Program-made: the position numbers and the translations under genes
IMG/VR virus record: IMGVR_UViG_3300031688_001339
DNA from: a virus
Direction: 5' to 3' (one strand)
DNA: 64,000 nt
Part shown: one piece after another, positions 1 to 64,000 of the stretch
Layout: each line of letters opens with the position of its first letter
Position numbering within the stretch: the first letter of the stretch is position 1
Notes under the pieces: generated by a model
Database searches by the model: none
The model's input: the letters and a program-made list of their open reading frames with translations, nothing else
Told to the model about the DNA's origin: nothing

Positions 1-1493
1 TTGGTGGTGTATTCTTAACTTCAATGGACTTATTCTTTAGTTCAAAAGATGACAATATTCCAGTAACAGTACAAATTAGAGAAGTAGTAAATGGTTATCC
101 AGGAAAAAGAATAGTTCCATTTAGTGAATTAACTTTAAATCCGTCATCTGTAAACATAAGTACAGACGCAACAACAGCTACAACATTTACTTTTAACTCA
201 CCAGTTTATTTACAAGAAAAAACAGAATATTGTTTTGTTGTAATGGCTAATACTAATAATTACAACTGTTATGTTGGAAGATTAGGTGAAAAAGTAATAG
301 GTTCAGATAGAACAATTTCTCAACAACCTTATGCTGGTGTTATGTTTAAATCTCAAAACGGTTCTACATGGACAGCAGAACAAAATGAAGATATTAAATT
401 TAAAATCAAAAGAGCAGAATTTGAAAATGTTACAGGTACAGTTACTTTAACTAATGACGCTTTACCTACTAGAACATTAAAAACTAATCCTATTAGAACA
501 ACAAACTCTAGTGGTGTAATGACAGTTTCACATCCTAATCACGGTATGCATGGTACAACAAACAATGTTATAATTGCAGGTATTCCATCAGGAACTTACA
601 ATGGTGTTGCTCATTCCGATATTAATGGAACATACACAAGTATTTCAAACGTAACTTTAGATAGTTATGATATTACAACAAGTGGTACAGCAAATGCTAC
701 AGGAGATGTAGGTGGTACTGTTGTAACAGCAACACAAAACAGATTGTATGATGTTTTAAATCTAAACTTACAAACATTAAATGTTGCCGGTACAAGCATT
801 GCATATAACATGAGACCTACTTCAGGTAGATCAGTACATGGTTCAGAAACAGAATTTAGTTTAACAGGCGAGACTAGTCAAGTATCAACTATTGCAAATG
901 ACAATATTTACTTCACTTCACCTCAACTAGTTGCAAGTGCAATAAACGAAACAAACGAATTATCAGGAAGTAAGTCTTTATTTGTAAATCTTACTTTCAA
1001 TACTACTAACACTAAATTATCTCCAGTATTAGATATGCAAAGAGTTAGTGCTTACACAATTCAAAACAGAATTAACAAAGCAACAACAGGTAATACACCT
1101 AATTATGTTTCAGACATAGCTGCAAGTGATACATCATCAGCAGCTGCCTACATAACTAAATCTGTCGTACTAGATAATATCTCAACTGCTTTAGATGTAA
1201 GATTAACGCAGAATGTAAGATCAAGTTCTAGTGTAAAAGTTTATTACAGACTATCTTCTTCCGAAGAAGCTAGACTAATAGGTGATATAGGTTGGACACC
1301 ATTTAACAGTACAGGACTAGAAGACACAACAGTTACACCTGCTGAAGATGATAATACATTTAAAGAGTACAAATATAGTGCTTCAGGATTAAATGAGTTT
1401 ACTACTTTTCAAATAAAAATAGTTATGGAAGGAACAAACTCAGCATATCCACCAATAGTAAGAGATTTAAGAGGTATTGCATTAGCGATATAA
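1..1493 (+). CDS. Large virion structural protein (DUF4815/VrlC-like), C-terminal part, 5'-truncated
   Basis: Frame is open upstream of the ATG at 24 (GGVFLTSMDLFFSSKD); FKSQNGSTWT and PPIVRDLRGIAL end typical of marine T4-like structural proteins. Confidence 0.7.
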   Translation, partial: GGVFLTSMDLFFSSKDDNIPVTVQIREVVNGYPGKRIVPFSELTLNPSSVNISTDATTATTFTFNSPVYLQEKTEYCFVVMANTNNYNCYVGRLGEKVIGSDRTISQQPYAGVMFKSQNGSTWTAEQNEDIKFKIKRAEFENVTGTVTLTNDALPTRTLKTNPIRTTNSSGVMTVSHPNHGMHGTTNNVIIAGIPSGTYNGVAHSDINGTYTSISNVTLDSYDITTSGTANATGDVGGTVVTATQNRLYDVLNLNLQTLNVAGTSIAYNMRPTSGRSVHGSETEFSLTGETSQVSTIANDNIYFTSPQLVASAINETNELSGSKSLFVNLTFNTTNTKLSPVLDMQRVSAYTIQNRINKATTGNTPNYVSDIAASDTSSAAAYITKSVVLDNISTALDVRLTQNVRSSSSVKVYYRLSSSEEARLIGDIGWTPFNSTGLEDTTVTPAEDDNTFKEYKYSASGLNEFTTFQIKIVMEGTNSAYPPIVRDLRGIALAI

Positions 1494-1497
1494 TATT

Positions 1498-1719
1498 ATG
1501 GCAACTAATACATTAAAAGTACAAGGATTTGATGATTTAGTAAGAGACATAGATACCAAGGCTATTATTAACACTAATAGATCAGAATATAACTCATATA
1601 TGAAAAGAGTTAAATCTAGAGAAAGTGGCAATGATATGGTAAGAGGTCTTGTAACAGAGATAAATAATTTAAAGAAAGAATTATACGATATTAAGAAAGA
1701 TTTAAAAAAAGGTAAATAG
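1498..1719 (+). CDS. Small hypothetical protein of marine T4-like phages, coiled-coil C-terminus
   Basis: LVRDIDTKAIINTN motif; tight operon spacing. Confidence 0.65.
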   Translation: MATNTLKVQGFDDLVRDIDTKAIINTNRSEYNSYMKRVKSRESGNDMVRGLVTEINNLKKELYDIKKDLKKGK

Positions 1720-1721
1720 TT

Positions 1722-2258
1722 ATGGCAGTAAAAAATATATCAGGAACAGACACACTAGAAACATTTAGAACACAGTTTAACGACTTAGCTTTAAATGACT
1801 TTGGTGATTCTGCTTTACTTGCAAGTGCAGGTATATCAGCAACGTCTGTTGTGGGTGCAGTAGTAGAATTATCTTCACAAATAGGTACAGGTCAAGGACA
1901 CTATATTAGAGACGCAAGTTCAACAGTTCAGTTAATTGCTCCAGGTAATACTATATCTTTTCTAGGTACAAGTAATCAGATAAATGCTGTAGTTTCAAGT
2001 CCCGATACAGTAACACTTGCTTTTCCAACTAACGTAAATGTTGTTAATTTGACAGTTAGTGGTACTTTAAATGGACAGACTGTAACCTTTCCAAGTACAG
2101 CAGGAGAAATAATATCAACTGGTTCAATAGATTTAGTTGCTGAAACTATGATGGCTGATGACGCTATTGGTTCAACACAAATGAAAACATTATCTACACT
2201 ATTAATTAAAAATAGTTCAGGTTCTACTTTAAAAACACTACACGGCGCCGGCGTTTAA
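1722..2258 (+). CDS. Virion fibre/whisker-like structural protein
   Basis: N-terminal DTLETFRTQFN fibre-attachment-like motif; C-terminal IKNSSGxxLKT motif shared with ORFs 30165 and 32373. Confidence 0.55.
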   Translation: MAVKNISGTDTLETFRTQFNDLALNDFGDSALLASAGISATSVVGAVVELSSQIGTGQGHYIRDASSTVQLIAPGNTISFLGTSNQINAVVSSPDTVTLAFPTNVNVVNLTVSGTLNGQTVTFPSTAGEIISTGSIDLVAETMMADDAIGSTQMKTLSTLLIKNSSGSTLKTLHGAGV

Positions 2259-2278
2259 AACTAGTCACTTAACGGTGA

Positions 2279-2286
2279 TATAAATA
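2279..2286 (+). promoter_or_regulatory. T4-type late promoter TATAAATA
   Basis: Exact gp55 consensus, 5 nt before the ATG at 2292. Confidence 0.7.
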
Positions 2287-2291
2287 AGATT

Positions 2292-3023
2292 ATGAATATA
2301 TTATTAACAGGCAGTGAAGGATTTATAGGTAAACACCTTCATAAACATCTAGAAAAAAACAATCACAAAGTAATCCCAATAGACAAACTAACAGGTAACG
2401 ATTTATTAAATTGTGACCTTAAATACGATGTAGATTTAGTCATACACTTGGCTGGTCTATCAGGTGTTAGAGATAGTTTAGATAGACCTACAGAATACTG
2501 GAAAGAAAATGTAATTGCAGGTCAGAGACTATTTGAATACTTTCCAGACACAAGAATACTATATGCAAGTTCATCAACAGCAATAGAACCTTGGCGTAAT
2601 CCTTATGCCATGAGTAAACTATCTTTAGAACAATTAGCACCTAAAAATAGTGTCGGTATGAGATTTACAACTGTATACGGACCAGGCGCTAGAGAACATA
2701 TGTTGATACCAAGAATTTTAAGAAATGATGTACCATTTATTCATACCAATCATACAAGAGACTTTATTCATGTAAATGATATATTAAGTGCGATTGATAC
2801 ATTAATAAAAAGTGATTATCAAGGTGTAACCGATGTTGGTAGAGGAGAGTCTTACAATCTATTAGATTTGATCGCAACATTTAAAATTGATTGTGAAAGA
2901 GCTATAGGTGGTGAGTTTGAGAGATTAGATAACAAAGCAGATAACACAGTATTAAACAAACTAAATTGGTCAACTACAATTGACCTATATGATTATATAA
3001 AGGATAGAAAAAATGTTCAATGA
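2292..3023 (+). CDS. NAD-dependent nucleotide-sugar epimerase/dehydratase
   Basis: TGSEGFIG Rossmann motif, HLAG, YASSS, YAMSK (YxxxK), RFTTVYG, RDFIHVND. Confidence 0.9.
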   Translation: MNILLTGSEGFIGKHLHKHLEKNNHKVIPIDKLTGNDLLNCDLKYDVDLVIHLAGLSGVRDSLDRPTEYWKENVIAGQRLFEYFPDTRILYASSSTAIEPWRNPYAMSKLSLEQLAPKNSVGMRFTTVYGPGAREHMLIPRILRNDVPFIHTNHTRDFIHVNDILSAIDTLIKSDYQGVTDVGRGESYNLLDLIATFKIDCERAIGGEFERLDNKADNTVLNKLNWSTTIDLYDYIKDRKNVQ

Positions 3024-3495
3024 AGAATTATTAAAAAACCATCTAGTTTCAGCACACTTTACTAACAGTGATAGAACATGGATTGAAGTATTAACAAATG
3101 AAGTAAAAGGTAGTTTAACACCTTATCATATTGAGTATGATGAAAATCATTCTCTATACCAATTGTTAAGTAAATTCGTAACTGTAGACCAATTGCATGA
3201 AAATACATATGCTAGAAATGAAGAAGCAAGAAAAGAGTTTGAAAAATCAAGTTTAGAGATAGCTGTTAAAGCAGGTCTTGTACAAACAGACGAAACATCA
3301 CCAACTAGAGTACTTGACTACATCTTTAACAAAAAAGAAAGTGAAGATGAAATGTTTGCTTTGAAGATTGCTTTATTTGAAATTGATGAGATTAAAGATT
3401 CTAAAGATGTCAAAGCTAAGAAAGCAATGAGAAAGAGTAAGACTAAACTTGAACTGTTGAAATCGGCGATTGATCTTTATAGTGCGGAATTATAA
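3013..3495 (+). CDS. Hypothetical protein
   Basis: 160-aa ORF overlapping the epimerase stop. Confidence 0.6.
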   Translation: MFNEELLKNHLVSAHFTNSDRTWIEVLTNEVKGSLTPYHIEYDENHSLYQLLSKFVTVDQLHENTYARNEEARKEFEKSSLEIAVKAGLVQTDETSPTRVLDYIFNKKESEDEMFALKIALFEIDEIKDSKDVKAKKAMRKSKTKLELLKSAIDLYSAEL

Positions 3496-4054
3496 AATCT
3501 GACCACCAACCATTCCAACCTGGTTCTAAAAGATGGTTCATTTGACCTAGAGTACATATACTAAATTCTTTTGGTGGCACTTCATACATATAGTTTTTAA
3601 TAGAAGGACAAACTTTATCATAGTTTTTGTAATCTATTTCTCTATAGTAAAATTCATCACTACCTTTATTGTACTTTTCAAGATACATTTTTTCATTTGA
3701 TTTAAATTTATCCCATATGTGAGAAACATCTCCTGTCCATGAAACAATAGTAGAGTTTAGTGGTGTGTGGGCTTCTTCTCTCCACCACAAATCATTCAAT
3801 AAAGTAAAGTCTTTACGAAATAAATTAGGTAACTCCTTCCATATAATAACATCTAAATCAAAATATAAATTTTCCCCATCACGAAATTTGTCATACATTT
3901 GAAACTTATTGTACCAATTACCGTAAAGGTCCGTTTCTAAAACTTCAAAACTATCATAAGATATTCCAGAGTGGAAATCTATCATATATTTTAAGTTATC
4001 AACATGCCATTGAGTAAACTTATTACCAAATTTACAAGCTATTATTCTTCTCAT
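3443..4054 (-). CDS. GT-A fold glycosyltransferase-like protein
   Basis: WYNKFQMY, YFDLDVII (DxD), LNSTIVSW, GSDEF. Confidence 0.7.
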   Translation of the reverse strand: MRRIIACKFGNKFTQWHVDNLKYMIDFHSGISYDSFEVLETDLYGNWYNKFQMYDKFRDGENLYFDLDVIIWKELPNLFRKDFTLLNDLWWREEAHTPLNSTIVSWTGDVSHIWDKFKSNEKMYLEKYNKGSDEFYYREIDYKNYDKVCPSIKNYMYEVPPKEFSICTLGQMNHLLEPGWNGWWSDFIIPHYKDQSPISTVQV

Positions 4055-4056
4055 TA

Positions 4057-4692
4057 TTAACTCCTAGGAGGCGTTCTATCAGAAACAACATAGGGTATTC
4101 CATCACTGTAATACCTTACATCATCAATGTCACATATTAAATCAAGATTAGCCCATTGTCCTGATTTTTTAATTTTTTGATATAAATTTGCAAAAGATTT
4201 CATATATTTTTCAGGTCCTACACCAGATACTTCATAGTCTCCACACATAGACAATATTATTTGTGTATAGTGACCTTGTTCAGCCCAACGTAAAGCAGAG
4301 TGATCTAATGTTTTAAAAACACAACCTGCTAGGTTTTGACCTGCTACAAGTACGTTTTGAATTTCTTTACCTTTTAATTTGAATTTATTTTTTATACTCA
4401 CAATGGAGTTAAGGTTTCCATTTTTATATTTGCTATCCCATTCTAACCACTGCCAATCATATCTTCCTTTAACTTCTTCGTATAAGTTATTTAGATTGTA
4501 TGCATTAGGAACTTTTTCATCTAAATTTTCAGATACTATACAAAGGTCTTCACAAGGGTGTTCAAACAGTAATCTTTTTAAAGTACTGAAACGAAGATCC
4601 TCTAACTCTTTGTCACGGTTAAGAAACGAATTACCTTCAAAGTCAATTAAGTTTAGAAGTGTGACTTGTTTAAGTTTTTCTGGGTGGTACAT
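4057..4692 (-). CDS. Possible isochorismatase/cysteine-hydrolase fold protein
   Basis: LLNLIDFEG and VLVAGQNLAGCVFKT...AEQGHYTQII resemble the catalytic Asp and GxxxxxCV motifs. Confidence 0.45.
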   Translation of the reverse strand: MYHPEKLKQVTLLNLIDFEGNSFLNRDKELEDLRFSTLKRLLFEHPCEDLCIVSENLDEKVPNAYNLNNLYEEVKGRYDWQWLEWDSKYKNGNLNSIVSIKNKFKLKGKEIQNVLVAGQNLAGCVFKTLDHSALRWAEQGHYTQIILSMCGDYEVSGVGPEKYMKSFANLYQKIKKSGQWANLDLICDIDDVRYYSDGIPYVVSDRTPPRS

Positions 4693-4694
4693 TA

Positions 4695-5450
4695 TTAATC
4701 TTCAAATGCCCATGTCTTCTCGTTACACCAGAAACATTTATTACAATTTTCAAGAGTTTGCGACCAAGCACATGATTTAGTTAAAGGATATAAACTATCC
4801 ATTAGATTGTGTTCTTTAAAAACACCTGCTACGAATTTCTTATCGTTTCTTAAATAAGGTTGATATGTAAGACCACCTTTATCTATTGTGTCCATAACTT
4901 TCAGTTTACTTTCACCAGGATCTCTTTTTCTTTCTGCCACTTTATAAAATCCTCTTTCTTTCTGTACATCTACAGGAGGATTAGAAGTCATAGCCATAAC
5001 AACAGGTGCGTCATACTGTAAAGACATTTTTGATCTTTTATCTCTATTTTGTAAAGCCTTTGAACAACCATTTAATGTTCCCCACATAGAAACTTTTTTA
5101 CCATTTACTATAAGACTACCTTTTGGTGAGGCCATTGCTAGTTTTGCTTTCTCTTGCCAAACTGGATCAGACGTAGATACTGTAAATATCTTTAGATCAT
5201 GTAGTTTAGGAAATTTGTTTTGTAACCATTGATGTACTTCTATAGCACGTTCAGTGTCTATAGGACAGTCTTCATCTTTGGTATGAAAAGGGTACATATC
5301 TATGTTAGGAAAGTTTGTACCTATTAAGTATGTAAGTGATGATGAATCACAGCCACCTGATAATGATACTACAACCTTATCTGGTGGTCCTTCTGGAAAA
5401 TGTTCTTTTCCGAATAAGTCAATAGTTTGATTGCCGTATGTTAGTTCCAT
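4695..5450 (-). CDS. QueC-like PP-loop ATP pyrophosphatase
   Basis: VVSLSGGCDSS PP-loop; C-terminal TKSC...CNKCFWC zinc motif. Confidence 0.75.
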   Translation of the reverse strand: MELTYGNQTIDLFGKEHFPEGPPDKVVVSLSGGCDSSSLTYLIGTNFPNIDMYPFHTKDEDCPIDTERAIEVHQWLQNKFPKLHDLKIFTVSTSDPVWQEKAKLAMASPKGSLIVNGKKVSMWGTLNGCSKALQNRDKRSKMSLQYDAPVVMAMTSNPPVDVQKERGFYKVAERKRDPGESKLKVMDTIDKGGLTYQPYLRNDKKFVAGVFKEHNLMDSLYPLTKSCAWSQTLENCNKCFWCNEKTWAFED

Positions 5451-5459
5451 AATAAATCC

Positions 5460-6746
5460 TTAATAATTAGTTTCTCTTTTTGCCTTTAAATAGTATTCTT
5501 CTAGTTCGGGGTGTGTTGTAAATAAATCGTGTCCTTCTTTTTTACTAAAACCATTTTGGTCTAAATCGTGACAGTAATCAATTGTCTTAATAAATTCTTC
5601 AACATCTTGTTCTTTGTCTAATGCTTTTATAATATTAGGATAGTCTTTATAAAATGGTTTTAACTTCTCTTTAATTTCTTTAGGTAAATTCTTTACTTGT
5701 AATATTCTTGGGTGTTCAATGATATAAAACGTGTGTTGTATACCCATATCTTTTAATAATGCAATTAGTTTATAATTTTCTAGTACACTTAAAAAAGATA
5801 TTACAGAGTGAACATTAACTCTTGCGTTTCTTCTAGCTCTCATTGTTTTCACATTATCCAAAAGTGAAGGCCAATCTGATTTCTTTCTTAAATAGTCATT
5901 ATATTTACCGTAACTATCTATTGATACTTTCATAACAAACTCTTTGAAGTGAGGAAAGTAATCTCTAAAGTTGTAACCGTCCATATCAAATACTGATAAG
6001 TTTGTTTTATAGATTAAGTCTATACCTTTTGAATGACCTGTTGCTACTAATTTGTCTAATAGTTTGTAGTGATTTTTCATAACTAAAGGTTCGCCACCAA
6101 TTAGTTTGATTGATCTAGTATACTTTGCTACGGAGGCAACATCGTCTGTATATTCATCGTCATCATGTTTCATTGTATTCATTCTTTCACCGTCTTTAGG
6201 GTCTAGATCAGGATCATATACTTTTTTTAATTGTTTTAGTGAGAGAGTTCTAGTGTTAGCACTTCTTGGTGTACACATATAACAATCTAGATTACAAGCA
6301 TTACCAAACATCTTCATTTTAATATCTAGTATTCTTTCATCAAATTCTGTAATTGCTCCTTCTTCAACAAACTTTTGAACGGCTCTTAATAATTCTGGTA
6401 CTTTACTATCAAATGTTCCTGCTAGTATTTGTTCAGTATACTTTTGTCTGTCTGAACGACCATATTTTTGTTCTTGTTTCCAACAACCTGTACAATGATG
6501 TCTAAAATATTTTGGATCATAATCTTCTTTTAACATTTCTGCTCTTAATTTATTTTGATAGTCGGAAGTATACCATTCTTTTATTTTAGTATCTTCCATG
6601 TTATGGCCAGTTCTAGCTAGTGCGTCATAACAAGGTGCATATCTGCCACTTAAACTAGAGAATACGTGTGTGAAAGGAAGTGGACAAAACCATAGTTTTT
6701 TATCTTTTAGTTTTTGTTCAAACTCTTTTTTCTGTTGCTCGTTCAT
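5460..6746 (-). CDS. Radical SAM protein with N-terminal twitch/SPASM-like Cys domain
   Basis: CNLDCYMC, GGEPL; N-terminal CPLPF...PC...CTGCW. Confidence 0.85.
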   Translation of the reverse strand: MNEQQKKEFEQKLKDKKLWFCPLPFTHVFSSLSGRYAPCYDALARTGHNMEDTKIKEWYTSDYQNKLRAEMLKEDYDPKYFRHHCTGCWKQEQKYGRSDRQKYTEQILAGTFDSKVPELLRAVQKFVEEGAITEFDERILDIKMKMFGNACNLDCYMCTPRSANTRTLSLKQLKKVYDPDLDPKDGERMNTMKHDDDEYTDDVASVAKYTRSIKLIGGEPLVMKNHYKLLDKLVATGHSKGIDLIYKTNLSVFDMDGYNFRDYFPHFKEFVMKVSIDSYGKYNDYLRKKSDWPSLLDNVKTMRARRNARVNVHSVISFLSVLENYKLIALLKDMGIQHTFYIIEHPRILQVKNLPKEIKEKLKPFYKDYPNIIKALDKEQDVEEFIKTIDYCHDLDQNGFSKKEGHDLFTTHPELEEYYLKAKRETNY

Positions 6747-6747
6747 A

Positions 6748-7539
6748 CTAGTTATTTATCCATATGTTATACAACGGACTTTGAGGACTGCCATGTATAG
6801 AACGATTAGGTCCTGTATAGTGTACCATCTTTAGTGTCTCAGCTGGTTCATCTAGTAACATATAGTCAACATTAAAAGTTTTAGCGTATAGTTTATTTAA
6901 AGCAATCATATCTTCTCTATTTTCTGTATATTTACCTAACCATTCTGGTGGTGTCAAAGTAAGTTTACTTTTCTTTTCAAATATTTTCCAATCAACATAA
7001 TTTTGTTCTCCATAATACTTAAAGTGTACTTTACCTGTATTGTAATAATGTAATTGCCAATATGGTGGATTAAGTGCGAAATCGTCCCATATATGCTTAA
7101 ACTGTCCTGATTTAAATTTATAAAAACCACCGTTTAGTGGTAAGATATTATTGTCTTTAAGTTTCTTTTCTTCACCATTTGTTGTAGCATTATTCCACCA
7201 AGTGCCATAAGATACTAGTTCATCATCACCGACAGGAAAACCTATAAGATCATCTACATTACCTACAACAACTTGATCTATATCCATTATTATTATATCA
7301 TCACCTGGCTGTTGACCACCAAATAGAGGACTAAAGAATTTTAATTTATGCCAGTGTTTTTTAATGTCGCTATGATGATTATAAGGTAGTACAACATCTG
7401 CTTCAACATTAGGATCGTCACTTATACATACTGATCTAAAAGGTATACTACTATTCTTTCTTAAAGCCTTATAGAAGTTACCAACATAGTCTGGCGTATA
7501 AGTGCCTTTATAATATACAGTGCATATTCTAATCATCAA
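6748..7539 (-). CDS. GT-A fold glycosyltransferase-like protein
   Basis: HWHKLKFF, IMDIDQVV (DxD), NGGFYKF, GEQNYV; paralogue of ORF 3443. Confidence 0.7.
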   Translation of the reverse strand: MMIRICTVYYKGTYTPDYVGNFYKALRKNSSIPFRSVCISDDPNVEADVVLPYNHHSDIKKHWHKLKFFSPLFGGQQPGDDIIIMDIDQVVVGNVDDLIGFPVGDDELVSYGTWWNNATTNGEEKKLKDNNILPLNGGFYKFKSGQFKHIWDDFALNPPYWQLHYYNTGKVHFKYYGEQNYVDWKIFEKKSKLTLTPPEWLGKYTENREDMIALNKLYAKTFNVDYMLLDEPAETLKMVHYTGPNRSIHGSPQSPLYNIWINN

Positions 7540-8383
7540 TATGTTTCCATATCAAATCAAATCTTTTATTAATGGCATGTATAAGTTTGGCTGTCGTAGG
7601 AATAAACATTTGACTATCAAAAAAATAATGCCAATCTTTGTCTAACCATTGTACCGGTACTTTCTTTTCTTTTAACTTAACAGCAAACAGTGTCTCGTTA
7701 TCATAACCAAAGAAATCAGCAATCTTTTTAGGAAATAAATCGTATACTCCTATAAGACTTGTCATTAATTTAAGGTCATCTTTAAAATCAGTAAAGTATT
7801 CTAATTGATCTAAATGCTTTTTACTAATACCTACTATACCTGTATTAATAACATCATTGGTTGGACTTAAACCTTTCTCTATTAACATAGCCTGAGCATT
7901 ATAGTACTTGGCGTTTGGACTTCTTATTGTTTGAGTTTTAGGTGTTATTCTTTGAATAGGACTTACTCTTTCATTGTTATTTAAAACACATATACCTTTT
8001 GATAAGTCCCATACTTCAAAAAAGTTTTCATTTGTATTAGGAACAACATCAAAGTCTAGGTACAATACTTCATCGTATTTCTTACCAAACTCATATAGTA
8101 GATGTATCTTAAAGAAATTAACTATGTTATAACTTGTAATTTCTGGATAGTTTTTTCTAAAGAATTTATAGTACTCTGTATAGTCTTCAACCATTTTAAA
8201 GTCTACACCAATACTCTTAGCATATTCAACTTTACAATCTACCAATCTTTGATAGTTTATTTGAAATTCATTTTTAGTATTATAGTTTGTATGTACGGCG
8301 TCTGGTTTCTTTATATGATCGTCAAATAAATCTAACTCTGCCTTAGGTATATCTATGAATAAACTGAATATTATTCTTTTCAT
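7529..8383 (-). CDS. GT-A fold glycosyl/nucleotidyl-transferase-like protein
   Basis: LYLDFDVV (DxD), INTGIV, DNETLF; start moved to the ATG at 8383, which follows SD AAGGAG. Confidence 0.7.
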   Translation of the reverse strand: MKRIIFSLFIDIPKAELDLFDDHIKKPDAVHTNYNTKNEFQINYQRLVDCKVEYAKSIGVDFKMVEDYTEYYKFFRKNYPEITSYNIVNFFKIHLLYEFGKKYDEVLYLDFDVVPNTNENFFEVWDLSKGICVLNNNERVSPIQRITPKTQTIRSPNAKYYNAQAMLIEKGLSPTNDVINTGIVGISKKHLDQLEYFTDFKDDLKLMTSLIGVYDLFPKKIADFFGYDNETLFAVKLKEKKVPVQWLDKDWHYFFDSQMFIPTTAKLIHAINKRFDLIWKHIDD

Positions 8384-8384
8384 A

Positions 8385-9008
8385 CTACTCCTTGTAGTGT
8401 GCTGGTGTATCTGTTTCCAGTTTACCAATTAATAAAAATCTTGTTCCTCTATAGTCTGTTACCTTTTCTTCAGCAAGAACTGTTGCTGTATCTGGTAACT
8501 GTTTTTTAAAATCTTCTATTGTATCTACACAGTTTATATGTCCTTCAATATCATACATGTCGTTAGATGTAAAAGCAAAGTAAGAATTTATGTTACTTAA
8601 AATCTTTAAGTCTCTCATAGGTTTCATATGTTCACAAGAGGTGTTAATAATAAGTTTTGTTCTTTTAATTCTGTTAGAATCTTCAGCCCATTCAAAACAA
8701 TCTTTATTAACAAAGTCTATTTGTTTATATCCTGGATATATTCTATATTTGTTTCTACTAATAACTTGTGGATCTAAATCTATAGCAGTAATTCTTTTAA
8801 CTTCATGGTAAAAGGCAGGTATTAATATACTACCATACCAACAACCAAAAATAGCTATATCATCTTCTTTTTCTAATGGTACTAATTTCTTAATATGATC
8901 TATAAGTTTTATTTTAGTATTGAATTGGTTAGGACTTAATGAATCTAATAGATCACTATTCTCTCTAATTTCTTCCATTATATTTTTAAATAAATTTAAA
9001 TCAATCAT
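8385..9008 (-). CDS. Class I SAM-dependent methyltransferase-like protein
   Basis: IAIFGCWYG motif I, AIDLD motif II, INTSCEHM. Confidence 0.65.
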   Translation of the reverse strand: MIDLNLFKNIMEEIRENSDLLDSLSPNQFNTKIKLIDHIKKLVPLEKEDDIAIFGCWYGSILIPAFYHEVKRITAIDLDPQVISRNKYRIYPGYKQIDFVNKDCFEWAEDSNRIKRTKLIINTSCEHMKPMRDLKILSNINSYFAFTSNDMYDIEGHINCVDTIEDFKKQLPDTATVLAEEKVTDYRGTRFLLIGKLETDTPAHYKE

Positions 9009-10540
9009 TTTCTTATTATATAATCATTAATAACTAATATATCTATAGCAGTTTTCTTAAATGTTCTTAATGCATGTTCAGGAGTTTCTACAATAGGTTC
9101 TTGACAGTTAAAACTTGTATTAACTAACATAGGAACACCAGTGATCTCTCCGAACTCTCTTATAAGTTCATAGAATTTACTATTATCTTTTTTATTTACT
9201 GTTTGTATTCTAGCCGTGCCATCAACGTGAGTAACACCAGGTATTACATTTTTCATTTCTGGTTTAACTTTACATATTCTTGACATGTAAGGACTAGGTG
9301 AGTTAGTATCAAAGTATTGTTTATAGTGTTCTTCTAATACGGCTGGTGCAAATGGTCTAAAGTCTTCTCTCATTTTAACAGTACCATTAATAATATCTTT
9401 TATATCAGGATTTCTAGGATCAGCTAATATACTTCTATTACCTAATGCTCTGTTACCACTTTCTGATTTACCTTGAAACCAACCTACTATCTTGCCATCA
9501 GCAAGTGCTTGAGCAATTTCTTTATATGAAGTTAACTTTTCTTCGCCTTTGTAATAGTCATATGATTTGCCAGCATAAACGTTAGAAATATGTACATTAT
9601 TGTTTATTGTATAGTCAGCATGTTGATAAGCACCAATAGCCTGTCCTTCATCACCAATTGCAGGTGGTACATGAACGTTTTGATAGTGTTCAGTAAACAT
9701 TTCATTTACATAACCATTGTAAGCAACTCCACCAGCAAGACAAAGATGATCACAAGTTTTTAATGGATAAACATATTCCTTAATTTTTTCCATTGTAATA
9801 TGTTGTAGTGTATATGCTAAGTCATTTATACCGTGTTTGTCAATCTCTATAGATTTCCATTCTGGATACTTTCTTTCTAAAATAGGTCCTTCTAATATAG
9901 TGGTTAATACATTATAATAGTAATCACTAAATTTACCATAACCAACTTTACCCATAAGTTTACTTGCACCTAGTGTTCCGAAACCTGTAAGATTAGACAT
10001 ATGATTCCATAACCACCCGATAGGAAGTTTTGATGATAGATCAGTTGCTTTACCGTCTCTATCAAAAAATAAACATCTGTATTTTGAGCCAATGCCGTCT
10101 ATTGCAAGTACATCACTTTGTTGATAACCTGAATTTAAAAATGCATAAGCAGCATGTGATTGATGATGATCAATATAATAGATACCATCTTTATAATAAT
10201 TTTGCCATAATGTTTTAACTTCGTAGTCTAAAATCTCATCATGTCCTTTAAATATAGTTTTAAATAATTCTTCTTTTGATTTTCTTATACCACCATAAGT
10301 GTATGTAAATGCTAAAACACTGTCCTCTGGTTTTTTAAGATGTTCTTTTATAAACTGATCATTTAAAGTATAGTCACCAGGATTTAATATATCTGATTGA
10401 TGATTATATGCTTCTGCTCTGTATGGTAAGTTATGTTTAAATCTAGTATGTCTTTCTATCTGATTGTGAAAGACACCATCGTAGGTATTGTGATCGTGTA
10501 AGTTAATTGCGACTGCATTTATTTTCATTTTCTTTTCCAT
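9005..10540 (-). CDS. Carbamoyltransferase (NodU/CmcH/TobZ family)
   Basis: HHQSHAA, IDGIG, LAGGVAYN, GDEGQAIG, RALGNRSILADP, FRPFAP, HVDGTARIQTV, NTSFN. Confidence 0.92.
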   Translation of the reverse strand: MEKKMKINAVAINLHDHNTYDGVFHNQIERHTRFKHNLPYRAEAYNHQSDILNPGDYTLNDQFIKEHLKKPEDSVLAFTYTYGGIRKSKEELFKTIFKGHDEILDYEVKTLWQNYYKDGIYYIDHHQSHAAYAFLNSGYQQSDVLAIDGIGSKYRCLFFDRDGKATDLSSKLPIGWLWNHMSNLTGFGTLGASKLMGKVGYGKFSDYYYNVLTTILEGPILERKYPEWKSIEIDKHGINDLAYTLQHITMEKIKEYVYPLKTCDHLCLAGGVAYNGYVNEMFTEHYQNVHVPPAIGDEGQAIGAYQHADYTINNNVHISNVYAGKSYDYYKGEEKLTSYKEIAQALADGKIVGWFQGKSESGNRALGNRSILADPRNPDIKDIINGTVKMREDFRPFAPAVLEEHYKQYFDTNSPSPYMSRICKVKPEMKNVIPGVTHVDGTARIQTVNKKDNSKFYELIREFGEITGVPMLVNTSFNCQEPIVETPEHALRTFKKTAIDILVINDYIIRK

Positions 10541-10554
10541 TGTTATATTCGCTT

Positions 10555-10562
10555 TATTTATA
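10555..10562 (-). promoter_or_regulatory. Internal late promoter TATAAATA
   Basis: Exact consensus on the minus strand upstream of the carbamoyltransferase. Confidence 0.55.
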
Positions 10563-10956
10563 GTCCCATTAAATCTCTTATTTCAGGATCAATCATATCT
10601 CTAGACCACATAGGTGTCATTGTAATTCTGACTTTACATTTTAATCCTGGAATACTTTCAACAGCTTGTCTAACTCCATTAACTATTTCATCTACTGCTG
10701 GACAAAAAGCAGACGTTAAACTCATTAATACAAATACATATCTTTCAGAGGTAACTTTAACGTCATATATAAGTCCAAGTGTATATATGTCTGTATCAAT
10801 TTCAGGATCATAACAAGTTTTAAGTTTCTCTGTAATCTTATTAATAAACTCTAGACGCATTTCTTGGTCGTCTTTAATATCTGATAAAGTAGCGTTAACT
10901 TGTGGGTCAACCGATGGTGTAGGTTGTCTTAAATCTGGATCATCTGTTTCATTCAT
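10558..10956 (-). CDS. sufT: DUF59/SufT (MIP18-like) Fe-S cluster maturation protein
   Basis: YDPEIDTDIYTLGLIY, MSLTSAFCP, PMWSRDMI. Confidence 0.85.
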   Translation of the reverse strand: MNETDDPDLRQPTPSVDPQVNATLSDIKDDQEMRLEFINKITEKLKTCYDPEIDTDIYTLGLIYDVKVTSERYVFVLMSLTSAFCPAVDEIVNGVRQAVESIPGLKCKVRITMTPMWSRDMIDPEIRDLMGL

Positions 10957-10965
10957 AATTTACTC

Positions 10966-11805
10966 CTATACGTTCAATATGTTAGCGTACTTCTCAATAG
11001 GGAAGTGTCCCTTTGGTTGTACATACTCCTTACATGTTACACAATACTTTTCATATTTAAATAACTGGAAATTCATCATCTTGTCTACGTTTTCTTTTGT
11101 CATAGGAAACGATCTAGATAGTTCAAGATTGTTAGCAAACTTTTTACTACAGTGTACTATAGTTTTTGTTTCAAAGTTTATTACTGGTACCATTGGAAAA
11201 GCGGCACACATTTTACGATCTATTTCAGCTGCTTGTTTATGTACTTCTTCTACATCACCTTTAGTTGGTGTTCTACCATTAAATGCTTTGAACATAGTAT
11301 TTTTATGTTCTAGTTTCTTTTTAAATTCTGGATAGTTTGCTATGTATTTAAAGTAATTAGGTGTTTTAAGTACTACGTTATAGTTATTCATATCATTTGG
11401 TTCTAGATAGTCATAGTTACCTAATTTCTTTATCTCATCTGGATAAAAATCTAACGTTAAATGTTCTACATATAAAATATCTGGGTCTTTTAGTATCTCT
11501 GGGTATCTTTTTCTTATAAAAGAGTTAGATAAAACTTGGCAAATAAAATTAGGGTATTCTTTTACCATTGCAATCACTTCACGCAAGTTCTTAATTAGAC
11601 CTGGCTCTCCACCAAGTAAACATATTCTAGTCTTATAATTCTTTAAACTTTCTAACGTTTCTCTTAAAAAATCTAAATCTACTGTTAAGTTTCTCATTTC
11701 TAGAGTATAACTTGTACAGTAGTGACAATCTTTATTACAAGACATTGATAGAAAGAAATCTACAGCTAAGTAGTTCTTTTGTGCATATGTTAAATCAAAT
11801 TTCAT
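10966..11805 (-). CDS. Radical SAM protein with C-terminal Cys-rich auxiliary domain
   Basis: CNKDCHYC, LLGGEPG; C-terminal C...C...CxxC. Confidence 0.8.
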   Translation of the reverse strand: MKFDLTYAQKNYLAVDFFLSMSCNKDCHYCTSYTLEMRNLTVDLDFLRETLESLKNYKTRICLLGGEPGLIKNLREVIAMVKEYPNFICQVLSNSFIRKRYPEILKDPDILYVEHLTLDFYPDEIKKLGNYDYLEPNDMNNYNVVLKTPNYFKYIANYPEFKKKLEHKNTMFKAFNGRTPTKGDVEEVHKQAAEIDRKMCAAFPMVPVINFETKTIVHCSKKFANNLELSRSFPMTKENVDKMMNFQLFKYEKYCVTCKEYVQPKGHFPIEKYANILNV

Positions 11806-12649
11806 TTTTGTCTTCTTCTAACTGTCTATTTATCTCTAGTTCACCACCAAGAGATTTTTCTATTACCATTTCTGTAAACTTTTTATCATCATAATGCCAC
11901 ATATCCTTTGCATTTTTAAATGTCTTACTGTCTGCTGGCTGTTTTGTCACATCAACCCAATTTATCATATCTTCATATGGTGGTTTATGATCATCTTGTA
12001 CTTGATTAGTTCTTTTCATAAAATCCATTCTGTAATAGGAACCATAACCTAGTGTAACTATCATGTGTGGTGTTCTATTAACATAAGTAGTATCTTGCCA
12101 TCTAGATGGATTTTTAGGAAAACAAGAAGTAAATGAAACGTCTATACCTTTTTCTAATGCCAGGCCAACTAATGATTGAGAAAATAATCCACATTCAAAA
12201 GAAATTAAACTGTCTATTTCGCTTAATTCACTTTCAATAGTTTGTTCCGTAAAGTGACTATCATTATCTACACCCCATTGATTAAATTTATTGTTCTCAC
12301 AAAGTCTTGATTCAAATACCAAAACATATGGAGCACTTATTATATGTTGATAGTTTCTATTTACTAAATGTATTGAATCTTTTATCTTACCCTCTCTCAT
12401 GGCCCTATCTTCGGTTGCATGGTGATTAAATACTGCTTTATTCCATATCTTAATTTTTTCTGATTGATTTTCATCTCCTGGACCTATAATGTTTATCTTA
12501 TAAGGCATAAACTGTTGTTTAGAAGGAGTTACTTCATAAGCTTCTTTAATAACAGAGTTTACTTCTTCTTTAGTTGGCCATTTTTCTCTATCGTACAACC
12601 AAACTTGTTGTCTCTTATTAAGTGCTTTGTATACTGGAGATTTAGTCAT
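11795..12649 (-). CDS. Nitroreductase-fold (FMN-binding) protein
   Basis: N-terminal KRQQV, TPSKQQFMPY, SAPYVLV, ALEKGIDVSF, LGYG. Confidence 0.65.
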   Translation of the reverse strand: MTKSPVYKALNKRQQVWLYDREKWPTKEEVNSVIKEAYEVTPSKQQFMPYKINIIGPGDENQSEKIKIWNKAVFNHHATEDRAMREGKIKDSIHLVNRNYQHIISAPYVLVFESRLCENNKFNQWGVDNDSHFTEQTIESELSEIDSLISFECGLFSQSLVGLALEKGIDVSFTSCFPKNPSRWQDTTYVNRTPHMIVTLGYGSYYRMDFMKRTNQVQDDHKPPYEDMINWVDVTKQPADSKTFKNAKDMWHYDDKKFTEMVIEKSLGGELEINRQLEEDKNEI

Positions 12650-13460
12650 TTATTCCTATATTTAAATCTTGTTTACTAATGTTTAATCTTCTTTTCATTT
12701 CAGTTTTATTTTCGTCTGTAGTTCCAGATGTATCTTCAACCCAATTTATTACATCTTTAAAGTCTGCTTTTCTGTCCATATCCCAATTACTTTTACCGTT
12801 TTCGGTATCAGGACCATTTTCTTCCATCCACTGTTTCTTATAATATTTTCCATGTCCCATAGAACAAGTTAGAAGTGGTAAAGTTGTAACAAAATCTAGA
12901 TCATGCCATTTTTCTACATCTTTAGGAAAACATTGTGTATATGTAATATCAATACCTTTCTCTACTAGTAATCCTGTAAGAGAAGCTACAAACAATCCTA
13001 CTTCAACACTTGTTGCTTGTGCTAGGTTGTTTATTTGATCTTCAAATTCTGGTTCACTAAAGTGACCATCTTCAGCAATACATTTTTGATTCCATGCATT
13101 TGTTTTTCCTGGTTCAACAACTCTAGACGTAATAACTATTACATAAGGAGCGTCTGATAAATGTTGATATGTTTTATTTACTTTTTTAGGTGATTGATCT
13201 ATCTGACCTTTTGATAATGCTCTTTCTTCCACATTATGGTGGTTATGCATTGCCTTATCCCATACTTTAAGTTTTTCATCATCAAACTTTGATTCTGGAC
13301 CTAATATATTTACTTTGTAGGGATAGTAATTTTGTTTTGAGGGTGTCATATGCCAGGCTTTCCAGAGACAATCTTCTATAACTTTTTTATCTGGTATATT
13401 ATCCTTATCGTATTCTATTACGTGTTTACGTTTTAAAAACGTTTCATATATTTTTGACAT
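12642..13460 (-). CDS. Nitroreductase-fold (FMN-binding) protein, paralogue of ORF 11795
   Basis: KRKHVIEY, TPSKQNYYPY, DAPYVIV, VEKGIDITY, MGHG. Confidence 0.65.
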   Translation of the reverse strand: MSKIYETFLKRKHVIEYDKDNIPDKKVIEDCLWKAWHMTPSKQNYYPYKVNILGPESKFDDEKLKVWDKAMHNHHNVEERALSKGQIDQSPKKVNKTYQHLSDAPYVIVITSRVVEPGKTNAWNQKCIAEDGHFSEPEFEDQINNLAQATSVEVGLFVASLTGLLVEKGIDITYTQCFPKDVEKWHDLDFVTTLPLLTCSMGHGKYYKKQWMEENGPDTENGKSNWDMDRKADFKDVINWVEDTSGTTDENKTEMKRRLNISKQDLNIGIND

Positions 13461-14217
13461 TTATTTCTCCTATTAAGAGGTCGGTTATTGCTTGATGTCC
13501 TTTTTCGTTAGGGTGGTCATCTTGGTCAGATACTATAAGGCCTCTTTCTTCCATTTGTATTCCGTCTCTACCTAAAACATGACCGATCATGTTAAAACCA
13601 CCTAGTCTATCATATTTTTCTTGTAAACCAGGCCAACCTATAAAGTTATTTATATGTTTATTATACTTGCCTATTATTTCTAATAATTTTTCCTCATCTT
13701 TAAGTGGATCACCTGGATATTTCATTCTATCCTCGTTTGTCATATTATGAAGTAATCTATCCGATTCTGTAGGTTTTAATCCTTTTAAATATGATTCAAA
13801 CAGATCACCCATTTGAAAATGATAATATGGCAGGTTGTAGTTTTCACACATCATCTGAAAACTTAAATATGTTCTTAAACTTTTAGTTACCCAACCTAAC
13901 AAGTCTCCATCTTGATCAGTTCTTTTAGAGTGCCAACTGCCTAGCCAGCCTGTTTGCCAATCTTTTCTAAATGATTGTGACCAAGCAGCTATAACTAATC
14001 CTATTTCTTCTTTAGGTGTTTTTACTATCTCATCTAATATAGTATCGTGAATGTATTGATTACCTGCTCCACTTTTCGCAACGCAAACAAGTTCCATACC
14101 TAAATGTTTTGCAAGAAGTTCAGGCCATTTTGGCCATGAAAAGTCCCATGTAGGGTGACATATAGACCTAAATGCTAGGTCTGTACAACTATCTCCACTA
14201 ACTATTAATTTTTTCAT
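13444..14217 (-). CDS. SGNH/GDSL hydrolase-fold protein (esterase/acyltransferase)
   Basis: VSGDSCT, AKSGAGN, DDHPNEKGH (DxH). Confidence 0.75.
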   Translation of the reverse strand: MKKLIVSGDSCTDLAFRSICHPTWDFSWPKWPELLAKHLGMELVCVAKSGAGNQYIHDTILDEIVKTPKEEIGLVIAAWSQSFRKDWQTGWLGSWHSKRTDQDGDLLGWVTKSLRTYLSFQMMCENYNLPYYHFQMGDLFESYLKGLKPTESDRLLHNMTNEDRMKYPGDPLKDEEKLLEIIGKYNKHINNFIGWPGLQEKYDRLGGFNMIGHVLGRDGIQMEERGLIVSDQDDHPNEKGHQAITDLLIGEINVKNI

Positions 14218-14506
14218 AGAATAATTTGTTAAATGCTATTTTAAGTTTATGTTTAGGTTCTTCTTTAAAGTTCAAAGGACCGTAATCATATTCAGGCATT
14301 AAGTAAGTCTTCTCAACAATATACTCATACACTGGTTCATGTTCTTTGTCAATTAATGTTTCGTCAAAGATGTCACTAGTACCTAATGCTCTTTTCATCA
14401 TTTGACAAGTTTTAATAAGATTATGATCGGTTATAGGAACAGGATTTTCGTTACTGTCAATATAACTAATTTGATCTAATTCTGTGTTTGCTATTATTTC
14501 AATCAT
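14198..14506 (-). CDS. Hypothetical protein
   Basis: 102-aa ORF overlapping both neighbours in the operon. Confidence 0.55.
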   Translation of the reverse strand: MIEIIANTELDQISYIDSNENPVPITDHNLIKTCQMMKRALGTSDIFDETLIDKEHEPVYEYIVEKTYLMPEYDYGPLNFKEEPKHKLKIAFNKLFYEKINS

Positions 14507-15573
14507 AGGTTATTTAATATTGTATTGCATACATCTTTTACTTCTTCATCTTTCATAAATGGGTGTATTGGTAATGTTAATACAGAGCTACTAACTAGTT
14601 TACTATTTTTACAGTTATCACTTCTATGTTCTATGTTTTTATACATAGGTCTTTCCGAAATAAGTTTTTCATAATGAATATTAGCACCTAGTTTTCCTTT
14701 TATTCTATCTCTTGCCTCATTAGCTTCAACTGGATCTCCTTCATCAAATCTTATAACGTATTTATGATATGTATGATTCAGACCATTTGTTGTTTCTTGT
14801 ACAGCTACATAACCTTTTAGTTCATCATCATATTTTTTTGCTATTATTTGTTTAGCCTCAATATACTGATCTAATTTTTTTAATCTATAATCAATAAATT
14901 TTGCATTAAAGAATAACATTTTAGAATTATATCCTAGTATCTCATGGTTACCGTGTTTTCTTAACTTGATACACATATCAGCATGTTCTTTATTATCTGT
15001 TAATACAATTCCACCACCAGCAATACCACCAATAGTTTTGTTTGCATTAAAACTTATAGTACTAAAATCTCCTTGTGTACCTGCTTTTACACCATTAAGA
15101 CTTGAACCTATGGCCTGAGCTGCGTCTTCTACAAAGTATATATTTTTCTCTTTACAAAATTTTAATATTTCTGCTATATCTGTCATACTGCCAAACAAAT
15201 GTGGATAGATAATTGCTTTTACTTTATCTGAATACATTTTTTTAATACTATCAAGAGTCATATGATAAGAGTATGGGTCTATATCACAAAATACAGGTGT
15301 TGCACCTACCATAGATATACAAGACGCTGTTGATATCCAAGAGAAGTTGGTTGTTATTACTTCATCGCCTGGTTTTATACCTAGACATTTTAGAGAAAAC
15401 ATTAAGGCGTCTGTACCATTTTGACATGCTACGGCATATTTTCTACCTACTATATCTGTAACTGTTTTTTCCAGAAACTCTATGTTTTGTTCCTGATTTT
15501 CTTTCATGCATTCATCAAAGAGTTTAGTATAATTCTCTTTGTCTTCAGCATATTCATATTTCCATGCGTCCAT
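14503..15573 (-). CDS. DegT/DnrJ/EryC1/StrS PLP-dependent sugar aminotransferase
   Basis: NGTDAL, GATPVFCD, EDAAQAIG, SFNANKTIG (catalytic Lys), LTLPIHP. Confidence 0.92.
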   Translation of the reverse strand: MDAWKYEYAEDKENYTKLFDECMKENQEQNIEFLEKTVTDIVGRKYAVACQNGTDALMFSLKCLGIKPGDEVITTNFSWISTASCISMVGATPVFCDIDPYSYHMTLDSIKKMYSDKVKAIIYPHLFGSMTDIAEILKFCKEKNIYFVEDAAQAIGSSLNGVKAGTQGDFSTISFNANKTIGGIAGGGIVLTDNKEHADMCIKLRKHGNHEILGYNSKMLFFNAKFIDYRLKKLDQYIEAKQIIAKKYDDELKGYVAVQETTNGLNHTYHKYVIRFDEGDPVEANEARDRIKGKLGANIHYEKLISERPMYKNIEHRSDNCKNSKLVSSSVLTLPIHPFMKDEEVKDVCNTILNNL

Positions 15574-15938
15574 TATTTCTCCTCTACCATTTTCTTTACT
15601 CCATTTTCATAAACAGTTTCAACCTTTATCTTATCATCTTTAGCCCTTGCTTGGCAATGGTGTAAACAAGTTTGATTGATTTTTTCTAAATTGTCTCCTT
15701 TATCTCTAGCCTGGACTAGATCATCTTCAAAAGCTTGCCATTGTTTAGTGTCTAGTATATTGTCTATACTTTTATAATCTTTAAGTTTACTAATAGAGTA
15801 AATTTCTTTAAATAGTTCACTCTTTGTAGTCTTCGGGTGATCACACCAACAACATGGTAATAAGTGACCTCTATTGTCTATTGCCAAAGGCATTGGTTTC
15901 TCACCATTTATAGGTAAACATTTAGGATTTAATTTCAT
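15573..15938 (-). CDS. Stand-alone SPASM/twitch-like Fe-S protein
   Basis: PKCL...AIDNRGHLLPCCWCD...CLHHC. Confidence 0.7.
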   Translation of the reverse strand: MKLNPKCLPINGEKPMPLAIDNRGHLLPCCWCDHPKTTKSELFKEIYSISKLKDYKSIDNILDTKQWQAFEDDLVQARDKGDNLEKINQTCLHHCQARAKDDKIKVETVYENGVKKMVEEK

Positions 15939-16551
15939 ATACTGCGTTTTTTGATATTAATGCTTTTGTAGGTTTAAGAGGATCATCATTTGTTAACCAT
16001 CTTGATGATTCTGTTAACATAAAATTTATTCCGTTATTATTTGCCATTTTTTTACAAGTCTCAATATCGTTTTCATTATAACTAAATCTAATACATTGCC
16101 ATACAGGTGTACTTAATAAATGTTTAGTCGCCTCTTTCATTATCTCAAACATCTTAACACCATCTTGATTCTTCCTGTATTTATGACTGTCTTTAGGTAG
16201 ACCATCACAGGCGAATATCCATACTGCTTTAGGATTTGCCTGCCAAGATTTAATATACCATGACATAGGTTTAGCTGTAGCTGCATTATGAACAAATACC
16301 TCTGGCACATCTTTTAGTTGAGACATTATATCATTAAATTTAGGGTGATGTACTGGATCCGATAACTGTCCACAAAATGCAACTTCTTTAAAATGTTTTG
16401 CTATCATGTCTATCTCAACAGCGCTTAGATCACGTCCATGGGGTACCAAACCATAGTTGGTAAACGATGTTTGTCTTTGGCAGTTAGGACATTCTAAAGG
16501 ACATCTATGTGTCACATCTAAATTTAATCTACTATTTTTTTTAAATGACAT
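15922..16551 (-). CDS. Short radical SAM core protein
   Basis: HRCPLECPNCQR, FCGQLSDPVHHP, DGLP, YRKNQD. Confidence 0.82.
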   Translation of the reverse strand: MSFKKNSRLNLDVTHRCPLECPNCQRQTSFTNYGLVPHGRDLSAVEIDMIAKHFKEVAFCGQLSDPVHHPKFNDIMSQLKDVPEVFVHNAATAKPMSWYIKSWQANPKAVWIFACDGLPKDSHKYRKNQDGVKMFEIMKEATKHLLSTPVWQCIRFSYNENDIETCKKMANNNGINFMLTESSRWLTNDDPLKPTKALISKNAVYEIKS

Positions 16552-16934
16552 TACTTTGTATCTTTTTTTAATTCTTTTCCGTCTCTATATGTTGTTTCTA
16601 CCTTTATCTTATCTTCCTTTTCTCTTACCTTACAGTGGTGAATACATACACCATTGATCTTATTAAGATTATCTCCTACGTCTCTAGCTCTAACTAAATC
16701 ATTTTCAAATTCTTTCCATTCTGGTTGATCCATTAATTGTTCAACTGTATCAAAATTTTCAAGTTTACTTACATCATATATCTTTTTAAATCTTTCACTA
16801 TTAGTAACTGCCCTTTCGTCACACCAACAACAAGGTAATATGTAACCTCTATTGTTTATTGCCAATGGCATAGATATGTAATTAGGGTCGTCTGGATTAG
16901 GAAGACAACGAGGTCTTAATTTAATATTCTTCAT
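16551..16934 (-). CDS. Stand-alone SPASM/twitch-like Fe-S protein
   Basis: PRCL...AINNRGYILPCCWCD...CIHHC; paralogue of ORF 15573. Confidence 0.7.
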   Translation of the reverse strand: MKNIKLRPRCLPNPDDPNYISMPLAINNRGYILPCCWCDERAVTNSERFKKIYDVSKLENFDTVEQLMDQPEWKEFENDLVRARDVGDNLNKINGVCIHHCKVREKEDKIKVETTYRDGKELKKDTK

Positions 16935-17586
16935 ATTTCCTTCTACCTTCTAATTTATCTTTTAATGTTTGTTTATATTTACCTGTCGGTCTAAATGGAT
17001 CAGGTTTTCCGTCTCTATCTTTCCATCTGGAAGATTGTGTTAGTAGAAAATCTATTCCATTACTATTGGCCATGTTCTTAGCTTCTTCTATATCATTTTC
17101 GTTATAGTTAAATATTATGTATTGCCATATTGGTATTACTTTTAAATGTTTAACAGACTCCTTCATTATCTCAAACATTTTTTCTCCATCTTGGTTTTTT
17201 CTATACTTGTGGCTATCTTTTGGTAAACCATCACACGCAAAAGTCCATAGAGCATTTGGATTTGCTTTCCAAGATTTAATATACCATGCCATAGGTTTTG
17301 CTGTAGAGGCATTGTGTACTAAAACTTCAGGTATTTCAAGATCATGTAGTCTTTGTAGTATTTGAGGAAATTTAGGGTGGTGTATAGGGTCAGATAACTG
17401 ACCACAGAAAGTAAAAGACTTAAAGTGTATTGCTAGTTTTTCTATTTCTATCATTGTCAAGTCACGACCATGAGGTACTTTACCTCTAAATGTAAAAGCA
17501 GTTTGTCTTTGACAATTAGGACATTCAAGAGGACATCTATGGGAAGAGTCTACGTTTATCGTTGTTCTAGTTTTAAAGTATGTCAT
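16921..17586 (-). CDS. Short radical SAM core protein, paralogue of ORF 15922
   Basis: HRCPLECPNCQR, FCGQLSDPIHHP. Confidence 0.82.
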   Translation of the reverse strand: MTYFKTRTTINVDSSHRCPLECPNCQRQTAFTFRGKVPHGRDLTMIEIEKLAIHFKSFTFCGQLSDPIHHPKFPQILQRLHDLEIPEVLVHNASTAKPMAWYIKSWKANPNALWTFACDGLPKDSHKYRKNQDGEKMFEIMKESVKHLKVIPIWQYIIFNYNENDIEEAKNMANSNGIDFLLTQSSRWKDRDGKPDPFRPTGKYKQTLKDKLEGRRKYEEY

Positions 17587-18442
17587 TCATTGCCTTTATA
17601 ATTACTTCTATGTTTGGTCTATTAACTGGATCAGTAAGACAGTTGGCAGGTCTTTTGTAGTAAACAGGTCCTGCGTCTTTAATATTTTTATCTCTTACAT
17701 ATACAAAGTTCATTCCGAAGAAACGACACTCTTGCATTAATCTTGGTGCCGGATCAAATGTATGTTTAGTGTAAACGTAAGTATCAAACATACCTAGTAA
17801 ATTTTTTACAGGTACAAATATGTGATTTAGATTATGATCTATGTACTTATCTTTGTATGCCAATATACCATGATTTTGGTATTTGTGAATATGTTTCTTT
17901 AGTTCAGTGTAATAACTTTCATTTGTACCTAAAAATAGATACTTAAACTTAACATCTTTAACTATAGGTTTATATACACTGTAATTAATAATCTTTTCAA
18001 ATTGTCTACCTATGCCATTAACATATACCTCATGGTCGCATAAGTCAATTACTTTTTCTGGTTTAAAAAATTCTAGTGCTAAAGGATATTCTTTTGGGTG
18101 GTTTTCTGAATATACTGATATAAGAGGTTTCTTAAATAACAAACGTAAAGTTAATTGTGTATCTTTATCATAATCTTTGATACTCTTATATGCTAGAGTT
18201 ATCATACTTCTACCCATAATTAAATTTACATCAGCTTCTTCATAATCAAAATATACATTTTTCATATGTATATATTTTTCTGTTAAAGCTTCAATGTATG
18301 TTTCCTTGGTAAATTTGTAGTGAGGTATAATTATAAGTTTTGCGTTGATACCTAGATCATTTAGATATTGTACTTGTTCAAAGCTATAATGCATTAATCC
18401 GTCACCTGGTTTACTAGTCACCACTATATTCAATCTCATCAT
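17573..18442 (-). CDS. Hypothetical protein, possibly GT-B glycosyltransferase-like
   Basis: KYLFLGT and DPAPRLMQECRFFG resemble the GT-B C-terminal domain; the ATG at 18448 lies within the promoter, so start at 18442 or 18439 is preferred. Confidence 0.45.
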   Translation of the reverse strand: MMRLNIVVTSKPGDGLMHYSFEQVQYLNDLGINAKLIIIPHYKFTKETYIEALTEKYIHMKNVYFDYEEADVNLIMGRSMITLAYKSIKDYDKDTQLTLRLLFKKPLISVYSENHPKEYPLALEFFKPEKVIDLCDHEVYVNGIGRQFEKIINYSVYKPIVKDVKFKYLFLGTNESYYTELKKHIHKYQNHGILAYKDKYIDHNLNHIFVPVKNLLGMFDTYVYTKHTFDPAPRLMQECRFFGMNFVYVRDKNIKDAGPVYYKRPANCLTDPVNRPNIEVIIKAMNDIL

Positions 18443-18447
18443 ACGCA

Positions 18448-18468
18448 TATTTATAACACTTATAAATA
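18448..18468. promoter_or_regulatory. Back-to-back divergent late promoters (18448-18455 minus; 18461-18468 plus)
   Basis: TATTTATAA-CAC-TTATAAATA inverted repeat containing two exact TATAAATA. Confidence 0.8.
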
Positions 18469-18490
18469 ATGGATATAGAATGGAGGTCTA

Positions 18491-18646
18491 ATGACAATAA
18501 AACAAAAACATAAAGACTTAAAGACTAAAGTAATTAAAGCAGAGACAAAAAGAGAATTGAGACGAGGTCCTACAAGTTGGTTTGACCTACGTATGTTAAA
18601 GAAACTAAAATTACAAATGAAAGACAAATTAAAATTATCTAAATGA
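18491..18646 (+). CDS. 51-aa DUF465/YdcH-like coiled-coil protein (not in the ORF track)
   Basis: MTIKQKHKDLKTKVIKAETKRELRRGPTSWFDLRMLKKLKLQMKDKLKLSK; SD GGAGGT; ATGA overlap with the next gene. Confidence 0.65.
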   Translation: MTIKQKHKDLKTKVIKAETKRELRRGPTSWFDLRMLKKLKLQMKDKLKLSK

Positions 18647-19098
18647 TTAAATTTCAATATGATTTAGAAAAGATTAAGAAAGAGTTGGAATCTTTACCAG
18701 ATTATAACAAACAGTTATATCTGCAAGGTCACTCTAAAGATATGGATCCTGAAGAAGGAGCTGGCAAAGGTTATGATATAGACAGTAGCGAACACACATA
18801 TACTATTCCATTATTTGATATACCTTACATCAATAGTATAATGGAAGAACATAAACTTACTAGAACAAGATTAATGAGAATGAAACCTAAAGCATGTTAT
18901 CTTTGGCACAACGATTTAACAAAAAGATTACACATACCAATTGTTACAAATGATCATTGTTTTTTATTATTAGACAGTGATAGAATACACATACCAGCGA
19001 CAGGCGAGGCATATGTAATAGATACTACTAAATTTCATACAGCATTAAACTGCTCAAAGGAAAATCGTATTCATATTGTTGGAGGACTACCTTACTAA
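18643..19098 (+). CDS. Aspartyl/asparaginyl beta-hydroxylase-like Fe(II)/2OG cupin
   Basis: RTRLM, WHND (HxD), RLHIPIVTN, HTALN, RIHIV. Confidence 0.75.
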   Translation: MIKFQYDLEKIKKELESLPDYNKQLYLQGHSKDMDPEEGAGKGYDIDSSEHTYTIPLFDIPYINSIMEEHKLTRTRLMRMKPKACYLWHNDLTKRLHIPIVTNDHCFLLLDSDRIHIPATGEAYVIDTTKFHTALNCSKENRIHIVGGLPY

Positions 19099-20384
19099 TG
19101 TTATATGACGCTCTTATAACTTCACTACCAGGAATGGATAAAAGTAAACCTGCACCTGGTCCTTCTTTTTTAAAAGGATATTTAGAGACACAAGGATTTA
19201 AAATCAAAGTTATAGATGGCAATCAGTTAGATACTTTAGATAATATTCATAAAGAAATTGCAAAATATGATTTCAGATGGCTAGGTATATCTGTATTCTC
19301 TTATGAACAAAAAGATGACGCCTTAAAATTAGGTGAAAGATATGAAAATGTATTGTATGGTGGATCAGGTGTAGATATAGCATGGCCATCAAAATATTAT
19401 ATTACAGGAGAAGGAGAGTACGCCTTTGTAGAATTTTTAAATAACAATTTTGATTATCCTGGCATTAACGGAAAACAACCAAAACAAATAGAAGACATAG
19501 AGTCATTACCACCACCTGATTATTCAGACGTAATACAACAACATAACTATCGTAAATTTGTAATATCTGGTTCTAGAGGTTGCGTTAGAAATTGTACCTT
19601 TTGTGATGTTGCAAGTATATGGCCTAAATTTAGATGGAAGACAGGTAAGAAGATAGCAGACGAAATGCACCACGTATCAGAAACTACAGGTGGAAACAAA
19701 ATACATTTTTCAGACTCTTTAGTTAACGGATCAATGAAACACTTTAGGGATTTGTGTGCTGAGTTAGCTACTAGACCTAAAAAGATTAAATGGGAAGGAC
19801 AGTTTATCGTTAGAGCAGAAAAAACTTTCTCTAAACAGGACTTTGATAACTTAGCCAACTCTGGTTGTAATGGTTTAGAAATGGGTATAGAGGCAGGTAA
19901 TGAAGAAGTTAGAGATCATATGAAAAAGAAGTTTACCAATGAAGACATAAAATACTTTGTAACTAATTTAGGTGAACGAAATATTACAATGAAGTTTTTA
20001 CTTATTGTAGGTTATCCTACGGAAACGGAAAAAATGTTTGAAGATACTCTACAACTAATAAGAGACTATGCAAAGTATTCACATTTAATAAGTATATCAC
20101 ACCATGTTATGATGACCTTTAAAAATACACCATTAGACTTTGAACATAGAGAGTTGTTTGATAGTGAGTTTGGTTTTAAATGGAAGAATAAAAATTCAGA
20201 CTTTGATATAAGATTTCAAAGATTTATAAAAGTATATGAGTTAGGCAATGAATTAGGTTATAATTTCCAACAACATTGTATTGATAAGATAGAGAGATAC
20301 AAATCCGACAAACTTAATGAAAAAAGAAAGTCTATAGGATTTGCACACCCTAAAGCAAAGAAAACTTTACACGTTCAAAGTTAA
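19098..20384 (+). CDS. Cobalamin (B12)-binding radical SAM protein (class B methyltransferase-like)
   Basis: PAPGPSFLKGYL, LGISVFS, YGGSG, GEGE, SRGCVRNCTFC, GIEAGN, IVGYPTET. Confidence 0.85.
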   Translation: MLYDALITSLPGMDKSKPAPGPSFLKGYLETQGFKIKVIDGNQLDTLDNIHKEIAKYDFRWLGISVFSYEQKDDALKLGERYENVLYGGSGVDIAWPSKYYITGEGEYAFVEFLNNNFDYPGINGKQPKQIEDIESLPPPDYSDVIQQHNYRKFVISGSRGCVRNCTFCDVASIWPKFRWKTGKKIADEMHHVSETTGGNKIHFSDSLVNGSMKHFRDLCAELATRPKKIKWEGQFIVRAEKTFSKQDFDNLANSGCNGLEMGIEAGNEEVRDHMKKKFTNEDIKYFVTNLGERNITMKFLLIVGYPTETEKMFEDTLQLIRDYAKYSHLISISHHVMMTFKNTPLDFEHRELFDSEFGFKWKNKNSDFDIRFQRFIKVYELGNELGYNFQQHCIDKIERYKSDKLNEKRKSIGFAHPKAKKTLHVQS

Positions 20385-22165
20385 AAGTTCTTTTTTATTC
20401 CAAAGTTAAAGTTTCTACCATCTTGGTTATAACCATCTGGTCTTTCATAGTTTTCATCAAAAGCATTATTAAGTTTAGAGTATATTAAATAATCTCCAAT
20501 ATATTTTGAAACACCAAAGTCTACTGTTGTAACCTCTGATTTAGGAATAGTAGCATAAGTCACACTATCTATATCTAAATGTTCTCCATAATAATTTATA
20601 TTAGATGTTAAATTATAACCTTTGTACTCTGTATAGATACTTGTATTATTAATCCATTTTGGTTTTCTAGTTAAAGATGTTCCGTTACTTCCTTCAGAAA
20701 CTATCCAACTTGTATTATTCTTTATGATAAAATTGTTTATATCATAAGTCAATCCCATTTCAGCACCATGACGAGTAGATGTACCACTAATATTTTTTAT
20801 CGTACTGTCTTGGTAGTTTAAAAGATTTTCTATATCAATTTGAAAAATAGCTATATCAATTGATTTAAGATTAGTTTCTTCAAAATGTTTTTTATATCCT
20901 ATTTCGTAAGATTTACTTTCTTCAGGTTTTGCATTTTCATTACCTGAAAATCCGTAACCACTTGTACCATACATTTCATATAACGTAGGTGCTTTATGAC
21001 CTGTAGATATAGAACCTCTTATGCCGTTATGTTCAAAACCATATCTATGATTAGTAAAACTACCAAATCTTGATTGATCATCATATCTAATACCATAAGT
21101 TAAAAAAGTATCATTAATTAAATAGTCAATTGTTCCACTGTAACCATGTAAGTGACTTTTTTTATTAACACTTGGAACATAAGAACCAATGTTAGTGTTG
21201 AAATTAACATCTGTTATTTCATGGTCAAAGCCTGAAGTAAATGATAGATTGTCATTAACAGATTTTGTATTGTCTACATGAAAAGTTTTTACATTACTTT
21301 CATATAGGTCAGTGTCGCCAGATTTAAGATATGATCTTTTATGATCACTATTATTAAATGTAAAGTGAGTATCTTTATCAAAGTAATTAATTTGTTGGTT
21401 TTTAAAATTCCACTCACTAGTGTAAGCTAAGTTATCAGAACCAGAATTATCTAAACTAGAATCATTTTGTTTGTCTATAAAAATGGTACCTAAAGTATAA
21501 CCATTATCTAAAGTAGTTTCTGTATTAAGAAAGTAACTTCTATTATCATAAGGGTCTTTTTCCGCACCTTGAGGATAAACAGAGATACCATCACTAGTCT
21601 CATCTTCAATTCTAAAGTCTAATATAGTTTTGTGTTCTTCAAGGAATGTTCCTAATTTTATTGTTTTGTTCCATGTGTTATGAGAACCATAATCTAATGA
21701 AATTGAATTTTCATCACTAGCACAGGTTTTCATATTGATAACACCACCAATAGCTTCAGCACCATAAACTGTTCCCATAGGACCTTTTATGATTTCTATA
21801 GCACAAGTGCCTAATGTTCCGTGTTGTCCGATATCATCTGTACCACCGGTAGTTGATCTATCTTTTATTCCGATACCATTTAATGTTATTAATGTATGAT
21901 CTGAATCTGTTCCTCTGGTAAATGTAGAAGACAGTTGATTTTTAGGACCTGAAGTTACAATATTAAGTGAAGTACTTTCATTTAAATTTTCAGGACCAAT
22001 AATGTCATACGAATATGTTTTGTGTTGATGGTCGCTAGCAGTCCTTAATCCATGAATATGGAGGGTGACGACCAAGTTGCCATCATCGTCATAGTATGAT
22101 GGTTTTTCCTCATGTGCTAACGCAACGGTAGAGAAAAGAAGTATTGATAATAGTATTTTATACAT
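20381..22165 (-). CDS. TonB-dependent outer-membrane receptor, BtuB-like
   Basis: Signal peptide MYKILLSILLFSTVALA; TonB-box-like NLVVT; plug QLSSTFTRGTDSDHTLITLNG; IEIIKGPMGTVYGAEAIGGVINM; KAPTLYEMY; KPEESKSYEIG; C-terminal NAFDENYERPDGYNQDGRNF...F. Confidence 0.85.
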   Translation of the reverse strand: MYKILLSILLFSTVALAHEEKPSYYDDDGNLVVTLHIHGLRTASDHQHKTYSYDIIGPENLNESTSLNIVTSGPKNQLSSTFTRGTDSDHTLITLNGIGIKDRSTTGGTDDIGQHGTLGTCAIEIIKGPMGTVYGAEAIGGVINMKTCASDENSISLDYGSHNTWNKTIKLGTFLEEHKTILDFRIEDETSDGISVYPQGAEKDPYDNRSYFLNTETTLDNGYTLGTIFIDKQNDSSLDNSGSDNLAYTSEWNFKNQQINYFDKDTHFTFNNSDHKRSYLKSGDTDLYESNVKTFHVDNTKSVNDNLSFTSGFDHEITDVNFNTNIGSYVPSVNKKSHLHGYSGTIDYLINDTFLTYGIRYDDQSRFGSFTNHRYGFEHNGIRGSISTGHKAPTLYEMYGTSGYGFSGNENAKPEESKSYEIGYKKHFEETNLKSIDIAIFQIDIENLLNYQDSTIKNISGTSTRHGAEMGLTYDINNFIIKNNTSWIVSEGSNGTSLTRKPKWINNTSIYTEYKGYNLTSNINYYGEHLDIDSVTYATIPKSEVTTVDFGVSKYIGDYLIYSKLNNAFDENYERPDGYNQDGRNFNFGIKKNF

Positions 22166-22518
22166 AGTTTTCCAATTATTACACATATTAAAGTTGAAAC
22201 CAGTAAATTAAAATCAAATGGTATAGCCATAATATACGTTGTTAATAAATCGCCACCTGATTTATACCAGACAGCATAGTTAATAAGAACATGCCATGTC
22301 ATTACACCTACAAAAGTAGCATAGATTTCATTTTTAATAAATTTACTCGCAAGAACGAATAAGCACATACACCCATAAACAGGTATCATTAAAGAATGAA
22401 AGCCGATGAAAATATCCTTTATTAACAGAAAAGTCATTGGTAAAAGATATTGTATATAACGATTATTTGTAAGACTAGGTAATAATATAGCAATAGCAAA
22501 TAAAGGTGTCACATTCAT
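22117..22518 (-). CDS. Integral membrane protein, DUF6580/ECF S-component-like putative vitamin transporter
   Basis: Four to five hydrophobic segments; NVTPLFAIA, DIFIGFH, PVYG, INYAVW, YIMAIPF. Confidence 0.6.
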   Translation of the reverse strand: MNVTPLFAIAILLPSLTNNRYIQYLLPMTFLLIKDIFIGFHSLMIPVYGCMCLFVLASKFIKNEIYATFVGVMTWHVLINYAVWYKSGGDLLTTYIMAIPFDFNLLVSTLICVIIGKLCIKYYYQYFFSLPLR

Positions 22519-22526
22519 ATTGTATC

Positions 22527-22557
22527 TATTTATACACTATTTTAAATTAAAAGGCAA
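22527..22557 (-). promoter_or_regulatory. Promoter of the transporter unit: late TATAAATA (22527-22534) coincident with sigma70-like TTGCCT-N17-TATAAA
   Basis: Motifs read directly on the minus strand, 8 nt upstream of the ATG at 22518. Confidence 0.6.
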
Positions 22558-22568
22558 CCTTGAGGTCA

Positions 22569-22576
22569 TATAAATA
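22569..22576 (+). promoter_or_regulatory. Late promoter TATAAATA
   Basis: Exact consensus 5 nt before the ATG at 22582. Confidence 0.7.
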
Positions 22577-22581
22577 ACTGT

Positions 22582-22923
22582 ATGGCTGGAATAGCAAACT
22601 TAACTATAGACCAAGGGTCTAATTTTACATACGATTTAGAAGTAACTAATAGTGATGGTACAGATTTTGATCTTACTGGATTTACGATGGTTGCTAAAAT
22701 GTCTAAAGGTTATTCCTCTACATATCCTAGAACAGTTTTTACATGTTCAGTATCACAACCAACCGAGGGTGTCGTTACTATAAGTTTAACTGCTGATCAA
22801 ACGAAAGCTTTAAAGGCAGGTCGTCACGTATTTGACGTAGTTGCTACTCATTCGGATAGTACTGTAACTCGTTTACTAGAGGGAATTGTTATTGTAACTC
22901 CCTCTGTAGTTCTTTCTTTTTAA
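22582..22923 (+). CDS. Small virion structural protein (Ig-like, marine T4-like phages)
   Basis: ANLTIDQGSNF...ISLTADQT...RLLEGIVIVTPSV. Confidence 0.7.
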   Translation: MAGIANLTIDQGSNFTYDLEVTNSDGTDFDLTGFTMVAKMSKGYSSTYPRTVFTCSVSQPTEGVVTISLTADQTKALKAGRHVFDVVATHSDSTVTRLLEGIVIVTPSVVLSF

Positions 22924-24296
22924 GATTTAACAGGAGTTTTATTATACTCAAACGTTGCTTTGTTATCGCCTTTTTGTGCTAGACCAAAACCAGCTTTAGT
23001 CATAAATTGAAGTAACATATTCCAATTTAAACCAGATATATCGTCAAAAACCCAAATTGTTTGATCGGCTTTTCTTTCATTGAAGAAAACAGCTTCTTTT
23101 ATTACACTAGCAGTATCGTGAGGACCATCAAAGTGTATCATTTCATATTTGTCTAACATGATTTTATTTTCTTCGTAGATAGGAAAACCATCTTTGAATC
23201 TATTCATAAACTCTGTATCTTCTAAATTAATTAAATGAAACTCTGGATAATATTGAGCAAAGTTACCTAGTGCTTTTTGTCTCATTTTATTATCATAGTT
23301 GAATTTTTTTAAAACACCTTCGGAAGCTGCATAGTCAATATTACCATATGGATCTACACCTAAATGATTAGCTCTAACAGTTGGGTGATAATGTCTGTAT
23401 GCGTCCATAATAGTTTTACTTCCTAAACCTAATCTAACACCAATCTCCATACTTACACCTATAGGATTTCTTAACATTTTTACAGCTGTAGCTAAACTTC
23501 CATACTCTATACTATCGCCAGTGAAAATATCTCCTTCATTTACTTCTAATGAATACTTTCCAGTTACAGGATCAATACCTGGTGCTGTTCTAGCAACATC
23601 TTTAGCAGTTTTATCAAAAGGTTCTTCAACTGTCATAGTACCTGTCATTGGTGTCATTGGTGCCTGCTCTACAGCAAACATATCAACACCTTTATTAATT
23701 TGACCTACTGTGAAAGTACTATCACCTGTATGATCACAACGTATTGTTGTATCTGCCCATAATTCAAAACCTAGATTGCCTGCTTTTCTACAGAAATCAA
23801 CATCTTCGGATATTGTATTAGAATGATCAAGTGCTGAGTGATAAGTGAATTGAGGATAACCTACATCTTTTAAAACTTTTCCTTTTATAAGAACACAACC
23901 TAAACCACAAGCTGCAATTTTTATAAACGGAGTATCTTTACATTCTTCAAAAGTTATACGTTCATTTCCACCACCCTCTGGTCTTTTTTTATAAATTTCT
24001 AGTTTATGAGTGCCTTGTATTCTTTGAATATAAAGACCTGATACCATATCTTTGTCATGTTTGATCATTTTCTCTAACGTATCTGAAGCAAAAGATATAT
24101 CACTATCTACAGAAAACAAATAATCATAATGTTGACCCCATTCAGCAATTAAATTTCTTATTTGATCTACTTGATAACCAAAAAAGAATTGAAATTCAGT
24201 TGTATATCCTTCTGGTACTTTTAAATCATAAATTGCTTTGAACGTTGATGGTTCAATAAACTTGTTTGTTGGTATTGCTATCAGTATTTTTTTCAT
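22920..24296 (-). CDS. GT-A glycosyltransferase fused to a class I methyltransferase domain
   Basis: LFSVDSDI, GLGCVLIK, SEDVDFC; then MEIGVRLG, GVDPYG, HFDGPH. Confidence 0.78.
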   Translation of the reverse strand: MKKILIAIPTNKFIEPSTFKAIYDLKVPEGYTTEFQFFFGYQVDQIRNLIAEWGQHYDYLFSVDSDISFASDTLEKMIKHDKDMVSGLYIQRIQGTHKLEIYKKRPEGGGNERITFEECKDTPFIKIAACGLGCVLIKGKVLKDVGYPQFTYHSALDHSNTISEDVDFCRKAGNLGFELWADTTIRCDHTGDSTFTVGQINKGVDMFAVEQAPMTPMTGTMTVEEPFDKTAKDVARTAPGIDPVTGKYSLEVNEGDIFTGDSIEYGSLATAVKMLRNPIGVSMEIGVRLGLGSKTIMDAYRHYHPTVRANHLGVDPYGNIDYAASEGVLKKFNYDNKMRQKALGNFAQYYPEFHLINLEDTEFMNRFKDGFPIYEENKIMLDKYEMIHFDGPHDTASVIKEAVFFNERKADQTIWVFDDISGLNWNMLLQFMTKAGFGLAQKGDNKATFEYNKTPVKS

Positions 24297-26323
24297 TGTG
24301 TTATTATCCTATTTGCGTTTTTTGTTTGTTCGTTAGAGTTAATTTTATAGTCGTTTAGTGGATTTATATCGTTATAGTTATACACTACATCTGATACTAC
24401 TTTTACCTTGTCGGGATCACACTGCTCAATGAGTGTATAAAATATAGAACCATCGCCACCAGCTTTGTACCAATTTTTGTTTTCGTCTTGGAAGTTACTA
24501 TAATCTACGCCATCTAAAAGTTTTGCTTTGAAAGTTCTTAAATGTGTGTATGGCATATTCCAATTAAATTTATATTCTCTGTATTTCTTTTGTTTTTTTA
24601 TTTCATCTGGATAAGGTTGTGCTACTAAAGGTATTTTATCTACCATAGACCAACATGACCCATAAGAAAATTCTGTAGTGCCGTCATAAAGATTATTATA
24701 AAAGTGAAGTATCTGATTGTTATTAACTAGAGAGTCATCGCCATCTAGGAACATTACTATATCATCTTTATCACAATATTTCTTTATAGATTCTATTTGA
24801 TTACAAACAGCACCTTTGTTTACTTCATTTCTAATTACTTTAATATTTTCACTTTCATATTGTTTTGCAATTGAATATGTATTATCAGTGGAACAATCAT
24901 CAATTACTACCATTAAGTAGTTATCATAATCTTGTGTTACAACTGATCTAATACAGTTCTCTATATAGTTAGCCGAATTATAAGTCGGTGAGATTATAAC
25001 TATTCTTTGTTCTTTTTTTCTAGGTAAATAATTTTCTTCTTCATTTGTAAATCTTCTACCAAATACCGTTCTATGTCTGGAGTTTATATAACTTACCTTT
25101 CTATATTCTTCTTTAGATAAGTAATCTCCTAATTTATAAAGTATATGTTGTTTCCATTGTAAAGCTACTGAATCCCAACCAACAATACCTTTTATAAGAT
25201 TACAAGCATATTGTTTTTGTTGATGTAAATATCTATTATGATGAGACATCAAAACTGCATTGACAAATTTTTCTACTTGATGTGGTTGATTAATAAATTG
25301 AAATAAATTGTTTGGTTCAATTGCATAATCTATAAGATAACAAGCTTCTTGTACTGCTGTTTCTTCTAAAGCACCAAAACGTGTGGCGATTACAGGAGTA
25401 TTATATGCTAATGCTTCTAAAGTTGATATGCCAAATGTTTCAGGAAAGGCACCTGGAAATAATTTAAAACTTGCTCTTTCTAATATTTCTGCTATTTCTG
25501 ATTGTTTAATAATACCTGTAAATTCTATACCAAGCATTTTGTTTTTAGGATCACTAGACATTTTAGTCCATTCTTCTCCTTGAGCATCCATCTTTTTGCC
25601 TGGAAAAACATAAAATCCACCAATGCATATTAATTTTGCCTCTGGTATCTTTGCCTTAATTTTTGGCCATATATCGTTAACTAGAGGTGCCATACCTTTC
25701 GTGAAAGCTGCATTAAAAACGTATAGATGAGGATCTTTTTTTCTTATGTCAACATCATTTTTATAAGTTACTATACCATTTCTAGTTTGAAAGAATTTCT
25801 TTTTTAAAACTTCAAAATTTCTTCTTTTACCATGATCACAGTTAGTTACATAAGTTGAGTGAAAATCAGATAGAGTAAATACTTCATCTATATGTCCACC
25901 TACAACCAAGTCTTCCAAATAAATATCTCCGTTTGCAAACGTATCGTGCATCCATACTATTTTATGTTTTGCATAATTTTTTATTGCAGAATATCTTTGA
26001 GGATTGTATTGAGCAAACTGATTATACATGTTAGGTGTTAAGAAAGGAATTATTGTTCTTAATGATATTACAACATCAAATTTAAAATCACTCTTATAAT
26101 CAAGTATAGAGTTGTCTAGATATTGAACACCATCATAGTTTCCTTCTTTTGCAAGATTAGGATCTTTTGAACAGTTATTGAAGATTGTTACTTTAAAACC
26201 TAGTTTGGCAAGGTTTTTAGCCATTAATATTGTCGCTGATTCGGATCCACCGAGACCTCTTTTCTTTAAAGTATCTCCATCGTATGGTAACCCTATTATA
26301 TCTAAAAATGCTATGGTTGTCAT
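24293..26323 (-). CDS. GT-B (GT4-like) plus GT2 fusion glycosyltransferase
   Basis: LGGSESA, WMHD, ETFGISTLEALA; then SPTYN, IDDCSTD, FLDGDD. Confidence 0.88.
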   Translation of the reverse strand: MTTIAFLDIIGLPYDGDTLKKRGLGGSESATILMAKNLAKLGFKVTIFNNCSKDPNLAKEGNYDGVQYLDNSILDYKSDFKFDVVISLRTIIPFLTPNMYNQFAQYNPQRYSAIKNYAKHKIVWMHDTFANGDIYLEDLVVGGHIDEVFTLSDFHSTYVTNCDHGKRRNFEVLKKKFFQTRNGIVTYKNDVDIRKKDPHLYVFNAAFTKGMAPLVNDIWPKIKAKIPEAKLICIGGFYVFPGKKMDAQGEEWTKMSSDPKNKMLGIEFTGIIKQSEIAEILERASFKLFPGAFPETFGISTLEALAYNTPVIATRFGALEETAVQEACYLIDYAIEPNNLFQFINQPHQVEKFVNAVLMSHHNRYLHQQKQYACNLIKGIVGWDSVALQWKQHILYKLGDYLSKEEYRKVSYINSRHRTVFGRRFTNEEENYLPRKKEQRIVIISPTYNSANYIENCIRSVVTQDYDNYLMVVIDDCSTDNTYSIAKQYESENIKVIRNEVNKGAVCNQIESIKKYCDKDDIVMFLDGDDSLVNNNQILHFYNNLYDGTTEFSYGSCWSMVDKIPLVAQPYPDEIKKQKKYREYKFNWNMPYTHLRTFKAKLLDGVDYSNFQDENKNWYKAGGDGSIFYTLIEQCDPDKVKVVSDVVYNYNDINPLNDYKINSNEQTKNANRIITQ

Positions 26324-26361
26324 ATTATTAGTATCAATTTTATTTTTAATTCACTACAGTT

Positions 26362-26373
26362 TATTTATAAATA
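26362..26373. promoter_or_regulatory. Overlapping bidirectional late promoter (palindrome TATTTATAAATA)
   Basis: TATAAATA on both strands, between the divergent glycosyltransferase and fibre genes. Confidence 0.75.
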
Positions 26374-26439
26374 TACAGTAACACAAAAACAAATAAATGT
26401 CAATGCTTGGACATATATGAGGGGAAATAGTATCGCACA

Positions 26440-28602
26440 ATGCCAGTAATTAAGAGTCCATCGGTCCGAGTAGGTCTAGGACGTATAGGTTATTCAGGTT
26501 CCGCTGGAACAGCAGGTTTCACTGGTTCTGCCGGTGCTACAGGTGCTGCCGGTCCTGGTGGTGGTTATGCCGGCTCTCAAGGTTATACAGGTTCAGGTGG
26601 TTTAGGTTACACAGGTTCACAAGGCGCAGGTTTCACAGGTAGTCAAGGTACAGCAGGTACTTTAGGTTACACAGGTTCACAAGGAACAGGTTTCACAGGT
26701 TCAGCAGGTACAACAGGATTTTCAGGTTCAGCAGGCTCTGTAGGTTATTCAGGATCAGCAGGTTCAACCGGTGGTTTAGGATATTCAGGATCAAAAGGAG
26801 ATACAGGTACATCGGGTACAGTAGGATTTTCAGGTTCACAAGGCTCATTAGGATATTCAGGATCAAGAGGTACAGCAGGTACAACAGGTGGTTTAGGATA
26901 TTCAGGATCAAGAGGTACAGCAGGTACAGTAGGATTTTCAGGTTCAGCGGGTAGTCAAGGTGTTATTGGTTATTCAGGATCAAGAGGTACTGCCGGTACA
27001 GATGGTGACGATGGTTCAGACGGCTCTGTAGGTTTCACAGGTTCAACAGGTGCAGGTTATTCAGGATCAAAAGGAGATACAGGTGCTCAAGGGCCAGGTG
27101 GTGGTTATACTGGTTCAGCAGGTACAGTAGGATTTTCAGGTTCAGCAGGCTCAACCGGTGGTTTAGGATATTCAGGATCAAAAGGAGATACAGGTACAGC
27201 AGGTGGTTTAGGATATTCAGGTTCAGCAGGTTCAGCCGGTGGTTTAGGATATTCAGGATCAAGAGGTGCTTCAGGTGCCGATGGTGCAGGTTATTCAGGA
27301 TCAAAAGGAGATACAGGAACAGGATTTTCAGGTTCAGTTGGTACTGTTGGTTTCACTGGTTCAGCAGGATCAGGTTCAGATTCTCCATTTGTATTTACAA
27401 CTTCAGGAGATTATAGAACACTTACAGGATATTTAGAAGGTGGTTCAACAAAAACAGTTAGAACGGCAGAGTTTTCATCTGACTTATTAAGATTAACTTT
27501 AGCAACATTTACTCCTACTTTTTCTTCATCACCTAGTCCATCAAGTTATCTAGATTGGGATAGACCAGCAACAGGATTTTCTGTATCAATAAATAACCCT
27601 AGCGATATTACAAATGATTATATAAGTTCAGTTTACTCTATCACTCAATCAGGTGGAAGTGTTAACGGTACTTTAAGTAATTATTCAGCAGGTAGTTATT
27701 CACAAACACCAGAAGGAGGTGTAGATTGGTCACAAAGTTTTACAACAAACAATTCTACTTCATATATCAGATCAACATCTACTAGTCGTAGTGGTGGTTC
27801 AGCAAGTGCTGTAGTTAGATACAATCGTAACAATGGTTCAGAATCAGAATATACAGATTCAAATTCAAACATGTCTTTGAGTTGGGCAACTGCCTCTCAT
27901 AGTTTATCTAAATCAAATGTTAGTGGTAAAACTTTTTTAAAAACTTACACTAGTACATCGTACAACACAAGTGTAAATAATATTAATTCTTCAAGTAACA
28001 CTTCACATGCTCTTACAGCAAGTGGTGGTTCTTTAAGTACGACTTCAGGAAGCGGGTCTGTAAGTGGAACATTTACCTTTACATCACCTATACACAAAAA
28101 CAATACAAGCGATACAAGAACGGTTAGTAACACTACAACGTTTACTAGACCTGTCAATGTAACAGGTACCTCATATACGGTAGATCAGTCTACAACAACA
28201 AGCAACGTATCTGCTTCATTTTCATATCCGTCTTTCTGGATTTGGACAGCAGGAGTAGGTTCTACTCCATCTTTGGCCAATATAATAAATGATTCTCAAT
28301 CTACAGGTTTTGAATCAGCAGTGAATCAATTATCTGATCAAACTAAAAATTTTAGTGTTCAATCAGTTAATAATTCAGATTCTAATCCTAGAGCATTTTG
28401 GTTTGCTGTTAGGAATACTGCAAGTCAACCAACAACATTTAAAACAGGTGCTAGTGCAGGTTTATTAAGTGATGTTTCTACTACAGATGGTGGAACAATT
28501 TCTTTAATTCCTGATTCACCACCTTCTGGTTTAACTTCCGAAAGTTATCATATTTACGGATTTACTTTACAACCAGGAACAACATATGTGGAGATAAGTT
28601 AA
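26440..28602 (+). CDS. Collagen-like fibre protein with Ser/Thr-rich C-terminal domain
   Basis: About 300 aa of Gly-X-Y with recurring G(Y/F)(S/T)GS units. Confidence 0.75.
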   Translation: MPVIKSPSVRVGLGRIGYSGSAGTAGFTGSAGATGAAGPGGGYAGSQGYTGSGGLGYTGSQGAGFTGSQGTAGTLGYTGSQGTGFTGSAGTTGFSGSAGSVGYSGSAGSTGGLGYSGSKGDTGTSGTVGFSGSQGSLGYSGSRGTAGTTGGLGYSGSRGTAGTVGFSGSAGSQGVIGYSGSRGTAGTDGDDGSDGSVGFTGSTGAGYSGSKGDTGAQGPGGGYTGSAGTVGFSGSAGSTGGLGYSGSKGDTGTAGGLGYSGSAGSAGGLGYSGSRGASGADGAGYSGSKGDTGTGFSGSVGTVGFTGSAGSGSDSPFVFTTSGDYRTLTGYLEGGSTKTVRTAEFSSDLLRLTLATFTPTFSSSPSPSSYLDWDRPATGFSVSINNPSDITNDYISSVYSITQSGGSVNGTLSNYSAGSYSQTPEGGVDWSQSFTTNNSTSYIRSTSTSRSGGSASAVVRYNRNNGSESEYTDSNSNMSLSWATASHSLSKSNVSGKTFLKTYTSTSYNTSVNNINSSSNTSHALTASGGSLSTTSGSGSVSGTFTFTSPIHKNNTSDTRTVSNTTTFTRPVNVTGTSYTVDQSTTTSNVSASFSYPSFWIWTAGVGSTPSLANIINDSQSTGFESAVNQLSDQTKNFSVQSVNNSDSNPRAFWFAVRNTASQPTTFKTGASAGLLSDVSTTDGGTISLIPDSPPSGLTSESYHIYGFTLQPGTTYVEIS
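26479..27378 (+). repeat. Coding collagen-like G(Y/F)(S/T)GSx-Gxx repeats
   Basis: Recurrent ggtttaggatattcaggatca / ggattttcaggttca units, in frame; limits approximate. Confidence 0.85.
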
Positions 28603-28605
28603 TAG

Positions 28606-30012
28606 ATGGCTACTAACTACGATGGATTAACCCGAAACGTTTGGCCAGGTACTTGGAGTACCGGCACTAATGCGCCTATCGTATTAGACACAGAGGTAAG
28701 AGGAACACTTCAAAGTATATCTGGTGCTGCTAACGATCAGTTGCATAATATTCCAGGTGCTAGAATCCAGGAAGGTATGTTAGTATACGTTAAAACCGGA
28801 TATACTAATGGCTCTACAACATATGTATCTGACAAATATTATACTTACAAACTTATAGGCTCAGAGACTCGTAGTAATATTACCGGCGCTGTACCAAACG
28901 CCAACGCCAACTGGACTTTATTCAGTGTTGGTGGTGGAGCAGGTTACACTGGTTCTGCCGGTGCAATTGGTTTTACAGGTTCAGCAGGTACAGTAGGATT
29001 TTCAGGATCAAAAGGTGATCAAGGTAATTTAGGATATTCAGGATCAAAAGGTGATCAAGGTAATTTAGGATATTCAGGATCAAAAGGAGATACAGGTACA
29101 ACAGGTGGTTTAGGATATTCAGGTTCAGCAGGTGTAGGATATTCAGGATCAAGAGGTACAGCAGGTACAACAGGTACAGTAGGATTTTCAGGATCAAAAG
29201 GAGATACAGGTACAACAGGTGGTTTAGGATATTCAGGATCAAAAGGTGATCAAGGTAATTTAGGATATTCAGGATCAAAAGGCGATCAAGGTAATTTAGG
29301 ATATTCAGGATCAAAAGGTGATCAAGGTAATTTAGGATATTCAGGATCAGAAGGAGTTGGATATACAGGTTCACGAGGTACACAAGGTACTGTAGGTTAT
29401 GTAGGATCAGAGGGAAATTTAGACGTAACAGTAAACTCAACACCACCGGTTGGTGCTGGTATTGGTGACGTTTGGATTGATGACGCAACAGGAATTCAAT
29501 ATTTCTGGATGTACGATGGTAACAGTAATCAATGGGTAGAATTAAGTAACCAAGGTGTAGTAGGATTTACAGGTTCACAAGGAGCAGTAGGAGCTATTAA
29601 TGATTTATCAGACGTAACAGTTACGGCTCCAACTAGAGGTCAAACTTTAGTTTATGAAACTGCCGGTTGGATACAAAGTGTAACGCCTATATCTCAATTT
29701 GTACTAACAGCTAACGGTTCTAGTGCATATAGATTTGACGGTGCAGGCTTTCCAGCGGGTACTAGTGGTGACAACCCTACAATATTTTTAAAAAAAGGCC
29801 AGACATATTACTTTAGAAATACAAGTAGTGGTCACCCTTTTGAAATACGATCAACTGCCGGTGGTAGTGCGTATAACACAGGCGTTACAGATAATAACGC
29901 TTCAGGTCCTTCAGGAATAATTGTTTTTCATATTCCTATGAACGCACCTGCGACATTATACTATCAATGTTCATCGCATAGTTCAATGTTAGGAACAATT
30001 ACTATCGTATAA
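28606..30012 (+). CDS. Collagen-like fibre protein with C-terminal cupredoxin-like domain
   Basis: GNLGYSGSKGDQ repeats; GHPF...YYQCSSHSSM. Confidence 0.75.
   Translation: MATNYDGLTRNVWPGTWSTGTNAPIVLDTEVRGTLQSISGAANDQLHNIPGARIQEGMLVYVKTGYTNGSTTYVSDKYYTYKLIGSETRSNITGAVPNANANWTLFSVGGGAGYTGSAGAIGFTGSAGTVGFSGSKGDQGNLGYSGSKGDQGNLGYSGSKGDTGTTGGLGYSGSAGVGYSGSRGTAGTTGTVGFSGSKGDTGTTGGLGYSGSKGDQGNLGYSGSKGDQGNLGYSGSKGDQGNLGYSGSEGVGYTGSRGTQGTVGYVGSEGNLDVTVNSTPPVGAGIGDVWIDDATGIQYFWMYDGNSNQWVELSNQGVVGFTGSQGAVGAINDLSDVTVTAPTRGQTLVYETAGWIQSVTPISQFVLTANGSSAYRFDGAGFPAGTSGDNPTIFLKKGQTYYFRNTSSGHPFEIRSTAGGSAYNTGVTDNNASGPSGIIVFHIPMNAPATLYYQCSSHSSMLGTITIV
28940..29415 (+). repeat. Coding tandem repeats, 36-nt unit GYSGSKGDQGNL
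   Basis: ggatattcaggatcaaaaggtgatcaaggtaattta near-identical copies; limits approximate. Confidence 0.85.
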
Positions 30013-30065
30013 GAAAAAAAGTTTTGAAACACTTGATTTAATATCATTAATGAGAGTGTATATAT

Positions 30066-30073
30066 TATAAATA
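30066..30073 (+). promoter_or_regulatory. Late promoter TATAAATA
   Basis: Exact consensus in the intergenic region. Confidence 0.7.
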
Positions 30074-30164
30074 GAGATAGAAAAGATAGTTTCTTTTCTT
30101 GCAAGAGACAGAACATGACAGAAAGTGATAAGTTAAATTTAACAATAATTAGGAGACAAGCAAA

Positions 30165-31259
30165 ATGGCAATTAATTTTCCAAATAGTCCCTCATTAAAC
30201 GATCTTTACACACTTGGCACACGTCAGTGGAAATGGAACGGTAATGGGTGGGCACTTCAGCCTTTAACAGCAGGTTTCACTGGATCAATCGGTTACTCCG
30301 GTTCTAAAGGTGATATTGGTTATACAGGTTCAAAAGGAAACACGGGTCAAGGTTTTAGAATTACTAAAACTTATACAAGCGTTTCTGCACTATCAGCAGA
30401 CACAAGTCCATCAGGCATAGCAACTGGTGAATTTGCAATAATTGAAAACGGCTCTTTAACAGACGCCGAAAATTCTAGATTATACCTATGGAATGGATCA
30501 AACTACAGTTTTGTATCCGATCTTTCTGGTACAATTGGTTTCACAGGATCTAAAGGAGACATTGGTTTCACAGGTTCACAAGGTGTAATTGGTTTTACTG
30601 GTTCTAAAGGTGATCAAGGTATCATTGGTTTTACAGGATCTAAAGGCGATCAAGGTATAATTGGTTTTACTGGTTCACAAGGTGTAATTGGTTTTACAGG
30701 ATCAAAAGGCTTCACAGGATCTAAAGGAGACATTGGTTTCTCAGGTTCTAAAGGAGACATTGGTTTCACAGGATCAAAAGGCTTTGGCGGTTCTAAAGGT
30801 GATATTGGTTATTCAGGATCTAAAGGAGACATTGGTTTCTCAGGTTCTAAAGGCGATATTGGTTTTACGGGCTCTAAAGGTTTCGCAGGATCAGAAGGTA
30901 ATTTAGATATTACAACTTCAGTAGCTCCACCATCAAGTGGTGTTGGTGAAGGTGATATTTGGGTTGACGCTAATACAGGCGTACAGTACTTCTACTACAA
31001 CGATGGTAATTCAGTTCAATGGGTTGAATTAAGTAACCAAGGTGTTGTTGGTTTTACTGGATCTAAAGGTGATACAGGTAATCAAGGTGTTATAGGATTC
31101 TCAGGATCAAAAGGTGACCAAGGTGTTATCGGGTTCTCAGGTTCTCAAGGCGCACAAGTGGCAACAGTTGACTCAAGTAATTTTTCAGCTGCTGTAACAT
31201 TACTGATTAAAAACAGTAGTGGTACTACATTAAAAACAATCATAGGTAATGCTTCATAG
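30165..31259 (+). CDS. Collagen-like fibre protein
   Basis: GDIGF(T/S)GSK repeats; SD AGGAGA. Confidence 0.75.
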   Translation: MAINFPNSPSLNDLYTLGTRQWKWNGNGWALQPLTAGFTGSIGYSGSKGDIGYTGSKGNTGQGFRITKTYTSVSALSADTSPSGIATGEFAIIENGSLTDAENSRLYLWNGSNYSFVSDLSGTIGFTGSKGDIGFTGSQGVIGFTGSKGDQGIIGFTGSKGDQGIIGFTGSQGVIGFTGSKGFTGSKGDIGFSGSKGDIGFTGSKGFGGSKGDIGYSGSKGDIGFSGSKGDIGFTGSKGFAGSEGNLDITTSVAPPSSGVGEGDIWVDANTGVQYFYYNDGNSVQWVELSNQGVVGFTGSKGDTGNQGVIGFSGSKGDQGVIGFSGSQGAQVATVDSSNFSAAVTLLIKNSSGTTLKTIIGNAS

Positions 31260-31291
31260 GCATAACTGAAGAATAATAGGAGAAATATAAC

Positions 31292-32227
31292 ATGGCAACA
31301 AGAAACCCCTTAATATACTCTGGGAATAACTTGGTTGAGATGACTTCAGGTCAGATGGACGCTTTAATATTGAATATTGTTTATCAATATTCTCAAAGTC
31401 CCTCTGTAGCTTTATCTGTTGTTGGTAGTAGCGGTACTCTAGGATCATTAAGTGATACTAGATTACAGGCTGGAGCTATTTCTAATAGTAACAGTTCTTT
31501 CCCTTCACAAGGAACGACACAAGACCCACAAACGGTAACAGTTAACTATGATAAAATAACTCAAACAGTTCAATCGGTAACGAAAACAACTGACACAGGC
31601 ACAACATGGCCGATCTACTACGAGACAAGTGGTGGTAATCTTCGTGCTATGCCTATTGCAGACATTAAGGACACGTTCCTTCATCCTGCAATTGATTTAT
31701 TGACAGCAAGTACAACGACTTCACAACAAGGTGGAACATATCATATATCTACATCTTCAAGTGTGTCGGGATCAACTGAAGTTTCTGGAAGTAATACACC
31801 GATCTTTATTGACACAAGAGCCAACACTGGTTCTTATGCGTCAGGATCAATCGGTGATCACGCTCAGGACAATCCAACTACGATTACAAGTTACTATTTA
31901 CAACGTGTAAATGGTGCTACATCATCATACGAACAACCTTTGACTATTGTCTCAGGAAATAACCTACAGCAAGTAACTACTTCAAACTTTAACACTTTGT
32001 TACAAGGATGGATTAGAGAAACTGCAGCTAATTCCTCTGACGGTTATTCAATACGTTACAACTTTAATGGTTCTGGTACGACAAGAGGTTCAGGAATGGC
32101 TAACACCGTTTTGAACGGAACAAACTACCAAACTAGACAAGTTGGTGATGACTACAGAGCGCAAGAGTTTCCAGCAGGTTCTGCTACAACTCAAGCAACT
32201 CACACTTTAAAGATTCTAAAAGCATAA
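31292..32227 (+). CDS. Virion structural protein (Ser/Thr-rich)
   Basis: SD AGGAGA; composition and position within the fibre operon. Confidence 0.6.
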   Translation: MATRNPLIYSGNNLVEMTSGQMDALILNIVYQYSQSPSVALSVVGSSGTLGSLSDTRLQAGAISNSNSSFPSQGTTQDPQTVTVNYDKITQTVQSVTKTTDTGTTWPIYYETSGGNLRAMPIADIKDTFLHPAIDLLTASTTTSQQGGTYHISTSSSVSGSTEVSGSNTPIFIDTRANTGSYASGSIGDHAQDNPTTITSYYLQRVNGATSSYEQPLTIVSGNNLQQVTTSNFNTLLQGWIRETAANSSDGYSIRYNFNGSGTTRGSGMANTVLNGTNYQTRQVGDDYRAQEFPAGSATTQATHTLKILKA

Positions 32228-32259
32228 TCTTTAATTTAAGTAGTTTAATCAAAAAGATT

Positions 32260-32292
32260 AACCCCTGGAATGAAAGTTCCAGGGGTTTTTTT
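32260..32292 (+). terminator. Rho-independent terminator
   Basis: AACCCCTGGAA-TGAAAG-TTCCAGGGGTT followed by a T run. Confidence 0.85.
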
Positions 32293-32318
32293 ATGGAAAA
32301 TAAGCTCTTAATATCTGT

Positions 32319-32335
32319 TATAAATATTATAAATA
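32319..32335 (+). promoter_or_regulatory. Tandem late promoters (two TATAAATA)
   Basis: Exact copies at 32319-32326 and 32328-32335. Confidence 0.75.
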
Positions 32336-32372
32336 TGGTGAGAGATCAACTAAAGGTTAACAAAATTATAAC

Positions 32373-33422
32373 ATGCCGACTATAAACTTTCCGAGTGGAC
32401 CATCACTCAACGATTCTTACAATCTAGGTACTCGTACTTGGAAGTGGAATGGTGAGGCATGGGCTTTACAACCACTTACAGGTGGATTTACAGGTTCAGC
32501 AGGTGCGATTGGTTACACTGGTTCAACAGGTGCCATTGCGCCTTTGACTATAGATACAACAAACGATAGAGTTGGTATTAATCAAACATCTCCAAGCGTA
32601 GCATTAGATGTAGTTGGTGGTATCAAAGCTACTGGTAAGATAGAGACAGGCGATACAGAATTAAATAGCGGATCAAAAAGTATTATTAATACAGGCACCT
32701 CAAATTTGCAAATTGACGGTAGTTCCAATGGAGCTAGACTCTATATTAGAAATGGAGGCGTTGAAGGATTTTCAGCAGGATCGGAAGGCGGTCAAGGACA
32801 CGGTTCAATGTCTTTACGAGGTCAACAAGTATTTGTAGGTGGTAATGGTGGTAAAGGTTTTGCAATAGGTAGAAGTGTTTCGTGGTCCGATGTTAACAGT
32901 CAGGCTAGTGGAGAAGATGATCTTTACTTAAAAGGTGATGTTAAAGTATCAGGTAGTTTAAGAGTTGTTGATGATGTAACTTTATCAAACAATAAAAAAG
33001 TAATATTTGGTGACGCTGGAGAAAACATTGTAGGTGATGGAACAAATTTAACTATTGTTTCAAGTGGTAATGCTATTATAGACGCTACAGGTCATATTGA
33101 TTTAGACTATGGTGGTATTGGTAATATTAATTTAAAAGACGATGGAACAAAATTTGCTACATTTGGAAACAACTCTGGACATTTCAATATAGACGCTGCT
33201 ATACAAGATAAAGATATATCATTCAGAGGTAATGATGGTGGTTCATCAGTTACAGCATTAACTTTAGATATGTCAGATAATGGGGCTGCAACATTTAGTG
33301 GTGGAATATCTATCACAAATGGTGCCTTAACATTGTCTAGCGGAGTTAGTAACTCAACAAGTATTGTAATTAAAAATTCAAGTGGTACTGTATTAAAAAC
33401 TATGTATGGAACGACAAGTTAA
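32373..33422 (+). CDS. Tail/whisker fibre-like protein
   Basis: RVGINQTSPSVALDVVG fibre motif; N- and C-termini shared with ORF 30165. Confidence 0.7.
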   Translation: MPTINFPSGPSLNDSYNLGTRTWKWNGEAWALQPLTGGFTGSAGAIGYTGSTGAIAPLTIDTTNDRVGINQTSPSVALDVVGGIKATGKIETGDTELNSGSKSIINTGTSNLQIDGSSNGARLYIRNGGVEGFSAGSEGGQGHGSMSLRGQQVFVGGNGGKGFAIGRSVSWSDVNSQASGEDDLYLKGDVKVSGSLRVVDDVTLSNNKKVIFGDAGENIVGDGTNLTIVSSGNAIIDATGHIDLDYGGIGNINLKDDGTKFATFGNNSGHFNIDAAIQDKDISFRGNDGGSSVTALTLDMSDNGAATFSGGISITNGALTLSSGVSNSTSIVIKNSSGTVLKTMYGTTS

Positions 33423-33441
33423 TTAGAGGATAAATAGAATT

Positions 33442-34248
33442 ATGGCACAACCAACAACTAGAGAAACATTAAAAGACTATGCTTTAAGAGCACTAGGTCA
33501 ACCTGTTATAGAAATTAACGTTGACAATGATCAACTAGAAGATAGACTAGATGAAGCTTTACAGTTTTATTCTCAATATCATTATGACGCTATTAGAAGA
33601 ACATATTTAAAGTATCAATATACACAAGCAGATTATGACAGAGTTACTACTAATGCAAGTGAATCTATAACTAAAGAAGGAGTAACTACTTCTTGGAAAG
33701 AAAGTCAAAATTTTATAGTTGTTCCTGAAACTGTTATAGCAGTTACAAATATTTTTCCTTTTTCAAGTAAAGGTACTCTTAATTTATTTGATGTAAGATA
33801 CCAAATGAGATTAAATGATCTATATGATTTTTCTTCAACATCGGTAGTTAACTATGATCTCGTAATGAGACAATTAGATTTTTTAGATCATATTTTAGTT
33901 GGTGAAAAACCTTTAAGATTTAACATAAACGATAACAGACTATACATTGACATGGACTGGAAAAACGATTTACAAGTTGGTGAATTTCTTGTAATAGACT
34001 GTTATAGAAAATTAGATCCAGCAACTCATACAGACGTATTCAATGACCAATGGTTAAAAAGATATGTAGTTGCTTTATTTAAAAAACAATGGGGAGCAAA
34101 CCTATCTAAATTTAATGGTGTTACTATGATTGGTGGTGTCTCACTTAACGGACAACAATTATATTCAGAGGCAATCACAGACGTTGATAAACTAGAAACA
34201 GAAATTAGAAACGCATTTGAAATAGCCCCAGCATTTTTGATAGGTTAA
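33442..34248 (+). CDS. gp13: Neck protein gp13
   Basis: LRALGQPVIEINV, KKQWGANLSKF; synteny. Confidence 0.92.
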   Translation: MAQPTTRETLKDYALRALGQPVIEINVDNDQLEDRLDEALQFYSQYHYDAIRRTYLKYQYTQADYDRVTTNASESITKEGVTTSWKESQNFIVVPETVIAVTNIFPFSSKGTLNLFDVRYQMRLNDLYDFSSTSVVNYDLVMRQLDFLDHILVGEKPLRFNINDNRLYIDMDWKNDLQVGEFLVIDCYRKLDPATHTDVFNDQWLKRYVVALFKKQWGANLSKFNGVTMIGGVSLNGQQLYSEAITDVDKLETEIRNAFEIAPAFLIG

Positions 34249-34252
34249 ACTT

Positions 34253-35059
34253 ATGGTAATAATGAATCCATATTTTCAACACGGAGATGGCATCGGTAAT
34301 TCTGCCGAGAAATACCTGTATGAAGATTTAATCATAGAAGGACTAAAAATATATGGTAACTTAATCTACTATATGCCAAGAGAAATGGTAAATAGAGATT
34401 TAGTTTTAGGTGAAGATGTAAGTAGTAATTTTAAAAACGCATTACCAATAGAAATGTATTTTGAAACTACTGAAGGATTTGCAGGTCAACAAGAGTTGAT
34501 TAATAAATTTGGATTAGAAATAAGAGAAGATACAACACTTGTTGTTTCTAAAAGAAGATTCCATAACAAAATAGATACTAGGGTTGCATTGGGAACACCA
34601 GGCAGACCTAACGAAGGAGATATATTATTCTTTCCTTTGATGAACAGTTTTTTTGAAATTCAATTTGTAGAAGATCAGGAACCTTTCTTTCAATTAGGAA
34701 GTTTACCTGTTTATAAATTAAGAGTAACACGTTGGGAATATGCAAATGAATCAATTGATACAGGTTTAAAAGATATTGATAAGAGAGAAGGAGAAAATTC
34801 TGTTAATCTATTAGTAGACAGAATACCTTTAGAAGATGATCTAGGTTCATTAAGATTAGAGACAGATGATATTTCTTCAGGTAATGCTAACTTCTTATTA
34901 AACGAAGAATACAACGCAGCTACAACAACAGTACAGACTCAATCCGACTATGCACAGAATTTAGATTTAGATACGGCTGCCGGATTTGATACTGAATCAG
35001 TAACAGACGATGTACTAGATTTCACAGAAAGAAATCCATTTGGAGAGGTAGACATTTAA
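34253..35059 (+). CDS. gp14: Neck protein gp14
   Basis: YYMPRE, RPNEGD, PFFQLG, DFTERNPFGE. Confidence 0.92.
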   Translation: MVIMNPYFQHGDGIGNSAEKYLYEDLIIEGLKIYGNLIYYMPREMVNRDLVLGEDVSSNFKNALPIEMYFETTEGFAGQQELINKFGLEIREDTTLVVSKRRFHNKIDTRVALGTPGRPNEGDILFFPLMNSFFEIQFVEDQEPFFQLGSLPVYKLRVTRWEYANESIDTGLKDIDKREGENSVNLLVDRIPLEDDLGSLRLETDDISSGNANFLLNEEYNAATTTVQTQSDYAQNLDLDTAAGFDTESVTDDVLDFTERNPFGEVDI

Positions 35060-35238
35060 TGGAAAGAGATAGACATAGACAATTGCGTGAACACGCTAAT
35101 AAAGTTCAAAGAGAAAAAAAAGAAATGGAACTATCAAGAGTTTTAAAAAAAGAAGTAGTTTCTGGTGCTAATGGCACACAAGACTATATAATTAAAGAAG
35201 GACCTAATAAAGGTAAAATAGCAGATAAAGGACAATAA
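35059..35238 (+). CDS. 59-aa hypothetical protein (not in the ORF track)
   Basis: MERDRHRQLREH...IADKGQ; TAATG overlaps with both gp14 and gp15. Confidence 0.6.
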   Translation: MERDRHRQLREHANKVQREKKEMELSRVLKKEVVSGANGTQDYIIKEGPNKGKIADKGQ

Positions 35239-36182
35239 TGTTTGGAACACCGTTTTATAACGAAGGATTAAGAAAGATCATTATCTCTTTTGGACAATTG
35301 TTTAACAACATTGTTATAGAGAATAAGAGTAGTGACGGTGCTATATTGAAAAGAATAAAAGTACCTTTAGCATATGCACCTAAAGAAAAGTTTTTAGTTC
35401 GTTTAGATGAACAAGCAAATTTAGAAGATAGATCAATGGCAATTACGTTGCCTAGAATAGGTTTTGAAATATCAGGATTACAATATGATCCTGCAAGAAA
35501 ATTGACAAGAGTACAAAAATTTATGAAGCCTCAAGTTGATTTAAGTAGAGCAGAGTCGAGTGCTTTACTAGATAAAGTATTTTTAGAAGATGACACTGGT
35601 TCTGTTTTACTTGAACAAACAAACAAGATTACAGGTAACGCAGAATATGTATTGAACGAAACAGCAAATCCAGCAAGTAAGTCAACTAAAAAAAATAGTT
35701 ATAACTATGTTCCTGTTCCGTACAATATTAGTTTAAACGTTTATGCCTTTACAGCAACTGCTGAAAATGGTTTACAAATTATAGAACAAATACTACCTTT
35801 CTTTCAACCTGATTATACAGTTACAGTAAATGTACTACCACAATTAGGTATTAAAAGAGACGTACCAATAATTCTTAACTCTATTAACTATGAAGACAGT
35901 TATTCAGGTGACTTTACTTCACGTAGAGCGGTTATATACACAATGAATTTTACTGCTAAAACATACTTGTTTGGTCCTACGACTAGTCAAGGTGTTATTA
36001 AAACAGTACAAGCAGATTTATATACAGACAGTGATCCAGCAACTGCTAAGAGAGAAGAAAGAATAGTAATTCAACCAAATCCATTATCGGCTGACGCTAA
36101 TGATGATTTTGGATTTACAACAACAATAACAAATTTTACAGATGGAAAAAAATATAACCCAGCAACTGATAGTGATGAATAA
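35238..36182 (+). CDS. gp15: Tail sheath stabiliser/completion protein gp15
   Basis: FGQLFNNI, VPLAYAPKEKF, QIIEQILPFFQP. Confidence 0.92.
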   Translation: MFGTPFYNEGLRKIIISFGQLFNNIVIENKSSDGAILKRIKVPLAYAPKEKFLVRLDEQANLEDRSMAITLPRIGFEISGLQYDPARKLTRVQKFMKPQVDLSRAESSALLDKVFLEDDTGSVLLEQTNKITGNAEYVLNETANPASKSTKKNSYNYVPVPYNISLNVYAFTATAENGLQIIEQILPFFQPDYTVTVNVLPQLGIKRDVPIILNSINYEDSYSGDFTSRRAVIYTMNFTAKTYLFGPTTSQGVIKTVQADLYTDSDPATAKREERIVIQPNPLSADANDDFGFTTTITNFTDGKKYNPATDSDE

Positions 36183-36184
36183 TT

Positions 36185-36658
36185 ATGACAAAATTAGAAG
36201 ACAAGGTTAACGACATATTAGGAATTGAATCATCTTCTACAGAAATTGTAGAGAAGAAAGAATTTACACCAGTTGTACCTAGAGTTGAAGATAAAAATAA
36301 AGAAGATATAGATAACGACTACAAATACAGTAGAGAAAGTTATTTCAATTTAATAGAAAAAGGTCAAGAAGCTATTCAAGGCATATTAGATATCGCAGCT
36401 GAGGGTCAACACCCTAGAGCATACGAAGTTGTAGGTCAATTAATAGGTCAAGTAGGTGCAACAGTTGATAAACTACAAGACTTACAAAAGAAACTTAAAG
36501 ACCTTAAAGAGGTACCTAAAAGTGCCACGTCTAATATTAAAAATGCATTGTTTGTAGGTTCAACTGCTGAATTACAAAAGATGTTAAAAGGAGATCATGT
36601 TGAAACTGTTGAAAGCAAAAACATCACACCCGAAAAAGATAGTACTAAAGATAAGTGA
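36185..36658 (+). CDS. gp16: Terminase small subunit gp16
   Basis: HPRAYEV, NALFVGSTAELQK. Confidence 0.9.
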   Translation: MTKLEDKVNDILGIESSSTEIVEKKEFTPVVPRVEDKNKEDIDNDYKYSRESYFNLIEKGQEAIQGILDIAAEGQHPRAYEVVGQLIGQVGATVDKLQDLQKKLKDLKEVPKSATSNIKNALFVGSTAELQKMLKGDHVETVESKNITPEKDSTKDK

Positions 36659-36890
36659 TTTAACTTATCTTAAATCTCACGGCGTACCATTAAAAGAATT
36701 ATTAGAGGGTCAAGAATTAATTGATCCTATACAAGTTAATAAGCATAAAATAAGTCCAGTTACTAGATACGGAGTTAACGGAAACATATATATGGAAAAG
36801 GAGTGGAGTGTACATAAAGGCAATCAAAGAGTGAAAGCTGCAATACAATTAGGTTACACACACATAGAGGCAATAGTAATAAATGAGTGA
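36597..36890 (+). CDS. Small ParB/sulfiredoxin-like protein
   Basis: GNQRVKAAIQLGYTHIEAIV; start uncertain. Confidence 0.5.
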   Translation: MLKLLKAKTSHPKKIVLKISDLTYLKSHGVPLKELLEGQELIDPIQVNKHKISPVTRYGVNGNIYMEKEWSVHKGNQRVKAAIQLGYTHIEAIVINE

Positions 36891-38517
36891 CGCATATTTA
36901 GGAAACCCAAATTTAAAAAAGATTAACACACCTGTTGATTTTTCTAGAGATCAGATAGTAGAATACCAAAAGTGTGCCGGTAATCCTGTATACTTTATGG
37001 AAAAATATATACAGATCGTATCACTTGATGAGGGTCTAGTACCATTTAAGATGTATCCTTTTCAGAGAGATATTGTAAAGACCATACACGATAATAGATT
37101 TACTATATGTAAACTACCAAGACAATCAGGAAAATCTACAACAACTATTTCTTATCTATTGCATTATGCATTATTTAATCCAAACTCTAACATAGCCATA
37201 CTTGCAAACAAAAGTTCTACTGCTAGAGATATATTAGGTAGACTGCAACTTGCATACGAGAACTTACCAAAATGGTTACAACAAGGTGTAATAAACTGGA
37301 ACAAAGGTAATATAGAATTAGAAAATAAATCTACCATTGTTGCAGCCGCTACTTCTTCAAGTGCTATTCGGGGTGGTTCATTTAATATTATCTTTCTTGA
37401 TGAGTTTGCTTTCGTACCTACTAACATTGCCGAAATGTTTTTTAGTTCAGTTTATCCTACAATTTCTGCTGGTACAAAAACTAAAATGATTATAGTATCC
37501 ACACCTTATGGTATGAACATGTACTATAAGATTTGGACAGACGCAATTAATAAAAAAAATGATTACATTCCTATTGAAGTACATTGGAGTGAAGTACCAG
37601 GTCGTGATGATAAATGGAAAGAACAAACAATACGTAACACAAGTGAGGAACAATTTCAACAAGAGTTTGAGTGTGAGTTTTTAGGTTCTGTAAATACATT
37701 AATATCGGCATCAAAAATTAAATCAACACCTTACATAACACCTTTAAAGTCGGCTCAAGGTGTGGATATATTTGAAGAACCTATTAAAGGACATACTTAT
37801 CTTGCTACAGTAGATGTTTCAAGAGGAGTTGATAAAGACTTTTCCGCCTTTATTGTATTTGATGTTACAAGTATGCCTTATAAGATTGTATGTAAATATA
37901 AGAGTAACGAAATTAAACCTTTTGTTTTTCCTAATATAATATCTAAAGTATGTAAAGGATATAATGAAGCACATATACTAACAGAGGTTAATGACATAGG
38001 TCAACAAGTTGCAGAAGCTTTGCAATACGAAATTGAATATGGTAACATATTGATGACTACTCAAAAAGGTCGTGCTGGACAAATATTAGGTGCGATGTAT
38101 AGTGGTAGAGGATCATCTTTAGGTGTTCGTATGACCAAGGCAACCAAAAGAATAGGTTGTTCCAATATTAAGACATTAATAGAGGGTGACAAAGTTGTCA
38201 TTAATGATTTCAATATTATTCAGGAGATGTCTACTTTTACTAAAAGAGGTCAAAGTTGGCAGGCAGAGGACGGTTCACATGACGATTTAATGATGTGTCT
38301 AGTCATATTTGGTTGGTTATCTAATCAACCTTATTTCAAAGAATTGACTAATACCAACGCTAGAGAACGTATGTATGAAGAACAAAAGAACTTAATTGAA
38401 CAGGATATGGCACCATTTGGCTTTGTTGATAATGGTGTTGATGATCCTGAAAATGACGCAGAAACCGTAGATGAATATGGAACTAGATGGTTTCCTGTGT
38501 CCAGAAAAGGTCAGTAA
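36883..38517 (+). CDS. gp17: Terminase large subunit gp17
   Basis: PRQSGKS Walker A, IFLDEFAF, VSTPYG, HDDLMM. Confidence 0.97.
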   Translation: MSDAYLGNPNLKKINTPVDFSRDQIVEYQKCAGNPVYFMEKYIQIVSLDEGLVPFKMYPFQRDIVKTIHDNRFTICKLPRQSGKSTTTISYLLHYALFNPNSNIAILANKSSTARDILGRLQLAYENLPKWLQQGVINWNKGNIELENKSTIVAAATSSSAIRGGSFNIIFLDEFAFVPTNIAEMFFSSVYPTISAGTKTKMIIVSTPYGMNMYYKIWTDAINKKNDYIPIEVHWSEVPGRDDKWKEQTIRNTSEEQFQQEFECEFLGSVNTLISASKIKSTPYITPLKSAQGVDIFEEPIKGHTYLATVDVSRGVDKDFSAFIVFDVTSMPYKIVCKYKSNEIKPFVFPNIISKVCKGYNEAHILTEVNDIGQQVAEALQYEIEYGNILMTTQKGRAGQILGAMYSGRGSSLGVRMTKATKRIGCSNIKTLIEGDKVVINDFNIIQEMSTFTKRGQSWQAEDGSHDDLMMCLVIFGWLSNQPYFKELTNTNARERMYEEQKNLIEQDMAPFGFVDNGVDDPENDAETVDEYGTRWFPVSRKGQ

Positions 38518-38536
38518 ATACGTAAGTTAACATCTT

Positions 38537-38544
38537 TATAAATA
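38537..38544 (+). promoter_or_regulatory. Late promoter for gp18
   Basis: TATAAATA within an ACATCT/AGATGT inverted repeat. Confidence 0.7.
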
Positions 38545-38637
38545 GATGTAACTGATAAGTTTAAATATGGGCGTATTAATAATACGAGTTGTGAAATATA
38601 ATATTAATAAATTAGCTAATTAAGAGGAGAATAACCT

Positions 38638-40563
38638 ATGGCATTTCAAGTATCACCAGGCGTTCTCGTTCAGGAAAAAGATTTAACAAGAATCATTCCT
38701 GCTGTATCAACATCTATAGGCGCATTTGCTGGCGAGTTCAGAAAAGGTCCTTTAGATCAAGTTACATCAATCTCTAGTGAGCAAGAGTTAGTACAAGTTT
38801 TTGGTAAACCAGATAATTCAAATTTTGAGGATTTCTTTACACCAGCAAACTTCTTACAATACTCTAACGCTTTAAGAGTTGTACGAGCACAAAACACAGG
38901 TGTTTCAAACGCTACCGTATCAGGTAGTTTGTTTGTAATAAAGAACACACAAGACTATCAAGACAATTGGTCAACAGGAGCGGCTACAGTTGGAGAATGG
39001 GCAGGCAGAACTGCAGGAGCATGGGGTAATACCTTAAAAGTTTCTGTATGTCACAGCGCAGTCGGTTTCCAAGAAGACGCAAAGACAACATTAGATGACG
39101 CTGCTATGGCAGTTGGTCATACAACAGTAACAGTAACATCTGGAACAGGTATTGCAGTTGGAGATATTTTAGAATTTTCAAAAACAGCAGCTGGAACAGA
39201 TTACGATGGTTACAAATACAGAGTAACAGTAGTTAACTCTAACGATATAACTTTCGTTAGATCAGACACAGGTCAAGGTGGTTTACACCAAGTACCTGCT
39301 AACGGTGCAAACGTTAAAAGACTTTGGGAATATTTTGATGCAGTATCAAGTGCTCCTGGAACATCTCCTCACGCAACAGCGAGATTAGGTGTTAATGACG
39401 AAATGCATGTTGTAGTAATAGACGAAGATGGTCTTATTACAGGAACTCGTGGCGAAGTGTTAGAAGTATTTGATAAAGTTTCAAAAGCTTCAGACGCTAA
39501 AACTCCACAAGGTGATACTAATTACTATGCAGATGTAATTTACAATAAATCAAATTACATTTATTGGACAGATCACCACGCTTCAGGAACAAATCATGGT
39601 TCAGCGGCTGCAGGCATAACGTTTACAGCAGTTGATTCTATTAAAACTGATTCATTACAAGCAGGTGCTGACGGTACAACGGCAACTACAGGACAGAAAA
39701 AAACAGCATACGAAATGTTTGAAGATTCTGAAACAGTAGATGTTGGCCTAATCATGGGTGGTAAATGTGACGCTACACACGTAGACGACTTAATATCATT
39801 AGCAGAAAAAAGAAAAGACGCTATCGCATTCGTATCTCCTCAGAGAACAGATGTAGCTGGTGTTGCTTCTTCTATTACGCAAACACAAAATGTTTTATCA
39901 TTTTGCAATGGTATTAGATCATCATCATACGTGATGATAGACAGTGGTTACAAATATATGTACGACAGATATAATGACGTATATAGATATGTTCCATTAA
40001 ATGGAGACATTGCAGGTCTAGCGGCTAGAACTGATTTAATTGCAGACAGTTGGTTTTCACCGGCTGGATATAACAGAGGTGTTATAAGAGGCGCAGTTAA
40101 ATTAGCATACAATCCTAAAAAATCTCAAAGAGATGAGTTATACAAAGCTCGTGTTAATCCTGTGGTAACATTCCCAGGTCAAGGCACAATTCTTTTTGGT
40201 GACAAAACAGGATTATCAGCTCCAAGTGCTTTTGATAGAATAAACGTAAGAAGATTGTTTATTGTATTAGAAAAAGCGATTGCTACTGCTTCTAAATTTC
40301 AACTTTTTGAGTTCAATGATGAATTTACAAGAGCAAACTTTAGAAACATAGTTGAACCTTTTTTAAGAGAAGTACAAGGTAGACGTGGTATCACAGACTT
40401 TTTAGTAGTATGTGACGAATCAAATAACACAGGTGAAGTAATTGATAGAAATGAGTTTATTGCTGAGATATTTATCAAACCAGCAAGAAGTATCAACTTT
40501 ATTACATTACAATTCATCGCAACACGAACCGGCGTTTCTTTTGAAGAAGTCGCAGGCGGTTAA
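38638..40563 (+). CDS. gp18: Tail sheath protein gp18
   Basis: FQVSPGV, WFSPAG, FDRINVRRLF, KPARSINFI. Confidence 0.97.
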   Translation: MAFQVSPGVLVQEKDLTRIIPAVSTSIGAFAGEFRKGPLDQVTSISSEQELVQVFGKPDNSNFEDFFTPANFLQYSNALRVVRAQNTGVSNATVSGSLFVIKNTQDYQDNWSTGAATVGEWAGRTAGAWGNTLKVSVCHSAVGFQEDAKTTLDDAAMAVGHTTVTVTSGTGIAVGDILEFSKTAAGTDYDGYKYRVTVVNSNDITFVRSDTGQGGLHQVPANGANVKRLWEYFDAVSSAPGTSPHATARLGVNDEMHVVVIDEDGLITGTRGEVLEVFDKVSKASDAKTPQGDTNYYADVIYNKSNYIYWTDHHASGTNHGSAAAGITFTAVDSIKTDSLQAGADGTTATTGQKKTAYEMFEDSETVDVGLIMGGKCDATHVDDLISLAEKRKDAIAFVSPQRTDVAGVASSITQTQNVLSFCNGIRSSSYVMIDSGYKYMYDRYNDVYRYVPLNGDIAGLAARTDLIADSWFSPAGYNRGVIRGAVKLAYNPKKSQRDELYKARVNPVVTFPGQGTILFGDKTGLSAPSAFDRINVRRLFIVLEKAIATASKFQLFEFNDEFTRANFRNIVEPFLREVQGRRGITDFLVVCDESNNTGEVIDRNEFIAEIFIKPARSINFITLQFIATRTGVSFEEVAGG

Positions 40564-40584
40564 TTAGCAGAGGAGAAATAAAAA

Positions 40585-41112
40585 ATGGCAAACATTAATG
40601 ACTTCAAAGCTAAACTTGCAGGCGGTGGCGCAAGAGCCAATCAGTTTAAGGTTACAATGCCTTTCCCTGGTTACGCACAAGTTGGTGGAGAAATAGAAGA
40701 CTTAGCGTTTCTATGTACAGCTACATCTATTCCTGGAATGACGATATCAAATATCAACGTTCCTTTTAGAGGTAGAGCAATTAAAATTGCAGGCGATAGA
40801 ACAATAGCGAGTTGGTCAATTACAGTACTAAACGATACAAACTTCAAAATCAGAAATGCTTTTGAAAGATGGCAGAATGGTATTAATAATATGACTGATA
40901 ACGAGGGATTAACTAATCCAGTTGATTACCAAGTAGACGCTTTTGTTGATCATCTTGACAGAAACGGTAACAACGTTAAATCGTATACTTTGAGAGGATT
41001 ATTTCCTACAGAGATTACTGGTATTGACTTATCTTACAGTGAAACAACAGAAATAGAAACTTTTGGTGTTACATTTGAGTACCAATACTTTGAAACAAAT
41101 ACTACAACGTAA
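40585..41112 (+). CDS. gp19: Tail tube protein gp19
   Basis: GGGARANQF, FRGRAIKIAGDRT. Confidence 0.95.
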   Translation: MANINDFKAKLAGGGARANQFKVTMPFPGYAQVGGEIEDLAFLCTATSIPGMTISNINVPFRGRAIKIAGDRTIASWSITVLNDTNFKIRNAFERWQNGINNMTDNEGLTNPVDYQVDAFVDHLDRNGNNVKSYTLRGLFPTEITGIDLSYSETTEIETFGVTFEYQYFETNTTT

Positions 41113-41121
41113 TATAGATTT

Positions 41122-41148
41122 AGAGGGCGGCCTTAAAACCGCCCTTTT
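41122..41148 (+). terminator. Rho-independent terminator
   Basis: AGGGCGG-CCTTAAAA-CCGCCCT followed by Ts. Confidence 0.75.
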
Positions 41149-41189
41149 AAAACTATTATAAGTAGTAGTAGAAATAAGGAGATTAAATT

Positions 41190-42710
41190 ATGGCAGAGTT
41201 TTTTGGATTTAATATTACAAAATCTAAACCTAAGTCGGACCCGAAACAGAATTTTAGTACCCCACAAGCAGAGGACGGCACACAAGTAGTTGCTGCTGGA
41301 GGGCATTTTGCGTCACACCTTGACATGGAAGGTAGTGCAAAAACCGAATCGGATCTTATAAGAAGATATAGAGAAATTTCATTACATCCTGAATGCGACA
41401 TGGCAATTGAAGATATTGTCAATGAGGCAATTGTATCAAACGAGAACAAACAATCAGTTAAAATGATAACTGAATCTGTTCCTTATGGTCGTGATGTAAG
41501 AAGAAAAATAGAGGAAGAATTTGCAGAAATATTAAGACTATTACAATTCAACACAAGAGGACACGATCTTTTTAGAAGATGGTATGTTGATGGTAGAATT
41601 TATTTTCAAAAGATAATAGATACTACAACTGATAGAAAAGGTATTACTGAACTTAAATATATTGACCCTCGTAAAATCAAAAAGATTAGAGAGGTAAGAA
41701 AAAGAAGACCTGACGGAGTTGCTCCATCGGCTACAAATATGGTAGACGAAATGATGGAATACTTTATATACAATGAAAGAGGCGTAGGTGGTGCTAGTTT
41801 ACAAGGTATTAAAATTGCACCTGATACAATTGCGTTTTGTCCATCAGGATTAATAGATCAGAATAAAAACATAGTATTATCATACTTACATAAAGCAATT
41901 AAACCAGTTAATCAATTAAGAATGATTGAAGACGCTGCTGTTATTTACAGAATAGCAAGAGCACCTGAAAGAAGAATATTCAAAATTGATGTTGGTAACT
42001 TACCTAAACTAAAAGCAGAACAATATTTGAGAGATGTTATGGCAAGATACCGAAATAAACTTGTTTATGACGCAGGCACAGGAGAAATCAGAGATGATAG
42101 AAACTATATGTCTATGTTAGAGGACTTTTGGTTACCGAGTAGAGAAGGTGGTAGAGGAACAGATATTACTACACTTCCAGGTGGTCAAAATCTAGGAGAA
42201 ATAACAGATATTGAATACTTTAGAGCAAAACTTTATAGATCATTAAATGTTCCTTCAAGTAGATTAGAAGCTTCTCAAGGTTTTAATTTAGGAAGATCAA
42301 CAGAAATTACAAGAGACGAATTAAAATTTACTAAATTTGTTCAAAGATTAAGAAAGAAATTTATTGAACTGTTTAATGATATTTTAAAAACACAACTTGT
42401 TTTAAAAGGGGTAATTGCTGAAGAAGAATGGCCAATTATCAGAGATAATATTTTCTATGACTTTTTACAAGATGGTCACTTTGCGGAACTTAAGCATGCT
42501 GAAATGTTGAAAGACAGAATAAGTTTAGCTAATGATGTAAGAGACTATGTTGGAAAATACTTTTCAGTTGAGTATGTTAGAAAGCATATATTAAAACAAA
42601 CTGAAGCAGATATAGAAAAAATAGACAATCAAATTAAAAAAGAAATAGACACAGGAATAATATCATCACCTAATCAACAAACTATTGATGGTGAAGATGA
42701 CCTTAATTAA
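41190..42710 (+). CDS. gp20: Portal protein gp20
   Basis: YRIARAPERRIFKIDVGNLP, EDFWLPSREGGRGT. Confidence 0.97.
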   Translation: MAEFFGFNITKSKPKSDPKQNFSTPQAEDGTQVVAAGGHFASHLDMEGSAKTESDLIRRYREISLHPECDMAIEDIVNEAIVSNENKQSVKMITESVPYGRDVRRKIEEEFAEILRLLQFNTRGHDLFRRWYVDGRIYFQKIIDTTTDRKGITELKYIDPRKIKKIREVRKRRPDGVAPSATNMVDEMMEYFIYNERGVGGASLQGIKIAPDTIAFCPSGLIDQNKNIVLSYLHKAIKPVNQLRMIEDAAVIYRIARAPERRIFKIDVGNLPKLKAEQYLRDVMARYRNKLVYDAGTGEIRDDRNYMSMLEDFWLPSREGGRGTDITTLPGGQNLGEITDIEYFRAKLYRSLNVPSSRLEASQGFNLGRSTEITRDELKFTKFVQRLRKKFIELFNDILKTQLVLKGVIAEEEWPIIRDNIFYDFLQDGHFAELKHAEMLKDRISLANDVRDYVGKYFSVEYVRKHILKQTEADIEKIDNQIKKEIDTGIISSPNQQTIDGEDDLN

Positions 42711-42722
42711 TGGAGAAAAAAT

Positions 42723-43073
42723 ATGAGTAGTGAAATAAAAAACTTTATAGATAAATTATCAGCAGGCAAAAATGCTGAAGCAGGTGATTCATTTAAAGAC
42801 GCTTTAAGAGTTAAAGTAGGTGACGCATTAGATAATAAGAGACAAGATGTTGCTGGCAATATGTTTAATGCCCAAGCATTTAGTAGTCCTAAACCAGATA
42901 TTGCGACACCAGGACAATTCAATCAAGACGGAACAATAACTAACGCAGATGGAACACCTGGAGAATCAGGACCAGAGTTAGCGGCTGCGACTGCACCAGA
43001 AGTTGCTGAACCAGTTGCTACCGAGGCACCAGCAGACGCACCAGAGGTATCATTAGATAATGTGGGTGCTTAA
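42723..43073 (+). CDS. Prohead core protein (gp67-like)
   Basis: Position after the portal; helical N-terminus, acidic tail. Confidence 0.6.
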   Translation: MSSEIKNFIDKLSAGKNAEAGDSFKDALRVKVGDALDNKRQDVAGNMFNAQAFSSPKPDIATPGQFNQDGTITNADGTPGESGPELAAATAPEVAEPVATEAPADAPEVSLDNVGA

Positions 43074-43080
43074 TCACAAT

Positions 43081-43335
43081 ATGAAAAAGGTTAGTGATAT
43101 TGTAGAAAACAATAAACTATTTGATAGCAATGCTTATAGAGAGTTAACTCCTGTTATGCAAACTGCTATTAAAGAAGTATATAAAATTATTGATGAAGAT
43201 AATGATATTACTACAGAGAATTTAGTAGTAAAATTTGAAAATGCAGTTGATAGTGTTGTTACAAAACATAGTATACAAAAAGAACAATTAGAAGATTATT
43301 TCACAGACGAAATAATGGAAAAACTAGGAGAGTAA
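43081..43335 (+). CDS. Hypothetical head-module protein
   Basis: ORF within the head operon; the ATG at 43081 avoids an overlap. Confidence 0.55.
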   Translation: MKKVSDIVENNKLFDSNAYRELTPVMQTAIKEVYKIIDEDNDITTENLVVKFENAVDSVVTKHSIQKEQLEDYFTDEIMEKLGE

Positions 43336-43336
43336 T

Positions 43337-43573
43337 ATGGCGTGGGTAGATGTTACAAATTCAAACAATATATGGGAGTATGATAATGCTGCCACAGTAA
43401 GTGCAACTTATAGTGATTCAGCCGCCGGTGCTAATTCAACAGTTGCTAGCGGAATAAGAACATACACTAAACCAGGAACTAGTGATACAGTACAAACTTA
43501 CATAAAAACTAGAAAAAAAGGAACTACAGTGGAACGTGGTGAGTTATCAAAAACTTACTATGACGCACAATAG
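43337..43573 (+). CDS. Hypothetical protein, probably structural
   Basis: SD AGGAGA; head operon. Confidence 0.55.
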   Translation: MAWVDVTNSNNIWEYDNAATVSATYSDSAAGANSTVASGIRTYTKPGTSDTVQTYIKTRKKGTTVERGELSKTYYDAQ

Positions 43574-43583
43574 GATATAAAAT

Positions 43584-43976
43584 ATGGCAGATACAGTTAC
43601 AAAACAAACTATATCAGATACAACTGGTATAAAATATGTAGTTAAACTTACAAATTTTTCAGACGGTACTGGAGAAACTTTAGTCAATAAGGTTGACGCT
43701 TCAGCACTTACATTTATGACGGAAGATGGTGAGAGAAAGTTAGCTAAAGTATGGTACTCAATTAGTACTTCAAATAATAGATCAGCAGTAGAATTAATGT
43801 GGTCAGGTGCAACTAATTCAACATTAGCAATAATTTCTGGAAATGGTCACTGGGATTTAAGAACCTCTGGAAACTCTATATCTAACAATGCAACGACACC
43901 AACAGGCGATATATTACTGTCTACAAAGAACTTTGCAGCTGGTGATAATTATACGATTTTGTTAGAGTTTAGATAA
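43584..43976 (+). CDS. Hypothetical beta-rich protein, probably virion-associated
   Basis: TNFSDGTGE...GDILLST...YTILLE. Confidence 0.6.
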   Translation: MADTVTKQTISDTTGIKYVVKLTNFSDGTGETLVNKVDASALTFMTEDGERKLAKVWYSISTSNNRSAVELMWSGATNSTLAIISGNGHWDLRTSGNSISNNATTPTGDILLSTKNFAAGDNYTILLEFR

Positions 43977-43983
43977 AAAATCT

Positions 43984-43991
43984 TATAAATA
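43984..43991 (+). promoter_or_regulatory. Late promoter for gp21
   Basis: Exact TATAAATA. Confidence 0.7.
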
Positions 43992-44017
43992 TAGATAAGT
44001 ATTAAAAGAGGGAATAT

Positions 44018-44662
44018 ATGAAACTAATATCCGAAGAAATTACACAGTCAGAAATGTTGGTTGAAGAAACCAATGGCAAGAAAGACTATAAAATTAGAGG
44101 TGTTTTCTTACAAGCAGAGATTAAAAATAAAAATGGACGTGTCTATGAAAAAGGCATACTTGACAACGAAGTAAGAAGATATAACGCAGAATTTATCAAT
44201 AAGAAAAGAGCATTTGGTGAACTTGGACATCCAGACAGTCCAACAGTAAACCTAGAGAGAGTATCGCATATGATTACTAAACTCTATCCAGATGGTTCTA
44301 ATTTTATTGGTGAAGCAAAAATAATGAATACACCATATGGTAAGATTGTAAAAGGTCTTATTGATGAGGGTGCTCAATTAGGAGTATCGTCTAGAGGTAT
44401 GGGTTCATTACAAACAAGAGGCGGTGTAAATTATGTAGGTAGAGATTTTTATTTAGCTACTGCTGCTGATATTGTTGCAGATCCATCAGCTCCGGATGCT
44501 TTCGTTGAAGGCATAATGGAGAGTAAAGAGTGGGTATGGGACAATGGCGTTCTCATTGAAAGGGACTTAAATGCCTGGAAAATGAGTATTGAAAGAGCGA
44601 AAAGCGTTGCATTGGCGGAAGCTAAAGCGACAGTCTTTAAGGACTTTCTTAAAAAACTCTAG
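44018..44662 (+). CDS. gp21: Prohead protease gp21
   Basis: GELGHP, GVSSRGMGS, DIVADPSAPDAFV. Confidence 0.96.
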   Translation: MKLISEEITQSEMLVEETNGKKDYKIRGVFLQAEIKNKNGRVYEKGILDNEVRRYNAEFINKKRAFGELGHPDSPTVNLERVSHMITKLYPDGSNFIGEAKIMNTPYGKIVKGLIDEGAQLGVSSRGMGSLQTRGGVNYVGRDFYLATAADIVADPSAPDAFVEGIMESKEWVWDNGVLIERDLNAWKMSIERAKSVALAEAKATVFKDFLKKL

Positions 44663-44665
44663 TCT

Positions 44666-44673
44666 TATAAATA
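44666..44673 (+). promoter_or_regulatory. Late promoter for gp22-gp23
   Basis: Exact TATAAATA. Confidence 0.7.
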
Positions 44674-44730
44674 TACACAAGAATTTATAACTAGTTAAAG
44701 AAAATAAATTAATACGAAGGAGATATCTCA

Positions 44731-45915
44731 ATGGCCGAAAACTTAAAAAACATTGAAGTAACAAAAGACCAGAAAGACGTAGCAGAAAATACTGCCAATC
44801 CGTCTGCTGATCTTCCGAAAAAAAATGCTGTTGCAGCTGAACCGAATCACTTATCAAATAGTGCTGAGGATTTAGGTGCGGCTGTAGTTAAACCTACAGA
44901 CAGTAACCCGGATGCTTCAAAAACAGTTAAACAAGTTTCTGGACAACCTGCTCAAAAAAGTCAAGGTTCTGCTGACGCAATGCCAACACTTAAAAAAGAA
45001 GGTGCTAAAGAAACTACGGACGCTGACGATAAAGAAACAGTTAAAGAAGGCGAAATGCCAGCTGGTCTGAAAAAATACCTTGACAAAAAAGACGACAAGG
45101 AAGCTGATACTAAAAAAGAAGAAGTTGAAGCGAAAAAAGAAGACGAGAAGGACGAAGAAGTTAAAGCAAAAGACATAGACGTAAAAGAACATGTTGAAGC
45201 TTTAATCGCTGGACAATCTGATTTATCGGAAGAGTTCAAAACAAAAGCTGCAACAATTTTTGAAACTGCAATTAAATCTAAAGTAAAAGAAATTTCAGAA
45301 GAAATTGAAGCAGATTTTAACAAAAGATTCGAAGAAGAAACCTCTACAGCAAAAGCTGAGTTAGTTGAAAAAGTTGATTCTTATCTATCATACGTGGTAG
45401 AAGAATGGATGAAAGAAAACGAACTTGCTTTAGAAAGAGGAATCAAAGGCGAAATCGCTGAGGACTTTATCAGTGGTCTTAAAAAATTATTTGAAGACCA
45501 TTACATAAATGTTCCAGATGAAAAATATAATGTACTTGAAGATCAAGCTTCAAAAATTGAAACGTTAGAAAAGAAACTTAACGAATCAATTGAGAAGAAT
45601 GTTGAACTAAGCAAATTAGGTAACAAGTTTAAACAAGCTGAAATTTTAGATGAAGCTTCAAAAGACTTAACTGAAACTGCAAAAGAAAAGTTTAACAAAC
45701 TTGCTGAAGAAGTAGATTATTCAACAGAAACCGATTTTAGAGCAAAAGTAAGTATCATAAAAGAATCTTATTTCAAACCTAAGACTGTTACTGGTGACGG
45801 TATAGATGAAGTAGCGGCTGGCGAAGGAAACTCTAACGAGGATCTTAGCAATGCGATGGCTGCTTATAGTGCCGCTATAAGTCAAACAAAAGACATTAAA
45901 TTGTCTAACAAATAA
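44731..45915 (+). CDS. gp22: Prohead scaffold protein gp22
   Basis: LSEEFKTKAATIFE, YVVEEWMKENELA, IKESYF. Confidence 0.93.
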   Translation: MAENLKNIEVTKDQKDVAENTANPSADLPKKNAVAAEPNHLSNSAEDLGAAVVKPTDSNPDASKTVKQVSGQPAQKSQGSADAMPTLKKEGAKETTDADDKETVKEGEMPAGLKKYLDKKDDKEADTKKEEVEAKKEDEKDEEVKAKDIDVKEHVEALIAGQSDLSEEFKTKAATIFETAIKSKVKEISEEIEADFNKRFEEETSTAKAELVEKVDSYLSYVVEEWMKENELALERGIKGEIAEDFISGLKKLFEDHYINVPDEKYNVLEDQASKIETLEKKLNESIEKNVELSKLGNKFKQAEILDEASKDLTETAKEKFNKLAEEVDYSTETDFRAKVSIIKESYFKPKTVTGDGIDEVAAGEGNSNEDLSNAMAAYSAAISQTKDIKLSNK

Positions 45916-45938
45916 AAATAATAGGGAGATAAAGAAAC

Positions 45939-47273
45939 ATGTATTTATCAGAACAATACGAAAAAAAATGGCAGCCCGTTTTAGAGCATCCTGATTTACC
46001 AAAAATCAGTGACTCTTACAAACGAGCCGTTACTGCTACTGTCTTGGAAAACCAAGAACGTGCAATGAAAGAGGATTCAGCATTCTTAAGCGAAGCTGCT
46101 CCTACGAATAACACTGGTGGAACTTCAAATTGGGATCCAATTTTAATTTCATTAGTAAGAAGAGCTATGCCTAACCTTATCGCTTACGATATCGCTGGTG
46201 TACAACCGATGACTGGTCCAACTGGACTTATTTTCGCAATGAGATCAAGATACACTTCAGCAACTGGCAACGAAGCCATGTTTGATGAAGCTGATACTGA
46301 TTACTCATCTAGAAATGCTGCTGGTACTTCAGCTGCTGGTGACGGCGTTACAGAACACAGAGGAACAAATCCTTCAGTTCTTAACGATAGTCCTGCAGGT
46401 GCTTATACTAGAGGTCAAGGTATGACTACAGCTGCCGCTGAAGCATTAGGCGACGCTGCTGGAAATGCTTTTGCAGAAATGGCTTTCTCAATAGAGAAAA
46501 CAACCGTTACTGCTAGAAGTAGAGCTCTAAAGGCTGAATACACTATGGAACTTGCTCAAGATTTAAAAGCAATCCACGGTCTAGACGCTGAAACAGAACT
46601 TGCAAACATTCTATCTGCTGAGATCCTTGCGGAAATCAACAGAGAAGTTGTAAGAGCTGTTTACATAAACTCTGAAAAGGGTGCTGCTACTAACACAACT
46701 ACTGCTGGTGTCTTTGATTTAGATACTGACTCAAACGGTAGATGGTCTGTTGAGAGATTCAAAGGTCTTATGTTCCAATTGGAAAGAGACGCAAACAGAA
46801 TCGCTCAAAGAACAAGAAGAGGTAAAGGGAACATGATTATTTGTTCTGCTGATGTCGCTTCTGCTCTACAAATGGCCGGTGTTTTAGATTACACACCTGC
46901 TTTAAACAACAATCTAAACGTTGACGACACAGGCAGTACATTTGCTGGTGTATTAAACGGTAGATTTAAAGTATACATTGATCCATACAGTGCAAACTCA
47001 AGCGCTAGCCAATACTACGTTGTTGGTTACAAAGGTACTTCACCTTATGACGCTGGTATGTTCTACTGTCCTTATGTTCCATTACAAATGGTAAGAGCAG
47101 TTGGTCAAGATACTTTCCAACCAAAAATTGGTTTCAAAACTAGATACGGTTTAGTTGCGAATCCTTTTGCGGAAACTGGTGCTGCTTCGGGTGCGGTTAC
47201 AGGAATCACTGATTCAGGTACACCTAACTCAAACAGATACTACCAAAAAGTTAAAGTATCAAACATTATGTAA
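45939..47273 (+). CDS. gp23: Major capsid protein gp23
   Basis: GVQPMTGPTGLIFAMR, LAQDLKAIHGLDAE, FQPKIGFKTRYG. Confidence 0.98.
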   Translation: MYLSEQYEKKWQPVLEHPDLPKISDSYKRAVTATVLENQERAMKEDSAFLSEAAPTNNTGGTSNWDPILISLVRRAMPNLIAYDIAGVQPMTGPTGLIFAMRSRYTSATGNEAMFDEADTDYSSRNAAGTSAAGDGVTEHRGTNPSVLNDSPAGAYTRGQGMTTAAAEALGDAAGNAFAEMAFSIEKTTVTARSRALKAEYTMELAQDLKAIHGLDAETELANILSAEILAEINREVVRAVYINSEKGAATNTTTAGVFDLDTDSNGRWSVERFKGLMFQLERDANRIAQRTRRGKGNMIICSADVASALQMAGVLDYTPALNNNLNVDDTGSTFAGVLNGRFKVYIDPYSANSSASQYYVVGYKGTSPYDAGMFYCPYVPLQMVRAVGQDTFQPKIGFKTRYGLVANPFAETGAASGAVTGITDSGTPNSNRYYQKVKVSNIM

Positions 47274-47300
47274 TCGTAAGAGAAACGATATCATTATTAA

Positions 47301-47326
47301 AAAAGGGCCTTCGGGCCCTTTTTTTT
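47301..47326 (+). terminator. Rho-independent terminator with cUUCGg tetraloop
   Basis: AAAAGGGCC-TTCG-GGCCCTTTTTTTT. Confidence 0.9.
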
Positions 47327-47372
47327 GGCCTAAATAATCCAGAAATTTAAACTCAAAAGAAGGAGGATAACA

Positions 47373-47456
47373 ATGAACCCTAACAGTCATTTGTTTACAG
47401 CAATTCTGATAATAGCATTAGTGATACTTGCCCTATTTGGTGGTCCTGGAAGATAG
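47373..47456 (+). CDS. 27-aa hydrophobic peptide (not in the ORF track)
   Basis: MNPNSHLFTAILIIALVILALFGGPGR; SD AGGAGG 6 nt upstream. Confidence 0.55.
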   Translation: MNPNSHLFTAILIIALVILALFGGPGR

Positions 47457-47464
47457 TATAAATA
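47457..47464 (+). promoter_or_regulatory. Late promoter TATAAATA
   Basis: Exact consensus ahead of the 47481-48858 unit. Confidence 0.65.
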
Positions 47465-47480
47465 TAGTGTAGAGTTAAGT

Positions 47481-47669
47481 ATGATAAAAAACAGACGTAT
47501 AGAGCCGGAGATAGACGAAGGAACACAAAAGTTTTTTAACAAACTCATATGGATCTTAATAGTTCTTAATGTACTAATAGGAGTTCCAACGATATACGAC
47601 ATGTATTTTTATGAACATACGCCAAAGGTATATAGAGATACATCAATGATACAAACAGACGAGACATAG
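47481..47669 (+). CDS. Small single-pass membrane protein
   Basis: LIWILIVLNVLIGVPTIY hydrophobic stretch. Confidence 0.5.
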   Translation: MIKNRRIEPEIDEGTQKFFNKLIWILIVLNVLIGVPTIYDMYFYEHTPKVYRDTSMIQTDET

Positions 47670-47678
47670 ACATTATAT

Positions 47679-48395
47679 ATGAGTGATAATAAAATTTTTG
47701 AAGGTATGAAATATCGTCATAACCCTAAATATAATAAAAGATTATTTCAGTCTAGCAAAGTAAATTTAGATTTATCTCATAGATGTCCTTTAGAATGTTT
47801 GCGTTGTGCTAGACAAGATAAAGATCAAAACGGAAATTCAATAAAGACTCCAGGTAGAGATATAACAATGGAAGAATTTGATAAGATATCTACTTACTTT
47901 GATAGAATACAATTTTGTGGTCAATATTCAGACCCTATACACCACCCTCATTTTATTGATATGTTAAAGATGATAAAAGAAAAAGGAAAAATAAGTCAAG
48001 TACACAATGCCTCATCATTTAAATCAGATGAATATTTTATAGAAGCTTTTAAGGCAAATCCTGATACACAATGGTGGTTTGGTATAGATGGTCTACCTAA
48101 ACATAGTCATAAGTATAGAAAAAATCAAGACGGAGAAAAACAGTTTAAAAGATTGTTGTTAGCCAAAGAACACTTAAATAAATTACCTATATGGCAAATG
48201 ATACTTTTTAGTTACAATGAAAATGATTTAGATGAGTGTATGAAAATGGCTGATGAAGTCGGTGTAATATTTAATTTAATTAATTCTTCAAGATGGTATA
48301 AAGATGATGGTTCTGATCCTTTAATACCAAAAGGTAAAGAGAAGTTACGTATAGAAGAACAAACATTTAATCCAAAGGTTGCGGTAATGCAATAA
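47679..48395 (+). CDS. Short radical SAM core protein (third paralogue)
   Basis: HRCPLECLRCAR, FCGQYSDPIHHP, DGLP..SHKYRKNQDG. Confidence 0.82.
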   Translation: MSDNKIFEGMKYRHNPKYNKRLFQSSKVNLDLSHRCPLECLRCARQDKDQNGNSIKTPGRDITMEEFDKISTYFDRIQFCGQYSDPIHHPHFIDMLKMIKEKGKISQVHNASSFKSDEYFIEAFKANPDTQWWFGIDGLPKHSHKYRKNQDGEKQFKRLLLAKEHLNKLPIWQMILFSYNENDLDECMKMADEVGVIFNLINSSRWYKDDGSDPLIPKGKEKLRIEEQTFNPKVAVMQ

Positions 48396-48399
48396 ACCT

Positions 48400-48858
48400 A
48401 TGACAATAAAATTTAATTTTCCACATGTAAGTGAATATGATGAACTAGCAAGGGTTCCTAGTAGAACAAATTTGTATGATGAAAATGGTAATATTATAAC
48501 AGATGAACAAAATGGTATCAAGTCAGATATAACTATGAAACCTATGTGTTTTAAAGGTGACATGAATCTTGCTGTAGACAATAGAGGTCGTTTATTACCT
48601 TGTTGTCATTGTGATACAAGAAATATGACAGGCGATAAAGAGTGGACGAAATTGATTGAAAAAAGTAAAATAGAAGACTATAATACGTTAGAAGAAATAA
48701 TAGATAGTGAAGCGTGGAAAGCATTTTATAAATCACTACAACACAATAGAGGTCCTGTGGCCTGCTGGGATACATGTCGTAGTAATAAAAAGAAAAAAGA
48801 CAAACAAGAAATGGTTGTTGCTAAAGGTGGTAAACTAAAAGCATGGGAAAGAAAGTAG
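48400..48858 (+). CDS. Stand-alone SPASM/twitch-like Fe-S protein (third paralogue)
   Basis: PMCF...AVDNRGRLLPCCHCD...CWDTC. Confidence 0.7.
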   Translation: MTIKFNFPHVSEYDELARVPSRTNLYDENGNIITDEQNGIKSDITMKPMCFKGDMNLAVDNRGRLLPCCHCDTRNMTGDKEWTKLIEKSKIEDYNTLEEIIDSEAWKAFYKSLQHNRGPVACWDTCRSNKKKKDKQEMVVAKGGKLKAWERK

Positions 48859-48866
48859 TATAAATA
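48859..48866 (+). promoter_or_regulatory. Late promoter TATAAATA
   Basis: Exact consensus 6 nt before the ATG at 48873. Confidence 0.65.
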
Positions 48867-48872
48867 GTGTAT

Positions 48873-49124
48873 ATGAAGAATTTATTAAGATCAATATTAG
48901 GCATGTTAGTTATAATTGTTTGTTTAAAAGTAATTATATTACTTGTATTATTATGTTACTTTGGTTTCTTTTATACTCCAGAGGCAAATCCTTTAGATAA
49001 TATTGAAGATAAGATAGAACAAGTTGAAAAAAAAGATAGAGTTCTAACAGATAACGAAAAGGTTTTAGAACAAAAATCTACCGAAAAGGAGTGGGAAGAA
49101 ATAGATAAGGACACGGATAAATAA
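48873..49124 (+). CDS. Small membrane-anchored protein
   Basis: N-terminal hydrophobic segment, charged C-terminus. Confidence 0.5.
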   Translation: MKNLLRSILGMLVIIVCLKVIILLVLLCYFGFFYTPEANPLDNIEDKIEQVEKKDRVLTDNEKVLEQKSTEKEWEEIDKDTDK

Positions 49125-49128
49125 TAGT

Positions 49129-49746
49129 ATGACAACAACACAAAGTAGACAACCAACAAAATTAGATTATGCAAGTCCTACACAGTTTAAGTTTAGTATT
49201 CTTAAACTTCCTAAAGTAGAATACTTTTGTACGGCTGCAACACTACCAGGCATATCTCTATCAGATAGTTATTCTCAATCTACACCTTTCAAAGATATTC
49301 CATTACCAGGAGAAAAGTTAAACTACGAAAGACTTATAGTATCTTTTATGGTTGATGAAAATTTAGAAAACTACCAAGAGATACATGGTTGGTTAAGAGG
49401 TTTTGGTTTTCCCTCAGATCATAAAGAATTTAGTAACTTGTTAAATAGTGGAAAAGATAGATTCCCTACAAGCAATACAAGTGTACTAGGTGACGCTGGT
49501 CGTGTTAAGTATGGATCACCAAATACTGGTGGAACATTTTCAGACGCAACTCTATCAGTACTATCAAACAAAAACAACTCGGTTTTAGAAGTTAGATTCA
49601 GTGATGTATTTCCTATATCACTATCAGGTTTAAGCTATAACCAACAAGCAACAGATGTAGATTACTTAACTGCTACTGTAACATTTGACTATAAGATATA
49701 TGACTTTGCTTTAACAGGCAAAAAAACTAGCGTTACAACATCTTAA
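49129..49746 (+). CDS. gp3: Tail completion/tube terminator protein gp3
   Basis: SPTQFKF, VDENLENYQEIHGWL, FPISLSGL; position before uvsY. Confidence 0.85.
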   Translation: MTTTQSRQPTKLDYASPTQFKFSILKLPKVEYFCTAATLPGISLSDSYSQSTPFKDIPLPGEKLNYERLIVSFMVDENLENYQEIHGWLRGFGFPSDHKEFSNLLNSGKDRFPTSNTSVLGDAGRVKYGSPNTGGTFSDATLSVLSNKNNSVLEVRFSDVFPISLSGLSYNQQATDVDYLTATVTFDYKIYDFALTGKKTSVTTS

Positions 49747-49794
49747 TAGAAGATATTAAGACCTGTAACACAATGAAAGAAATTTGGAGATATT

Positions 49795-50223
49795 ATGGAT
49801 TTAGAACAATTACAAGAACAAGCCGACAAAGATTTAAAACTTAACGACATAGAGTTAGACATTGAATCTTTAAAAACACCAGCCCTACATAACAAATATT
49901 TAAAACACTTAACTAAATTTAAGTTACTATTAACACGTGCTGAAGATGAATTAAGAACAGTTAATCGTGAAAAATGGGAATACTATTCGGGTAAATCAGA
50001 CCCACAAGTATACATTTTAAAACCTTTTAATCTAAAGATATTAAGAACAGACGTTGACAAATATATACACGCTGATGAAGTGGTACAAAAGGCAACACAA
50101 AAGGTTGAATACTTAAAGGTTGTCGTAGACTTTTTAGATAGAACATTAAGACAAATAACCAATCGTACATTTACTATTAAAAATGCAATTGATTGGAAAA
50201 GATTTACAAGTGGGGCAGTATAA
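49795..50223 (+). CDS. uvsY: Recombination mediator UvsY
   Basis: LHNKYL, KWEYYSGK, IKNAIDWKRF. Confidence 0.92.
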   Translation: MDLEQLQEQADKDLKLNDIELDIESLKTPALHNKYLKHLTKFKLLLTRAEDELRTVNREKWEYYSGKSDPQVYILKPFNLKILRTDVDKYIHADEVVQKATQKVEYLKVVVDFLDRTLRQITNRTFTIKNAIDWKRFTSGAV

Positions 50224-50783
50224 TGTATTTAAATAATACCAACTGTGTCAGTATGGGAAAGTTTGAACCAGACTATTGTAAAAAGTTAATTTCATTATGT
50301 GATACTTTAAAAATGAACGAAGCCAGAATACAAGATGGTAATGGTAAAAATCGTAGTAGTAAAGTTGCATGGATTAAACAAAACGATACTCTATACAATG
50401 ATATGAATAACATTATTAATAAACATAATGAATCAGCAGGTTGGAATTTTGATTTAGTGGAGTTTGAACCTTTTCAATATACAATATACGAAGAAGGAGA
50501 TCATTACGATTGGCATATAGATTCTCATACTAAACCATATGATAATGGTTTCATTAGAAAGATAAGTTTCACATTGATTTTAAATGAAGACTATGAAGGA
50601 GGCGAGTTTGAATTAGCTACTCCAACTCCTAAAGGTAATAATCAAAATCAAAAGTTTACAGGTAAATTTACAACAGGTACAATTATATCTTTTCCATCAT
50701 TTGTTTGGCATAAAGTAAATAAGGTTACCAAAGGAACAAGAAAGGTTTTAGTTGGTTGGATCGTTGGTCCGTCTTTTGCATAA
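50223..50783 (+). CDS. 2OG-Fe(II) oxygenase (PKHD/prolyl-hydroxylase-like)
   Basis: YDWHID, RKISFT, YEGGEF, FPSFVWHKV, RKVLVGW; TAATG coupling to uvsY. Confidence 0.88.
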   Translation: MYLNNTNCVSMGKFEPDYCKKLISLCDTLKMNEARIQDGNGKNRSSKVAWIKQNDTLYNDMNNIINKHNESAGWNFDLVEFEPFQYTIYEEGDHYDWHIDSHTKPYDNGFIRKISFTLILNEDYEGGEFELATPTPKGNNQNQKFTGKFTTGTIISFPSFVWHKVNKVTKGTRKVLVGWIVGPSFA

Positions 50784-52276
50784 TGTCAATAGTTAAATAC
50801 CTAATAGTTGATAAGGTTGACGAGGTCTATATTAAGATAGAGGCCGACGCTGCTATACGTAGAGAATTATCAGAGTATTTTTGCTTTGAAGTTCCAGGTT
50901 ATAAGTTTACTCCTGCATATCGTAACAGAGTATGGGATGGAAAAATAAGATTATTCTCATATGCAACTGGACAAATCTATGCTGGTTTATATCCTTACAT
51001 ATTAAAATGGTGTGAAGATAATAAAGTACAAATTGTAGATGGTGCAAAGATAAAAGATGTAGAGGTTGATGAAAAGAAAGTAGATGGTTTTTTAAAGGCA
51101 CTTAAAATACCAATGGAAATAAGAGACTATCAAAGAGACGCATTTATATATGCTACTAGAAAGAATAGATGTCTTCTATTATCTCCAACTGCCTCTGGTA
51201 AGTCACTTATAATATATCTAATGGTAAGATTCAATATGTTAAGACTTAAACCGAATAATAAAAAAGTACTCATTATAGTGCCAACAACATCACTAGTAGA
51301 ACAACTGTTTAAAGATTTTGCTGATTATGGTTGGACACCAGAGAAAAACGTACATAGAATATATCAAGGACATGACAAAGATACAAACAAAGACGTTATA
51401 ATATCAACATGGCAATCAATATACAATCAACCAAAAGCATGGTTTAAACAGTTTGGTATGGTCATAGGAGACGAAGCACACTTATTTAAGGCAGTTTCAC
51501 TTACAAAAATACTTACTAAATTAGATAAATGTAAGTACAGAGTTGGCTTAACAGGTACATTAGATGGAACAAAGACACATAAACTAGTGTTAGAAGGACT
51601 TTTTGGTACTGTAAATAAGGTTATAACTACAACAGAATTACAAGAGAATAAACAATTAGCAGATTTAAAAATTATATGTTTAGTATTGCAACATGACAAA
51701 GAGGTCAGGCATACTATGAAAGATAAGACTTATCAAGAAGAAATGCATTACTTGGTTGCTAATGAAAAAAGAAATAAGTATATTAGAAACTTGGCAATTA
51801 ATCTAAAAGGTAATACATTATGTTTATTTCAATACGTAGAAAAACATGGCGAAATATTAAAAACTCTAATACAAGAAAAGGCAGAGGATAGAAAAGTATT
51901 CTTTGTACATGGTGGAGTTGAAACAGAGGACAGAGAAGCTATAAGATTTATTACAGAAAAATCAGATGACGCTATTATTGTTGCGAGTTATGGAACATTT
52001 AGTACAGGTATAAATATCAAGAATTTGCACAACATTATTTTTGCAAGTCCTAGTAAGTCACGTGTAAGAAATTTACAATCAATTGGTAGAGGTTTAAGAT
52101 TAAAGGATAATAATTCAGCTGCGACCTTATATGATATAGCAGATGACATAAGTTATAATGGAAAAGAGAACTATACACTGGCACACTTCAGAGAACGGAT
52201 AAATATTTACAATGGCGAAGACTTTAATTATGAAATTCACAACATAGATTTAAACGGAGAGAAAAATGGAAAATAA
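50783..52276 (+). CDS. uvsW: DNA helicase UvsW
   Basis: SPTASGKS, GDEAH, LQSIGRGLR; TAATG-coupled start at 50783. Confidence 0.95.
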   Translation: MSIVKYLIVDKVDEVYIKIEADAAIRRELSEYFCFEVPGYKFTPAYRNRVWDGKIRLFSYATGQIYAGLYPYILKWCEDNKVQIVDGAKIKDVEVDEKKVDGFLKALKIPMEIRDYQRDAFIYATRKNRCLLLSPTASGKSLIIYLMVRFNMLRLKPNNKKVLIIVPTTSLVEQLFKDFADYGWTPEKNVHRIYQGHDKDTNKDVIISTWQSIYNQPKAWFKQFGMVIGDEAHLFKAVSLTKILTKLDKCKYRVGLTGTLDGTKTHKLVLEGLFGTVNKVITTTELQENKQLADLKIICLVLQHDKEVRHTMKDKTYQEEMHYLVANEKRNKYIRNLAINLKGNTLCLFQYVEKHGEILKTLIQEKAEDRKVFFVHGGVETEDREAIRFITEKSDDAIIVASYGTFSTGINIKNLHNIIFASPSKSRVRNLQSIGRGLRLKDNNSAATLYDIADDISYNGKENYTLAHFRERINIYNGEDFNYEIHNIDLNGEKNGK

Positions 52277-52691
52277 CATTAAAATAATTAAATTAGTAAA
52301 TGGTGATGATATTGTTTGCGATTTACCTATTGGTGCCAAACAGTTGCACACCTCTAATAAATCTATTAGTATTGTAAAACCTTTACTAATCAAATACGTT
52401 CCTCAAATCACCGTTTCCGGATTTAAGGATTACATTGCATTAATAAGATGGACTGCTTACACTAACGATGTTAAGATAACTATTCCAAAAGATAAGATAA
52501 TGACCATCACAAATGCCAATAGTAGTATGACACAGAGTTATATGGGAGTTGTTGATGAATATAATGACATACCAATGGTGGATAATAATAAACAGAAACC
52601 CATGATTAAGTTTTCCACTGGCGAGAATAAGAAGATCAACGAGATATTTGATGAAGATTATGATGATGATGAAGAAGGAACAATCCATTAG
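52266..52691 (+). CDS. Conserved hypothetical protein (Sm-like fold)
   Basis: IIKLVNGDDIV; usual position between uvsW and gp55. Confidence 0.65.
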   Translation: MENNIKIIKLVNGDDIVCDLPIGAKQLHTSNKSISIVKPLLIKYVPQITVSGFKDYIALIRWTAYTNDVKITIPKDKIMTITNANSSMTQSYMGVVDEYNDIPMVDNNKQKPMIKFSTGENKKINEIFDEDYDDDEEGTIH

Positions 52692-52737
52692 AGGACGCTG
52701 GTACTCCAAGCTTCCTTATCAAACGGCTACACCGTTC

Positions 52738-52765
52738 ATTATACATATAATTCACCGAAAGTCAA
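52738..52765 (-). promoter_or_regulatory. Antisense sigma70-like promoter TTGACT-N16-TATAAT
   Basis: Near-consensus boxes on the minus strand. Confidence 0.5.
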
Positions 52766-52802
52766 TGTTAGGATTTAGTAATTGAAACTAAATTTTTGAG
52801 AG

Positions 52803-52877
52803 GCGGGTCTAGCTCATTGGTAGAGCGAATCGTTGCCAACGATTAGGTAGAGGGTCCGATTCCCTTGACCCGCTCCA
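52803..52877 (+). tRNA. tRNA-Gly (GCC)
   Basis: Acceptor GCGGGTC/GACCCGC, D arm GCTC/GAGC, anticodon arm AATCG-TTGCCAA-CGATT, discriminator T, encoded CCA. Confidence 0.92.
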
Positions 52878-52891
52878 AATGTCTTAAAACA

Positions 52892-52920
52892 TTGACAATT
52901 AAGAAAAAATATAGTATATT
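52892..52920 (+). promoter_or_regulatory. sigma70-like promoter for gp55, TTGACA-N17-TATATT
   Basis: Boxes and spacing read directly; 6 nt to the ATG. Confidence 0.7.
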
Positions 52921-52926
52921 AATATT

Positions 52927-53487
52927 ATGAATAACAAACAGAAAAAAGAACATTACGTAAATAATAAAGAGTTCTTGGCGGCTATGATTATCTACAGAAA
53001 AGCTGTACGTAGAGCAATAAGATTGAAAGAGCCTAAACCAATGGTGGGTAACTACCTTGGCAGTTGTTTTTTAAAGATTGCGAATCACCTTTCATACAGA
53101 CCTAATTTTATAAACTACACATTTAAAGATGATATGATATCAGATGGTATTGAAAACTGTCTACAATATCTTGACAACTTTGATGGTAAAAAATCAAATA
53201 ATCCTTTTGCTTACTTTACTCAAATAATCTACTATGCATTTATTAGAAGAATACAAAAAGAGAAAAAGCAAGTTACAATTAAACATAAACTGATAAGTAA
53301 ATCTAATCTAGATGACTTTGCTCTACAGCCAGGTGAAGACCGAGAGTTTAAGAATCAGATGACGGAATACTTACAGAAAAATTTACCTATGGATTCACAA
53401 GAAAAAATTGCTGAAGAAATAGTTAAATCTAAAAAGAAACGTAAACCTAGAAAGAAGACAAGCACTTTAGATTATTTTTTAAGTTAA
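52927..53487 (+). CDS. gp55: Late-transcription sigma factor gp55
   Basis: HYVNNKEF, DMISDGIENC, NPFAYFTQI. Confidence 0.95.
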   Translation: MNNKQKKEHYVNNKEFLAAMIIYRKAVRRAIRLKEPKPMVGNYLGSCFLKIANHLSYRPNFINYTFKDDMISDGIENCLQYLDNFDGKKSNNPFAYFTQIIYYAFIRRIQKEKKQVTIKHKLISKSNLDDFALQPGEDREFKNQMTEYLQKNLPMDSQEKIAEEIVKSKKKRKPRKKTSTLDYFLS

Positions 53488-53494
53488 GTCAAGT

Positions 53495-54541
53495 ATGAAG
53501 ATAGCATTACTAAACGATACTCATTTTGGTTGCCGTAACGATTCTCCACACTTCATCAATTATCAGAATAGATTTTATGATGAACTATTTTTTCCCTATT
53601 TAATAGAGAATAAGATAGATACATTAGTGCATTTAGGAGATGTCGTTGATAGACGTAAGTTTATAAACCATAATACAGCACACAATTTCAGACTGAAATT
53701 CTGGAATAGATTACAAGAATTAAATATTGATACTCATGTTATATTAGGTAACCATGACACCTATTATAAGAATACAAATGAAGTCAATGCCATACAAAAC
53801 TTAAATCTAGGGCCTGATATAAAAATATATACAAGAGCAACCGAAGTAAATATTGGTGGTTTAGATATGTTGTTTATACCTTGGATTTGTGACGATAATA
53901 GAGAAGATACTATCTTTCAGATTGATAACTCTACATCACAAATTGCAATGGGTCATTTAGAAGTAAAAGGTTTTGAAATGCATAAAGGAGTTATGAACGA
54001 ACACGGATTTGAAAGAGAACACTTTAGAAGATTTGAAAAAGTATTATCAGGACACTTTCACAAGAAGTCAGATGATGGCCAGATATTCTATCTAGGTACA
54101 CAATATCAAATTATGTGGTCAGACTATAACTGTCCTAAAGGATTTCATACGTTTGATACGGACACCAGAGAGTTAGATAGAATAGAAAACCCTATGCCTA
54201 TATTTAAAAAATTGGTATATGATGATACTAAAACAAACTATGATGGTTTAGATTTAAAAGATTATGAAAACTGTTTCGTAAAACTATTCGTATCTCAAAA
54301 AACTGATACCGATATGTATGGTAGACTAGTTGAAAGATTTTATAATAACGCAAACGTACATGAATTAATTATTAATGAAGATACAAATGATATTACTCAA
54401 ACAGTAAGAGCAGACATTTTAGATTCAGGAGAAGATACGTTGACCTTTCTAGGTAACTATATTGATCAGATAGACACAGATTTAGATAAACATAAACTAA
54501 AGGAGTTTGCTAAAGAATTATATACAGAGGCAAATGAATGA
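53495..54541 (+). CDS. gp47: Recombination endonuclease gp47 (Mre11/SbcD-like)
   Basis: DTHFG, LGDVVDRR, GNHD, SGHFH. Confidence 0.95.
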   Translation: MKIALLNDTHFGCRNDSPHFINYQNRFYDELFFPYLIENKIDTLVHLGDVVDRRKFINHNTAHNFRLKFWNRLQELNIDTHVILGNHDTYYKNTNEVNAIQNLNLGPDIKIYTRATEVNIGGLDMLFIPWICDDNREDTIFQIDNSTSQIAMGHLEVKGFEMHKGVMNEHGFEREHFRRFEKVLSGHFHKKSDDGQIFYLGTQYQIMWSDYNCPKGFHTFDTDTRELDRIENPMPIFKKLVYDDTKTNYDGLDLKDYENCFVKLFVSQKTDTDMYGRLVERFYNNANVHELIINEDTNDITQTVRADILDSGEDTLTFLGNYIDQIDTDLDKHKLKEFAKELYTEANE

Positions 54542-56253
54542 TAGTATTTAAAAATATTAAATATAAAAACTTTCTATCTACAGGTAATACACCGATAGAG
54601 ATAGACTTAAATAAATCACATACTACATTAATTGTAGGTCAAAACGGTTCAGGTAAATCAACACTACTAGACGCCCTTTGTTTTGTTTTATTTAATAAAC
54701 CATTTAGAATCATTAAGAAAGAACAAATAGTAAACTCAATAAACAATACGGAAACTATTGTTGAAATAACCTTTGATGTTGGTACAAAAGAATTTAAAAT
54801 AATACGTGGTATCAAACCTAATATATTTGAGATATATTGTGACGGAGAGTTATTAAATCAGGACGCCAACAGTATTGATTATCAAAAGTATTTAGAACAA
54901 AATATAATGAGACTTAACTATAGGTCTTTTTTACAAGTAGTATTATTAGGCTCATCATCTTATGAACCCTTTATGAAAATGAAACCTAGGTACAGACGAG
55001 AGGTTGTAGAAGAAATATTAGACATAAGAGTATTCGGACTTATGGATTTAATATTAAGAAGTCAACAATCAGACCTTGCAAAAAAGGTAATAGAAATGAG
55101 GCACCGTTGTGATCTCATACAAACCAAGTATGAAACAGAGTTAAATCACTTCAATGCTATCTCCGACCTTAATATGAACGACCTAGATGGTAAGAAACAG
55201 CTTATTGATCAAAACAAAGAAGATAATAATACATATAGTAAGAAGATAGAAGAATTAAATGAGAAGATAGGATATCATAAAGAAGAAGTGGCAGAGAAAG
55301 GCAAGGTAGAAAAGAAAGTAAATCAGTTATCTAAACTAGAAGCTAAGATTGAAACTAACTTATCTACACACCAAAAGTCATTAGAGTTTTTTGAAAACAA
55401 CGATAACTGTCCTACTTGCACACAACCTATTGATCACGAGTTTAAAGGTAATAAGATAGAGGCAACCAAACAAAAGATTAAAACTCTACAAGAAGGCATG
55501 AACGAATTGCTAACAGAGATTACTAATACAGAGATTAAATTAACTGAAATGAATAAGGTATCACAAAAGATAAACGAATTGAATATAGATATATCTAAAT
55601 TTGAAACGTCTTTAGATGAAATTAATAAATTCAGTAATAGAATACACGAAGAAATTAAACTATTAGAAAACAAACAAGTTGATGGTAAAGAAATTAAACA
55701 ACATCTAGAAAAACTAAATTTAGATTTAGAAGAAGGTAAAATAGAAAGAGATAGAATAATAGAACAAAAAAGTTACGTAGACATATTAAGAACAATCTTA
55801 AATGACAAGGGTGCTAAGGCACAGATTATACGTAAGTATGTTCCTATTATGAATAACTTAATCAATCAACACTTACAAGCTATGGACTTCTTTGTATCTT
55901 TTCATTTAGATGAGGAGTTTAATGAAACTATAAAGAGTAGATTCAGAGACGGCTTTAACTATAATAACTTTAGTGAGGGTGAAAAAATGAGAATAGACCT
56001 TGCATTATTATTTACTTGGAGACACATAGCTAAAATGAAAAACAGTACCAATACCAACCTATTAATACTAGATGAAATTTTTGATGGTAGTTTAGATGGT
56101 CAAGGTACAGATGATTTCTTTAAGATTATAACTCAACTATCAAAAGAAAATATCTTTATTATATCACACAAAGGAGATATAATGTTTGATAAATTTACAA
56201 ATATAATTAAGTTTGAAAAATATAAAAACTTTACAAGACTACAACAAGCATAA
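54538..56253 (+). CDS. gp46: Recombination ATPase gp46 (Rad50/SbcC-like)
   Basis: GQNGSGKST, CPTC hook, FSEGEK, LILDE. Confidence 0.96.
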   Translation: MIVFKNIKYKNFLSTGNTPIEIDLNKSHTTLIVGQNGSGKSTLLDALCFVLFNKPFRIIKKEQIVNSINNTETIVEITFDVGTKEFKIIRGIKPNIFEIYCDGELLNQDANSIDYQKYLEQNIMRLNYRSFLQVVLLGSSSYEPFMKMKPRYRREVVEEILDIRVFGLMDLILRSQQSDLAKKVIEMRHRCDLIQTKYETELNHFNAISDLNMNDLDGKKQLIDQNKEDNNTYSKKIEELNEKIGYHKEEVAEKGKVEKKVNQLSKLEAKIETNLSTHQKSLEFFENNDNCPTCTQPIDHEFKGNKIEATKQKIKTLQEGMNELLTEITNTEIKLTEMNKVSQKINELNIDISKFETSLDEINKFSNRIHEEIKLLENKQVDGKEIKQHLEKLNLDLEEGKIERDRIIEQKSYVDILRTILNDKGAKAQIIRKYVPIMNNLINQHLQAMDFFVSFHLDEEFNETIKSRFRDGFNYNNFSEGEKMRIDLALLFTWRHIAKMKNSTNTNLLILDEIFDGSLDGQGTDDFFKIITQLSKENIFIISHKGDIMFDKFTNIIKFEKYKNFTRLQQA

Positions 56254-56262
56254 GGAGAAAAT

Positions 56263-56994
56263 ATGGGCAGTACTCAAAAAAACGTGATGAAAAAACCTAA
56301 ACAAAACATGACTAAAATATCGGCTAAAGATAATAAACAAAGTCCGAAATACGAGGAGAAAGTCAAAGAAGAAGTAACTGAAACGGTTGTTGAACCTAAA
56401 CATAAAGATTATAGTAAAACTAAAACATATAGTCTAATACCACCTAGGGATCCTAGAATACAATCAGCAATAGCACCTTTCAGTGATGATATGTTAAAGG
56501 AACATGGTCTTAAAGATAGAAAAGAATTAGCGGAACAGATGTTTGCTACTATGAGAAAATATGGTGGCATAGGTTTAACTTGCAATCAAGTTGGTTTACC
56601 TTTCAACATGTTCGTAATAGGCGACCACCCTCATATAGAAGATGGTTTAAAAATGGCATGTTTCAATCCTATGATAATCACACAAGGTGAGGAAAAAGTA
56701 GTGATGAAAGAGGGTTGTTTAACCTTTCCTTTTGTCTTTTTATCTATTACAAGACCACGTAAAGTTATTGTAAAGTACGAAGATGAAGATGGTAAACTAC
56801 AAGAAGGACATCTAGACGGTATGATCAGTAGAGTATTCCAACATGAACACGAACACACTCTAGGTAGAAATTTTACAGAGGGACAGAGTAAAATGAAACT
56901 AGACTTGGCATATAAGAAAGCTGGAAAACAGATGAAAGCTTATGAAAAACATAAGAAAGCCATGGAAAAAGTAGATAATAGGATGATTCCATAG
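56263..56994 (+). CDS. def: Peptide deformylase
   Basis: GIGLTCNQVG, EGCLT, QHEHEH. Confidence 0.88.
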   Translation: MGSTQKNVMKKPKQNMTKISAKDNKQSPKYEEKVKEEVTETVVEPKHKDYSKTKTYSLIPPRDPRIQSAIAPFSDDMLKEHGLKDRKELAEQMFATMRKYGGIGLTCNQVGLPFNMFVIGDHPHIEDGLKMACFNPMIITQGEEKVVMKEGCLTFPFVFLSITRPRKVIVKYEDEDGKLQEGHLDGMISRVFQHEHEHTLGRNFTEGQSKMKLDLAYKKAGKQMKAYEKHKKAMEKVDNRMIP

Positions 56995-56999
56995 TAGGC

Positions 57000-57028
57000 T
57001 TGACATTGAGGAAAGTTTATGATAGGAT
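57000..57028 (+). promoter_or_regulatory. Early-type promoter TTGACA-N17-TAGGAT
   Basis: Same design recurs at 58450 and 60815. Confidence 0.7.
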
Positions 57029-57034
57029 TACATT

Positions 57035-58375
57035 ATGACAGCAGTACCAAAAGAAGACTTTGATATACACGCCAAGCAAGATTTAGAAGGCGTTGAAAGA
57101 AAGTGGAAACAGTTTCAAGAAGAAAACGATATTGAGGCTCTTGAACAAGTAGACGAGAGAGTACTTACAGAAGCTATTCAAAAAGATTTGGGATACGTGT
57201 CAAAGATGACAGTACAAGAGTATACCCTATTTCAAAAGTGGCAAGAAGTACATAGAAAATTCCCTACAACCGAATCAACTACATTGTATGGTACTGAAAA
57301 AATACTAACATCACCTGAACAAAAAACTCAAATAGATACAGTTAGAAACAATATCTGGATTCCCGAATCACCTGAAGATTATGATAAGTTAGAACCTGTA
57401 TTAGAATTTACAGATGACAGTACAAAGAATTTCAAAGGCAAAGCAGTAAGAACAGCCAAACTATCAGAGAACTGGAATACATTAAGAACTTTCTTATCTA
57501 CTATGAAAAACAATAGTAATATTGGTAGACAATTATTCTTTAATGTAAATGATAATAGATCAGGTAAACATTTAGGTGTCATTTGTATATCTGGTGACTT
57601 CATGGATTTAACACCTAGAGACAGTGCTATTGGTTGGGACAGACAGAGTAAAACATTTGGTGGCATGATTAATCATACAGCAATTGGTTCTTCTATTGTA
57701 CCTACACAACCATTAGGTTACAGTTATACAGGTGGTAAACTATTAGCATATCTATGTTTATCAGATCAGGTACAGAAATTATGGCACGACAAGTATGGCG
57801 ACAAGTTAGTAGGAGTTACTACAACATCTTTATATGGTAAGGCGAAAGCAAATACTTTAAGTCAATATGATGGTTTAAAATATTGGAAACGTATGGGTTT
57901 CACTATGGGATCTGTTTCATATGAACCACAACCAGCAACTAAAAAACTAATTAAACAATGGTTAAAGAAAAACCATACTAGAAAATACTTTGAATGGTAT
58001 GAAGCAACGAGAGCCAACGGTCAACCATTAAAAAGAGATCACAAGAATAGATCGTATATGTTTACTTATTCTAAAATGGGTATAGAAAAATCTTTAATCA
58101 AAACAGACCACGCCAGAGGTATCTATTTTGCAAGACTATTTGAAAACACTTATGAGTATTTAAGAGGTGAAGTAAAAGATGATGGTCTTATTAAACGATT
58201 CGATTCGTCTACAGAGGGATTAGTCAAAGTATGGAAAGAAAAACATGCTTCAAAAAGAATTAAAAACCTATTAGCAACTGATAGGTTCTCCAAAGAATCA
58301 CACTTCTATGATGATTTGATATACTTGGATTGGGAAGAGTGCAAGGAAAAGTACTTAAATCAAGTCGGAAGATAA
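57035..58375 (+). CDS. DUF4338 (Druantia DruA-like) domain protein
   Basis: PRDSAIGW, VPTQPLGYSYTGGKLLA, TTTSLYG, SQYDGL. Confidence 0.7.
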   Translation: MTAVPKEDFDIHAKQDLEGVERKWKQFQEENDIEALEQVDERVLTEAIQKDLGYVSKMTVQEYTLFQKWQEVHRKFPTTESTTLYGTEKILTSPEQKTQIDTVRNNIWIPESPEDYDKLEPVLEFTDDSTKNFKGKAVRTAKLSENWNTLRTFLSTMKNNSNIGRQLFFNVNDNRSGKHLGVICISGDFMDLTPRDSAIGWDRQSKTFGGMINHTAIGSSIVPTQPLGYSYTGGKLLAYLCLSDQVQKLWHDKYGDKLVGVTTTSLYGKAKANTLSQYDGLKYWKRMGFTMGSVSYEPQPATKKLIKQWLKKNHTRKYFEWYEATRANGQPLKRDHKNRSYMFTYSKMGIEKSLIKTDHARGIYFARLFENTYEYLRGEVKDDGLIKRFDSSTEGLVKVWKEKHASKRIKNLLATDRFSKESHFYDDLIYLDWEECKEKYLNQVGR

Positions 58376-58449
58376 CGAATCAAACAAGAAAATATAATGT
58401 TCTCATTATGTTCTTTCAATAAGCAAGTAACCACAACGAATTATATGGC

Positions 58450-58478
58450 TTGACTTTCCTGTCTTTTCCATATAGGAT
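58450..58478 (+). promoter_or_regulatory. Early-type promoter TTGACT-N17-TAGGAT
   Basis: Boxes and spacing read directly. Confidence 0.7.
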
Positions 58479-58486
58479 AAGTGTAT

Positions 58487-60784
58487 ATGAAAAATAAAAC
58501 CACTACAAAAATTAGCCTTGATCAAAAAAGTCAACTTGCTAAACTTATCGCTACAGAGAATATATCAATTCAACATAACAATGTTAAGACAGCTTCATTT
58601 GATGTTAAGAATAGAGTACTAACACTACCTATCTTTAAAACTAAAAGTGTTGATGTATATGACATGTTAATCGCCCATGAGTGTGCTCATGCTTTATTTA
58701 CTCCTTACGGAAAATGGGCTAAAATAAATGATGATGAGTTAAGAGCATACATCAATGTATTAGAAGATTGTAGAATAGACAAAAAAATTCAAACAAGATA
58801 TGAGGGTGTAGTTAAAAACTATATCAATGGTTTTGATATCTTAAACAAAGCAAATTTCTTTGGTATTAAAAACAAAGATATGAACAAAGACTTTATGTTG
58901 ATTGATAAGATCAACGTATTTTACAAGTCATCTAAAAGACTTAAAATTAATTTTACAACTGCTGATAATAAATGGTTAGCAAAAGTTAATTCTCTTACAT
59001 CATTTACTAGTGTAGTTAAGTTAGCAAAAGAAATGTTAGCTTGGCAGAAAAAAGATATTAAAAACAAAGAAAAGGATTCAGATTTTTCTGGTAGTACTTT
59101 AGATAAGTTATATAAACTTGCTGATAAACATATCAAACCAGGTGAGTCTAAAGAAAAACAAGAAGAAAAAAAAGATGAATCTTATGCGGAAACTGAAAGT
59201 AAAGATGAAGTAAAAGAAGAAGATAACAAAGTAGAATCAAACTCAACTAATTCAGCACCTGAACACGGTAACGGTGCCGATGAGGGTGAAGATGGTTACA
59301 ATTTAGATTCTAGAAAATTCATTGCTGTTACTGATCAAACATATCAAAAGAATACAGAAAGTTTAACTGATAGAACATGTGACTATAACTATGTTAATCT
59401 ACCAGATGTTAATTTGAAGAAAGTTATTATTTCTAATAAAACTTTTCTATCTGAAATGAGAGAATATATTGCTGGTGAAAAAAAGCATTATGCTGGTACA
59501 CACGAATATTTAATGTGGTTAAAAAATGACTACAAAAAATATATCAAAGATAACATGAAAACAGTTAACTATCTTGTTAAAGAGTTTGAAATGAAAAAAA
59601 GTGCTACGGCATATAAAAGAGCTAGTACTGATAAAACTGGTACTATTGATCCTTTAAAATTAAAAGATTACAAATTTAGTGATGATATATTTAAAAGATT
59701 AACTATTATACCTACAGAGAAGAATCATGGTATGATGATGTTACTTGATTGGTCTGGTAGTATGGCAAACGATCTTAAAAAGACTATTGATCAATTAATA
59801 AATTTAGTTATGTTTTGTAGAAAAATCAATATACCTTTTAAAGTATATATGTTTACTACTGAATATTCTTATAAACAAGGTTTAGATAAGTACAGTCAAT
59901 CAACAAATAAATCTGTATGGAAATACAAATCTGGTGACATGTATTTAGAGAACTTTAATCTAGTTGAATTAGCAGATCATAAATCAAAGAAAAAAGATTT
60001 AGAAGAATCTTTAATGTATGTTTACAATATGGGTTCATGTTATGATCAAAGCGTTAGAAGTTCTTTCTGGAATAATGAAAAAGCTTATGAAGGTAGTAGA
60101 TTTCATATGCCTAGTCAATACAATCTTGGTACTACACCTCTTAACGAAGCATTAGTTACGTGTCTTAAAATAGTTCCTATGTTTAAAAGAAAATACAACG
60201 TAGAAAAAATGACTTTCATTACCCTAACAGACGGTGGTGCAAATTATACAGGTGAAGCAAAAGTTATATTAGGTGAGAACGGTCTTACCAGAAAACATAA
60301 AGATGAGTGTAGAGTTGGTGCCGTTGATAAGAATGCACCATATGTACCAGTTAAAACAGTTATCAAAATTGGTAAAAGATCATATGTTAATGAGGACAGT
60401 AGAGAAGGACTTACCAATTTGATGTTAACATTAATTCAAAAAGAACACGGTATTAAAACAATTGGTTTCTATGTTCTTAAACAAATCAAGTGGTGGGATA
60501 TCAGTAGTTATGTTAGACACTTTAAAAATTACGATCACAGAAATGATATGATGAATAGAATCAAAGCTACCTTTGCAAAAGAAAAAGCAGTACTAGTACA
60601 TAACAAAGGTTACAATAAGTACTTTCTTCTTAATGGTAAATCAATGAAAGTTCAAAATGTTGATCTATCAGCGATTACAAATGATTCGAAAACTGCTTCA
60701 ATTAAGTCAGTATTCAGTAAGAGTATGAAAGGAAGAATCACTTCCAGAACGGTATTAAACAAATTCATAGAGGAGGTTGCTTAA
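58487..60784 (+). CDS. CobT-like protein: HExxH metallopeptidase-like N-domain plus vWA domain
   Basis: AHECAHALFT, NVLEDCRI, LLDWSGSM (MIDAS), TPLNEAL, LTDGG. Confidence 0.8.
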   Translation: MKNKTTTKISLDQKSQLAKLIATENISIQHNNVKTASFDVKNRVLTLPIFKTKSVDVYDMLIAHECAHALFTPYGKWAKINDDELRAYINVLEDCRIDKKIQTRYEGVVKNYINGFDILNKANFFGIKNKDMNKDFMLIDKINVFYKSSKRLKINFTTADNKWLAKVNSLTSFTSVVKLAKEMLAWQKKDIKNKEKDSDFSGSTLDKLYKLADKHIKPGESKEKQEEKKDESYAETESKDEVKEEDNKVESNSTNSAPEHGNGADEGEDGYNLDSRKFIAVTDQTYQKNTESLTDRTCDYNYVNLPDVNLKKVIISNKTFLSEMREYIAGEKKHYAGTHEYLMWLKNDYKKYIKDNMKTVNYLVKEFEMKKSATAYKRASTDKTGTIDPLKLKDYKFSDDIFKRLTIIPTEKNHGMMMLLDWSGSMANDLKKTIDQLINLVMFCRKINIPFKVYMFTTEYSYKQGLDKYSQSTNKSVWKYKSGDMYLENFNLVELADHKSKKKDLEESLMYVYNMGSCYDQSVRSSFWNNEKAYEGSRFHMPSQYNLGTTPLNEALVTCLKIVPMFKRKYNVEKMTFITLTDGGANYTGEAKVILGENGLTRKHKDECRVGAVDKNAPYVPVKTVIKIGKRSYVNEDSREGLTNLMLTLIQKEHGIKTIGFYVLKQIKWWDISSYVRHFKNYDHRNDMMNRIKATFAKEKAVLVHNKGYNKYFLLNGKSMKVQNVDLSAITNDSKTASIKSVFSKSMKGRITSRTVLNKFIEEVA

Positions 60785-60814
60785 AAGGTAATGGTATCAA
60801 CGCTTCTTTTAGGC

Positions 60815-60843
60815 TTGCTTTCTATGACAAATCCTGATAGGAT
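60815..60843 (+). promoter_or_regulatory. Early-type promoter TTGCTT-N17-TAGGAT
   Basis: Boxes and spacing read directly. Confidence 0.65.
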
Positions 60844-60878
60844 AAAGGATAAAAACAACGTAACAAAAGGATAACACT

Positions 60879-62099
60879 ATGTTAAACACTAAACAAACGC
60901 AATTCGTTGAACATGCTTTCGCAATGTTTAAAACAACAGAATTGACAGTAGACCAATTGAAGGAGGCAAACAAGAAATTTGGTTGCAAGTATGCTCCACA
61001 ATGGTTAATCAAAAATAAAGATTACAAATTAGGAAAATCTTTGTTTAAACTACCGGTAGACGGAGAAGATATTTCTACTCCTGTTGTATCGCCAGTTAAA
61101 AACAAAAAAACGGCAGTTGCTGAGGAGATTAAATCAGAAGCCGCTTATATTGTTTCATCTTTAGTAGGTGATATTGTACCTAAAAAAGATCCAATATTTG
61201 TTCCATTTGGTAACTACACAGATGTGAAATCTATTATTAAATCTAATAGATTCTATCCCATTTTCATTACAGGTTTATCTGGTAATGGTAAAACAATGGG
61301 TGTAATTCAATCTTGTGCTGAAGCCAAAAAAGAAATGATCAGAGTTAACATAACAATTGAGACCGATGAAGACGATCTTTTAGGTGGTTACAGACTTAAA
61401 GATGGCCAAACTGTTTGGCAAAACGGTCCTGTGATTGAAGCAATGGAAAGAGGCGCTCTTTTATTATTAGATGAAGTTGATTTAGCTTCTAATAAAATCA
61501 TGTGTCTACAACCAATACTTGAAGGATCAGGTGTTTATGTTAAGAAAATTAACAAGTTTGTTAAACCAAAAACTGGATTTAATATCGTTGCTACTGCCAA
61601 TACAAAAGGTCAAGGTAGTGAAGATGGTAAATTCATCGGTACAAACATTCTTAATGAAGCTTTTCTTGAAAGATTTCCTGTTACATTTGAACAGAAATAT
61701 CCAAGTGTTGCTATTGAGAAAAAAATATTAACAAATACATTAAAGGCGGCTGGTAAAACAGACGCAGGTTTCATCACAAAGCTTACAACGTGGGCAGATG
61801 TGATTAGAAAAACTTACTTTGATGGTGGTGTTGACGAGATTATCTCTACAAGAAGATTAGTCCACATAACTCAAGCTTATGCTATATTTAATAATAAAGT
61901 AAAAGCGATTCAGATGTGTACTAATAGATTTGAAGATGATACAAAAAATTCGTTTGTAGAGCTATATACCAAAGTAGATTCTGGTTCAAGTGTTGAAGAC
62001 ATTATGGAACAAAATAGACAGGCAGATTTAGTTCAACAATCGGATCTTGGCGAAGACCAAGACGAATCAGACGATGACTCTGATTCAGACAGTGTCTAA
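60879..62099 (+). CDS. CobS-like/MoxR-type AAA+ ATPase
   Basis: GLSGNGKT, ETDEDDLLGG, LLLDEVD, NEAFLERF, ISTRRL. Confidence 0.9.
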   Translation: MLNTKQTQFVEHAFAMFKTTELTVDQLKEANKKFGCKYAPQWLIKNKDYKLGKSLFKLPVDGEDISTPVVSPVKNKKTAVAEEIKSEAAYIVSSLVGDIVPKKDPIFVPFGNYTDVKSIIKSNRFYPIFITGLSGNGKTMGVIQSCAEAKKEMIRVNITIETDEDDLLGGYRLKDGQTVWQNGPVIEAMERGALLLLDEVDLASNKIMCLQPILEGSGVYVKKINKFVKPKTGFNIVATANTKGQGSEDGKFIGTNILNEAFLERFPVTFEQKYPSVAIEKKILTNTLKAAGKTDAGFITKLTTWADVIRKTYFDGGVDEIISTRRLVHITQAYAIFNNKVKAIQMCTNRFEDDTKNSFVELYTKVDSGSSVEDIMEQNRQADLVQQSDLGEDQDESDDDSDSDSV

Positions 62100-62110
62100 A
62101 GCTTAGTGTA

Positions 62111-62175
62111 ATCCTTGTGGGTGGTGTAGTGGCCACCCACGTTATAAGAGGATAAATTAATCACTACAGAAAGGA
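62111..62175 (+). promoter_or_regulatory. Candidate pseudoknotted leader of rpsU
   Basis: Stem GTGGGTGG/CCACCCAC; loop TGTAGTG complementary to CACTACA next to the SD. Confidence 0.5.
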
Positions 62176-62183
62176 ATAATAAA

Positions 62184-62393
62184 TTGTCAAGAGAAAAAGT
62201 AATAGAAGTTAGAAATAATAATATAGAACAAGCATTACGTGTGATGAAAAGAAAATCTATTAAAGATAACTTTTTAAAAGTGTTCAAAGAAAAACAACAC
62301 TTTGAAAAACCATCAGATAAGAAAAGACGTAAGCAAAAAGAAATGATTGCTAATGCAAAAAAGAACAAGAGATTAAGAGAAAAATTTTTATAA
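62184..62393 (+). CDS. rpsU: 30S ribosomal protein bS21
   Basis: IEVRNNNIEQALRVMKRK...KQHFEKPSDKKRRK; TTG start with SD AAAGGA. Confidence 0.9.
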   Translation: MSREKVIEVRNNNIEQALRVMKRKSIKDNFLKVFKEKQHFEKPSDKKRRKQKEMIANAKKNKRLREKFL

Positions 62394-62401
62394 TTTAGTT
62401 A

Positions 62402-62590
62402 TTTAACGCTTGTGTTTGATATATATATTATGGTTGAGGCTGCTCGTAAGTCCTTAACAGCGTTAAAAAAGAAGCATATAGTGGGCTTCTTTATGGTGTT
62501 TTGTTAGTTTCACCTATAAAAAAAACTAACACTTATAGATATTCACTAGGGAACTGGTAGGGATCCTCAGCCTAGTGAATTTCTATAAGT
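62402..62590 (+). ncRNA. Candidate structured non-coding element (several hairpins plus a pseudoknot); strand assumed
   Basis: Multiple complementary segments in a ~300-nt intergenic gap. Confidence 0.4.
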
Positions 62591-62699
62591 AGGGTTGTAT
62601 ATTAATATAACGTACTTATATATAAGCCAGATATACATTAAGGCAGTAGCCGTATATTTGAAGAAGACAAACTAACAGCCAGTAGGCAAAGGAGATAGT

Positions 62700-63770
62700 A
62701 TGAAAGCATACTTTGACTTGAATAAGTCGTTAAAGGAATGTCCACCTAGTGTGATATATAAAGACACAAAAGGTTATACATTTAAAAAGAGAATTATAAC
62801 AAAATTAAAAAATATAATTCCTAAATTAGAAAATCAAATAAGAACCCATTTAGTTAAACAATCAAACGCTACACCAATTGCTCGTAGTTTTGAGGCTATA
62901 GGTTGGTCACACGACAAAGCACCAATAGCCGTATCAGTTAATCCTGATAATGATGAGTATTTTAACCTAGAATGGGGATTTACCAGAACACAGGCAGCTT
63001 CTATGAAAGAATGGGAAACCATTATTGTAGATGTAGTTGAACCAGCAGGCAAACCTGTTGATGTTTTTGTTGATAAGTTTTTATCCAATAAGCATTTAGG
63101 TGAGGCACATACGCCAAATACAAAAGAGGATATTGTGAATGGTGTTCTTAAAGCTGTTGAGTCTGATATGATTAAAGATGAAAAATCAGAGGTGAAGAAA
63201 TGGATTTCAAGGGTTACTCCTGAAATGACTGAAACTGATAGAAGAAATATCTATAAGTCTTATAAAACTCAAAAATCATCAAACGGTCCTGTTAGAACTT
63301 GGCACCAAGGTACAGGTTTAAACTCTGTTAAAGAATATGCAGAAAAAAACAATATACCTTATTCAGGTGATAAGAACTTTGAAAAAACAGGTAAGTTGGC
63401 TTTTGTAACTCATTATTCAACTTTAAAATCAGTTATTGGTGACTGTAAACAAACTTATATGGAATATGATAAACAACATCCGGTAAGTATCATAGGTTAC
63501 ATTGACGAACCTAAAGCTGCACCAGCATTATACTCTCAAAGAGAAGAATGGAATGAAAATGCTCAGAAATATATTGATACTGAATGTGAGTGGATTCAAC
63601 AAATAGCTAAGTTAGCAGGTACTGATATTGATTTAGATAAGATCAAAAAGATTTTACCCATTAAACTAGGTGGTTTTTTGTGGCAAAATCAGAAACCAGA
63701 TAATAATAATGGTGGTGAAACTACCGAATCTGGAGTAGTTGGTATTAAAGGACAACATATCAAACTATAA
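62700..63770 (+). CDS. Hypothetical protein, possible ParB-like N-terminal domain
   Basis: APIAVSV...LEWGFTRTQAA; SD AAGGAGA. Confidence 0.5.
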   Translation: MKAYFDLNKSLKECPPSVIYKDTKGYTFKKRIITKLKNIIPKLENQIRTHLVKQSNATPIARSFEAIGWSHDKAPIAVSVNPDNDEYFNLEWGFTRTQAASMKEWETIIVDVVEPAGKPVDVFVDKFLSNKHLGEAHTPNTKEDIVNGVLKAVESDMIKDEKSEVKKWISRVTPEMTETDRRNIYKSYKTQKSSNGPVRTWHQGTGLNSVKEYAEKNNIPYSGDKNFEKTGKLAFVTHYSTLKSVIGDCKQTYMEYDKQHPVSIIGYIDEPKAAPALYSQREEWNENAQKYIDTECEWIQQIAKLAGTDIDLDKIKKILPIKLGGFLWQNQKPDNNNGGETTESGVVGIKGQHIKL

Positions 63771-63787
63771 ATAAACTAAAAAAAAGT

Positions 63788-63817
63788 GGAAGGGAGCATT
63801 GACTTCCTTCCTCTTTT
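63788..63817 (+). terminator. Probable terminator overlapping the next promoter
   Basis: GGAAGGGAG-loop-CTTCCTTCC then TCTTTT. Confidence 0.5.
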
Positions 63818-63827
63818 ATTATATAAT
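63799..63827 (+). promoter_or_regulatory. sigma70-like promoter TTGACT-N17-TATAAT
   Basis: Near-consensus boxes with 17-nt spacing. Confidence 0.7.
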
Positions 63828-63838
63828 GAAACTATATT

Positions 63839-64000
63839 ATGATTAAGATACCAAAAATAACATTTAAAACTAGAGTTGGTGACCTGACCGAATCAGGAGA
63901 ATGTAACTTTGAAAGCGGAAAATGGGTTGATGTAACATCAGCTAATCTCTTTGACAATAAAAGAGTTGTTTTGTTTAGTTTACCAGGTGCTTTTACACCT
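63839..64000 (+). CDS. Peroxiredoxin (Prx5/type II), 3'-truncated (not in the ORF track)
   Basis: MIKIPKITFKTRVGD...LFDNKRVVLFSLPGAFTP; PGAFTP precedes the peroxidatic Cys in this family. Confidence 0.85.
   Translation, partial: MIKIPKITFKTRVGDLTESGECNFESGKWVDVTSANLFDNKRVVLFSLPGAFTP

Follow-up and report, generated by a model that had tools for sequence, protein, structure and literature searches.

A sugar-tailoring gene island with putative late promoters in the host recognition cluster of a T4-like SAR11 phage

Setting and sugar-tailoring genes of the island

The stretch of DNA analysed (the window; 64 000 nucleotides of IMG/VR record IMGVR_UViG_3300031688_001339) belongs to a T4-like phage of the ocean bacterium SAR11. 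Positions 2292-26323 hold an island of about 31 genes flanked by tail-fibre genes, in agreement with a first-pass annotation of the sequence, which had described about 30 genes embedded among fibre genes. A VrlC-like protein ends at 1493, collagen-like fibres begin at 26440 and neck genes begin at 33442.

3..1493, plus strand: C-terminal end of a VrlC-like giant structural protein (phrog_358, 3e-158; profile positions 1766-2055 of 2056)

This end forms the left boundary of the host recognition cluster (HRC) and is 66% identical to the region adjoining VrlC in Pelagibacter phage Mosig, the nearest isolate, which has a syntenic island. The slot from VrlC to the neck contains tail fibres together with glycosyltransferase (GT)/LPS-type and radical SAM genes; it is a pelagimyophage HRC, with the island as its enzyme core. 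Islands of this kind have already been described, in 2020, by Zaragoza-Solas et al. (PMC7029224), with the same slot, tail fibres, glycosyltransferases, LPS-type genes and radical SAM cassettes. The HRC was called hypervariable and host O-chain modification was proposed; late promoters could not be predicted (PMC7029224), so the late-promoter wiring of such islands appears to be new. In the present island a large core is conserved at 50-99% amino-acid identity in about 20 contigs; in addition, a late-type motif, TATAAATA, heads every unit, and the helper genes for Fe-S and B12 are given a context. The sugar-related genes of the left part are as follows.

2292..3023, plus strand: short SDR epimerase/dehydratase, 243 aa (PF01370 1.5e-26, 94 bits; dN/dS 0.24)
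3013..3495, plus strand: 160-aa protein without known family, its end overlapping the convergent gene by 53 nt
3443..4054, minus strand: small GT-like protein that closes the long minus-strand operon (phrog_1962 glycosyltransferase, 3.9e-5; dN/dS 0.08)
6748..8428, minus strand: GT-like protein (263 aa) and GT8 glycosyltransferase (299 aa) (phrog_1962 1e-9; PF01501 1.4e-7)
8385..9008, minus strand: probable class-I SAM methyltransferase, 207 aa (motifs IFGCWYGS and AIDLD)
9005..10540, minus strand: NodU/CmcH-type carbamoyltransferase (PF16861 1.4e-70, 237 bits; PF02543)
13444..14506, minus strand: SGNH-like protein and conserved 102-aa protein without known family (GDS motif; PF13472 sub-threshold)
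14503..15573, minus strand: DegT/PseC/LegC-type sugar aminotransferase (PF01041 7.9e-83, 279 bits; TIGR03588 185 bits)
17573..18448, minus strand: 291-aa first gene of the minus-strand operon, GT-B-like (lead only)

The epimerase, aminotransferase and carbamoyltransferase (the last 77% identical to Mosig in DNA) are clear, as first annotated, and some of the other sugar-related assignments are weaker. Six GT-like genes are present, at 3443, 6748, 7529 (the start of the GT8 gene), 17573, 22920 and 24293. That at 17573 is a lead, from Atlas feature neighbours carrying PF00534 (score 0.92) and a low-confidence model (pLDDT 60) with a best Z of 8.1 to PimA. Where two methyltransferase domains had been claimed there are one or two: the 8385..9008 product has no profile match and is assigned on its motifs and the methyltransferase annotation of its Mosig homologue, and the other scores exactly at the Pfam cut-off. 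The SGNH enzyme stayed below threshold. Weak assignments are those of the SGNH protein, of the 207-aa methyltransferase, of the 291-aa GT and of the PP-loop ATPase to a family, and these functions are putative. The 160-aa protein has no Pfam, NCBIfam or PHROG match, and the 102-aa gene has a dN/dS of 0.14. Most island genes are under purifying selection (dN/dS 0.06-0.35).

Radical SAM, redox and cofactor genes

4057..5450, minus strand: 211-aa protein without known family and PP-loop ATPase (4695-5450; SGGCDS motif, family match weak)
5460..6746, minus strand: twitch-domain radical SAM, N_Twi_rSAM (NF033640 296.7 bits, cut-off 170; CNLDCYMC)
10558..10956, minus strand: DUF59/SufT-like Fe-S assembly protein (PF01883 3e-13, 50.3 bits, cut-off 23.5)
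10966..11805, minus strand: 279-aa radical SAM (PF04055 4.5e-9; CNKDCHYC)
11795..13460, minus strand: two nitroreductase-fold paralogues (38% identical to each other, E 1e-66)
15573..17586, minus strand: two tandem pairs of a radical SAM core and a separate Cys-rich SPASM-like partner (CPLECPNC motifs)
18491..20384, plus strand: 51-aa ORF, Asp/Asn-type 2OG hydroxylase (151 aa) and B12-binding radical SAM (428 aa), from profile matches
20381..22518, minus strand: BtuB-like TonB-dependent receptor with signal peptide (20381-22186; PF00593, PF07715) and DUF6580 membrane protein (22117-22518; PF20221 1e-15)

All five radical SAMs of the first-pass annotation retain an intact CxxxCxxC (5460-6746, 10966-11805, 15922-16551, 16921-17586 and the B12-binding 19098-20384). 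The genes at 4057..5450 and the twitch radical SAM form one cassette, absent from Mosig. The longest contigs that carry homologues of the PP-loop protein agree in length with those that carry homologues of the twitch radical SAM, which suggests that the two share contigs. The nitroreductase fold of the two paralogues is confirmed by an AlphaFold model (pLDDT 85.7), which gives Foldseek matches to FMN nitroreductases (E 3e-9). In the tandem pairs, the cores (209 and 221 aa) are 68% identical, the partners are 121 and 127 aa long and radical SAM family matches are weak. The hydroxylase (18643-19098) matches PF05118 (7e-9), and the B12-binding radical SAM matches PF04055 (1.7e-19), PF02310 and TIGR04479 (98 bits), with AprD4 among its matches.

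SufT and B12 uptake, as first annotated, hold at the level of a DUF59 domain and a BtuB-like receptor and fall short at the equivalog cut-offs. The DUF59 protein scores 81 bits against TIGR02945, under the SufT equivalog cut-off. The receptor has both plug and barrel, and BtuB models match it best, at 161 (TIGR01779) and 115 bits against equivalog cut-offs of 600 and 836. The receptor gene and that of the B12 radical SAM are neighbours in 21 of 27 loci, which supports a BtuB-type assignment. Taken together, the evidence supports an enzyme complement made up of a sugar-tailoring set, redox enzymes and helpers for cofactor supply.

Alternatively, a RiPP-like toolkit, made up of the hydroxylase, the nitroreductase-fold enzymes, the B12 radical SAM and the radical SAM/SPASM pairs, could serve non-sugar modification of structural proteins or of a small peptide, with the sugar genes a separate module. 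The enzyme set resembles proteusin tailoring, the island is modular, and split radical SAM and SPASM-like pairs occur three times, one of them right after the major capsid gene and with its own motif. However, no precursor peptide or leader family was recognised, the radical SAM family matches are weak and non-specific, and radical SAMs such as DesII, BtrN, AprD4 and GenK also tailor sugars. We regard this explanation as unlikely.

The combination of DegT, carbamoyltransferase, B12 and twitch radical SAMs and GTs also recalls aminoglycoside clusters, and aminoglycoside-type sugar tailoring enzymes include DesI/DesII, BtrN, AprD4, GenK and TobZ. The island brings the same enzyme types together, but its matches are far under the equivalog cut-offs, and its context is that of phage structural genes. 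There is a small chance that the island makes no decoration and that its product is a diffusible small molecule, e.g. a cofactor or a compound of the aminoglycoside type; similar cyanophage genes have been termed 'antibiotic synthesis genes' (PMC12801897). Against this, we recognised neither a core scaffold synthase nor any gene for export or resistance, and the site among fibre genes and the common promoters point to a structural role.

A PP-loop ATPase with radical SAMs recalls QueC and QueE, and thymidine hypermodification clusters include PLP, flavin and radical SAM enzymes, as would suit hypermodification of the phage's genomic DNA. The QueC match, however, covers the nucleotide-binding motif only (E 8e-4), and the twitch radical SAM belongs to NF033640, not QueE. 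With the families scanned, no TGT/DpdA, dNMP hydroxymethylase or HMU-kinase was found in the 64-kb window, and none is annotated in the complete Mosig genome; Mosig, which lacks the PP-loop/twitch cassette, has an ordinary ThyX. DNA modification is unlikely, and the probability that we attach to it is small.

The TATAAATA motif and transcription of the island

The window contains 19 copies of TATAAATA where 14.5 are expected, and at least 19 occurred in 12 of 100 shuffles, so that their number is not above chance. Their placement is striking: 17 of the 19 lie in or at intergenic DNA, which makes up 5.7% of the window (P = 5.5e-13, binomial test against AT-only 8-mers), and TATAAATA is the top 8-mer when ranked by intergenic count. 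The copies at the island, and the putative factor that would read them, are listed below.

2279..2286, plus strand: TATAAATA, 5 nt ahead of the epimerase ATG; in only the 4 closest of 19 relatives
10555..10562, minus strand: internal TATAAATA, occupying the single 17-nt gap within the minus-strand operon of 20 genes; kept by 9 of 21 relatives
18448..18468, both strands: back-to-back TATAAATA hub for both arms; rightward copy kept by all 10 unique sequences from relatives
22527..22576: divergent TATAAATA pair (22527 minus, 22569 plus); plus copy conserved in relatives
26362..26373, both strands: 12-bp palindrome that reads TATAAATA on either strand and separates the GT genes from the first fibre gene
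52927..53487, plus strand: gp55 late sigma factor homologue, outside the island (phrog_234, 5.2e-60)

Every position at which the motif was first reported exists, and each of the seven strand-defined units is headed by one copy, that at 10555 being internal to the operon. At homologous junctions of relatives the motif is kept although the flanks vary. The leftward copy of the 18448..18468 hub is visible in the relatives' consensus, and Mosig carries the same back-to-back hub (L001 26668-26687). For the plus-strand copy at 22569, the spacing to the ATG is exactly 5 nt in 55 of 63 loci, and the palindrome at 26362..26373 precedes the fibre gene in 19 of the 20 unique sequences compared. The motif is also found upstream of the sheath, prohead protease, scaffold, tail-tube-like and fibre genes. 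Among replication and recombination genes of the window, no copy lies directly upstream of the UvsY-position ORF (named solely by gene order in Mosig) or of the helicase, gp55 or SbcCD genes. Sigma-70-like sites and terminators in the window are no more frequent than chance.

T4-type gp55 late promoters are gp55-dependent, are used late in infection and start transcription about 6 nt downstream. With a gp55 homologue in the window, gp33 and gp45 annotated in Mosig, and the motif conserved before structural genes, the evidence supports the earlier proposal that TATAAATA behaves as a late promoter of this phage, probably read by the gp55 homologue. Several of these promoters would give leaderless mRNAs, and the island is likely to be transcribed late. 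Late expression alone is compatible with a DNA target, since Mu mom is a late DNA-modification gene.

Late timing also bears on the possibility that the tailored sugar is put on SAR11 LPS, capsule or another surface glycan via the host's export machinery, a remodelling of the envelope that would block superinfection or re-adsorption of progeny to debris. The island's outer-membrane receptor is itself preceded by the motif, so that products made late should get to the envelope and act there, and envelope biogenesis would be expected to work late; this shared promoter type is the reason that we retain envelope remodelling, as a somewhat unlikely alternative. T4 exclusion functions, however, are early genes, and the island is wired to structural genes through promoters in common. 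As in O-antigen/LPS loci, nucleotide-sugar tailoring enzymes occur here together with glycosyltransferases, one of them a GT8. Yet no Wzx, Wzy, WaaL, initiating polyprenyl-phosphate transferase, ABC exporter or GtrABC-like family was found in the island with Pfam/NCBIfam, that is, no flippase, polymerase, ligase or initiating transferase; the host could supply these.

An envelope role is the published proposal both for the HRCs of pelagimyophages and for the LPS clusters of cyanophages (PMC7029224, PMC3037559, PMC12801897). The T4-like cyanophages P-SSM2, S-SSM7 and S-SCSM2R carry such LPS/cell-wall gene clusters (PMC3037559, PMC12801897). Compared by gene content, these resemble the island in their big sets of epimerases, DegT-type aminotransferases and GTs, with one radical SAM, but they are sited near hli03 or phoH and no cofactor-supply genes have been reported in them.

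Glycosyltransferase line, fibres and the proposed pathway

22582..22923, plus strand: LtfC-like tail-fibre assembly protein, 113 aa, inside the island (phrog_3304 3e-18; PF23926 weak)
22920..26323, minus strand: glycosyltransferase line of two genes, GT4+GT2 (676 aa) followed by GT2-like plus methyltransferase (458 aa)
26440..31259, plus strand: three collagen-like fibre genes, Pro-poor and Ser/Thr-rich (PF01391 6e-23, 1.9e-19)

The GT line has the conserved palindromic promoter at 26362-26373 in common with the first fibre gene, and this promoter may co-regulate soluble GTs with structural genes. Gly and Ser each make up 20% of fibre 1, Thr 14% and Pro 3%; the collagen-like fibres are candidate glycan acceptors. 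The GT line and collagen-like fibres occur together in 19 of 20 close relatives, and Mosig has neither. Conservation of the left arm extends over about 20 contigs and to Mosig, which is without collagen-like fibres, and therefore at least the left arm is independent of these fibres, a point in favour of envelope remodelling. The PP-loop/twitch radical SAM, SufT, B12 and GT-line cassettes vary among relatives, and the island is several modules of differing distribution, not one invariant pathway. In distant phages the GT-line domains are fused into a single polypeptide of 890-1586 aa with an FkbM methyltransferase at the end; four such loci lie at 0-5 kb from collagen-like genes and four at 5-10 kb, no closer than expected.

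No island enzyme has a predicted transmembrane helix, and all are predicted to be soluble. The explanation that we prefer, tentatively and as somewhat short of probable, is that a heavily tailored amino-sugar glycan is made late, by a pathway in the cytoplasm, and is placed on virion fibre proteins. Its chemistry and acceptor are what we infer from the genes present. Transcribed with the structural genes from gp55-type late promoters, the island's products would oxidise or epimerise host nucleotide sugars (SDR), aminate them (DegT), carbamoylate them and methylate them. The radical SAMs may edit the sugars further, e.g. by deoxygenation, C-methylation or epimerisation, in the manner of aminoglycoside-type tailoring; the DUF59/SufT protein would support the Fe-S enzymes and the BtuB-like receptor would provide B12 to the B12-dependent radical SAM. 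Soluble GTs, including the split line of three GTs and a methyltransferase, could then move the glycan, in the cytoplasm, onto phage fibre or other virion proteins, for which the adjoining Ser/Thr-rich collagen-like fibres would be the prime acceptor candidates. The more specific proposal, that the collagen-like fibres are decorated with a radical-SAM-edited, carbamoylated, methylated amino-sugar glycan made with the phage's own Fe-S helper and B12 import under late promoters, is possible and is put forward with greater reserve.

Glycosylation of the virion is favoured by the motif placement, the soluble enzymes, the common palindromic promoter, the fibre-assembly gene within the island and the co-occurrence of GT line and fibres. 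Against it, the families GT8, GT2 and GT4 are generic and typically found in LPS synthesis, LPS cores and ABC-transporter-type O-antigens are likewise made by soluble or peripheral GTs, the left arm is present in Mosig and the GT fusion is no nearer to collagen-like genes than expected in distant phages. Of the first-pass view of a glycan on virion proteins or host surface, rather than on DNA, the sugar-tailoring set is supported; late expression by itself excludes neither DNA nor the envelope.

There are precedents in other viruses. Mycobacteriophage virion glycosylation by Che8-type operons was reportedly described by Freeman et al. in 2023, and A064R of chlorovirus PBCV-1 is a multidomain GT-GT-methyltransferase protein. 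As here, soluble viral GTs adjoin structural genes, and the A064R domain layout resembles that of the split line at 22920-26323. Unlike the island, these systems are without radical SAM tailoring, and their glycans have been demonstrated on virions.

The 'LPS-like' clusters of marine T4-like phages have long been known and are abundant in the ocean, and their function has never been tested. The late-promoter wiring, the soluble enzymes under purifying selection and the promoter shared by one module with the fibre genes sharpen the vague idea of a 'host surface' role into a testable form. If the proposed pathway is correct, virion glycosylation would for the first time have a worked-out pathway beyond those of actinobacteriophages and giant viruses, and a twenty-year-old question on the role of the 'LPS genes' of marine T4-like phages would be answered. 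Glycosylated fibres would give the unstudied N_Twi radical SAM family a substrate context. In SAR11, the bacterium most abundant in the sea, they would also add a new layer to host recognition and to competition between phages.

Gene order and relatives of the island

The window belongs to a pelagimyophage-type T4-like myovirus, and the genes around its island are ordered as follows.

Genes flanking the island, from left to right in the window
Window start: VrlC-like giant protein (phrog_358), within whose gene the window begins
Right of the island: collagen-like fibre genes
33442–35059: neck proteins, right of the fibres
Right of the neck genes: sheath stabiliser, terminase, sheath, portal, protease, scaffold and major capsid protein
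Beyond the structural genes: replication and recombination genes
52927–53487: gp55 late sigma factor (phrog_234, 5e-60)

The host recognition cluster (HRC) of pelagimyophages, named by Zaragoza-Solas et al. (PMC7029224), extends from VrlC to the neck gene gp14 and contains fibres, glycosyltransferases or LPS genes, and radical SAM cassettes (PMC7029224). With a VrlC-like protein on its left and fibres and neck proteins on its right, the island occupies the HRC slot, and it is a member of this published region class. Cyanophages have similar clusters (PMC12801897, PMC3037559).

Amongst GenBank phages, the sole nucleotide match is to the carbamoyltransferase gene of Pelagibacter phage Mosig EXVC030M (77 % identity), the genome of which has an island in synteny with this one, between VrlC and tail-fibre genes. 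Across the island, a 28.4-kb IMG/VR fragment shares 96 % identity. Further downstream (58481–62099), two proteins possibly relevant to cobalamin are encoded: a 'peptidase' of 767 aa (phrog_459) and a CobS-like AAA protein (phrog_249, porphyrin biosynthesis).

Late-promoter wiring

The motif TATAAATA, read as a T4-type gp55 late promoter, is not over-represented in the window (19 copies observed, 14.5 expected). Its placement is highly non-random: 17 of the 19 copies lie in or at intergenic DNA, which makes up 5.7 % of the window, and each is oriented toward the next gene. It ranks first among 8-mers for intergenic count, and its placement has a binomial P of 5.5e-13 with pooled AT-only 8-mers as the reference. 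Copies precede the sheath, prohead protease, scaffold, tail-tube-like and fibre genes, and none is directly upstream of a replication or recombination gene in the window. The first-pass annotation held that every transcription unit of the island begins at this motif, and a copy is indeed present at the start of all seven strand-defined units. Gene junctions in the 20-gene minus-strand operon range from −44 to +17 nt, and the only internal copy lies in the 17-nt gap. The frequency of sigma-70-like sites and of terminators matches that expected by chance.

The motif is retained at homologous junctions of IMG/VR relatives despite variable flanks. It is found at the central hub of back-to-back copies (18448–18468) in 10/10 unique sequences, upstream of the first fibre gene in 19/20 and upstream of the LtfC-like gene (22582–22923) in 13/20; no locus has it upstream of the internal control genes, namely SufT (10558–10956), a 279-aa radical SAM gene (10966–11805) and the receptor gene (20381–22186). 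An identical hub is present in Mosig. By analogy with T4 biology, the island would be expressed late.

At the epimerase gene (2279–2294) and the LtfC-like gene (22569–22584), exactly 5 nt separate TATAAATA from the ATG, a spacing maintained at the LtfC-like gene in 55 of 63 loci. The 291-aa gene (17573–18448) has the same spacing at its third-codon ATG (18441–18455). T4 late transcription starts 6 nt downstream of the box; if this holds here, leaderless mRNAs are predicted at all three genes. The three convergent junctions of the island all overlap (3443–3495, 53 nt; 20381–20384 and 22920–22923, 4 nt each) and have no terminator-like hairpin, so opposite-strand late transcripts should collide or yield antisense RNA. 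The sole strong hairpin of the region (32260–32287; 12 bp, six GC pairs and a T-run), terminator-like on either strand, lies between fibre-region genes, with a double TATAAATA at 32319/32328 just after it. Upstream of the tail-tube-like gene, 6 nt separate a copy of the motif from an unlisted ORF of 83 codons, the product of which has a strongly hydrophobic N-terminal part (48859–49128).

Enzymes and modules of the island

Pfam, NCBIfam and PHROG scans bear out the original gene inventory nearly item for item. Firm assignments are an SDR epimerase, a DegT aminotransferase, a carbamoyltransferase, a GT8, a GT4+GT2 fusion, a B12-binding radical SAM, a PF05118 hydroxylase, a DUF59 protein, DUF6580 and a TonB-dependent receptor for which the top-scoring models are BtuB. 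The CxxxCxxC motif is intact in all five radical SAMs, and the twitch radical SAM (5460–6746) belongs to family NF033640 (297 bits; cut-off 170). The two genes that resemble nitroreductases are paralogues with 38 % identity, and a confident protein model (pLDDT 86) matches the fold of FMN nitroreductases. BluB-like B12 chemistry was rejected as the main reading of this pair, as the fold matches are to generic nitroreductases and Mosig carries such genes without any B12 unit.

Other assignments are weaker. The PP-loop ATPase (4695–5450) has an SGGCDS motif and belongs to an orphan family of mainly environmental members; the SGNH assignment has a GDS motif as its sole basis; the methyltransferase domain within 22920–24296 scores exactly at the Pfam cut-off; and a 207-aa protein is called a methyltransferase from class-I motifs alone. 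The 291-aa gene, first of its operon, is GT-B-like by language-model neighbours. Its AlphaFold model is poor (pLDDT 60), and the GT-B enzymes heading the VIA list do so at Z ~8, which is background level; a GT-B identity is a lead only.

Searches with phmmer against PDB sequences gave nothing informative for the 291-aa, PP-loop, GT-MT or DUF6580 proteins. Against GenBank phages, tblastn with the twitch radical SAM found only matches of 24–31 % identity, chiefly in KVP40-type Vibrio phages, and with the GT fusion only partial matches; neither search added isolate context. The twitch radical SAM profile, with two peptide patterns only, found just two weak loci across 185,579 species genomes. Pairwise dN/dS against relatives is 0.06–0.35 for most island genes, indicating working genes rather than stuffer DNA.

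A third split pair, comprising a radical SAM core and a SPASM-like partner, lies immediately 3′ of the major capsid gene (47457–48858), with its own TATAAATA at 47457; the core has a CPLECLRC motif and is 48 % identical to that at 15922–16551. The ORFs of DUF6580 and the receptor share 49–70 nt at the start of the latter (22117–22186), and the receptor signal peptide starts at the second Met. In related loci the receptor is present in 21/27 and DUF6580 in just 5/27.

A tblastn comparison of all island proteins with 128 loci resolves several modules. The left-arm core, from the epimerase to the 291-aa gene, is found in about 20 contigs at 50–99 % identity and is mostly present in Mosig. SufT is absent from Mosig, as is a cassette of a 211-aa protein, the PP-loop ATPase and the twitch radical SAM. 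The hydroxylase, B12 radical SAM and receptor form one unit, the B12 enzyme being joined by the receptor in 21 of 27 loci; the LtfC-like gene, the two-gene GT line (22920–26323) and the collagen-like fibres form another. Viral relatives of the GT4+GT2 protein number 106. In distant phages its homologue is a single polypeptide of 890–1586 aa with one or two GT4 domains and a GT2, an Anp1-like region in some and an FkbM methyltransferase at the end of most. The gene pair is therefore a single predicted glycan assembly line divided between two genes, with methylation as the last step. Single proteins of 1365–1586 aa, with up to two GT4 domains plus GT2, are encoded at L126 (7723–12480), L108 (8651–13378) and L109 (8654–12748), in uncultured phages on contigs of 114–353 kb.

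Target of the pathway

DNA modification by the island enzymes is unlikely. Late expression is no strict bar to it, since mom of phage Mu is a late gene for DNA modification. However, a QueC/QueE identity for the PP-loop and radical SAM pair was rejected: the QueC-like match is confined to the nucleotide-binding loop and the twitch radical SAM is an NF033640 member, not QueE. In addition, scans for the families covered showed no entry enzyme in the 64-kb window, the Mosig annotation lists none, and the Mosig ThyX is ordinary.

Several features favour virion proteins as the candidate target of the predicted glycan pathway. The island is wired to the late structural programme, one palindromic promoter is common to the GT line and the first fibre gene, and a fibre-assembly gene sits within the island. 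Every enzyme is predicted to be soluble, with no transmembrane helices and no lipid-carrier machinery; the only membrane proteins of the island are DUF6580 and the receptor, which has a signal peptide. The Ser/Thr-rich, Pro-poor collagen-like fibres are plausible acceptors (Ser+Thr 34 % in fibre 1). The first-pass annotation proposed comparing island content with fibre repeat types across relatives. The GT line and these fibres occur together in 19/20 close relatives and Mosig lacks both, but amongst close relatives this is simple synteny. The idea that the GT fusion is always accompanied by such fibres finds no support amongst distant phages, where they co-occur in 6/19 loci with no proximity enrichment. 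The left arm, moreover, is present in Mosig, which has no collagen-like fibres.

The published and cyanophage clusters have been read as acting on the host surface, and a late-expressed island could do the same. LPS cores and ABC-type O-antigens are likewise built by soluble GTs, and a promoter of the same type precedes the gene for the island's own outer-membrane receptor. Envelope insertion, uptake of B12 and loading of cofactors would thus be expected to follow late switch-on, which weakens the argument that late expression excludes the host surface. The original observation of the island is confirmed and its interpretation partly supported. The late-promoter wiring stands; lateness argues only weakly against the host surface and not strictly against DNA.

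Late-promoter prediction was unsuccessful in pelagimyophages in a 2020 study (PMC7029224), so the late-promoter architecture, statistically supported and phylogenetically conserved, seems from sequence analysis to be new for this group. The modular map, the GT line as a split fusion and the receptor-based caveat on late targets are also added here. These results bear on a long-standing question in an abundant phage group with a cultured member.

Follow-up and report, generated by a model that had tools for sequence, protein, structure and literature searches.

Introduction

Radical SAM enzymes of the SPASM type, such as anSME, PqqE and SuiB, carry a fused domain (PF13186, TIGR04085) that binds two clusters through 7-8 cysteines (CX9-15GX4C, gap, CX2CX5CX3C, gap, C), and the twitch domain is a shortened version of SPASM that holds a single cluster. 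Enzymes with SPASM or twitch domains very often act on peptides. BtrN (2-deoxy-scyllo-inosamine dehydrogenase; PDB 4M7S/4M7T) is a single polypeptide comprising a radical SAM core and a single-cluster twitch domain, and it works with a DegT-family aminotransferase, BtrS/BtrR. A similar partnership is that of DesI, a TDP-sugar 4-aminotransferase, with the radical SAM deaminase DesII, which lacks an auxiliary cluster; it provides a precedent for a DegT aminotransferase and a radical SAM enzyme acting together on an NDP-sugar. In the case of PqqD/PqqE, the accessory module is either part of the radical SAM protein or a free protein, depending on the lineage, but PqqD is a peptide-binding RRE domain and not an Fe-S domain.

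SPASM and twitch domains, found in about 165,000 sequences, have been described as C-terminal extensions of radical SAM proteins; what their auxiliary clusters do is still under debate (PMC9012708). BtrN, whose substrate is an aminocyclitol/sugar, carries out a two-electron oxidation of DOIA, with its four-Cys auxiliary cluster proposed to accept electrons (PMC9012708). Separate handling of the clusters in fused enzymes needs special tricks (PMC10337720). A literature search for a standalone or split SPASM or twitch protein found nothing relevant, which is weak evidence of novelty given its incomplete coverage. Radical SAM "cassettes" are named, but not analysed, in published genomic work on pelagimyophages (PMC7029224). 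Described here is a large natural family in which the auxiliary domain appears as a separate, translationally coupled protein.

Results

Three pairs of genes for radical SAM cores and small Cys-rich proteins

We analysed a 64,000-nucleotide stretch of viral DNA (IMG/VR record IMGVR_UViG_3300031688_001339), which we call the window. It comes from a marine SAR11-type phage, and hundreds of uncultured relatives encode the same split enzyme. The window contains three paralogous gene pairs, each consisting of a radical SAM core (209-238 aa) followed by a Cys-rich ORF (121-152 aa). Two pairs, A and B, are in tandem on the minus strand (15573-17586) and the third, C, is on the plus strand (47679-48858). 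All of these ORFs, and the motifs CPLECPNC, GQLSDP, NRGxxLPCCWCD and CxHHC, had been picked out in an earlier note made from the sequence alone, and we confirmed them, with variant motifs in pair C.

In pair A, the core (16921-17586, minus strand; 221 aa) contains the cysteines C18-x3-C22-x2-C25, and the small ORF (16551-16934, minus strand; 127 aa) contains C10, C35, C36, C97 and C101. Pair B has its core at 15922-16551 (minus strand; 209 aa) and its small ORF at 15573-15938 (minus strand; 121 aa). Pair C has its core at 47679-48395 (plus strand; 238 aa) and its small ORF at 48400-48858 (plus strand; 152 aa, counted from the first ATG). The core motifs are CPLECPNC and FCGQLSDP in pairs A and B, and CPLECLRC and FCGQYSDP in pair C. 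The corresponding small-ORF motifs are NRGxxLPCCWCD and CxHHC in pairs A and B, and PCCHCD and CWDTC in pair C. Core and small ORF overlap by 14 nt in pair A and by 17 nt in pair B, and are separated by a 4-nt gap in pair C. There is also a 1-nt overlap (TAATG) between small A and core B, a 14-nt overlap between core A and the gene upstream of it, and a 1-nt overlap between small B and the following aminotransferase gene; coupling thus links pairs A and B with each other and with the genes on either side.

Identity is 65-66% between cores A and B and 53-55% between their small ORFs, and the core B clade is the sister of the core A clade. We regard these pairs as old tandem paralogues within what appears to be a late-transcribed sugar-modification operon. 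The nearest record (G001), a 28-kb fragment, carries the same two tandem pairs. Pair C is more distant: its core is 44-45% and its small ORF 34-35% identical to those of pair A, and core C is at most 54% identical to any core of the related loci. The homologous domain of small C begins at M46 (48535) and is preceded by a 45-aa N-terminal extension. Because the tail of core C resembled the head of small C in a MAFFT alignment, we considered a duplication at the junction as the origin of pair C, and rejected it when the local alignment between the two segments scored below the mean of shuffled sequences.

The cores are a divergent radical SAM subfamily

The three window cores score 14.6, 22.9 (core A) and 25.1 bits (core C) against the Pfam Radical_SAM profile PF04055, all short of its gathering score of 29.5 bits. 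Their membership of a divergent radical SAM subfamily is carried by fold and motif. The three cysteines of the CX3CX2C motif (C18, C22 and C25) are invariant among 13 cores and present in all three cores of the window. An AF2 model of core A (pLDDT 81.8) has six beta/alpha repeats, as in a partial (beta/alpha)6 TIM barrel, and a Foldseek search with it gave 83 PDB matches at E<=0.001; every match listed is a radical SAM enzyme. The matches include SuiB and, at E-values of 1e-5 to 1e-6, viperin, BlsE, SkfB, anSME and MoaA.

The earlier note had drawn attention to GQLSDP in place of the usual GGEP, and the alignment places it as that note supposed. G-Q-x-S-D-P is invariant in the cores, and it falls at the GGE position, opposite G-x-x-G/C-E-P, when they are aligned with fused homologues from Campylobacter phage CP220. 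It looks like a putative variant of the GGE-type SAM-binding motif.

The small ORF resembles a twitch domain

The five cysteines noted in small A are invariant across 31-32 diverse small ORFs, whereas a sixth (in CCxC) is frequently replaced by L, M or I. These five cysteines and the G-x4-C hairpin are kept across sequences just 30-60% identical to small A. Like SPASM domains (C-x(n)-G-x4-C), the small ORFs contain C-x(13-27)-G-x4-C, but they lack the CX2CX5CX3C block, having CX3C only, and have five cysteines instead of 7-8. They display the features by which a twitch domain is recognised, namely a C...G-x4-C hairpin and later cysteines, with 3-4 ligands in all.

The Pfam SPASM profile PF13186 matches 25 of 31 small ORFs at E<=0.1 (best E = 1.7e-6); those of the window score from 14.2 bits (small B, a weak match) to 20.7 bits (small C), under the cutoff of 21.5. 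TIGR04085 matches one of the 31. The best NCBIfam match is to NF033640 (N_Twi_rSAM), whose twitch part (profile positions 15-74) matches 8 of the 31; with scores of 17-28 bits, far below the 170-bit cutoff of this profile, neither the small ORFs nor the fused homologues are members. In NF033640 proteins the twitch domain can precede the core, recalling the small-then-core gene order seen in some relatives (see below), but these proteins are fused and their cores belong to another radical SAM family. A separate gene of the same island (5460-6746) encodes a true NF033640 member (296.7 bits). Alignment by hhalign of a small-ORF profile to the N-terminal-twitch radical SAM protein of the window and to CP220 gp083 recovered the GX4C hairpin only, at low probability.

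An AF2 model of small A (pLDDT 88.6) has short paired strands around residues 24-33, then helices. Its top structural match among 48,161 chains, a weak one, is the twitch domain of BtrN (residues 162-238), with Z 2.5 and an rmsd of 2.7 A across 76 residues. Foldseek with the small-ORF model gave no match at E<=0.001, nor did a second search of PDB structures. Searches of PDB sequences with the small-ORF profile and with a fused homologue gave nothing relevant, only a chance match to TIM9, and detected no similarity between BtrN and the small ORF. The BtrN twitch domain and the small ORF have in common a Cys-flanked beta-hairpin and later cysteines, but the phage domain is unlike BtrN in its five invariant cysteines with a CC doublet and CX3C, and in being a separate polypeptide.

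The small ORF can be identified as a detached C-terminal domain because fused forms of 295-349 aa align collinearly with the pairs. Its five invariant cysteines, together with the SPASM and NF033640 matches and the weak BtrN match, lead us to regard it as twitch-like, with probably a single auxiliary cluster, and not as a full SPASM domain. The earlier note had called it SPASM/twitch, which holds in part: the small ORF is homologous to the auxiliary-cluster domain at the C-terminus of fused relatives, but five invariant cysteines and the missing CX2CX5CX3C set it apart from a full SPASM domain.

The split is stable among relatives

Among related contigs, the small ORF is directly 3' of the core for 86 of about 111 distinct cores. 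The order is reversed, small ORF then core, for about 11 (for example, in loci L024, L025, L067 and L078), and in at least one locus (L019) a PP-loop gene is inserted between the two. Where the genes overlap, they do so by 1, 4, 8, 11, 14, 17, 19, 20, 23 or 25 nt, and the small ORF is found in either alternative reading frame relative to the core. Every small ORF called has an ATG nearby, a few of those picks looking internal. The best 120 core homologues are all 201-258 aa long, and the small ORF is free-standing in about 144 of the best 150 cluster representatives, and the two proteins are separate in about 95% of the family. Hundreds of homologous pairs exist, a recurrence far beyond chance; assemblies made independently show the same split, and so does a cultured phage, Mosig. 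Cores and small ORFs are adjacent and in a 1:1 ratio in nearly all loci, tandem arrays included. The split is real and evolutionarily stable.

Fused homologues, which the earlier note had proposed looking for, do exist but are rare. True core-twitch fusions are few (295-349 aa), some of them in viral contigs; in five of them (P0156, P0191, P0202, P0253 and P0257; 314-349 aa) the small ORF is collinear with the C-terminal domain. When we looked by word matching for longer proteins that include the small ORF, none came up; this reflects the limited sensitivity of that method, because an exhaustive profile search found the fusions. The nearest homologues in a cultured phage, other than pelagiphage Mosig, are gp080, gp083 and gp084 of CP220. 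They show 30.7% identity by tblastn (22-26% in the alignment), and have the same core, a C-terminal C...G-x4-C...CxxCC domain and multiple tandem copies, but they are fused (326-342 aa), have the canonical G-x-x-G/C-E-P, and come from another host with other gene neighbours.

Genomic context of the pairs

Pairs A and B lie in a leftward operon with the gene order glycosyltransferase-like gene, core A, small A, core B, small B, PseC/LegC-type aminotransferase. The first gene (17573..18448, minus strand) encodes a 291-aa protein that has no Pfam match; its neighbours in the Atlas are named GT1/GT4-like, which is a lead only. The last (14503..15573, minus strand; 356 aa) encodes a PLP aminotransferase of DegT/PseC/LegC type (Pfam PF01041, 7.9e-83), with E-values of about 1e-54 against the NCBIfam PseC and LegC profiles, under their equivalog cutoffs. 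Carbamoyltransferase and epimerase genes also accompany pairs A and B and most of their homologues. Among 171 related loci, homologues of the glycosyltransferase-like gene are present in 125, of the aminotransferase in 124, and of an SGNH-like gene in 108. Pair C is outside this sugar context, directly after the major capsid gene, a position common to no related locus. A 62-aa ORF that precedes pair C has no homologue in the 171 loci, and we saw no conserved short precursor ORF.

The T4-type late-promoter consensus TATAAATA is present directly upstream of the operon (18448..18455, minus strand), upstream of the pair C unit (47457..47464, plus strand), and in a second copy directly after that unit (48859-48866). 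The number of copies in the window is not above chance (19, compared with 14.5 expected), and it is by their position that these copies are candidate late promoters.

Discussion

In line with the earlier note, the best reading of the family is a radical SAM enzyme made of two polypeptides, and we consider it likely that each pair forms a two-subunit enzyme of the radical SAM plus twitch kind. The core (about 210-240 aa) is a partial TIM barrel that would hold the SAM-cleaving [4Fe-4S] cluster on CX3CX2C, and the small protein (about 120 aa), which corresponds to the C-terminal extension in most relatives, would be a detached twitch-type auxiliary domain whose five invariant cysteines probably hold one auxiliary [4Fe-4S] cluster. 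The two are translated as separate products, in most cases coupled through the overlap of a stop with a start codon, and would assemble 1:1 into the active enzyme. As the most likely mechanism, a nucleotide-sugar or aminosugar intermediate may lose a hydrogen to this enzyme, which would then pass the electron of the resulting radical to the auxiliary cluster. It could act before the aminotransferase, in a BtrN-type oxidation of an alcohol to the ketone that the aminotransferase uses, or after it, in a DesII-type step on the aminotransferase product. We see the chances that a sugar pathway is its setting as evenly balanced. Dehydrogenase chemistry like that of BtrN, suggested by gene context and the weak BtrN match, is a tentative idea, possible but less probable than its sugar setting.

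Could the pairs instead be single genes, expressed as one fused protein and broken by sequencing or assembly errors or by programmed frameshifting? The genes of pair A overlap by 14 nt and those of pair B by 17 nt, an indel of 1-2 nt would fuse most overlapping pairs, and fused homologues of fitting length exist. However, overlaps vary from 1 to 25 nt and fall in either alternative frame, with an ATG near each small ORF called; the split recurs in independent assemblies and in Mosig; and no common slippery site is visible at the junctions in the window. In lineages where the gene order is reversed or a gene is inserted, read-through is impossible. The earlier note had argued against a sequencing frameshift, and the relatives bear this out: frameshifting as a general explanation is close to refuted, and we give it almost no credence. 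Slightly less improbable, and still highly unlikely, is that the small protein is a precursor on which the core acts as maturase, or that it binds Zn or Fe and is unrelated to the enzyme. Small Cys-rich precursors often adjoin radical SAM maturases, and structural comparison gives weak evidence of a twitch fold, but in fused forms the small domain takes the exact place of the auxiliary domain, SPASM and twitch profiles match across the family, and five invariant cysteines with G-x4-C are typical of a cofactor site and not of a leader-core peptide.

Two further alternatives accept separate subunits. The target of a two-subunit enzyme might be not a sugar but a peptide or a protein of the virion, in the capsid or fibre: peptide maturation is what most SPASM enzymes characterised so far do, as do some with a twitch domain, such as SkfB (PMC9012708). 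The weak NCBIfam matches are to maturases, the major capsid gene directly precedes pair C, and T4-type late-promoter motifs precede both loci; set against this are the aminotransferase, glycosyltransferase-like, carbamoyltransferase and epimerase genes around pairs A and B and most homologues, and the lack of a conserved short precursor ORF, the 62-aa ORF before pair C being without homologues in the 171 loci. On balance we think a peptide or virion-protein substrate rather unlikely, but the most plausible of the alternatives. The small proteins might also form a shared, exchangeable pool, or be dissociable ferredoxin-like partners of several cores, as the earlier note envisaged for an exchangeable auxiliary subunit. 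The polypeptides are separate, one phage has three small and three core paralogues plus further radical SAM enzymes, and intermolecular electron transfer between radical SAM enzymes is the subject of a published proposal (PMC10470005). But almost all cores are accompanied by a neighbouring small ORF of their own, and this 1:1 ratio and adjacency, even in tandem arrays, point to cognate pairs; the greater divergence of small A and B relative to their cores is expected under cognate specialisation. We find exchange unsupported and improbable. We are just as sceptical that the free twitch proteins are mini-ferredoxin-like modules that dock on several cores or shuttle electrons between them; if they were, the phage would be mixing catalytic and redox modules, and fusion, fission and order permutation would be the evolutionary trace of that modularity.

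Returning to cognate two-subunit enzymes, a family of separate twitch proteins would show that an auxiliary module can fold and be kept alone, with added support from the fused and order-permuted relatives. The split pairs would be a natural system in which the SAM cluster and the auxiliary cluster can be expressed, reconstituted and isotope-labelled apart. For the phages, the family would mark a conserved, late-expressed sugar-modification cassette in pelagimyophages, whose hosts are very abundant ocean bacteria, and the candidate targets of this cassette are the virion and the host envelope.

Three split radical SAM gene pairs in a pelagimyophage-type genome

The window has a major capsid gene of T4 type (45939–47273), and for the pair genes its nearest cultured relative is Pelagibacter phage Mosig EXVC030M (Kyanoviridae), so we identify it as a pelagimyophage-type genome. 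It has three paralogous pairs consisting of a radical SAM core gene and a separate Cys-rich small ORF. Pairs A and B are closely packed on the minus strand (15573–17586): core A (16921–17586, 221 aa), small A (16551–16934, 127 aa), core B (15922–16551, 209 aa) and small B (15573–15938, 121 aa), with overlaps of 14 nt between core A and small A, 1 nt between small A and core B, and 17 nt between core B and small B. Pair C is on the plus strand, with a 4-nt gap between core C (47679–48395, 238 aa) and small C (48400–48858, 152 aa). These ORFs, and every motif quoted for them in the earlier note, were found as described. Mosig has a single pair, likewise split, whose genes overlap by 8 nt; the core carries only the annotation "putative molybdenum cofactor biosynthesis enzyme", and the small ORF is listed as hypothetical. 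Read from its first ATG, small C has a 45-aa N-terminal extension (48400–48534, plus strand) ahead of its conserved domain (M46 at 48535), and unrelated N-terminal extensions of 20–30 aa occur on small ORFs of other lineages (for example, at loci L022 and L069).

The cores are radical SAM enzymes despite Pfam Radical_SAM scores below the gathering cutoff (14.6–25.1 bits for the window cores). Their CX3CX2C triad is invariant among the cores aligned, and an AlphaFold2 core model is a six-stranded beta/alpha partial barrel (pLDDT 81.8) that matches viperin, BlsE, SkfB, anSME, MoaA, HydE and LipA (Foldseek E-values of 1e-5 to 1e-6). The invariant GQxSDP of the cores aligns with G-x-x-G/C-E-P of fused Campylobacter-phage homologues, and on this alignment it reads as an altered, not a missing, GGE motif.

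The split is real and old

Of 492 core homologues, each of the top 120 is 201–258 aa long. At IMG/VR loci a small ORF lies directly downstream of 87 of 98 cores, and none of these 98 is fused. The junction overlaps there are 1, 4, 8, 11, 14, 17, 19, 20, 23 or 25 nt, the small ORFs occupy either alternative reading frame relative to the core, and an ATG is located near every called small ORF, although a few picks look internal. For seemingly orphan cores we found a small ORF immediately upstream, as at L024 (2145–3157; small ORF 2145–2540, core 2540–3157), L025 (6952–7976), L067 (3649–4660) and L078 (3643–4702), where the two genes of the reversed pair meet within 1–4 nt, overlapping slightly or leaving a gap of 1 nt. 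At L019 a 261-aa PP-loop (SGGxDS) gene (4611–5396) is inserted between the core (4001–4627) and the small ORF (5380–5754); the same gene comes after the core at 5003–5665 in L005, and its window homologue stands elsewhere, at 4695–5450, with a weak QueC-like match. Because no frameshift can bridge a reversed order or an inserted gene, such loci rule out both sequencing error and programmed frameshifting as general explanations, upholding the earlier argument against a sequencing frameshift. Among 111 distinct cores, pooled from all loci, 86 have the order core-then-small and 13 were flagged as small-then-core (about 11 judged genuine, and two artefacts of tandem arrays); the rest comprise at least one core with an inserted gene, four fused cores, six cut by a locus end and one without a partner.

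In a maximum-likelihood tree of the core domain, rooted with the fused proteins of Campylobacter phage CP220, several fused forms branch off close to the base and others from within groups of split forms, which requires at least five fused/split changes. These changes may have run in either direction, and long branches make the basal order unsure. Pairs A and B fall in sister clades inside a well-supported 20-row clade, and therefore their tandem duplication is older than the divergence of many contigs that retain both copies. Pair C is more remotely paralogous, core C sharing no more than 54% identity with any other core.

The small ORF: a probable twitch-like domain

An exhaustive search with a profile built from 31 diverse small ORFs gave 439 cluster representatives, and about 144 of the best 150 are stand-alone proteins of 53–182 aa. 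Fused homologues, which the earlier note had suggested looking for, do exist: five proteins among those best 150 (P0156, P0191, P0202, P0253 and P0257; 314–349 aa) consist of a full core with the small-ORF domain C-terminal to it, fused ORFs of 295–336 aa are present on IMG/VR contigs, and the distant CP220 paralogues are likewise fused (326–342 aa). The five proteins are collinear with the window pairs, with a variable linker at the point where the window genes are split. The fused forms are Rosetta-stone evidence for core and small ORF acting as a single enzyme, and the small ORF, judged by sequence, is the detached auxiliary domain of a radical SAM enzyme.

Five cysteines are invariant in the small ORFs (C10, C35, C36, C97 and C101 of small A), and a sixth, in CCxC, is often replaced by L, M or I. 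The small ORFs have a C-x(n)-G-x4-C hairpin motif and lack the SPASM block CX2CX5CX3C. Pfam SPASM (PF13186) matches 25 of the 31 members (best E-value 1.7e-6), and the N-terminal twitch segment of NF033640 matches eight, plus the small ORFs of L086 and L067. In the AlphaFold2 model of small A (pLDDT 88.6), short paired strands lead into helices, and a hairpin closes the C-terminus. A full PDB scan with VIA-align ranked the twitch domain of BtrN (residues 162–238) first, as a weak resemblance (Z 2.5, rmsd 2.7 Å over 76 residues); Foldseek searches with the model gave nothing at E ≤ 0.001, and VIA-align re-alignment of the Foldseek results gave nothing at Z ≥ 2. From the cysteine pattern, the missing SPASM block, and the profile and structure results, we class the small ORF as twitch-like, on moderate sequence evidence and weak structural evidence, with probably one auxiliary cluster and a fifth conserved cysteine. 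The earlier SPASM reading thus holds for an auxiliary domain and fails for a full SPASM domain. In P0235, a 352-aa metagenomic protein, the twitch-like domain is N-terminal (residues 2–85) and fused to ~260 aa that lack annotation and match nothing in Pfam; this is either another fusion partner or a product of misassembly.

Genomic context and proposed chemistry

A TATAAATA motif at 18448–18455 marks the start of a leftward operon that opens with a glycosyltransferase-like 291-aa gene (an identity that is a lead only), followed by pairs A and B. Next come a PseC/LegC/DesI-type aminotransferase, a 102-aa ORF, an SGNH-like ORF, two nitroreductase-like genes, another radical SAM gene, a DUF59/SufT-type Fe-S assembly protein (10558–10956, minus strand; PF01883, 3e-13) lying among radical SAM genes, and a carbamoyltransferase. 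Further along are a GT8 glycosyltransferase, a full-length NF033640 member with an N-terminal twitch (5460–6746, minus strand; scoring 296.7 bits where the cutoff is 170) in the same island, and a PP-loop protein; an epimerase/dehydratase gene (2292–3023, plus strand) is adjacent, outside the run. Within 4–5 kb of core homologues at 171 loci, which are not mutually independent, relatives of the glycosyltransferase-like gene occur at 125, of the aminotransferase at 124, of the SGNH-like gene at 108, and of the DUF59/SufT gene at only seven. This phage thus has, besides its three split pairs with the twitch-like ORF last, a fused enzyme in which the twitch comes first, and an NF033640 relative follows a core in L077 (3859–5073). 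One nitroreductase-like paralogue (11795–12649, minus strand) weakly matches the C-terminal part of an NCBIfam adenosylcobinamide-phosphate guanylyltransferase model (3.8e-5, with 23 bits where the cutoff is 250), which is probably noise.

BtrN pairs with a DegT-family aminotransferase, and DesI with DesII. By analogy with these systems, the split enzymes would act by radical chemistry on a nucleotide-sugar or aminosugar; the likeliest step would be oxidation of an alcohol to a ketone, in which the auxiliary cluster would take the electron. In BtrN the auxiliary cluster is the proposed electron acceptor (PMC9012708).

Pair C does not fit this sugar-operon picture. Immediately behind the major capsid gene, a three-gene unit (a 62-aa ORF, core C and small C) is flanked by two TATAAATA late-promoter motifs (47457–47464 and 48859–48866, plus strand). 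A hydrophobic stretch in the 62-aa ORF may span a membrane, and the ORF has no homologue in the 171 related loci. Because pair C is next to the capsid gene, a position common to no related locus examined, a protein substrate is possible there.

An essentially viral family

All Atlas neighbours are viral, and among 185,579 species genomes we found only 10 loci, mostly on short MAG contigs; the family is essentially viral. Among those loci is L086, a split pair (4956–5923; 219 aa and 103 aa, GTG start, 4-nt overlap) on a 227-kb Hyphomicrobiales MAG contig, just downstream of GMP synthase (guaA) and before a membrane-protein gene, in a G+C dip (0.43 versus about 0.50–0.54). It resembles a copy on a bacterial chromosome, perhaps of phage origin, and its setting suggests that the two genes may be mobile together.

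We found no account, in the searchable literature, of a radical SAM/twitch enzyme that is split in nature; radical SAM cassettes are mentioned only in passing in a pelagimyophage paper (PMC7029224). The earlier picture needs correcting in that fused and order-permuted relatives exist, and its exchangeable subunits are without support, since the 1:1 adjacency of cores and small ORFs points to cognate pairs. Otherwise it describes a real feature and is largely correct, with core and small protein together forming a predicted two-part enzyme.

Follow-up and report, generated by a model that had tools for sequence, protein, structure and literature searches.

A candidate corrinoid-uptake gene pair of host origin adjoining a B12-type radical SAM gene in a T4-like phage of SAR11

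The window, a 64,000 nt stretch of DNA from IMG/VR virus record IMGVR_UViG_3300031688_001339, belongs to a T4-like phage of SAR11, an ocean bacterium. The window carries terminase, sheath, portal and capsid genes, in agreement with the earlier assignment of the element to a phage, and the capsid protein shares 87.5% identity with its counterpart in Pelagibacter phage Mosig, placing the window among the T4-like pelagimyophages. The unit described here is flanked by T4-like structural genes, and its setting, with tail fibre and glycosyltransferase genes, is the host recognition cluster, a hypervariable region (PMC7029224). Two minus-strand genes, for a DUF6580 membrane protein and a TonB-dependent receptor, converge on a radical SAM gene that is preceded by a cupin hydroxylase gene; the surrounding island also has sugar-modifying genes and additional radical SAM genes. 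This layout, and all four ORFs, are as given in the preliminary description. The receptor, DUF6580 and radical SAM genes are absent all together from the isolated relatives Mosig, HTVC008M and Melnitz, and in other phage contigs relatives are found within baseplate or replication modules.

The longest ORF of the receptor (P0001) spans 20381..22186 on the minus strand (601 aa), but translation most likely starts at Met8 (22165), giving a protein of 594 aa. The ORF itself stands with this correction; about 49 nt are shared between it and the DUF6580 ORF. From Met8 onwards a signal-peptide-like start (MYKILLSILLFSTVALA) can be read in the sequence, as can a TonB-box-like strand (NLVVT) and the motif QLSSTFTRGT of the plug; the last residue is Phe. 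The position of the NLVVT strand is kept across the receptor family. Pfam matches to Plug (3.7e-9) and TonB_dep_Rec_b-barrel (3.5e-22) show a full-length plug and TonB-dependent beta-barrel, so that domains and motifs both bear out the claim of a complete receptor. Among NCBIfam models the BtuB equivalog TIGR01779 scores best (4.8e-47, model positions 67-610 of 614), compared with 3.9e-19 for the next-best family, and the closest solved structure in the PDB is E. coli BtuB (5.8e-22). The proposed resemblance to BtuB thus held up to HMM search, and P0001 is BtuB-like as judged from its sequence. Its scores are far under the BtuB equivalog cut-offs (160.8 vs 599.7 bits for TIGR01779; 115.4 vs 836 for NF007926), and the riboswitch-linked receptors of SAR11 score likewise low against the BtuB equivalog (138-186 bits). 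Outside the SAR11-related clade, the closest cellular relative (27% identical) has a Cobalamin riboswitch upstream and btuFCD-like genes downstream.

The other minus-strand gene (22117..22518) encodes P0002, a DUF6580 membrane protein of 133 aa that was recognised by its Pfam match (PF20221, E 1.2e-15; 58.5 bits, gathering threshold 27). Since only profile positions 27-146 of 162 are matched, the N-terminal helix is missing; the family assignment made earlier is right, but P0002 starts ~26-35 residues (one helix) later than the cellular members and is a five-helix short form. Many contigs share this form, which is conserved at identities of 60-99%. The top structural match of an AlphaFold2 model of P0002 (pLDDT 95.3) is BtuM (8ovv_A; Z 12.1, rmsd 2.4 Å, 125/133 residues), although Z values below about 13 are common among helical bundles, and the next nine matches are all ECF S-components or related transporter subunits. 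The model therefore bears out the predicted S-component/BtuM-like fold. The DUF6580 family profile has a sole PDB match, to the B12-specific S-component CbrT (6fnp_A; E 5.8e-4, 156 positions), while the P0002 sequence itself gave no PDB match at E up to 10, and thus none to BtuM. The BtuM cysteine binds cobalt, and in a 101-sequence alignment of the wider DUF6580 family neither Cys nor His reaches 90% conservation at any position; with neither a sequence match nor a conserved Cys, P0002 shows no detectable sequence homology to BtuM and its cobalt-binding cysteine. A Cobalamin riboswitch lies within 4 kb at 6/18 other cellular DUF6580 loci, and in Pseudothioglobus the DUF6580 gene adjoins DUF4430, which we take to be a transcobalamin-like domain. 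P0002 is proposed to be an inner-membrane corrinoid transporter, as its modelled fold would suggest.

The radical SAM gene occupies 19098..20384 on the plus strand, and its product (P0003, 428 aa) has the class-B architecture, with a probable N-terminal Rossmann-like domain of the B12-binding type ahead of a Radical_SAM domain (Pfam 1.7e-19). The CxxxCxxC triad (C162, C166 and C169) is invariant in 31 homologues. The B12-binding match (PF02310, 3.3e-4) scores 20.9 bits, under the Pfam cut-off of 32.1, and homologues at about 72% identity have a precomputed PF02310 match on record. The best full-length fold matches of the structure model (pLDDT 86.6) are to the cobalamin-dependent enzymes MgmA, TsrM and OxsB (1e-15 to 1e-14), and when CysS and TokK are included the matches span 1e-15 to 1e-11. 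AprD4 and MiaB, which are not known to use cobalamin, match as well. The class-B architecture claimed previously was supported, but the use of cobalamin, which had been taken as given, is something we infer, and P0003 is probably B12-dependent. Directly upstream, at 18643..19098 on the plus strand, is a gene for an Asp/Asn beta-hydroxylase-like cupin (P0004, 151 aa; PF05118, 7.2e-9), the last codons of which overlap the radical SAM start (ATGA). The cupin gene directly precedes the radical SAM gene in 23 of 26 related contigs, and two of the other three end there. At the downstream end, the receptor and radical SAM genes converge on the sequence TTAA (20381..20384), where their stops overlap, exactly as first described.

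A copy of the T4-type late-promoter consensus (TATAAATA) is found on the minus strand at 22527..22534, with 8 nt between it and the DUF6580 ATG, and had been described as the unit's own phage late promoter. The motif is present, but it is not enriched in the window (19 copies vs 14.5 expected by chance), and its distance from the ATG would imply an almost leaderless mRNA, so that it is best regarded as a motif match and at most a putative promoter. Most of the copies in the window closely precede a gene and share its strand. No riboswitch is present in the window. An AdoCbl-II riboswitch was detected by nhmmer upstream of the pair at 13 phage loci, three of them confirmed with Rfam (72-85 bits), and it is retained by the early-branching phage copies.

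The same two genes form a chromosomal operon in the host group. Among 81 Pelagibacteraceae (SAR11) genomes, 21 (about a quarter) carry exactly one receptor gene. At 19 SAR11 chromosomal receptor loci, DUF6580 is directly downstream in 18 and an AdoCbl-II-like riboswitch is directly upstream of the receptor in 16, of which seven were confirmed with Rfam (72-98 bits). The operon order is riboswitch, receptor, DUF6580, with B12-binding radical SAM genes as neighbours. Proteins with B12-binding domains are encoded by 19/21 receptor-bearing genomes vs 8/60 receptor-less ones (Fisher p 2e-10, uncorrected for relatedness). Phylogenetic reconstruction, one of the checks suggested at the outset, placed the phage receptors in a single clade (97-99% support). 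The SAR11 receptors form two clades, one of which, containing riboswitch-controlled receptors, is its sister (99-100%). The unit lies in a bona fide phage and its nearest cellular homologues are in the host group, as expected of a host-derived auxiliary gene; both the phylogeny and the shared gene pair identify it as a host-derived copy of the SAR11 operon, which rules out an invention by the phage. Searches of the receptor family returned about 90 sequence clusters (P0005-P0094) at 35-97% identity, all but three near full length, and about 180 IMG/VR contigs carry intact relatives. DUF6580 adjoins the receptor at about 50 of 85 phage loci, in either order. The riboswitches of the SAR11 hosts and the phage relatives tie the transport pair to cobalamin, as had been supposed, and by this context its B12 reading is well supported.

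Taken together, the unit is probably an auxiliary module of host origin through which a T4-like SAR11 phage promotes the uptake of corrinoid (vitamin B12), and the phage seems to supply a B12-type enzyme together with a way of provisioning it. The signal peptide would export the BtuB-like receptor to the host outer membrane, where corrinoid would be captured, and the DUF6580 protein, which has five helices and is related to BtuM and ECF S-components, would then move it over the inner membrane. A corrinoid substrate and inward transport are what we infer for the pair. With the riboswitch gone and a late-promoter-like motif ahead of the pair, it is proposed that both proteins are made regardless of the B12 status of the cell. 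The imported cofactor would most plausibly be used by the convergent class-B radical SAM enzyme.

The linkage between receptor and enzyme bears directly on this last step. The receptor is tail-to-tail with a P0003-type radical SAM gene in 21/26 related viral contigs, and 15 of these 21 receptors represent a short allele of roughly 535 aa that has no adjacent DUF6580 gene. Conversely, on most of the ~180 phage contigs with a receptor, no P0003-like radical SAM gene lies within 10 kb of it. The link is real but one-sided, so the co-occurrence that had been anticipated holds from the side of the radical SAM gene and not from that of the receptor, and feeding the phage's own enzyme, the purpose given in the preliminary description, would apply at best to the sub-lineage of the window and not to most receptor-bearing phages. 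The pair might instead import corrinoids for host B12 metabolism or for other phage enzymes, with the adjacency to P0003 inherited from a host island. The SAR11 island already has the transport operon beside B12 radical SAM genes, most phage carriers of the pair are without a nearby P0003-like gene, a protein with a B12-binding domain over the Pfam cut-off is found in 2/5 other receptor-bearing phage records, and P0003 is only distantly related to the radical SAM enzymes neighbouring the host operon (best 3.5e-13). However, the junction with overlapping stops has been kept in the 21 contigs despite three very different receptor alleles occupying it, which argues for selection on the linkage itself, and a role confined to host metabolism or other enzymes is considered unlikely.

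Energisation of the receptor by the TonB of the host, as first assumed, has no visible basis: no TonB_C domain was found in the 81 SAR11 genomes (controls were positive), and phmmer found no TolQ/TolR/TolA-like ORF in the window. Most SAR11 genomes have a single ExbD/TolR-family gene, with or without the receptor, and three quarters of those sampled are without the receptor. It is conceivable, if distinctly doubtful, that the phage supplies the SAR11 cell with a cofactor route it lacks and that the receptor works without TonB, via Tol or another coupling. If true, B12-dependent radical chemistry would be confined to the infected cell, and SAR11 and its phages would have in common a new way to energise a transporter of the TonB-dependent type.

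The lack of a visible TonB partner would also suit a receptor that acts mainly as a surface protein, in envelope remodelling, phage exclusion (as a decoy) or host-type matching, or one that imports a non-corrinoid ligand in this lineage, which is without the riboswitch. The location of the gene in the host recognition cluster is consistent with this, and so is its pattern of replacement. Between the window and a closely related phage locus (L023) the flanking genes are 88-92% identical and the receptors 46%, whereas between L023 and another locus (L028) the receptors are 83.5% identical and the flanks 65-71%; the receptor ORF alone is swapped between otherwise near-identical loci. Such swapping is, however, also expected of an exposed transporter that is targeted by other phages, and the plug, TonB-box-like strand and C-terminal motifs are conserved across receptor alleles. 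An inner-membrane partner with a transporter fold, and the cobalamin riboswitches of the relatives, fit transport, making a surface role or another ligand improbable. That the pair is passenger DNA, recently taken from a host island and of no use to the phage, is highly improbable, for although its location is a plastic genomic island, DUF6580 is shortened at the N-terminus and no energiser is known, the phage receptor clade is old and diversified, the sequence clusters of the family are nearly all close to full length, intact relatives and the conserved short DUF6580 form are spread over many viral contigs, and the unit's integration into the phage programme is indicated by its overlapping genes and by a promoter motif of phage type.

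The host-derived uptake module proposed here can be compared with several known systems. P0001 is of like size (about 594 aa) to E. coli/Salmonella BtuB (PDB 1NQE and others) and has the same plug and barrel; its TonB-box-like strand resembles DTLVVTA, and plug and C-terminal motifs are in common, but identity to Salmonella btuB is only about 24% (tblastn), and the inner-membrane partner of BtuB is BtuFCD whereas that of the phage receptor is DUF6580. The small helical membrane-protein fold of BtuM (PDB 8OVV), a solitary S-component-like B12 transporter, is also seen in P0002, although S-components have six helices and P0002 has five. The one solved protein matched in sequence by the DUF6580 profile belongs to the ECF-CbrT complex (PDB 6FNP), and solitary CbrT, without the ECF module, failed to support B12-dependent growth (PMC5997447).

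In the SAR11 operon the same two families are adjacent and a B12-type radical SAM gene is again a neighbour; at one SAR11 locus (L158) this gene is convergent with abutting gene ends, as in the window. The operon differs in having a riboswitch, where the window has a late-promoter-like motif, and in placing the receptor first, an order that is reversed in the window. The phage DUF6580 is without the first helix, and the phage radical SAM enzyme is only a distant relative.

Although the preliminary description knew of no lytic phage with such a unit, novelty is limited, since the 2020 survey of Zaragoza-Solas et al. (Table S5, PMC7029224) had listed a 'TonB-dependent vitamin B12 receptor' among the auxiliary metabolic genes confined to pelagimyophages, and the IMG/VR relatives are numerous. 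The pelagimyophages of that study carry the same receptor annotation in the same genome region, the host recognition cluster with radical SAM cassettes. The receptor is given there by name only, and no mention was found in PMC7029224 of the DUF6580 partner, riboswitch, host operon, radical SAM link or allele replacement. The PstS of cyanophages and pelagimyophages (PMC12379486) is likewise a host-derived uptake component carried by lytic marine phages against a nutrient limit, but it serves a bulk element, whereas the unit of the window comprises outer- and inner-membrane components for what is probably a cofactor, linked to a phage-encoded enzyme.

The window comes from a T4-like SAR11-group myophage and encodes a large terminase, tail sheath, portal, major capsid and collagen-like fibres. 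Its capsid protein shares 87.5% identity with that of Pelagibacter phage Mosig, 74% with those of the Melnitz methylophages and 71% with that of HTVC008M. Within a long variable block (~3.4–26.3 kb), mostly on the minus strand, an Asp/Asn beta-hydroxylase-like cupin gene (151 aa; 18643–19098, plus strand) precedes that of the radical SAM protein P0003 (428 aa; 19098–20384, plus strand). On the minus strand are genes for a DUF6580 protein, P0002 (133 aa; 22117–22518), and a TonB-dependent receptor (601 aa as the longest ORF; 20381–22186), the latter sharing one TTAA between its stop codon and that of the radical SAM gene. A signal-peptide-like segment from Met8 places the true receptor start probably at 22165. 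All four ORFs are as given in the preliminary description, which had read the minus-strand pair as a phage B12 uptake unit lying tail-to-tail with a B12-dependent radical SAM, and its observation is confirmed as a whole.

The receptor consists of a plug and a TonB-dependent barrel. Two BtuB equivalog models lead its NCBIfam matches (4.8e-47 and 2.7e-33; next family 3.9e-19), both with scores far under the curated cut-offs, and among proteins of solved structure E. coli BtuB matches it best (5.8e-22 across residues 73–595). The proposed likeness to BtuB is therefore upheld by the HMM comparison, at a level below equivalog assignment. From the sequence itself, NLVVT can be read as a TonB-box-like strand, the plug motif is conserved, and the last residue is Phe; the position of the NLVVT-type strand is conserved across phage and SAR11 receptors.

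The DUF6580 protein had been likened to BtuM and other S-components, and structure prediction agrees. Exhaustive comparison of its confident AlphaFold2 model (pLDDT 95.3) gave BtuM with hydroxycobalamin as the top match (Z 12.1, rmsd 2.4 Å, 125 of 133 residues), with ECF S-components making up the majority of the 14 matches that follow. A Foldseek search of the model against the PDB returned nothing at E up to 0.001, S-components appearing among the weak matches only, and the P0002 sequence alone matched no PDB sequence at E up to 10. The only PDB match of a 101-member DUF6580 profile was a membrane chain of 182 aa in 6FNP, the structure of the vitamin B12 transporter ECF-CbrT (E 5.8e-4); from its size this chain should be the S-component CbrT. 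The window protein belongs to a short form (128–143 aa) that begins at a conserved N-x-T-P motif and is without the first helix; that helix is present in the SAR11 proteins, in phage proteins from riboswitch-bearing loci and in the majority of ~2,300 homologues. Since the short form is kept at 60–99% identity across many contigs, it is, judging from sequence conservation, probably functional. The receptor and the DUF6580 protein are in different membranes, and contact between them is not expected.

The origin of the pair is indicated by the SAR11 hosts. Exactly one TonB-dependent receptor occurs in each of 21 of the 81 sampled Pelagibacteraceae genomes (tallies over this sample include G055, a genome flagged as unpublished, with no receptor, no B12-binding match and one ExbD-family match, on which none of the conclusions rests). 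At the 19 SAR11 chromosomal loci (L158–L165 and L168–L178), some of which adjoin rRNA operons, DUF6580 is directly downstream of the receptor in 18, and an AdoCbl-II-type cobalamin riboswitch is directly upstream of it in 16; Rfam scans of eight loci returned the riboswitch in seven, at 72–98 bits (threshold 36.5). This transport operon adjoins B12-binding radical SAM genes, and about a quarter of the sampled Pelagibacteraceae carry a compact island of AdoCbl-II riboswitch, BtuB-like receptor, DUF6580 and at least one B12-binding radical SAM. B12-binding domains co-vary with the receptor (19/21 versus 8/60 SAR11 genomes; Fisher p 2e-10, uncorrected for relatedness).

In receptor trees with Salmonella BtuB as outgroup (FastTree, 89 sequences; IQ-TREE, 41 sequences), the phage receptors are monophyletic (support 99 and 97, respectively) and form the sister group of one of two SAR11 clades (support 100 and 99). 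The next branch holds the other SAR11 clade and a SAR116 sequence, and farther out are cellular receptors, some of which have a Cobalamin riboswitch and genes resembling btuFCD linked to them. DUF6580 adjoins the receptor at ~50 of 85 phage loci, upstream or downstream according to lineage. An AdoCbl-II riboswitch lies 5′ of the pair at 13 phage loci, including the earliest-branching phage group; three are confirmed by Rfam at 72–85 bits (L008:5212–5290, plus strand; L082:9327–9419; L084:3034–3120), and nhmmer located such riboswitches on contigs L058, L081, L046/L048, L065, L075 and L055/L064/L087. The riboswitch-bearing phage contigs are T4-like, and the riboswitch is upstream of a DUF6580–receptor pair. 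No report of phage-encoded cobalamin riboswitches was found in the literature searched. In the window itself, where the intergenic space is just 63 nt, no riboswitch was found.

DUF6580 is also linked to cobalamin beyond SAR11. Cellular relatives were sought with one phage long-form protein as query, and a Cobalamin riboswitch lies within 4 kb at 6 of 18 cellular DUF6580 loci outside SAR11, with the order riboswitch, receptor, DUF6580 at some non-SAR11 loci. In Pseudothioglobus (SUP05 group; locus L113) a DUF4430 gene (3553–3945) is followed by a DUF6580 gene (3953–4567); DUF4430 is a transcobalamin-like domain, and this neighbour would be a further hint of corrinoid handling by DUF6580. Given riboswitch linkage in several phyla and the predicted BtuM-like fold, DUF6580, discussed in no paper found in the literature, may well represent a new transporter family that moves B12 across the inner membrane. 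Considered jointly, the host operon, the phylogeny, the riboswitches, the DUF6580 fold and the wider family identify the phage pair as one copied from a SAR11 operon for corrinoid uptake. One phage sub-lineage (contigs L059 and L066) has other RNA elements around its receptor–DUF6580 pair: upstream a glutamine riboswitch (L059:8906–8953; L066:9431–9478), and a short way downstream the RNA motif 'freshwater-2' (L059:11710–11784; L066:12228–12307).

The CxxxCxxC motif of P0003 is invariant in 31 homologues. The N-terminal Rossmann-like domain of the window protein is under the Pfam B12-binding threshold, and homologues at ~72% identity have a precomputed PF02310 match on record. Over its full length the P0003 model (pLDDT 86.6) matches the cobalamin-dependent radical SAMs MgmA, TsrM, OxsB, CysS and TokK (E 1e-15 to 1e-11). 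It matches AprD4 and MiaB as well, enzymes that share the two-domain layout and are not known to use cobalamin. The fold matches thus support a class-B architecture, and cobalamin use by P0003 is likely.

Close homologues of P0003 occur on 26 viral contigs; a BtuB-like receptor lies tail-to-tail at the same junction in 21, and the hydroxylase gene is directly 5′ of the radical SAM gene in 23. The reverse link fails, as most receptor-bearing contigs are without a P0003-like gene within 10 kb, so the proposed co-occurrence in relatives stands when counted from the radical SAM but not from the receptor. Two of five larger receptor-bearing phage records encode another B12-binding-domain protein above cut-off; a class II (B12-dependent) ribonucleotide reductase, considered as the B12 consumer in other such records, found no support, its matches scoring well short of the NrdJ cut-off. 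P0003 is related only distantly to the radical SAMs of SAR11. The linkage in phages, together with the adjacency and co-variation in SAR11, means that coupling of B12 import with a B12 radical SAM recurs in both host and phage, and this is the strongest support for the original idea.

Several neighbours of the unit bear on what P0003 might act upon. The block encodes a DegT/PseC-type sugar aminotransferase (14503–15573), a carbamoyltransferase (9005–10540), a GT8 glycosyltransferase (7529–8428) and a large glycosyltransferase fusion (24293–26323), all on the minus strand. These genes suggest a sugar-modification pathway that may hold the P0003 substrate; that the unit serves to modify sugars or glycans can reasonably be guessed, though it is no more than a guess. 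Also on the minus strand are three further radical SAMs (5460–6746, 10966–11805 and 16921–17586, the last called from a Pfam match under the gathering cut-off, 22.9 versus 29.5 bits), one of the three being of the twitch-domain type (NF033640, 297 bits), and a SufT/DUF59-like Fe-S assembly protein (10558–10956); radical chemistry is a heavy investment of this phage. Nitroreductase-fold paralogues (11795–13460) were considered as BluB-like and rejected, with no BluB match in NCBIfam and a single weak partial match to a CobY model (3.8e-5; 23 bits versus a cut-off of 250) that is not trusted. Another nominally cobalamin-related gene encodes a CobS-like AAA ATPase (60879–62099, plus strand; phrog_249 'porphyrin biosynthesis', 9.9e-118); CobS and CobT are listed for both pelagimyophages and cyanomyophages (PMC7029224, Table S5). 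The lytic phage genome also carries a DruA-domain protein (Druantia defence; 446 aa; 57035–58375, plus strand; PF14236, 1.2e-15).

A phage promoter had been proposed for the unit. The DUF6580 start codon is preceded, at a distance of 8 nt, by a TATAAATA motif, a spacing that would make the mRNA almost leaderless. The window has 19 copies of the motif versus 14.5 expected, which is not above chance, yet the majority are directly 5′ of genes on the coding strand, structural genes included, so that the promoter reading is reasonable but unproven.

The receptor gene has a history of its own. Between the window and contig L023 (also fetched as L004), flanking DNA is 80–90% identical and the receptor ORF 50–65%, with sharp edges. 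At the protein level the hydroxylase, radical SAM and DUF6580 protein are 92%, 88% and 88.5% identical and the receptor 46%; between L023 and L028 the corresponding values are 65%, 71%, 67% and, for the receptor, 83.5%. Receptor residues 1–16, in the overlap with DUF6580, are identical in the window and L023, and divergence begins directly after. Recombination has therefore replaced the receptor ORF alone. A third allele (~535 aa, 26% identical) is found on 15 further contigs at the same tail-to-tail place by the radical SAM, without DUF6580 nearby (L184:7275–8888, minus strand; 14 contigs like it, L182, L190–L193, L195–L201 and L203–L205), and is still BtuB-like at the plug and C-terminus. 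The allele pattern is in keeping with diversifying or frequency-dependent selection acting on an exposed outer-membrane protein, and it could equally be an adaptation to different host envelopes or to different corrinoids. Gene-precise swapping likewise suggests selection as an exposed surface protein.

The unit is best explained as a module of two host-derived genes that imports B12, and taken as a whole this statement is somewhat favoured; the original interpretation thus finds partial support. The further step in the original interpretation, that imported B12 would feed the adjacent radical SAM, has about an even chance of being correct, and the novelty claimed for the unit was too broad. 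The powering of the receptor concerns host and phage genes alike. No TonB_C domain was found in the 81 SAR11 genomes (control genomes were positive); a single gene of the ExbD/TolR family is present in most of them, whether they carry a receptor or not, and no TolQ/TolR/TolA-like ORF was found in the window. A TonB_2 (PF13103) search of SAR11 gave a few matches, probably TolA, and was uninformative because the control genomes gave none. SAR11 receptors may be powered through Tol cross-talk, a divergent TonB or another route.

B12 is scarce in the surface ocean, where no bacterium is more abundant than SAR11; carriage of B12 uptake genes by abundant SAR11 phages would, if real, mean that infection shifts who takes up B12, and when. 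If the reading is true, a phage would supply an enzyme together with the import route of that enzyme's cofactor. The compact island of some SAR11 lineages is relevant to a point raised in PMC9296465, namely whether B12 regulates btuB of SAR11. Testable leads are DUF6580 as a B12 transporter family, the SAR11 island itself, and the powering of the receptor without a visible TonB.

Relatives of the receptor are encoded on 180 IMG/VR contigs and form a family of ~90 sequence clusters at 35–97% identity, followed by a sharp fall to 27%. Their surroundings are clearly viral, with baseplate modules, terminase/UvsX/UvsW neighbourhoods and replication genes. One receptor-bearing phage contig also has a permuted alphaproteobacterial-type tmRNA (L086:19516–19938) and a block of tRNAs. 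Among isolated phages in the phage collection, none was found with any of the receptor, DUF6580 and P0003 genes, and a nucleotide search with window positions 18000–24000 gave no match; tblastn of the three proteins against phages returned nothing beyond remote radical SAMs and records of bacteria wrongly filed under phages. Full-text literature searches found no paper describing phage B12 import.

The variable block of the window corresponds to the pelagimyophage 'host recognition cluster', in which glycosyltransferases and radical SAM cassettes are known (PMC7029224). In Table S5 of that study (Zaragoza-Solas et al. 2020), the auxiliary genes of pelagimyophages that are absent from cyanomyophages include a 'TonB-dependent vitamin B12 receptor'. 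The receptor was thus already on record, by name alone, and the unit, taken at the outset to be undescribed, is new only in part. This analysis adds the partner protein with its fold, the host operon and the link to its riboswitch, the phage-borne riboswitches, the conserved linkage to a class-B radical SAM, the receptor swap and the missing TonB. Compared with the SAR11 operon, gene order in the window is reversed: DUF6580 comes first, whereas in SAR11 the receptor is followed by DUF6580.
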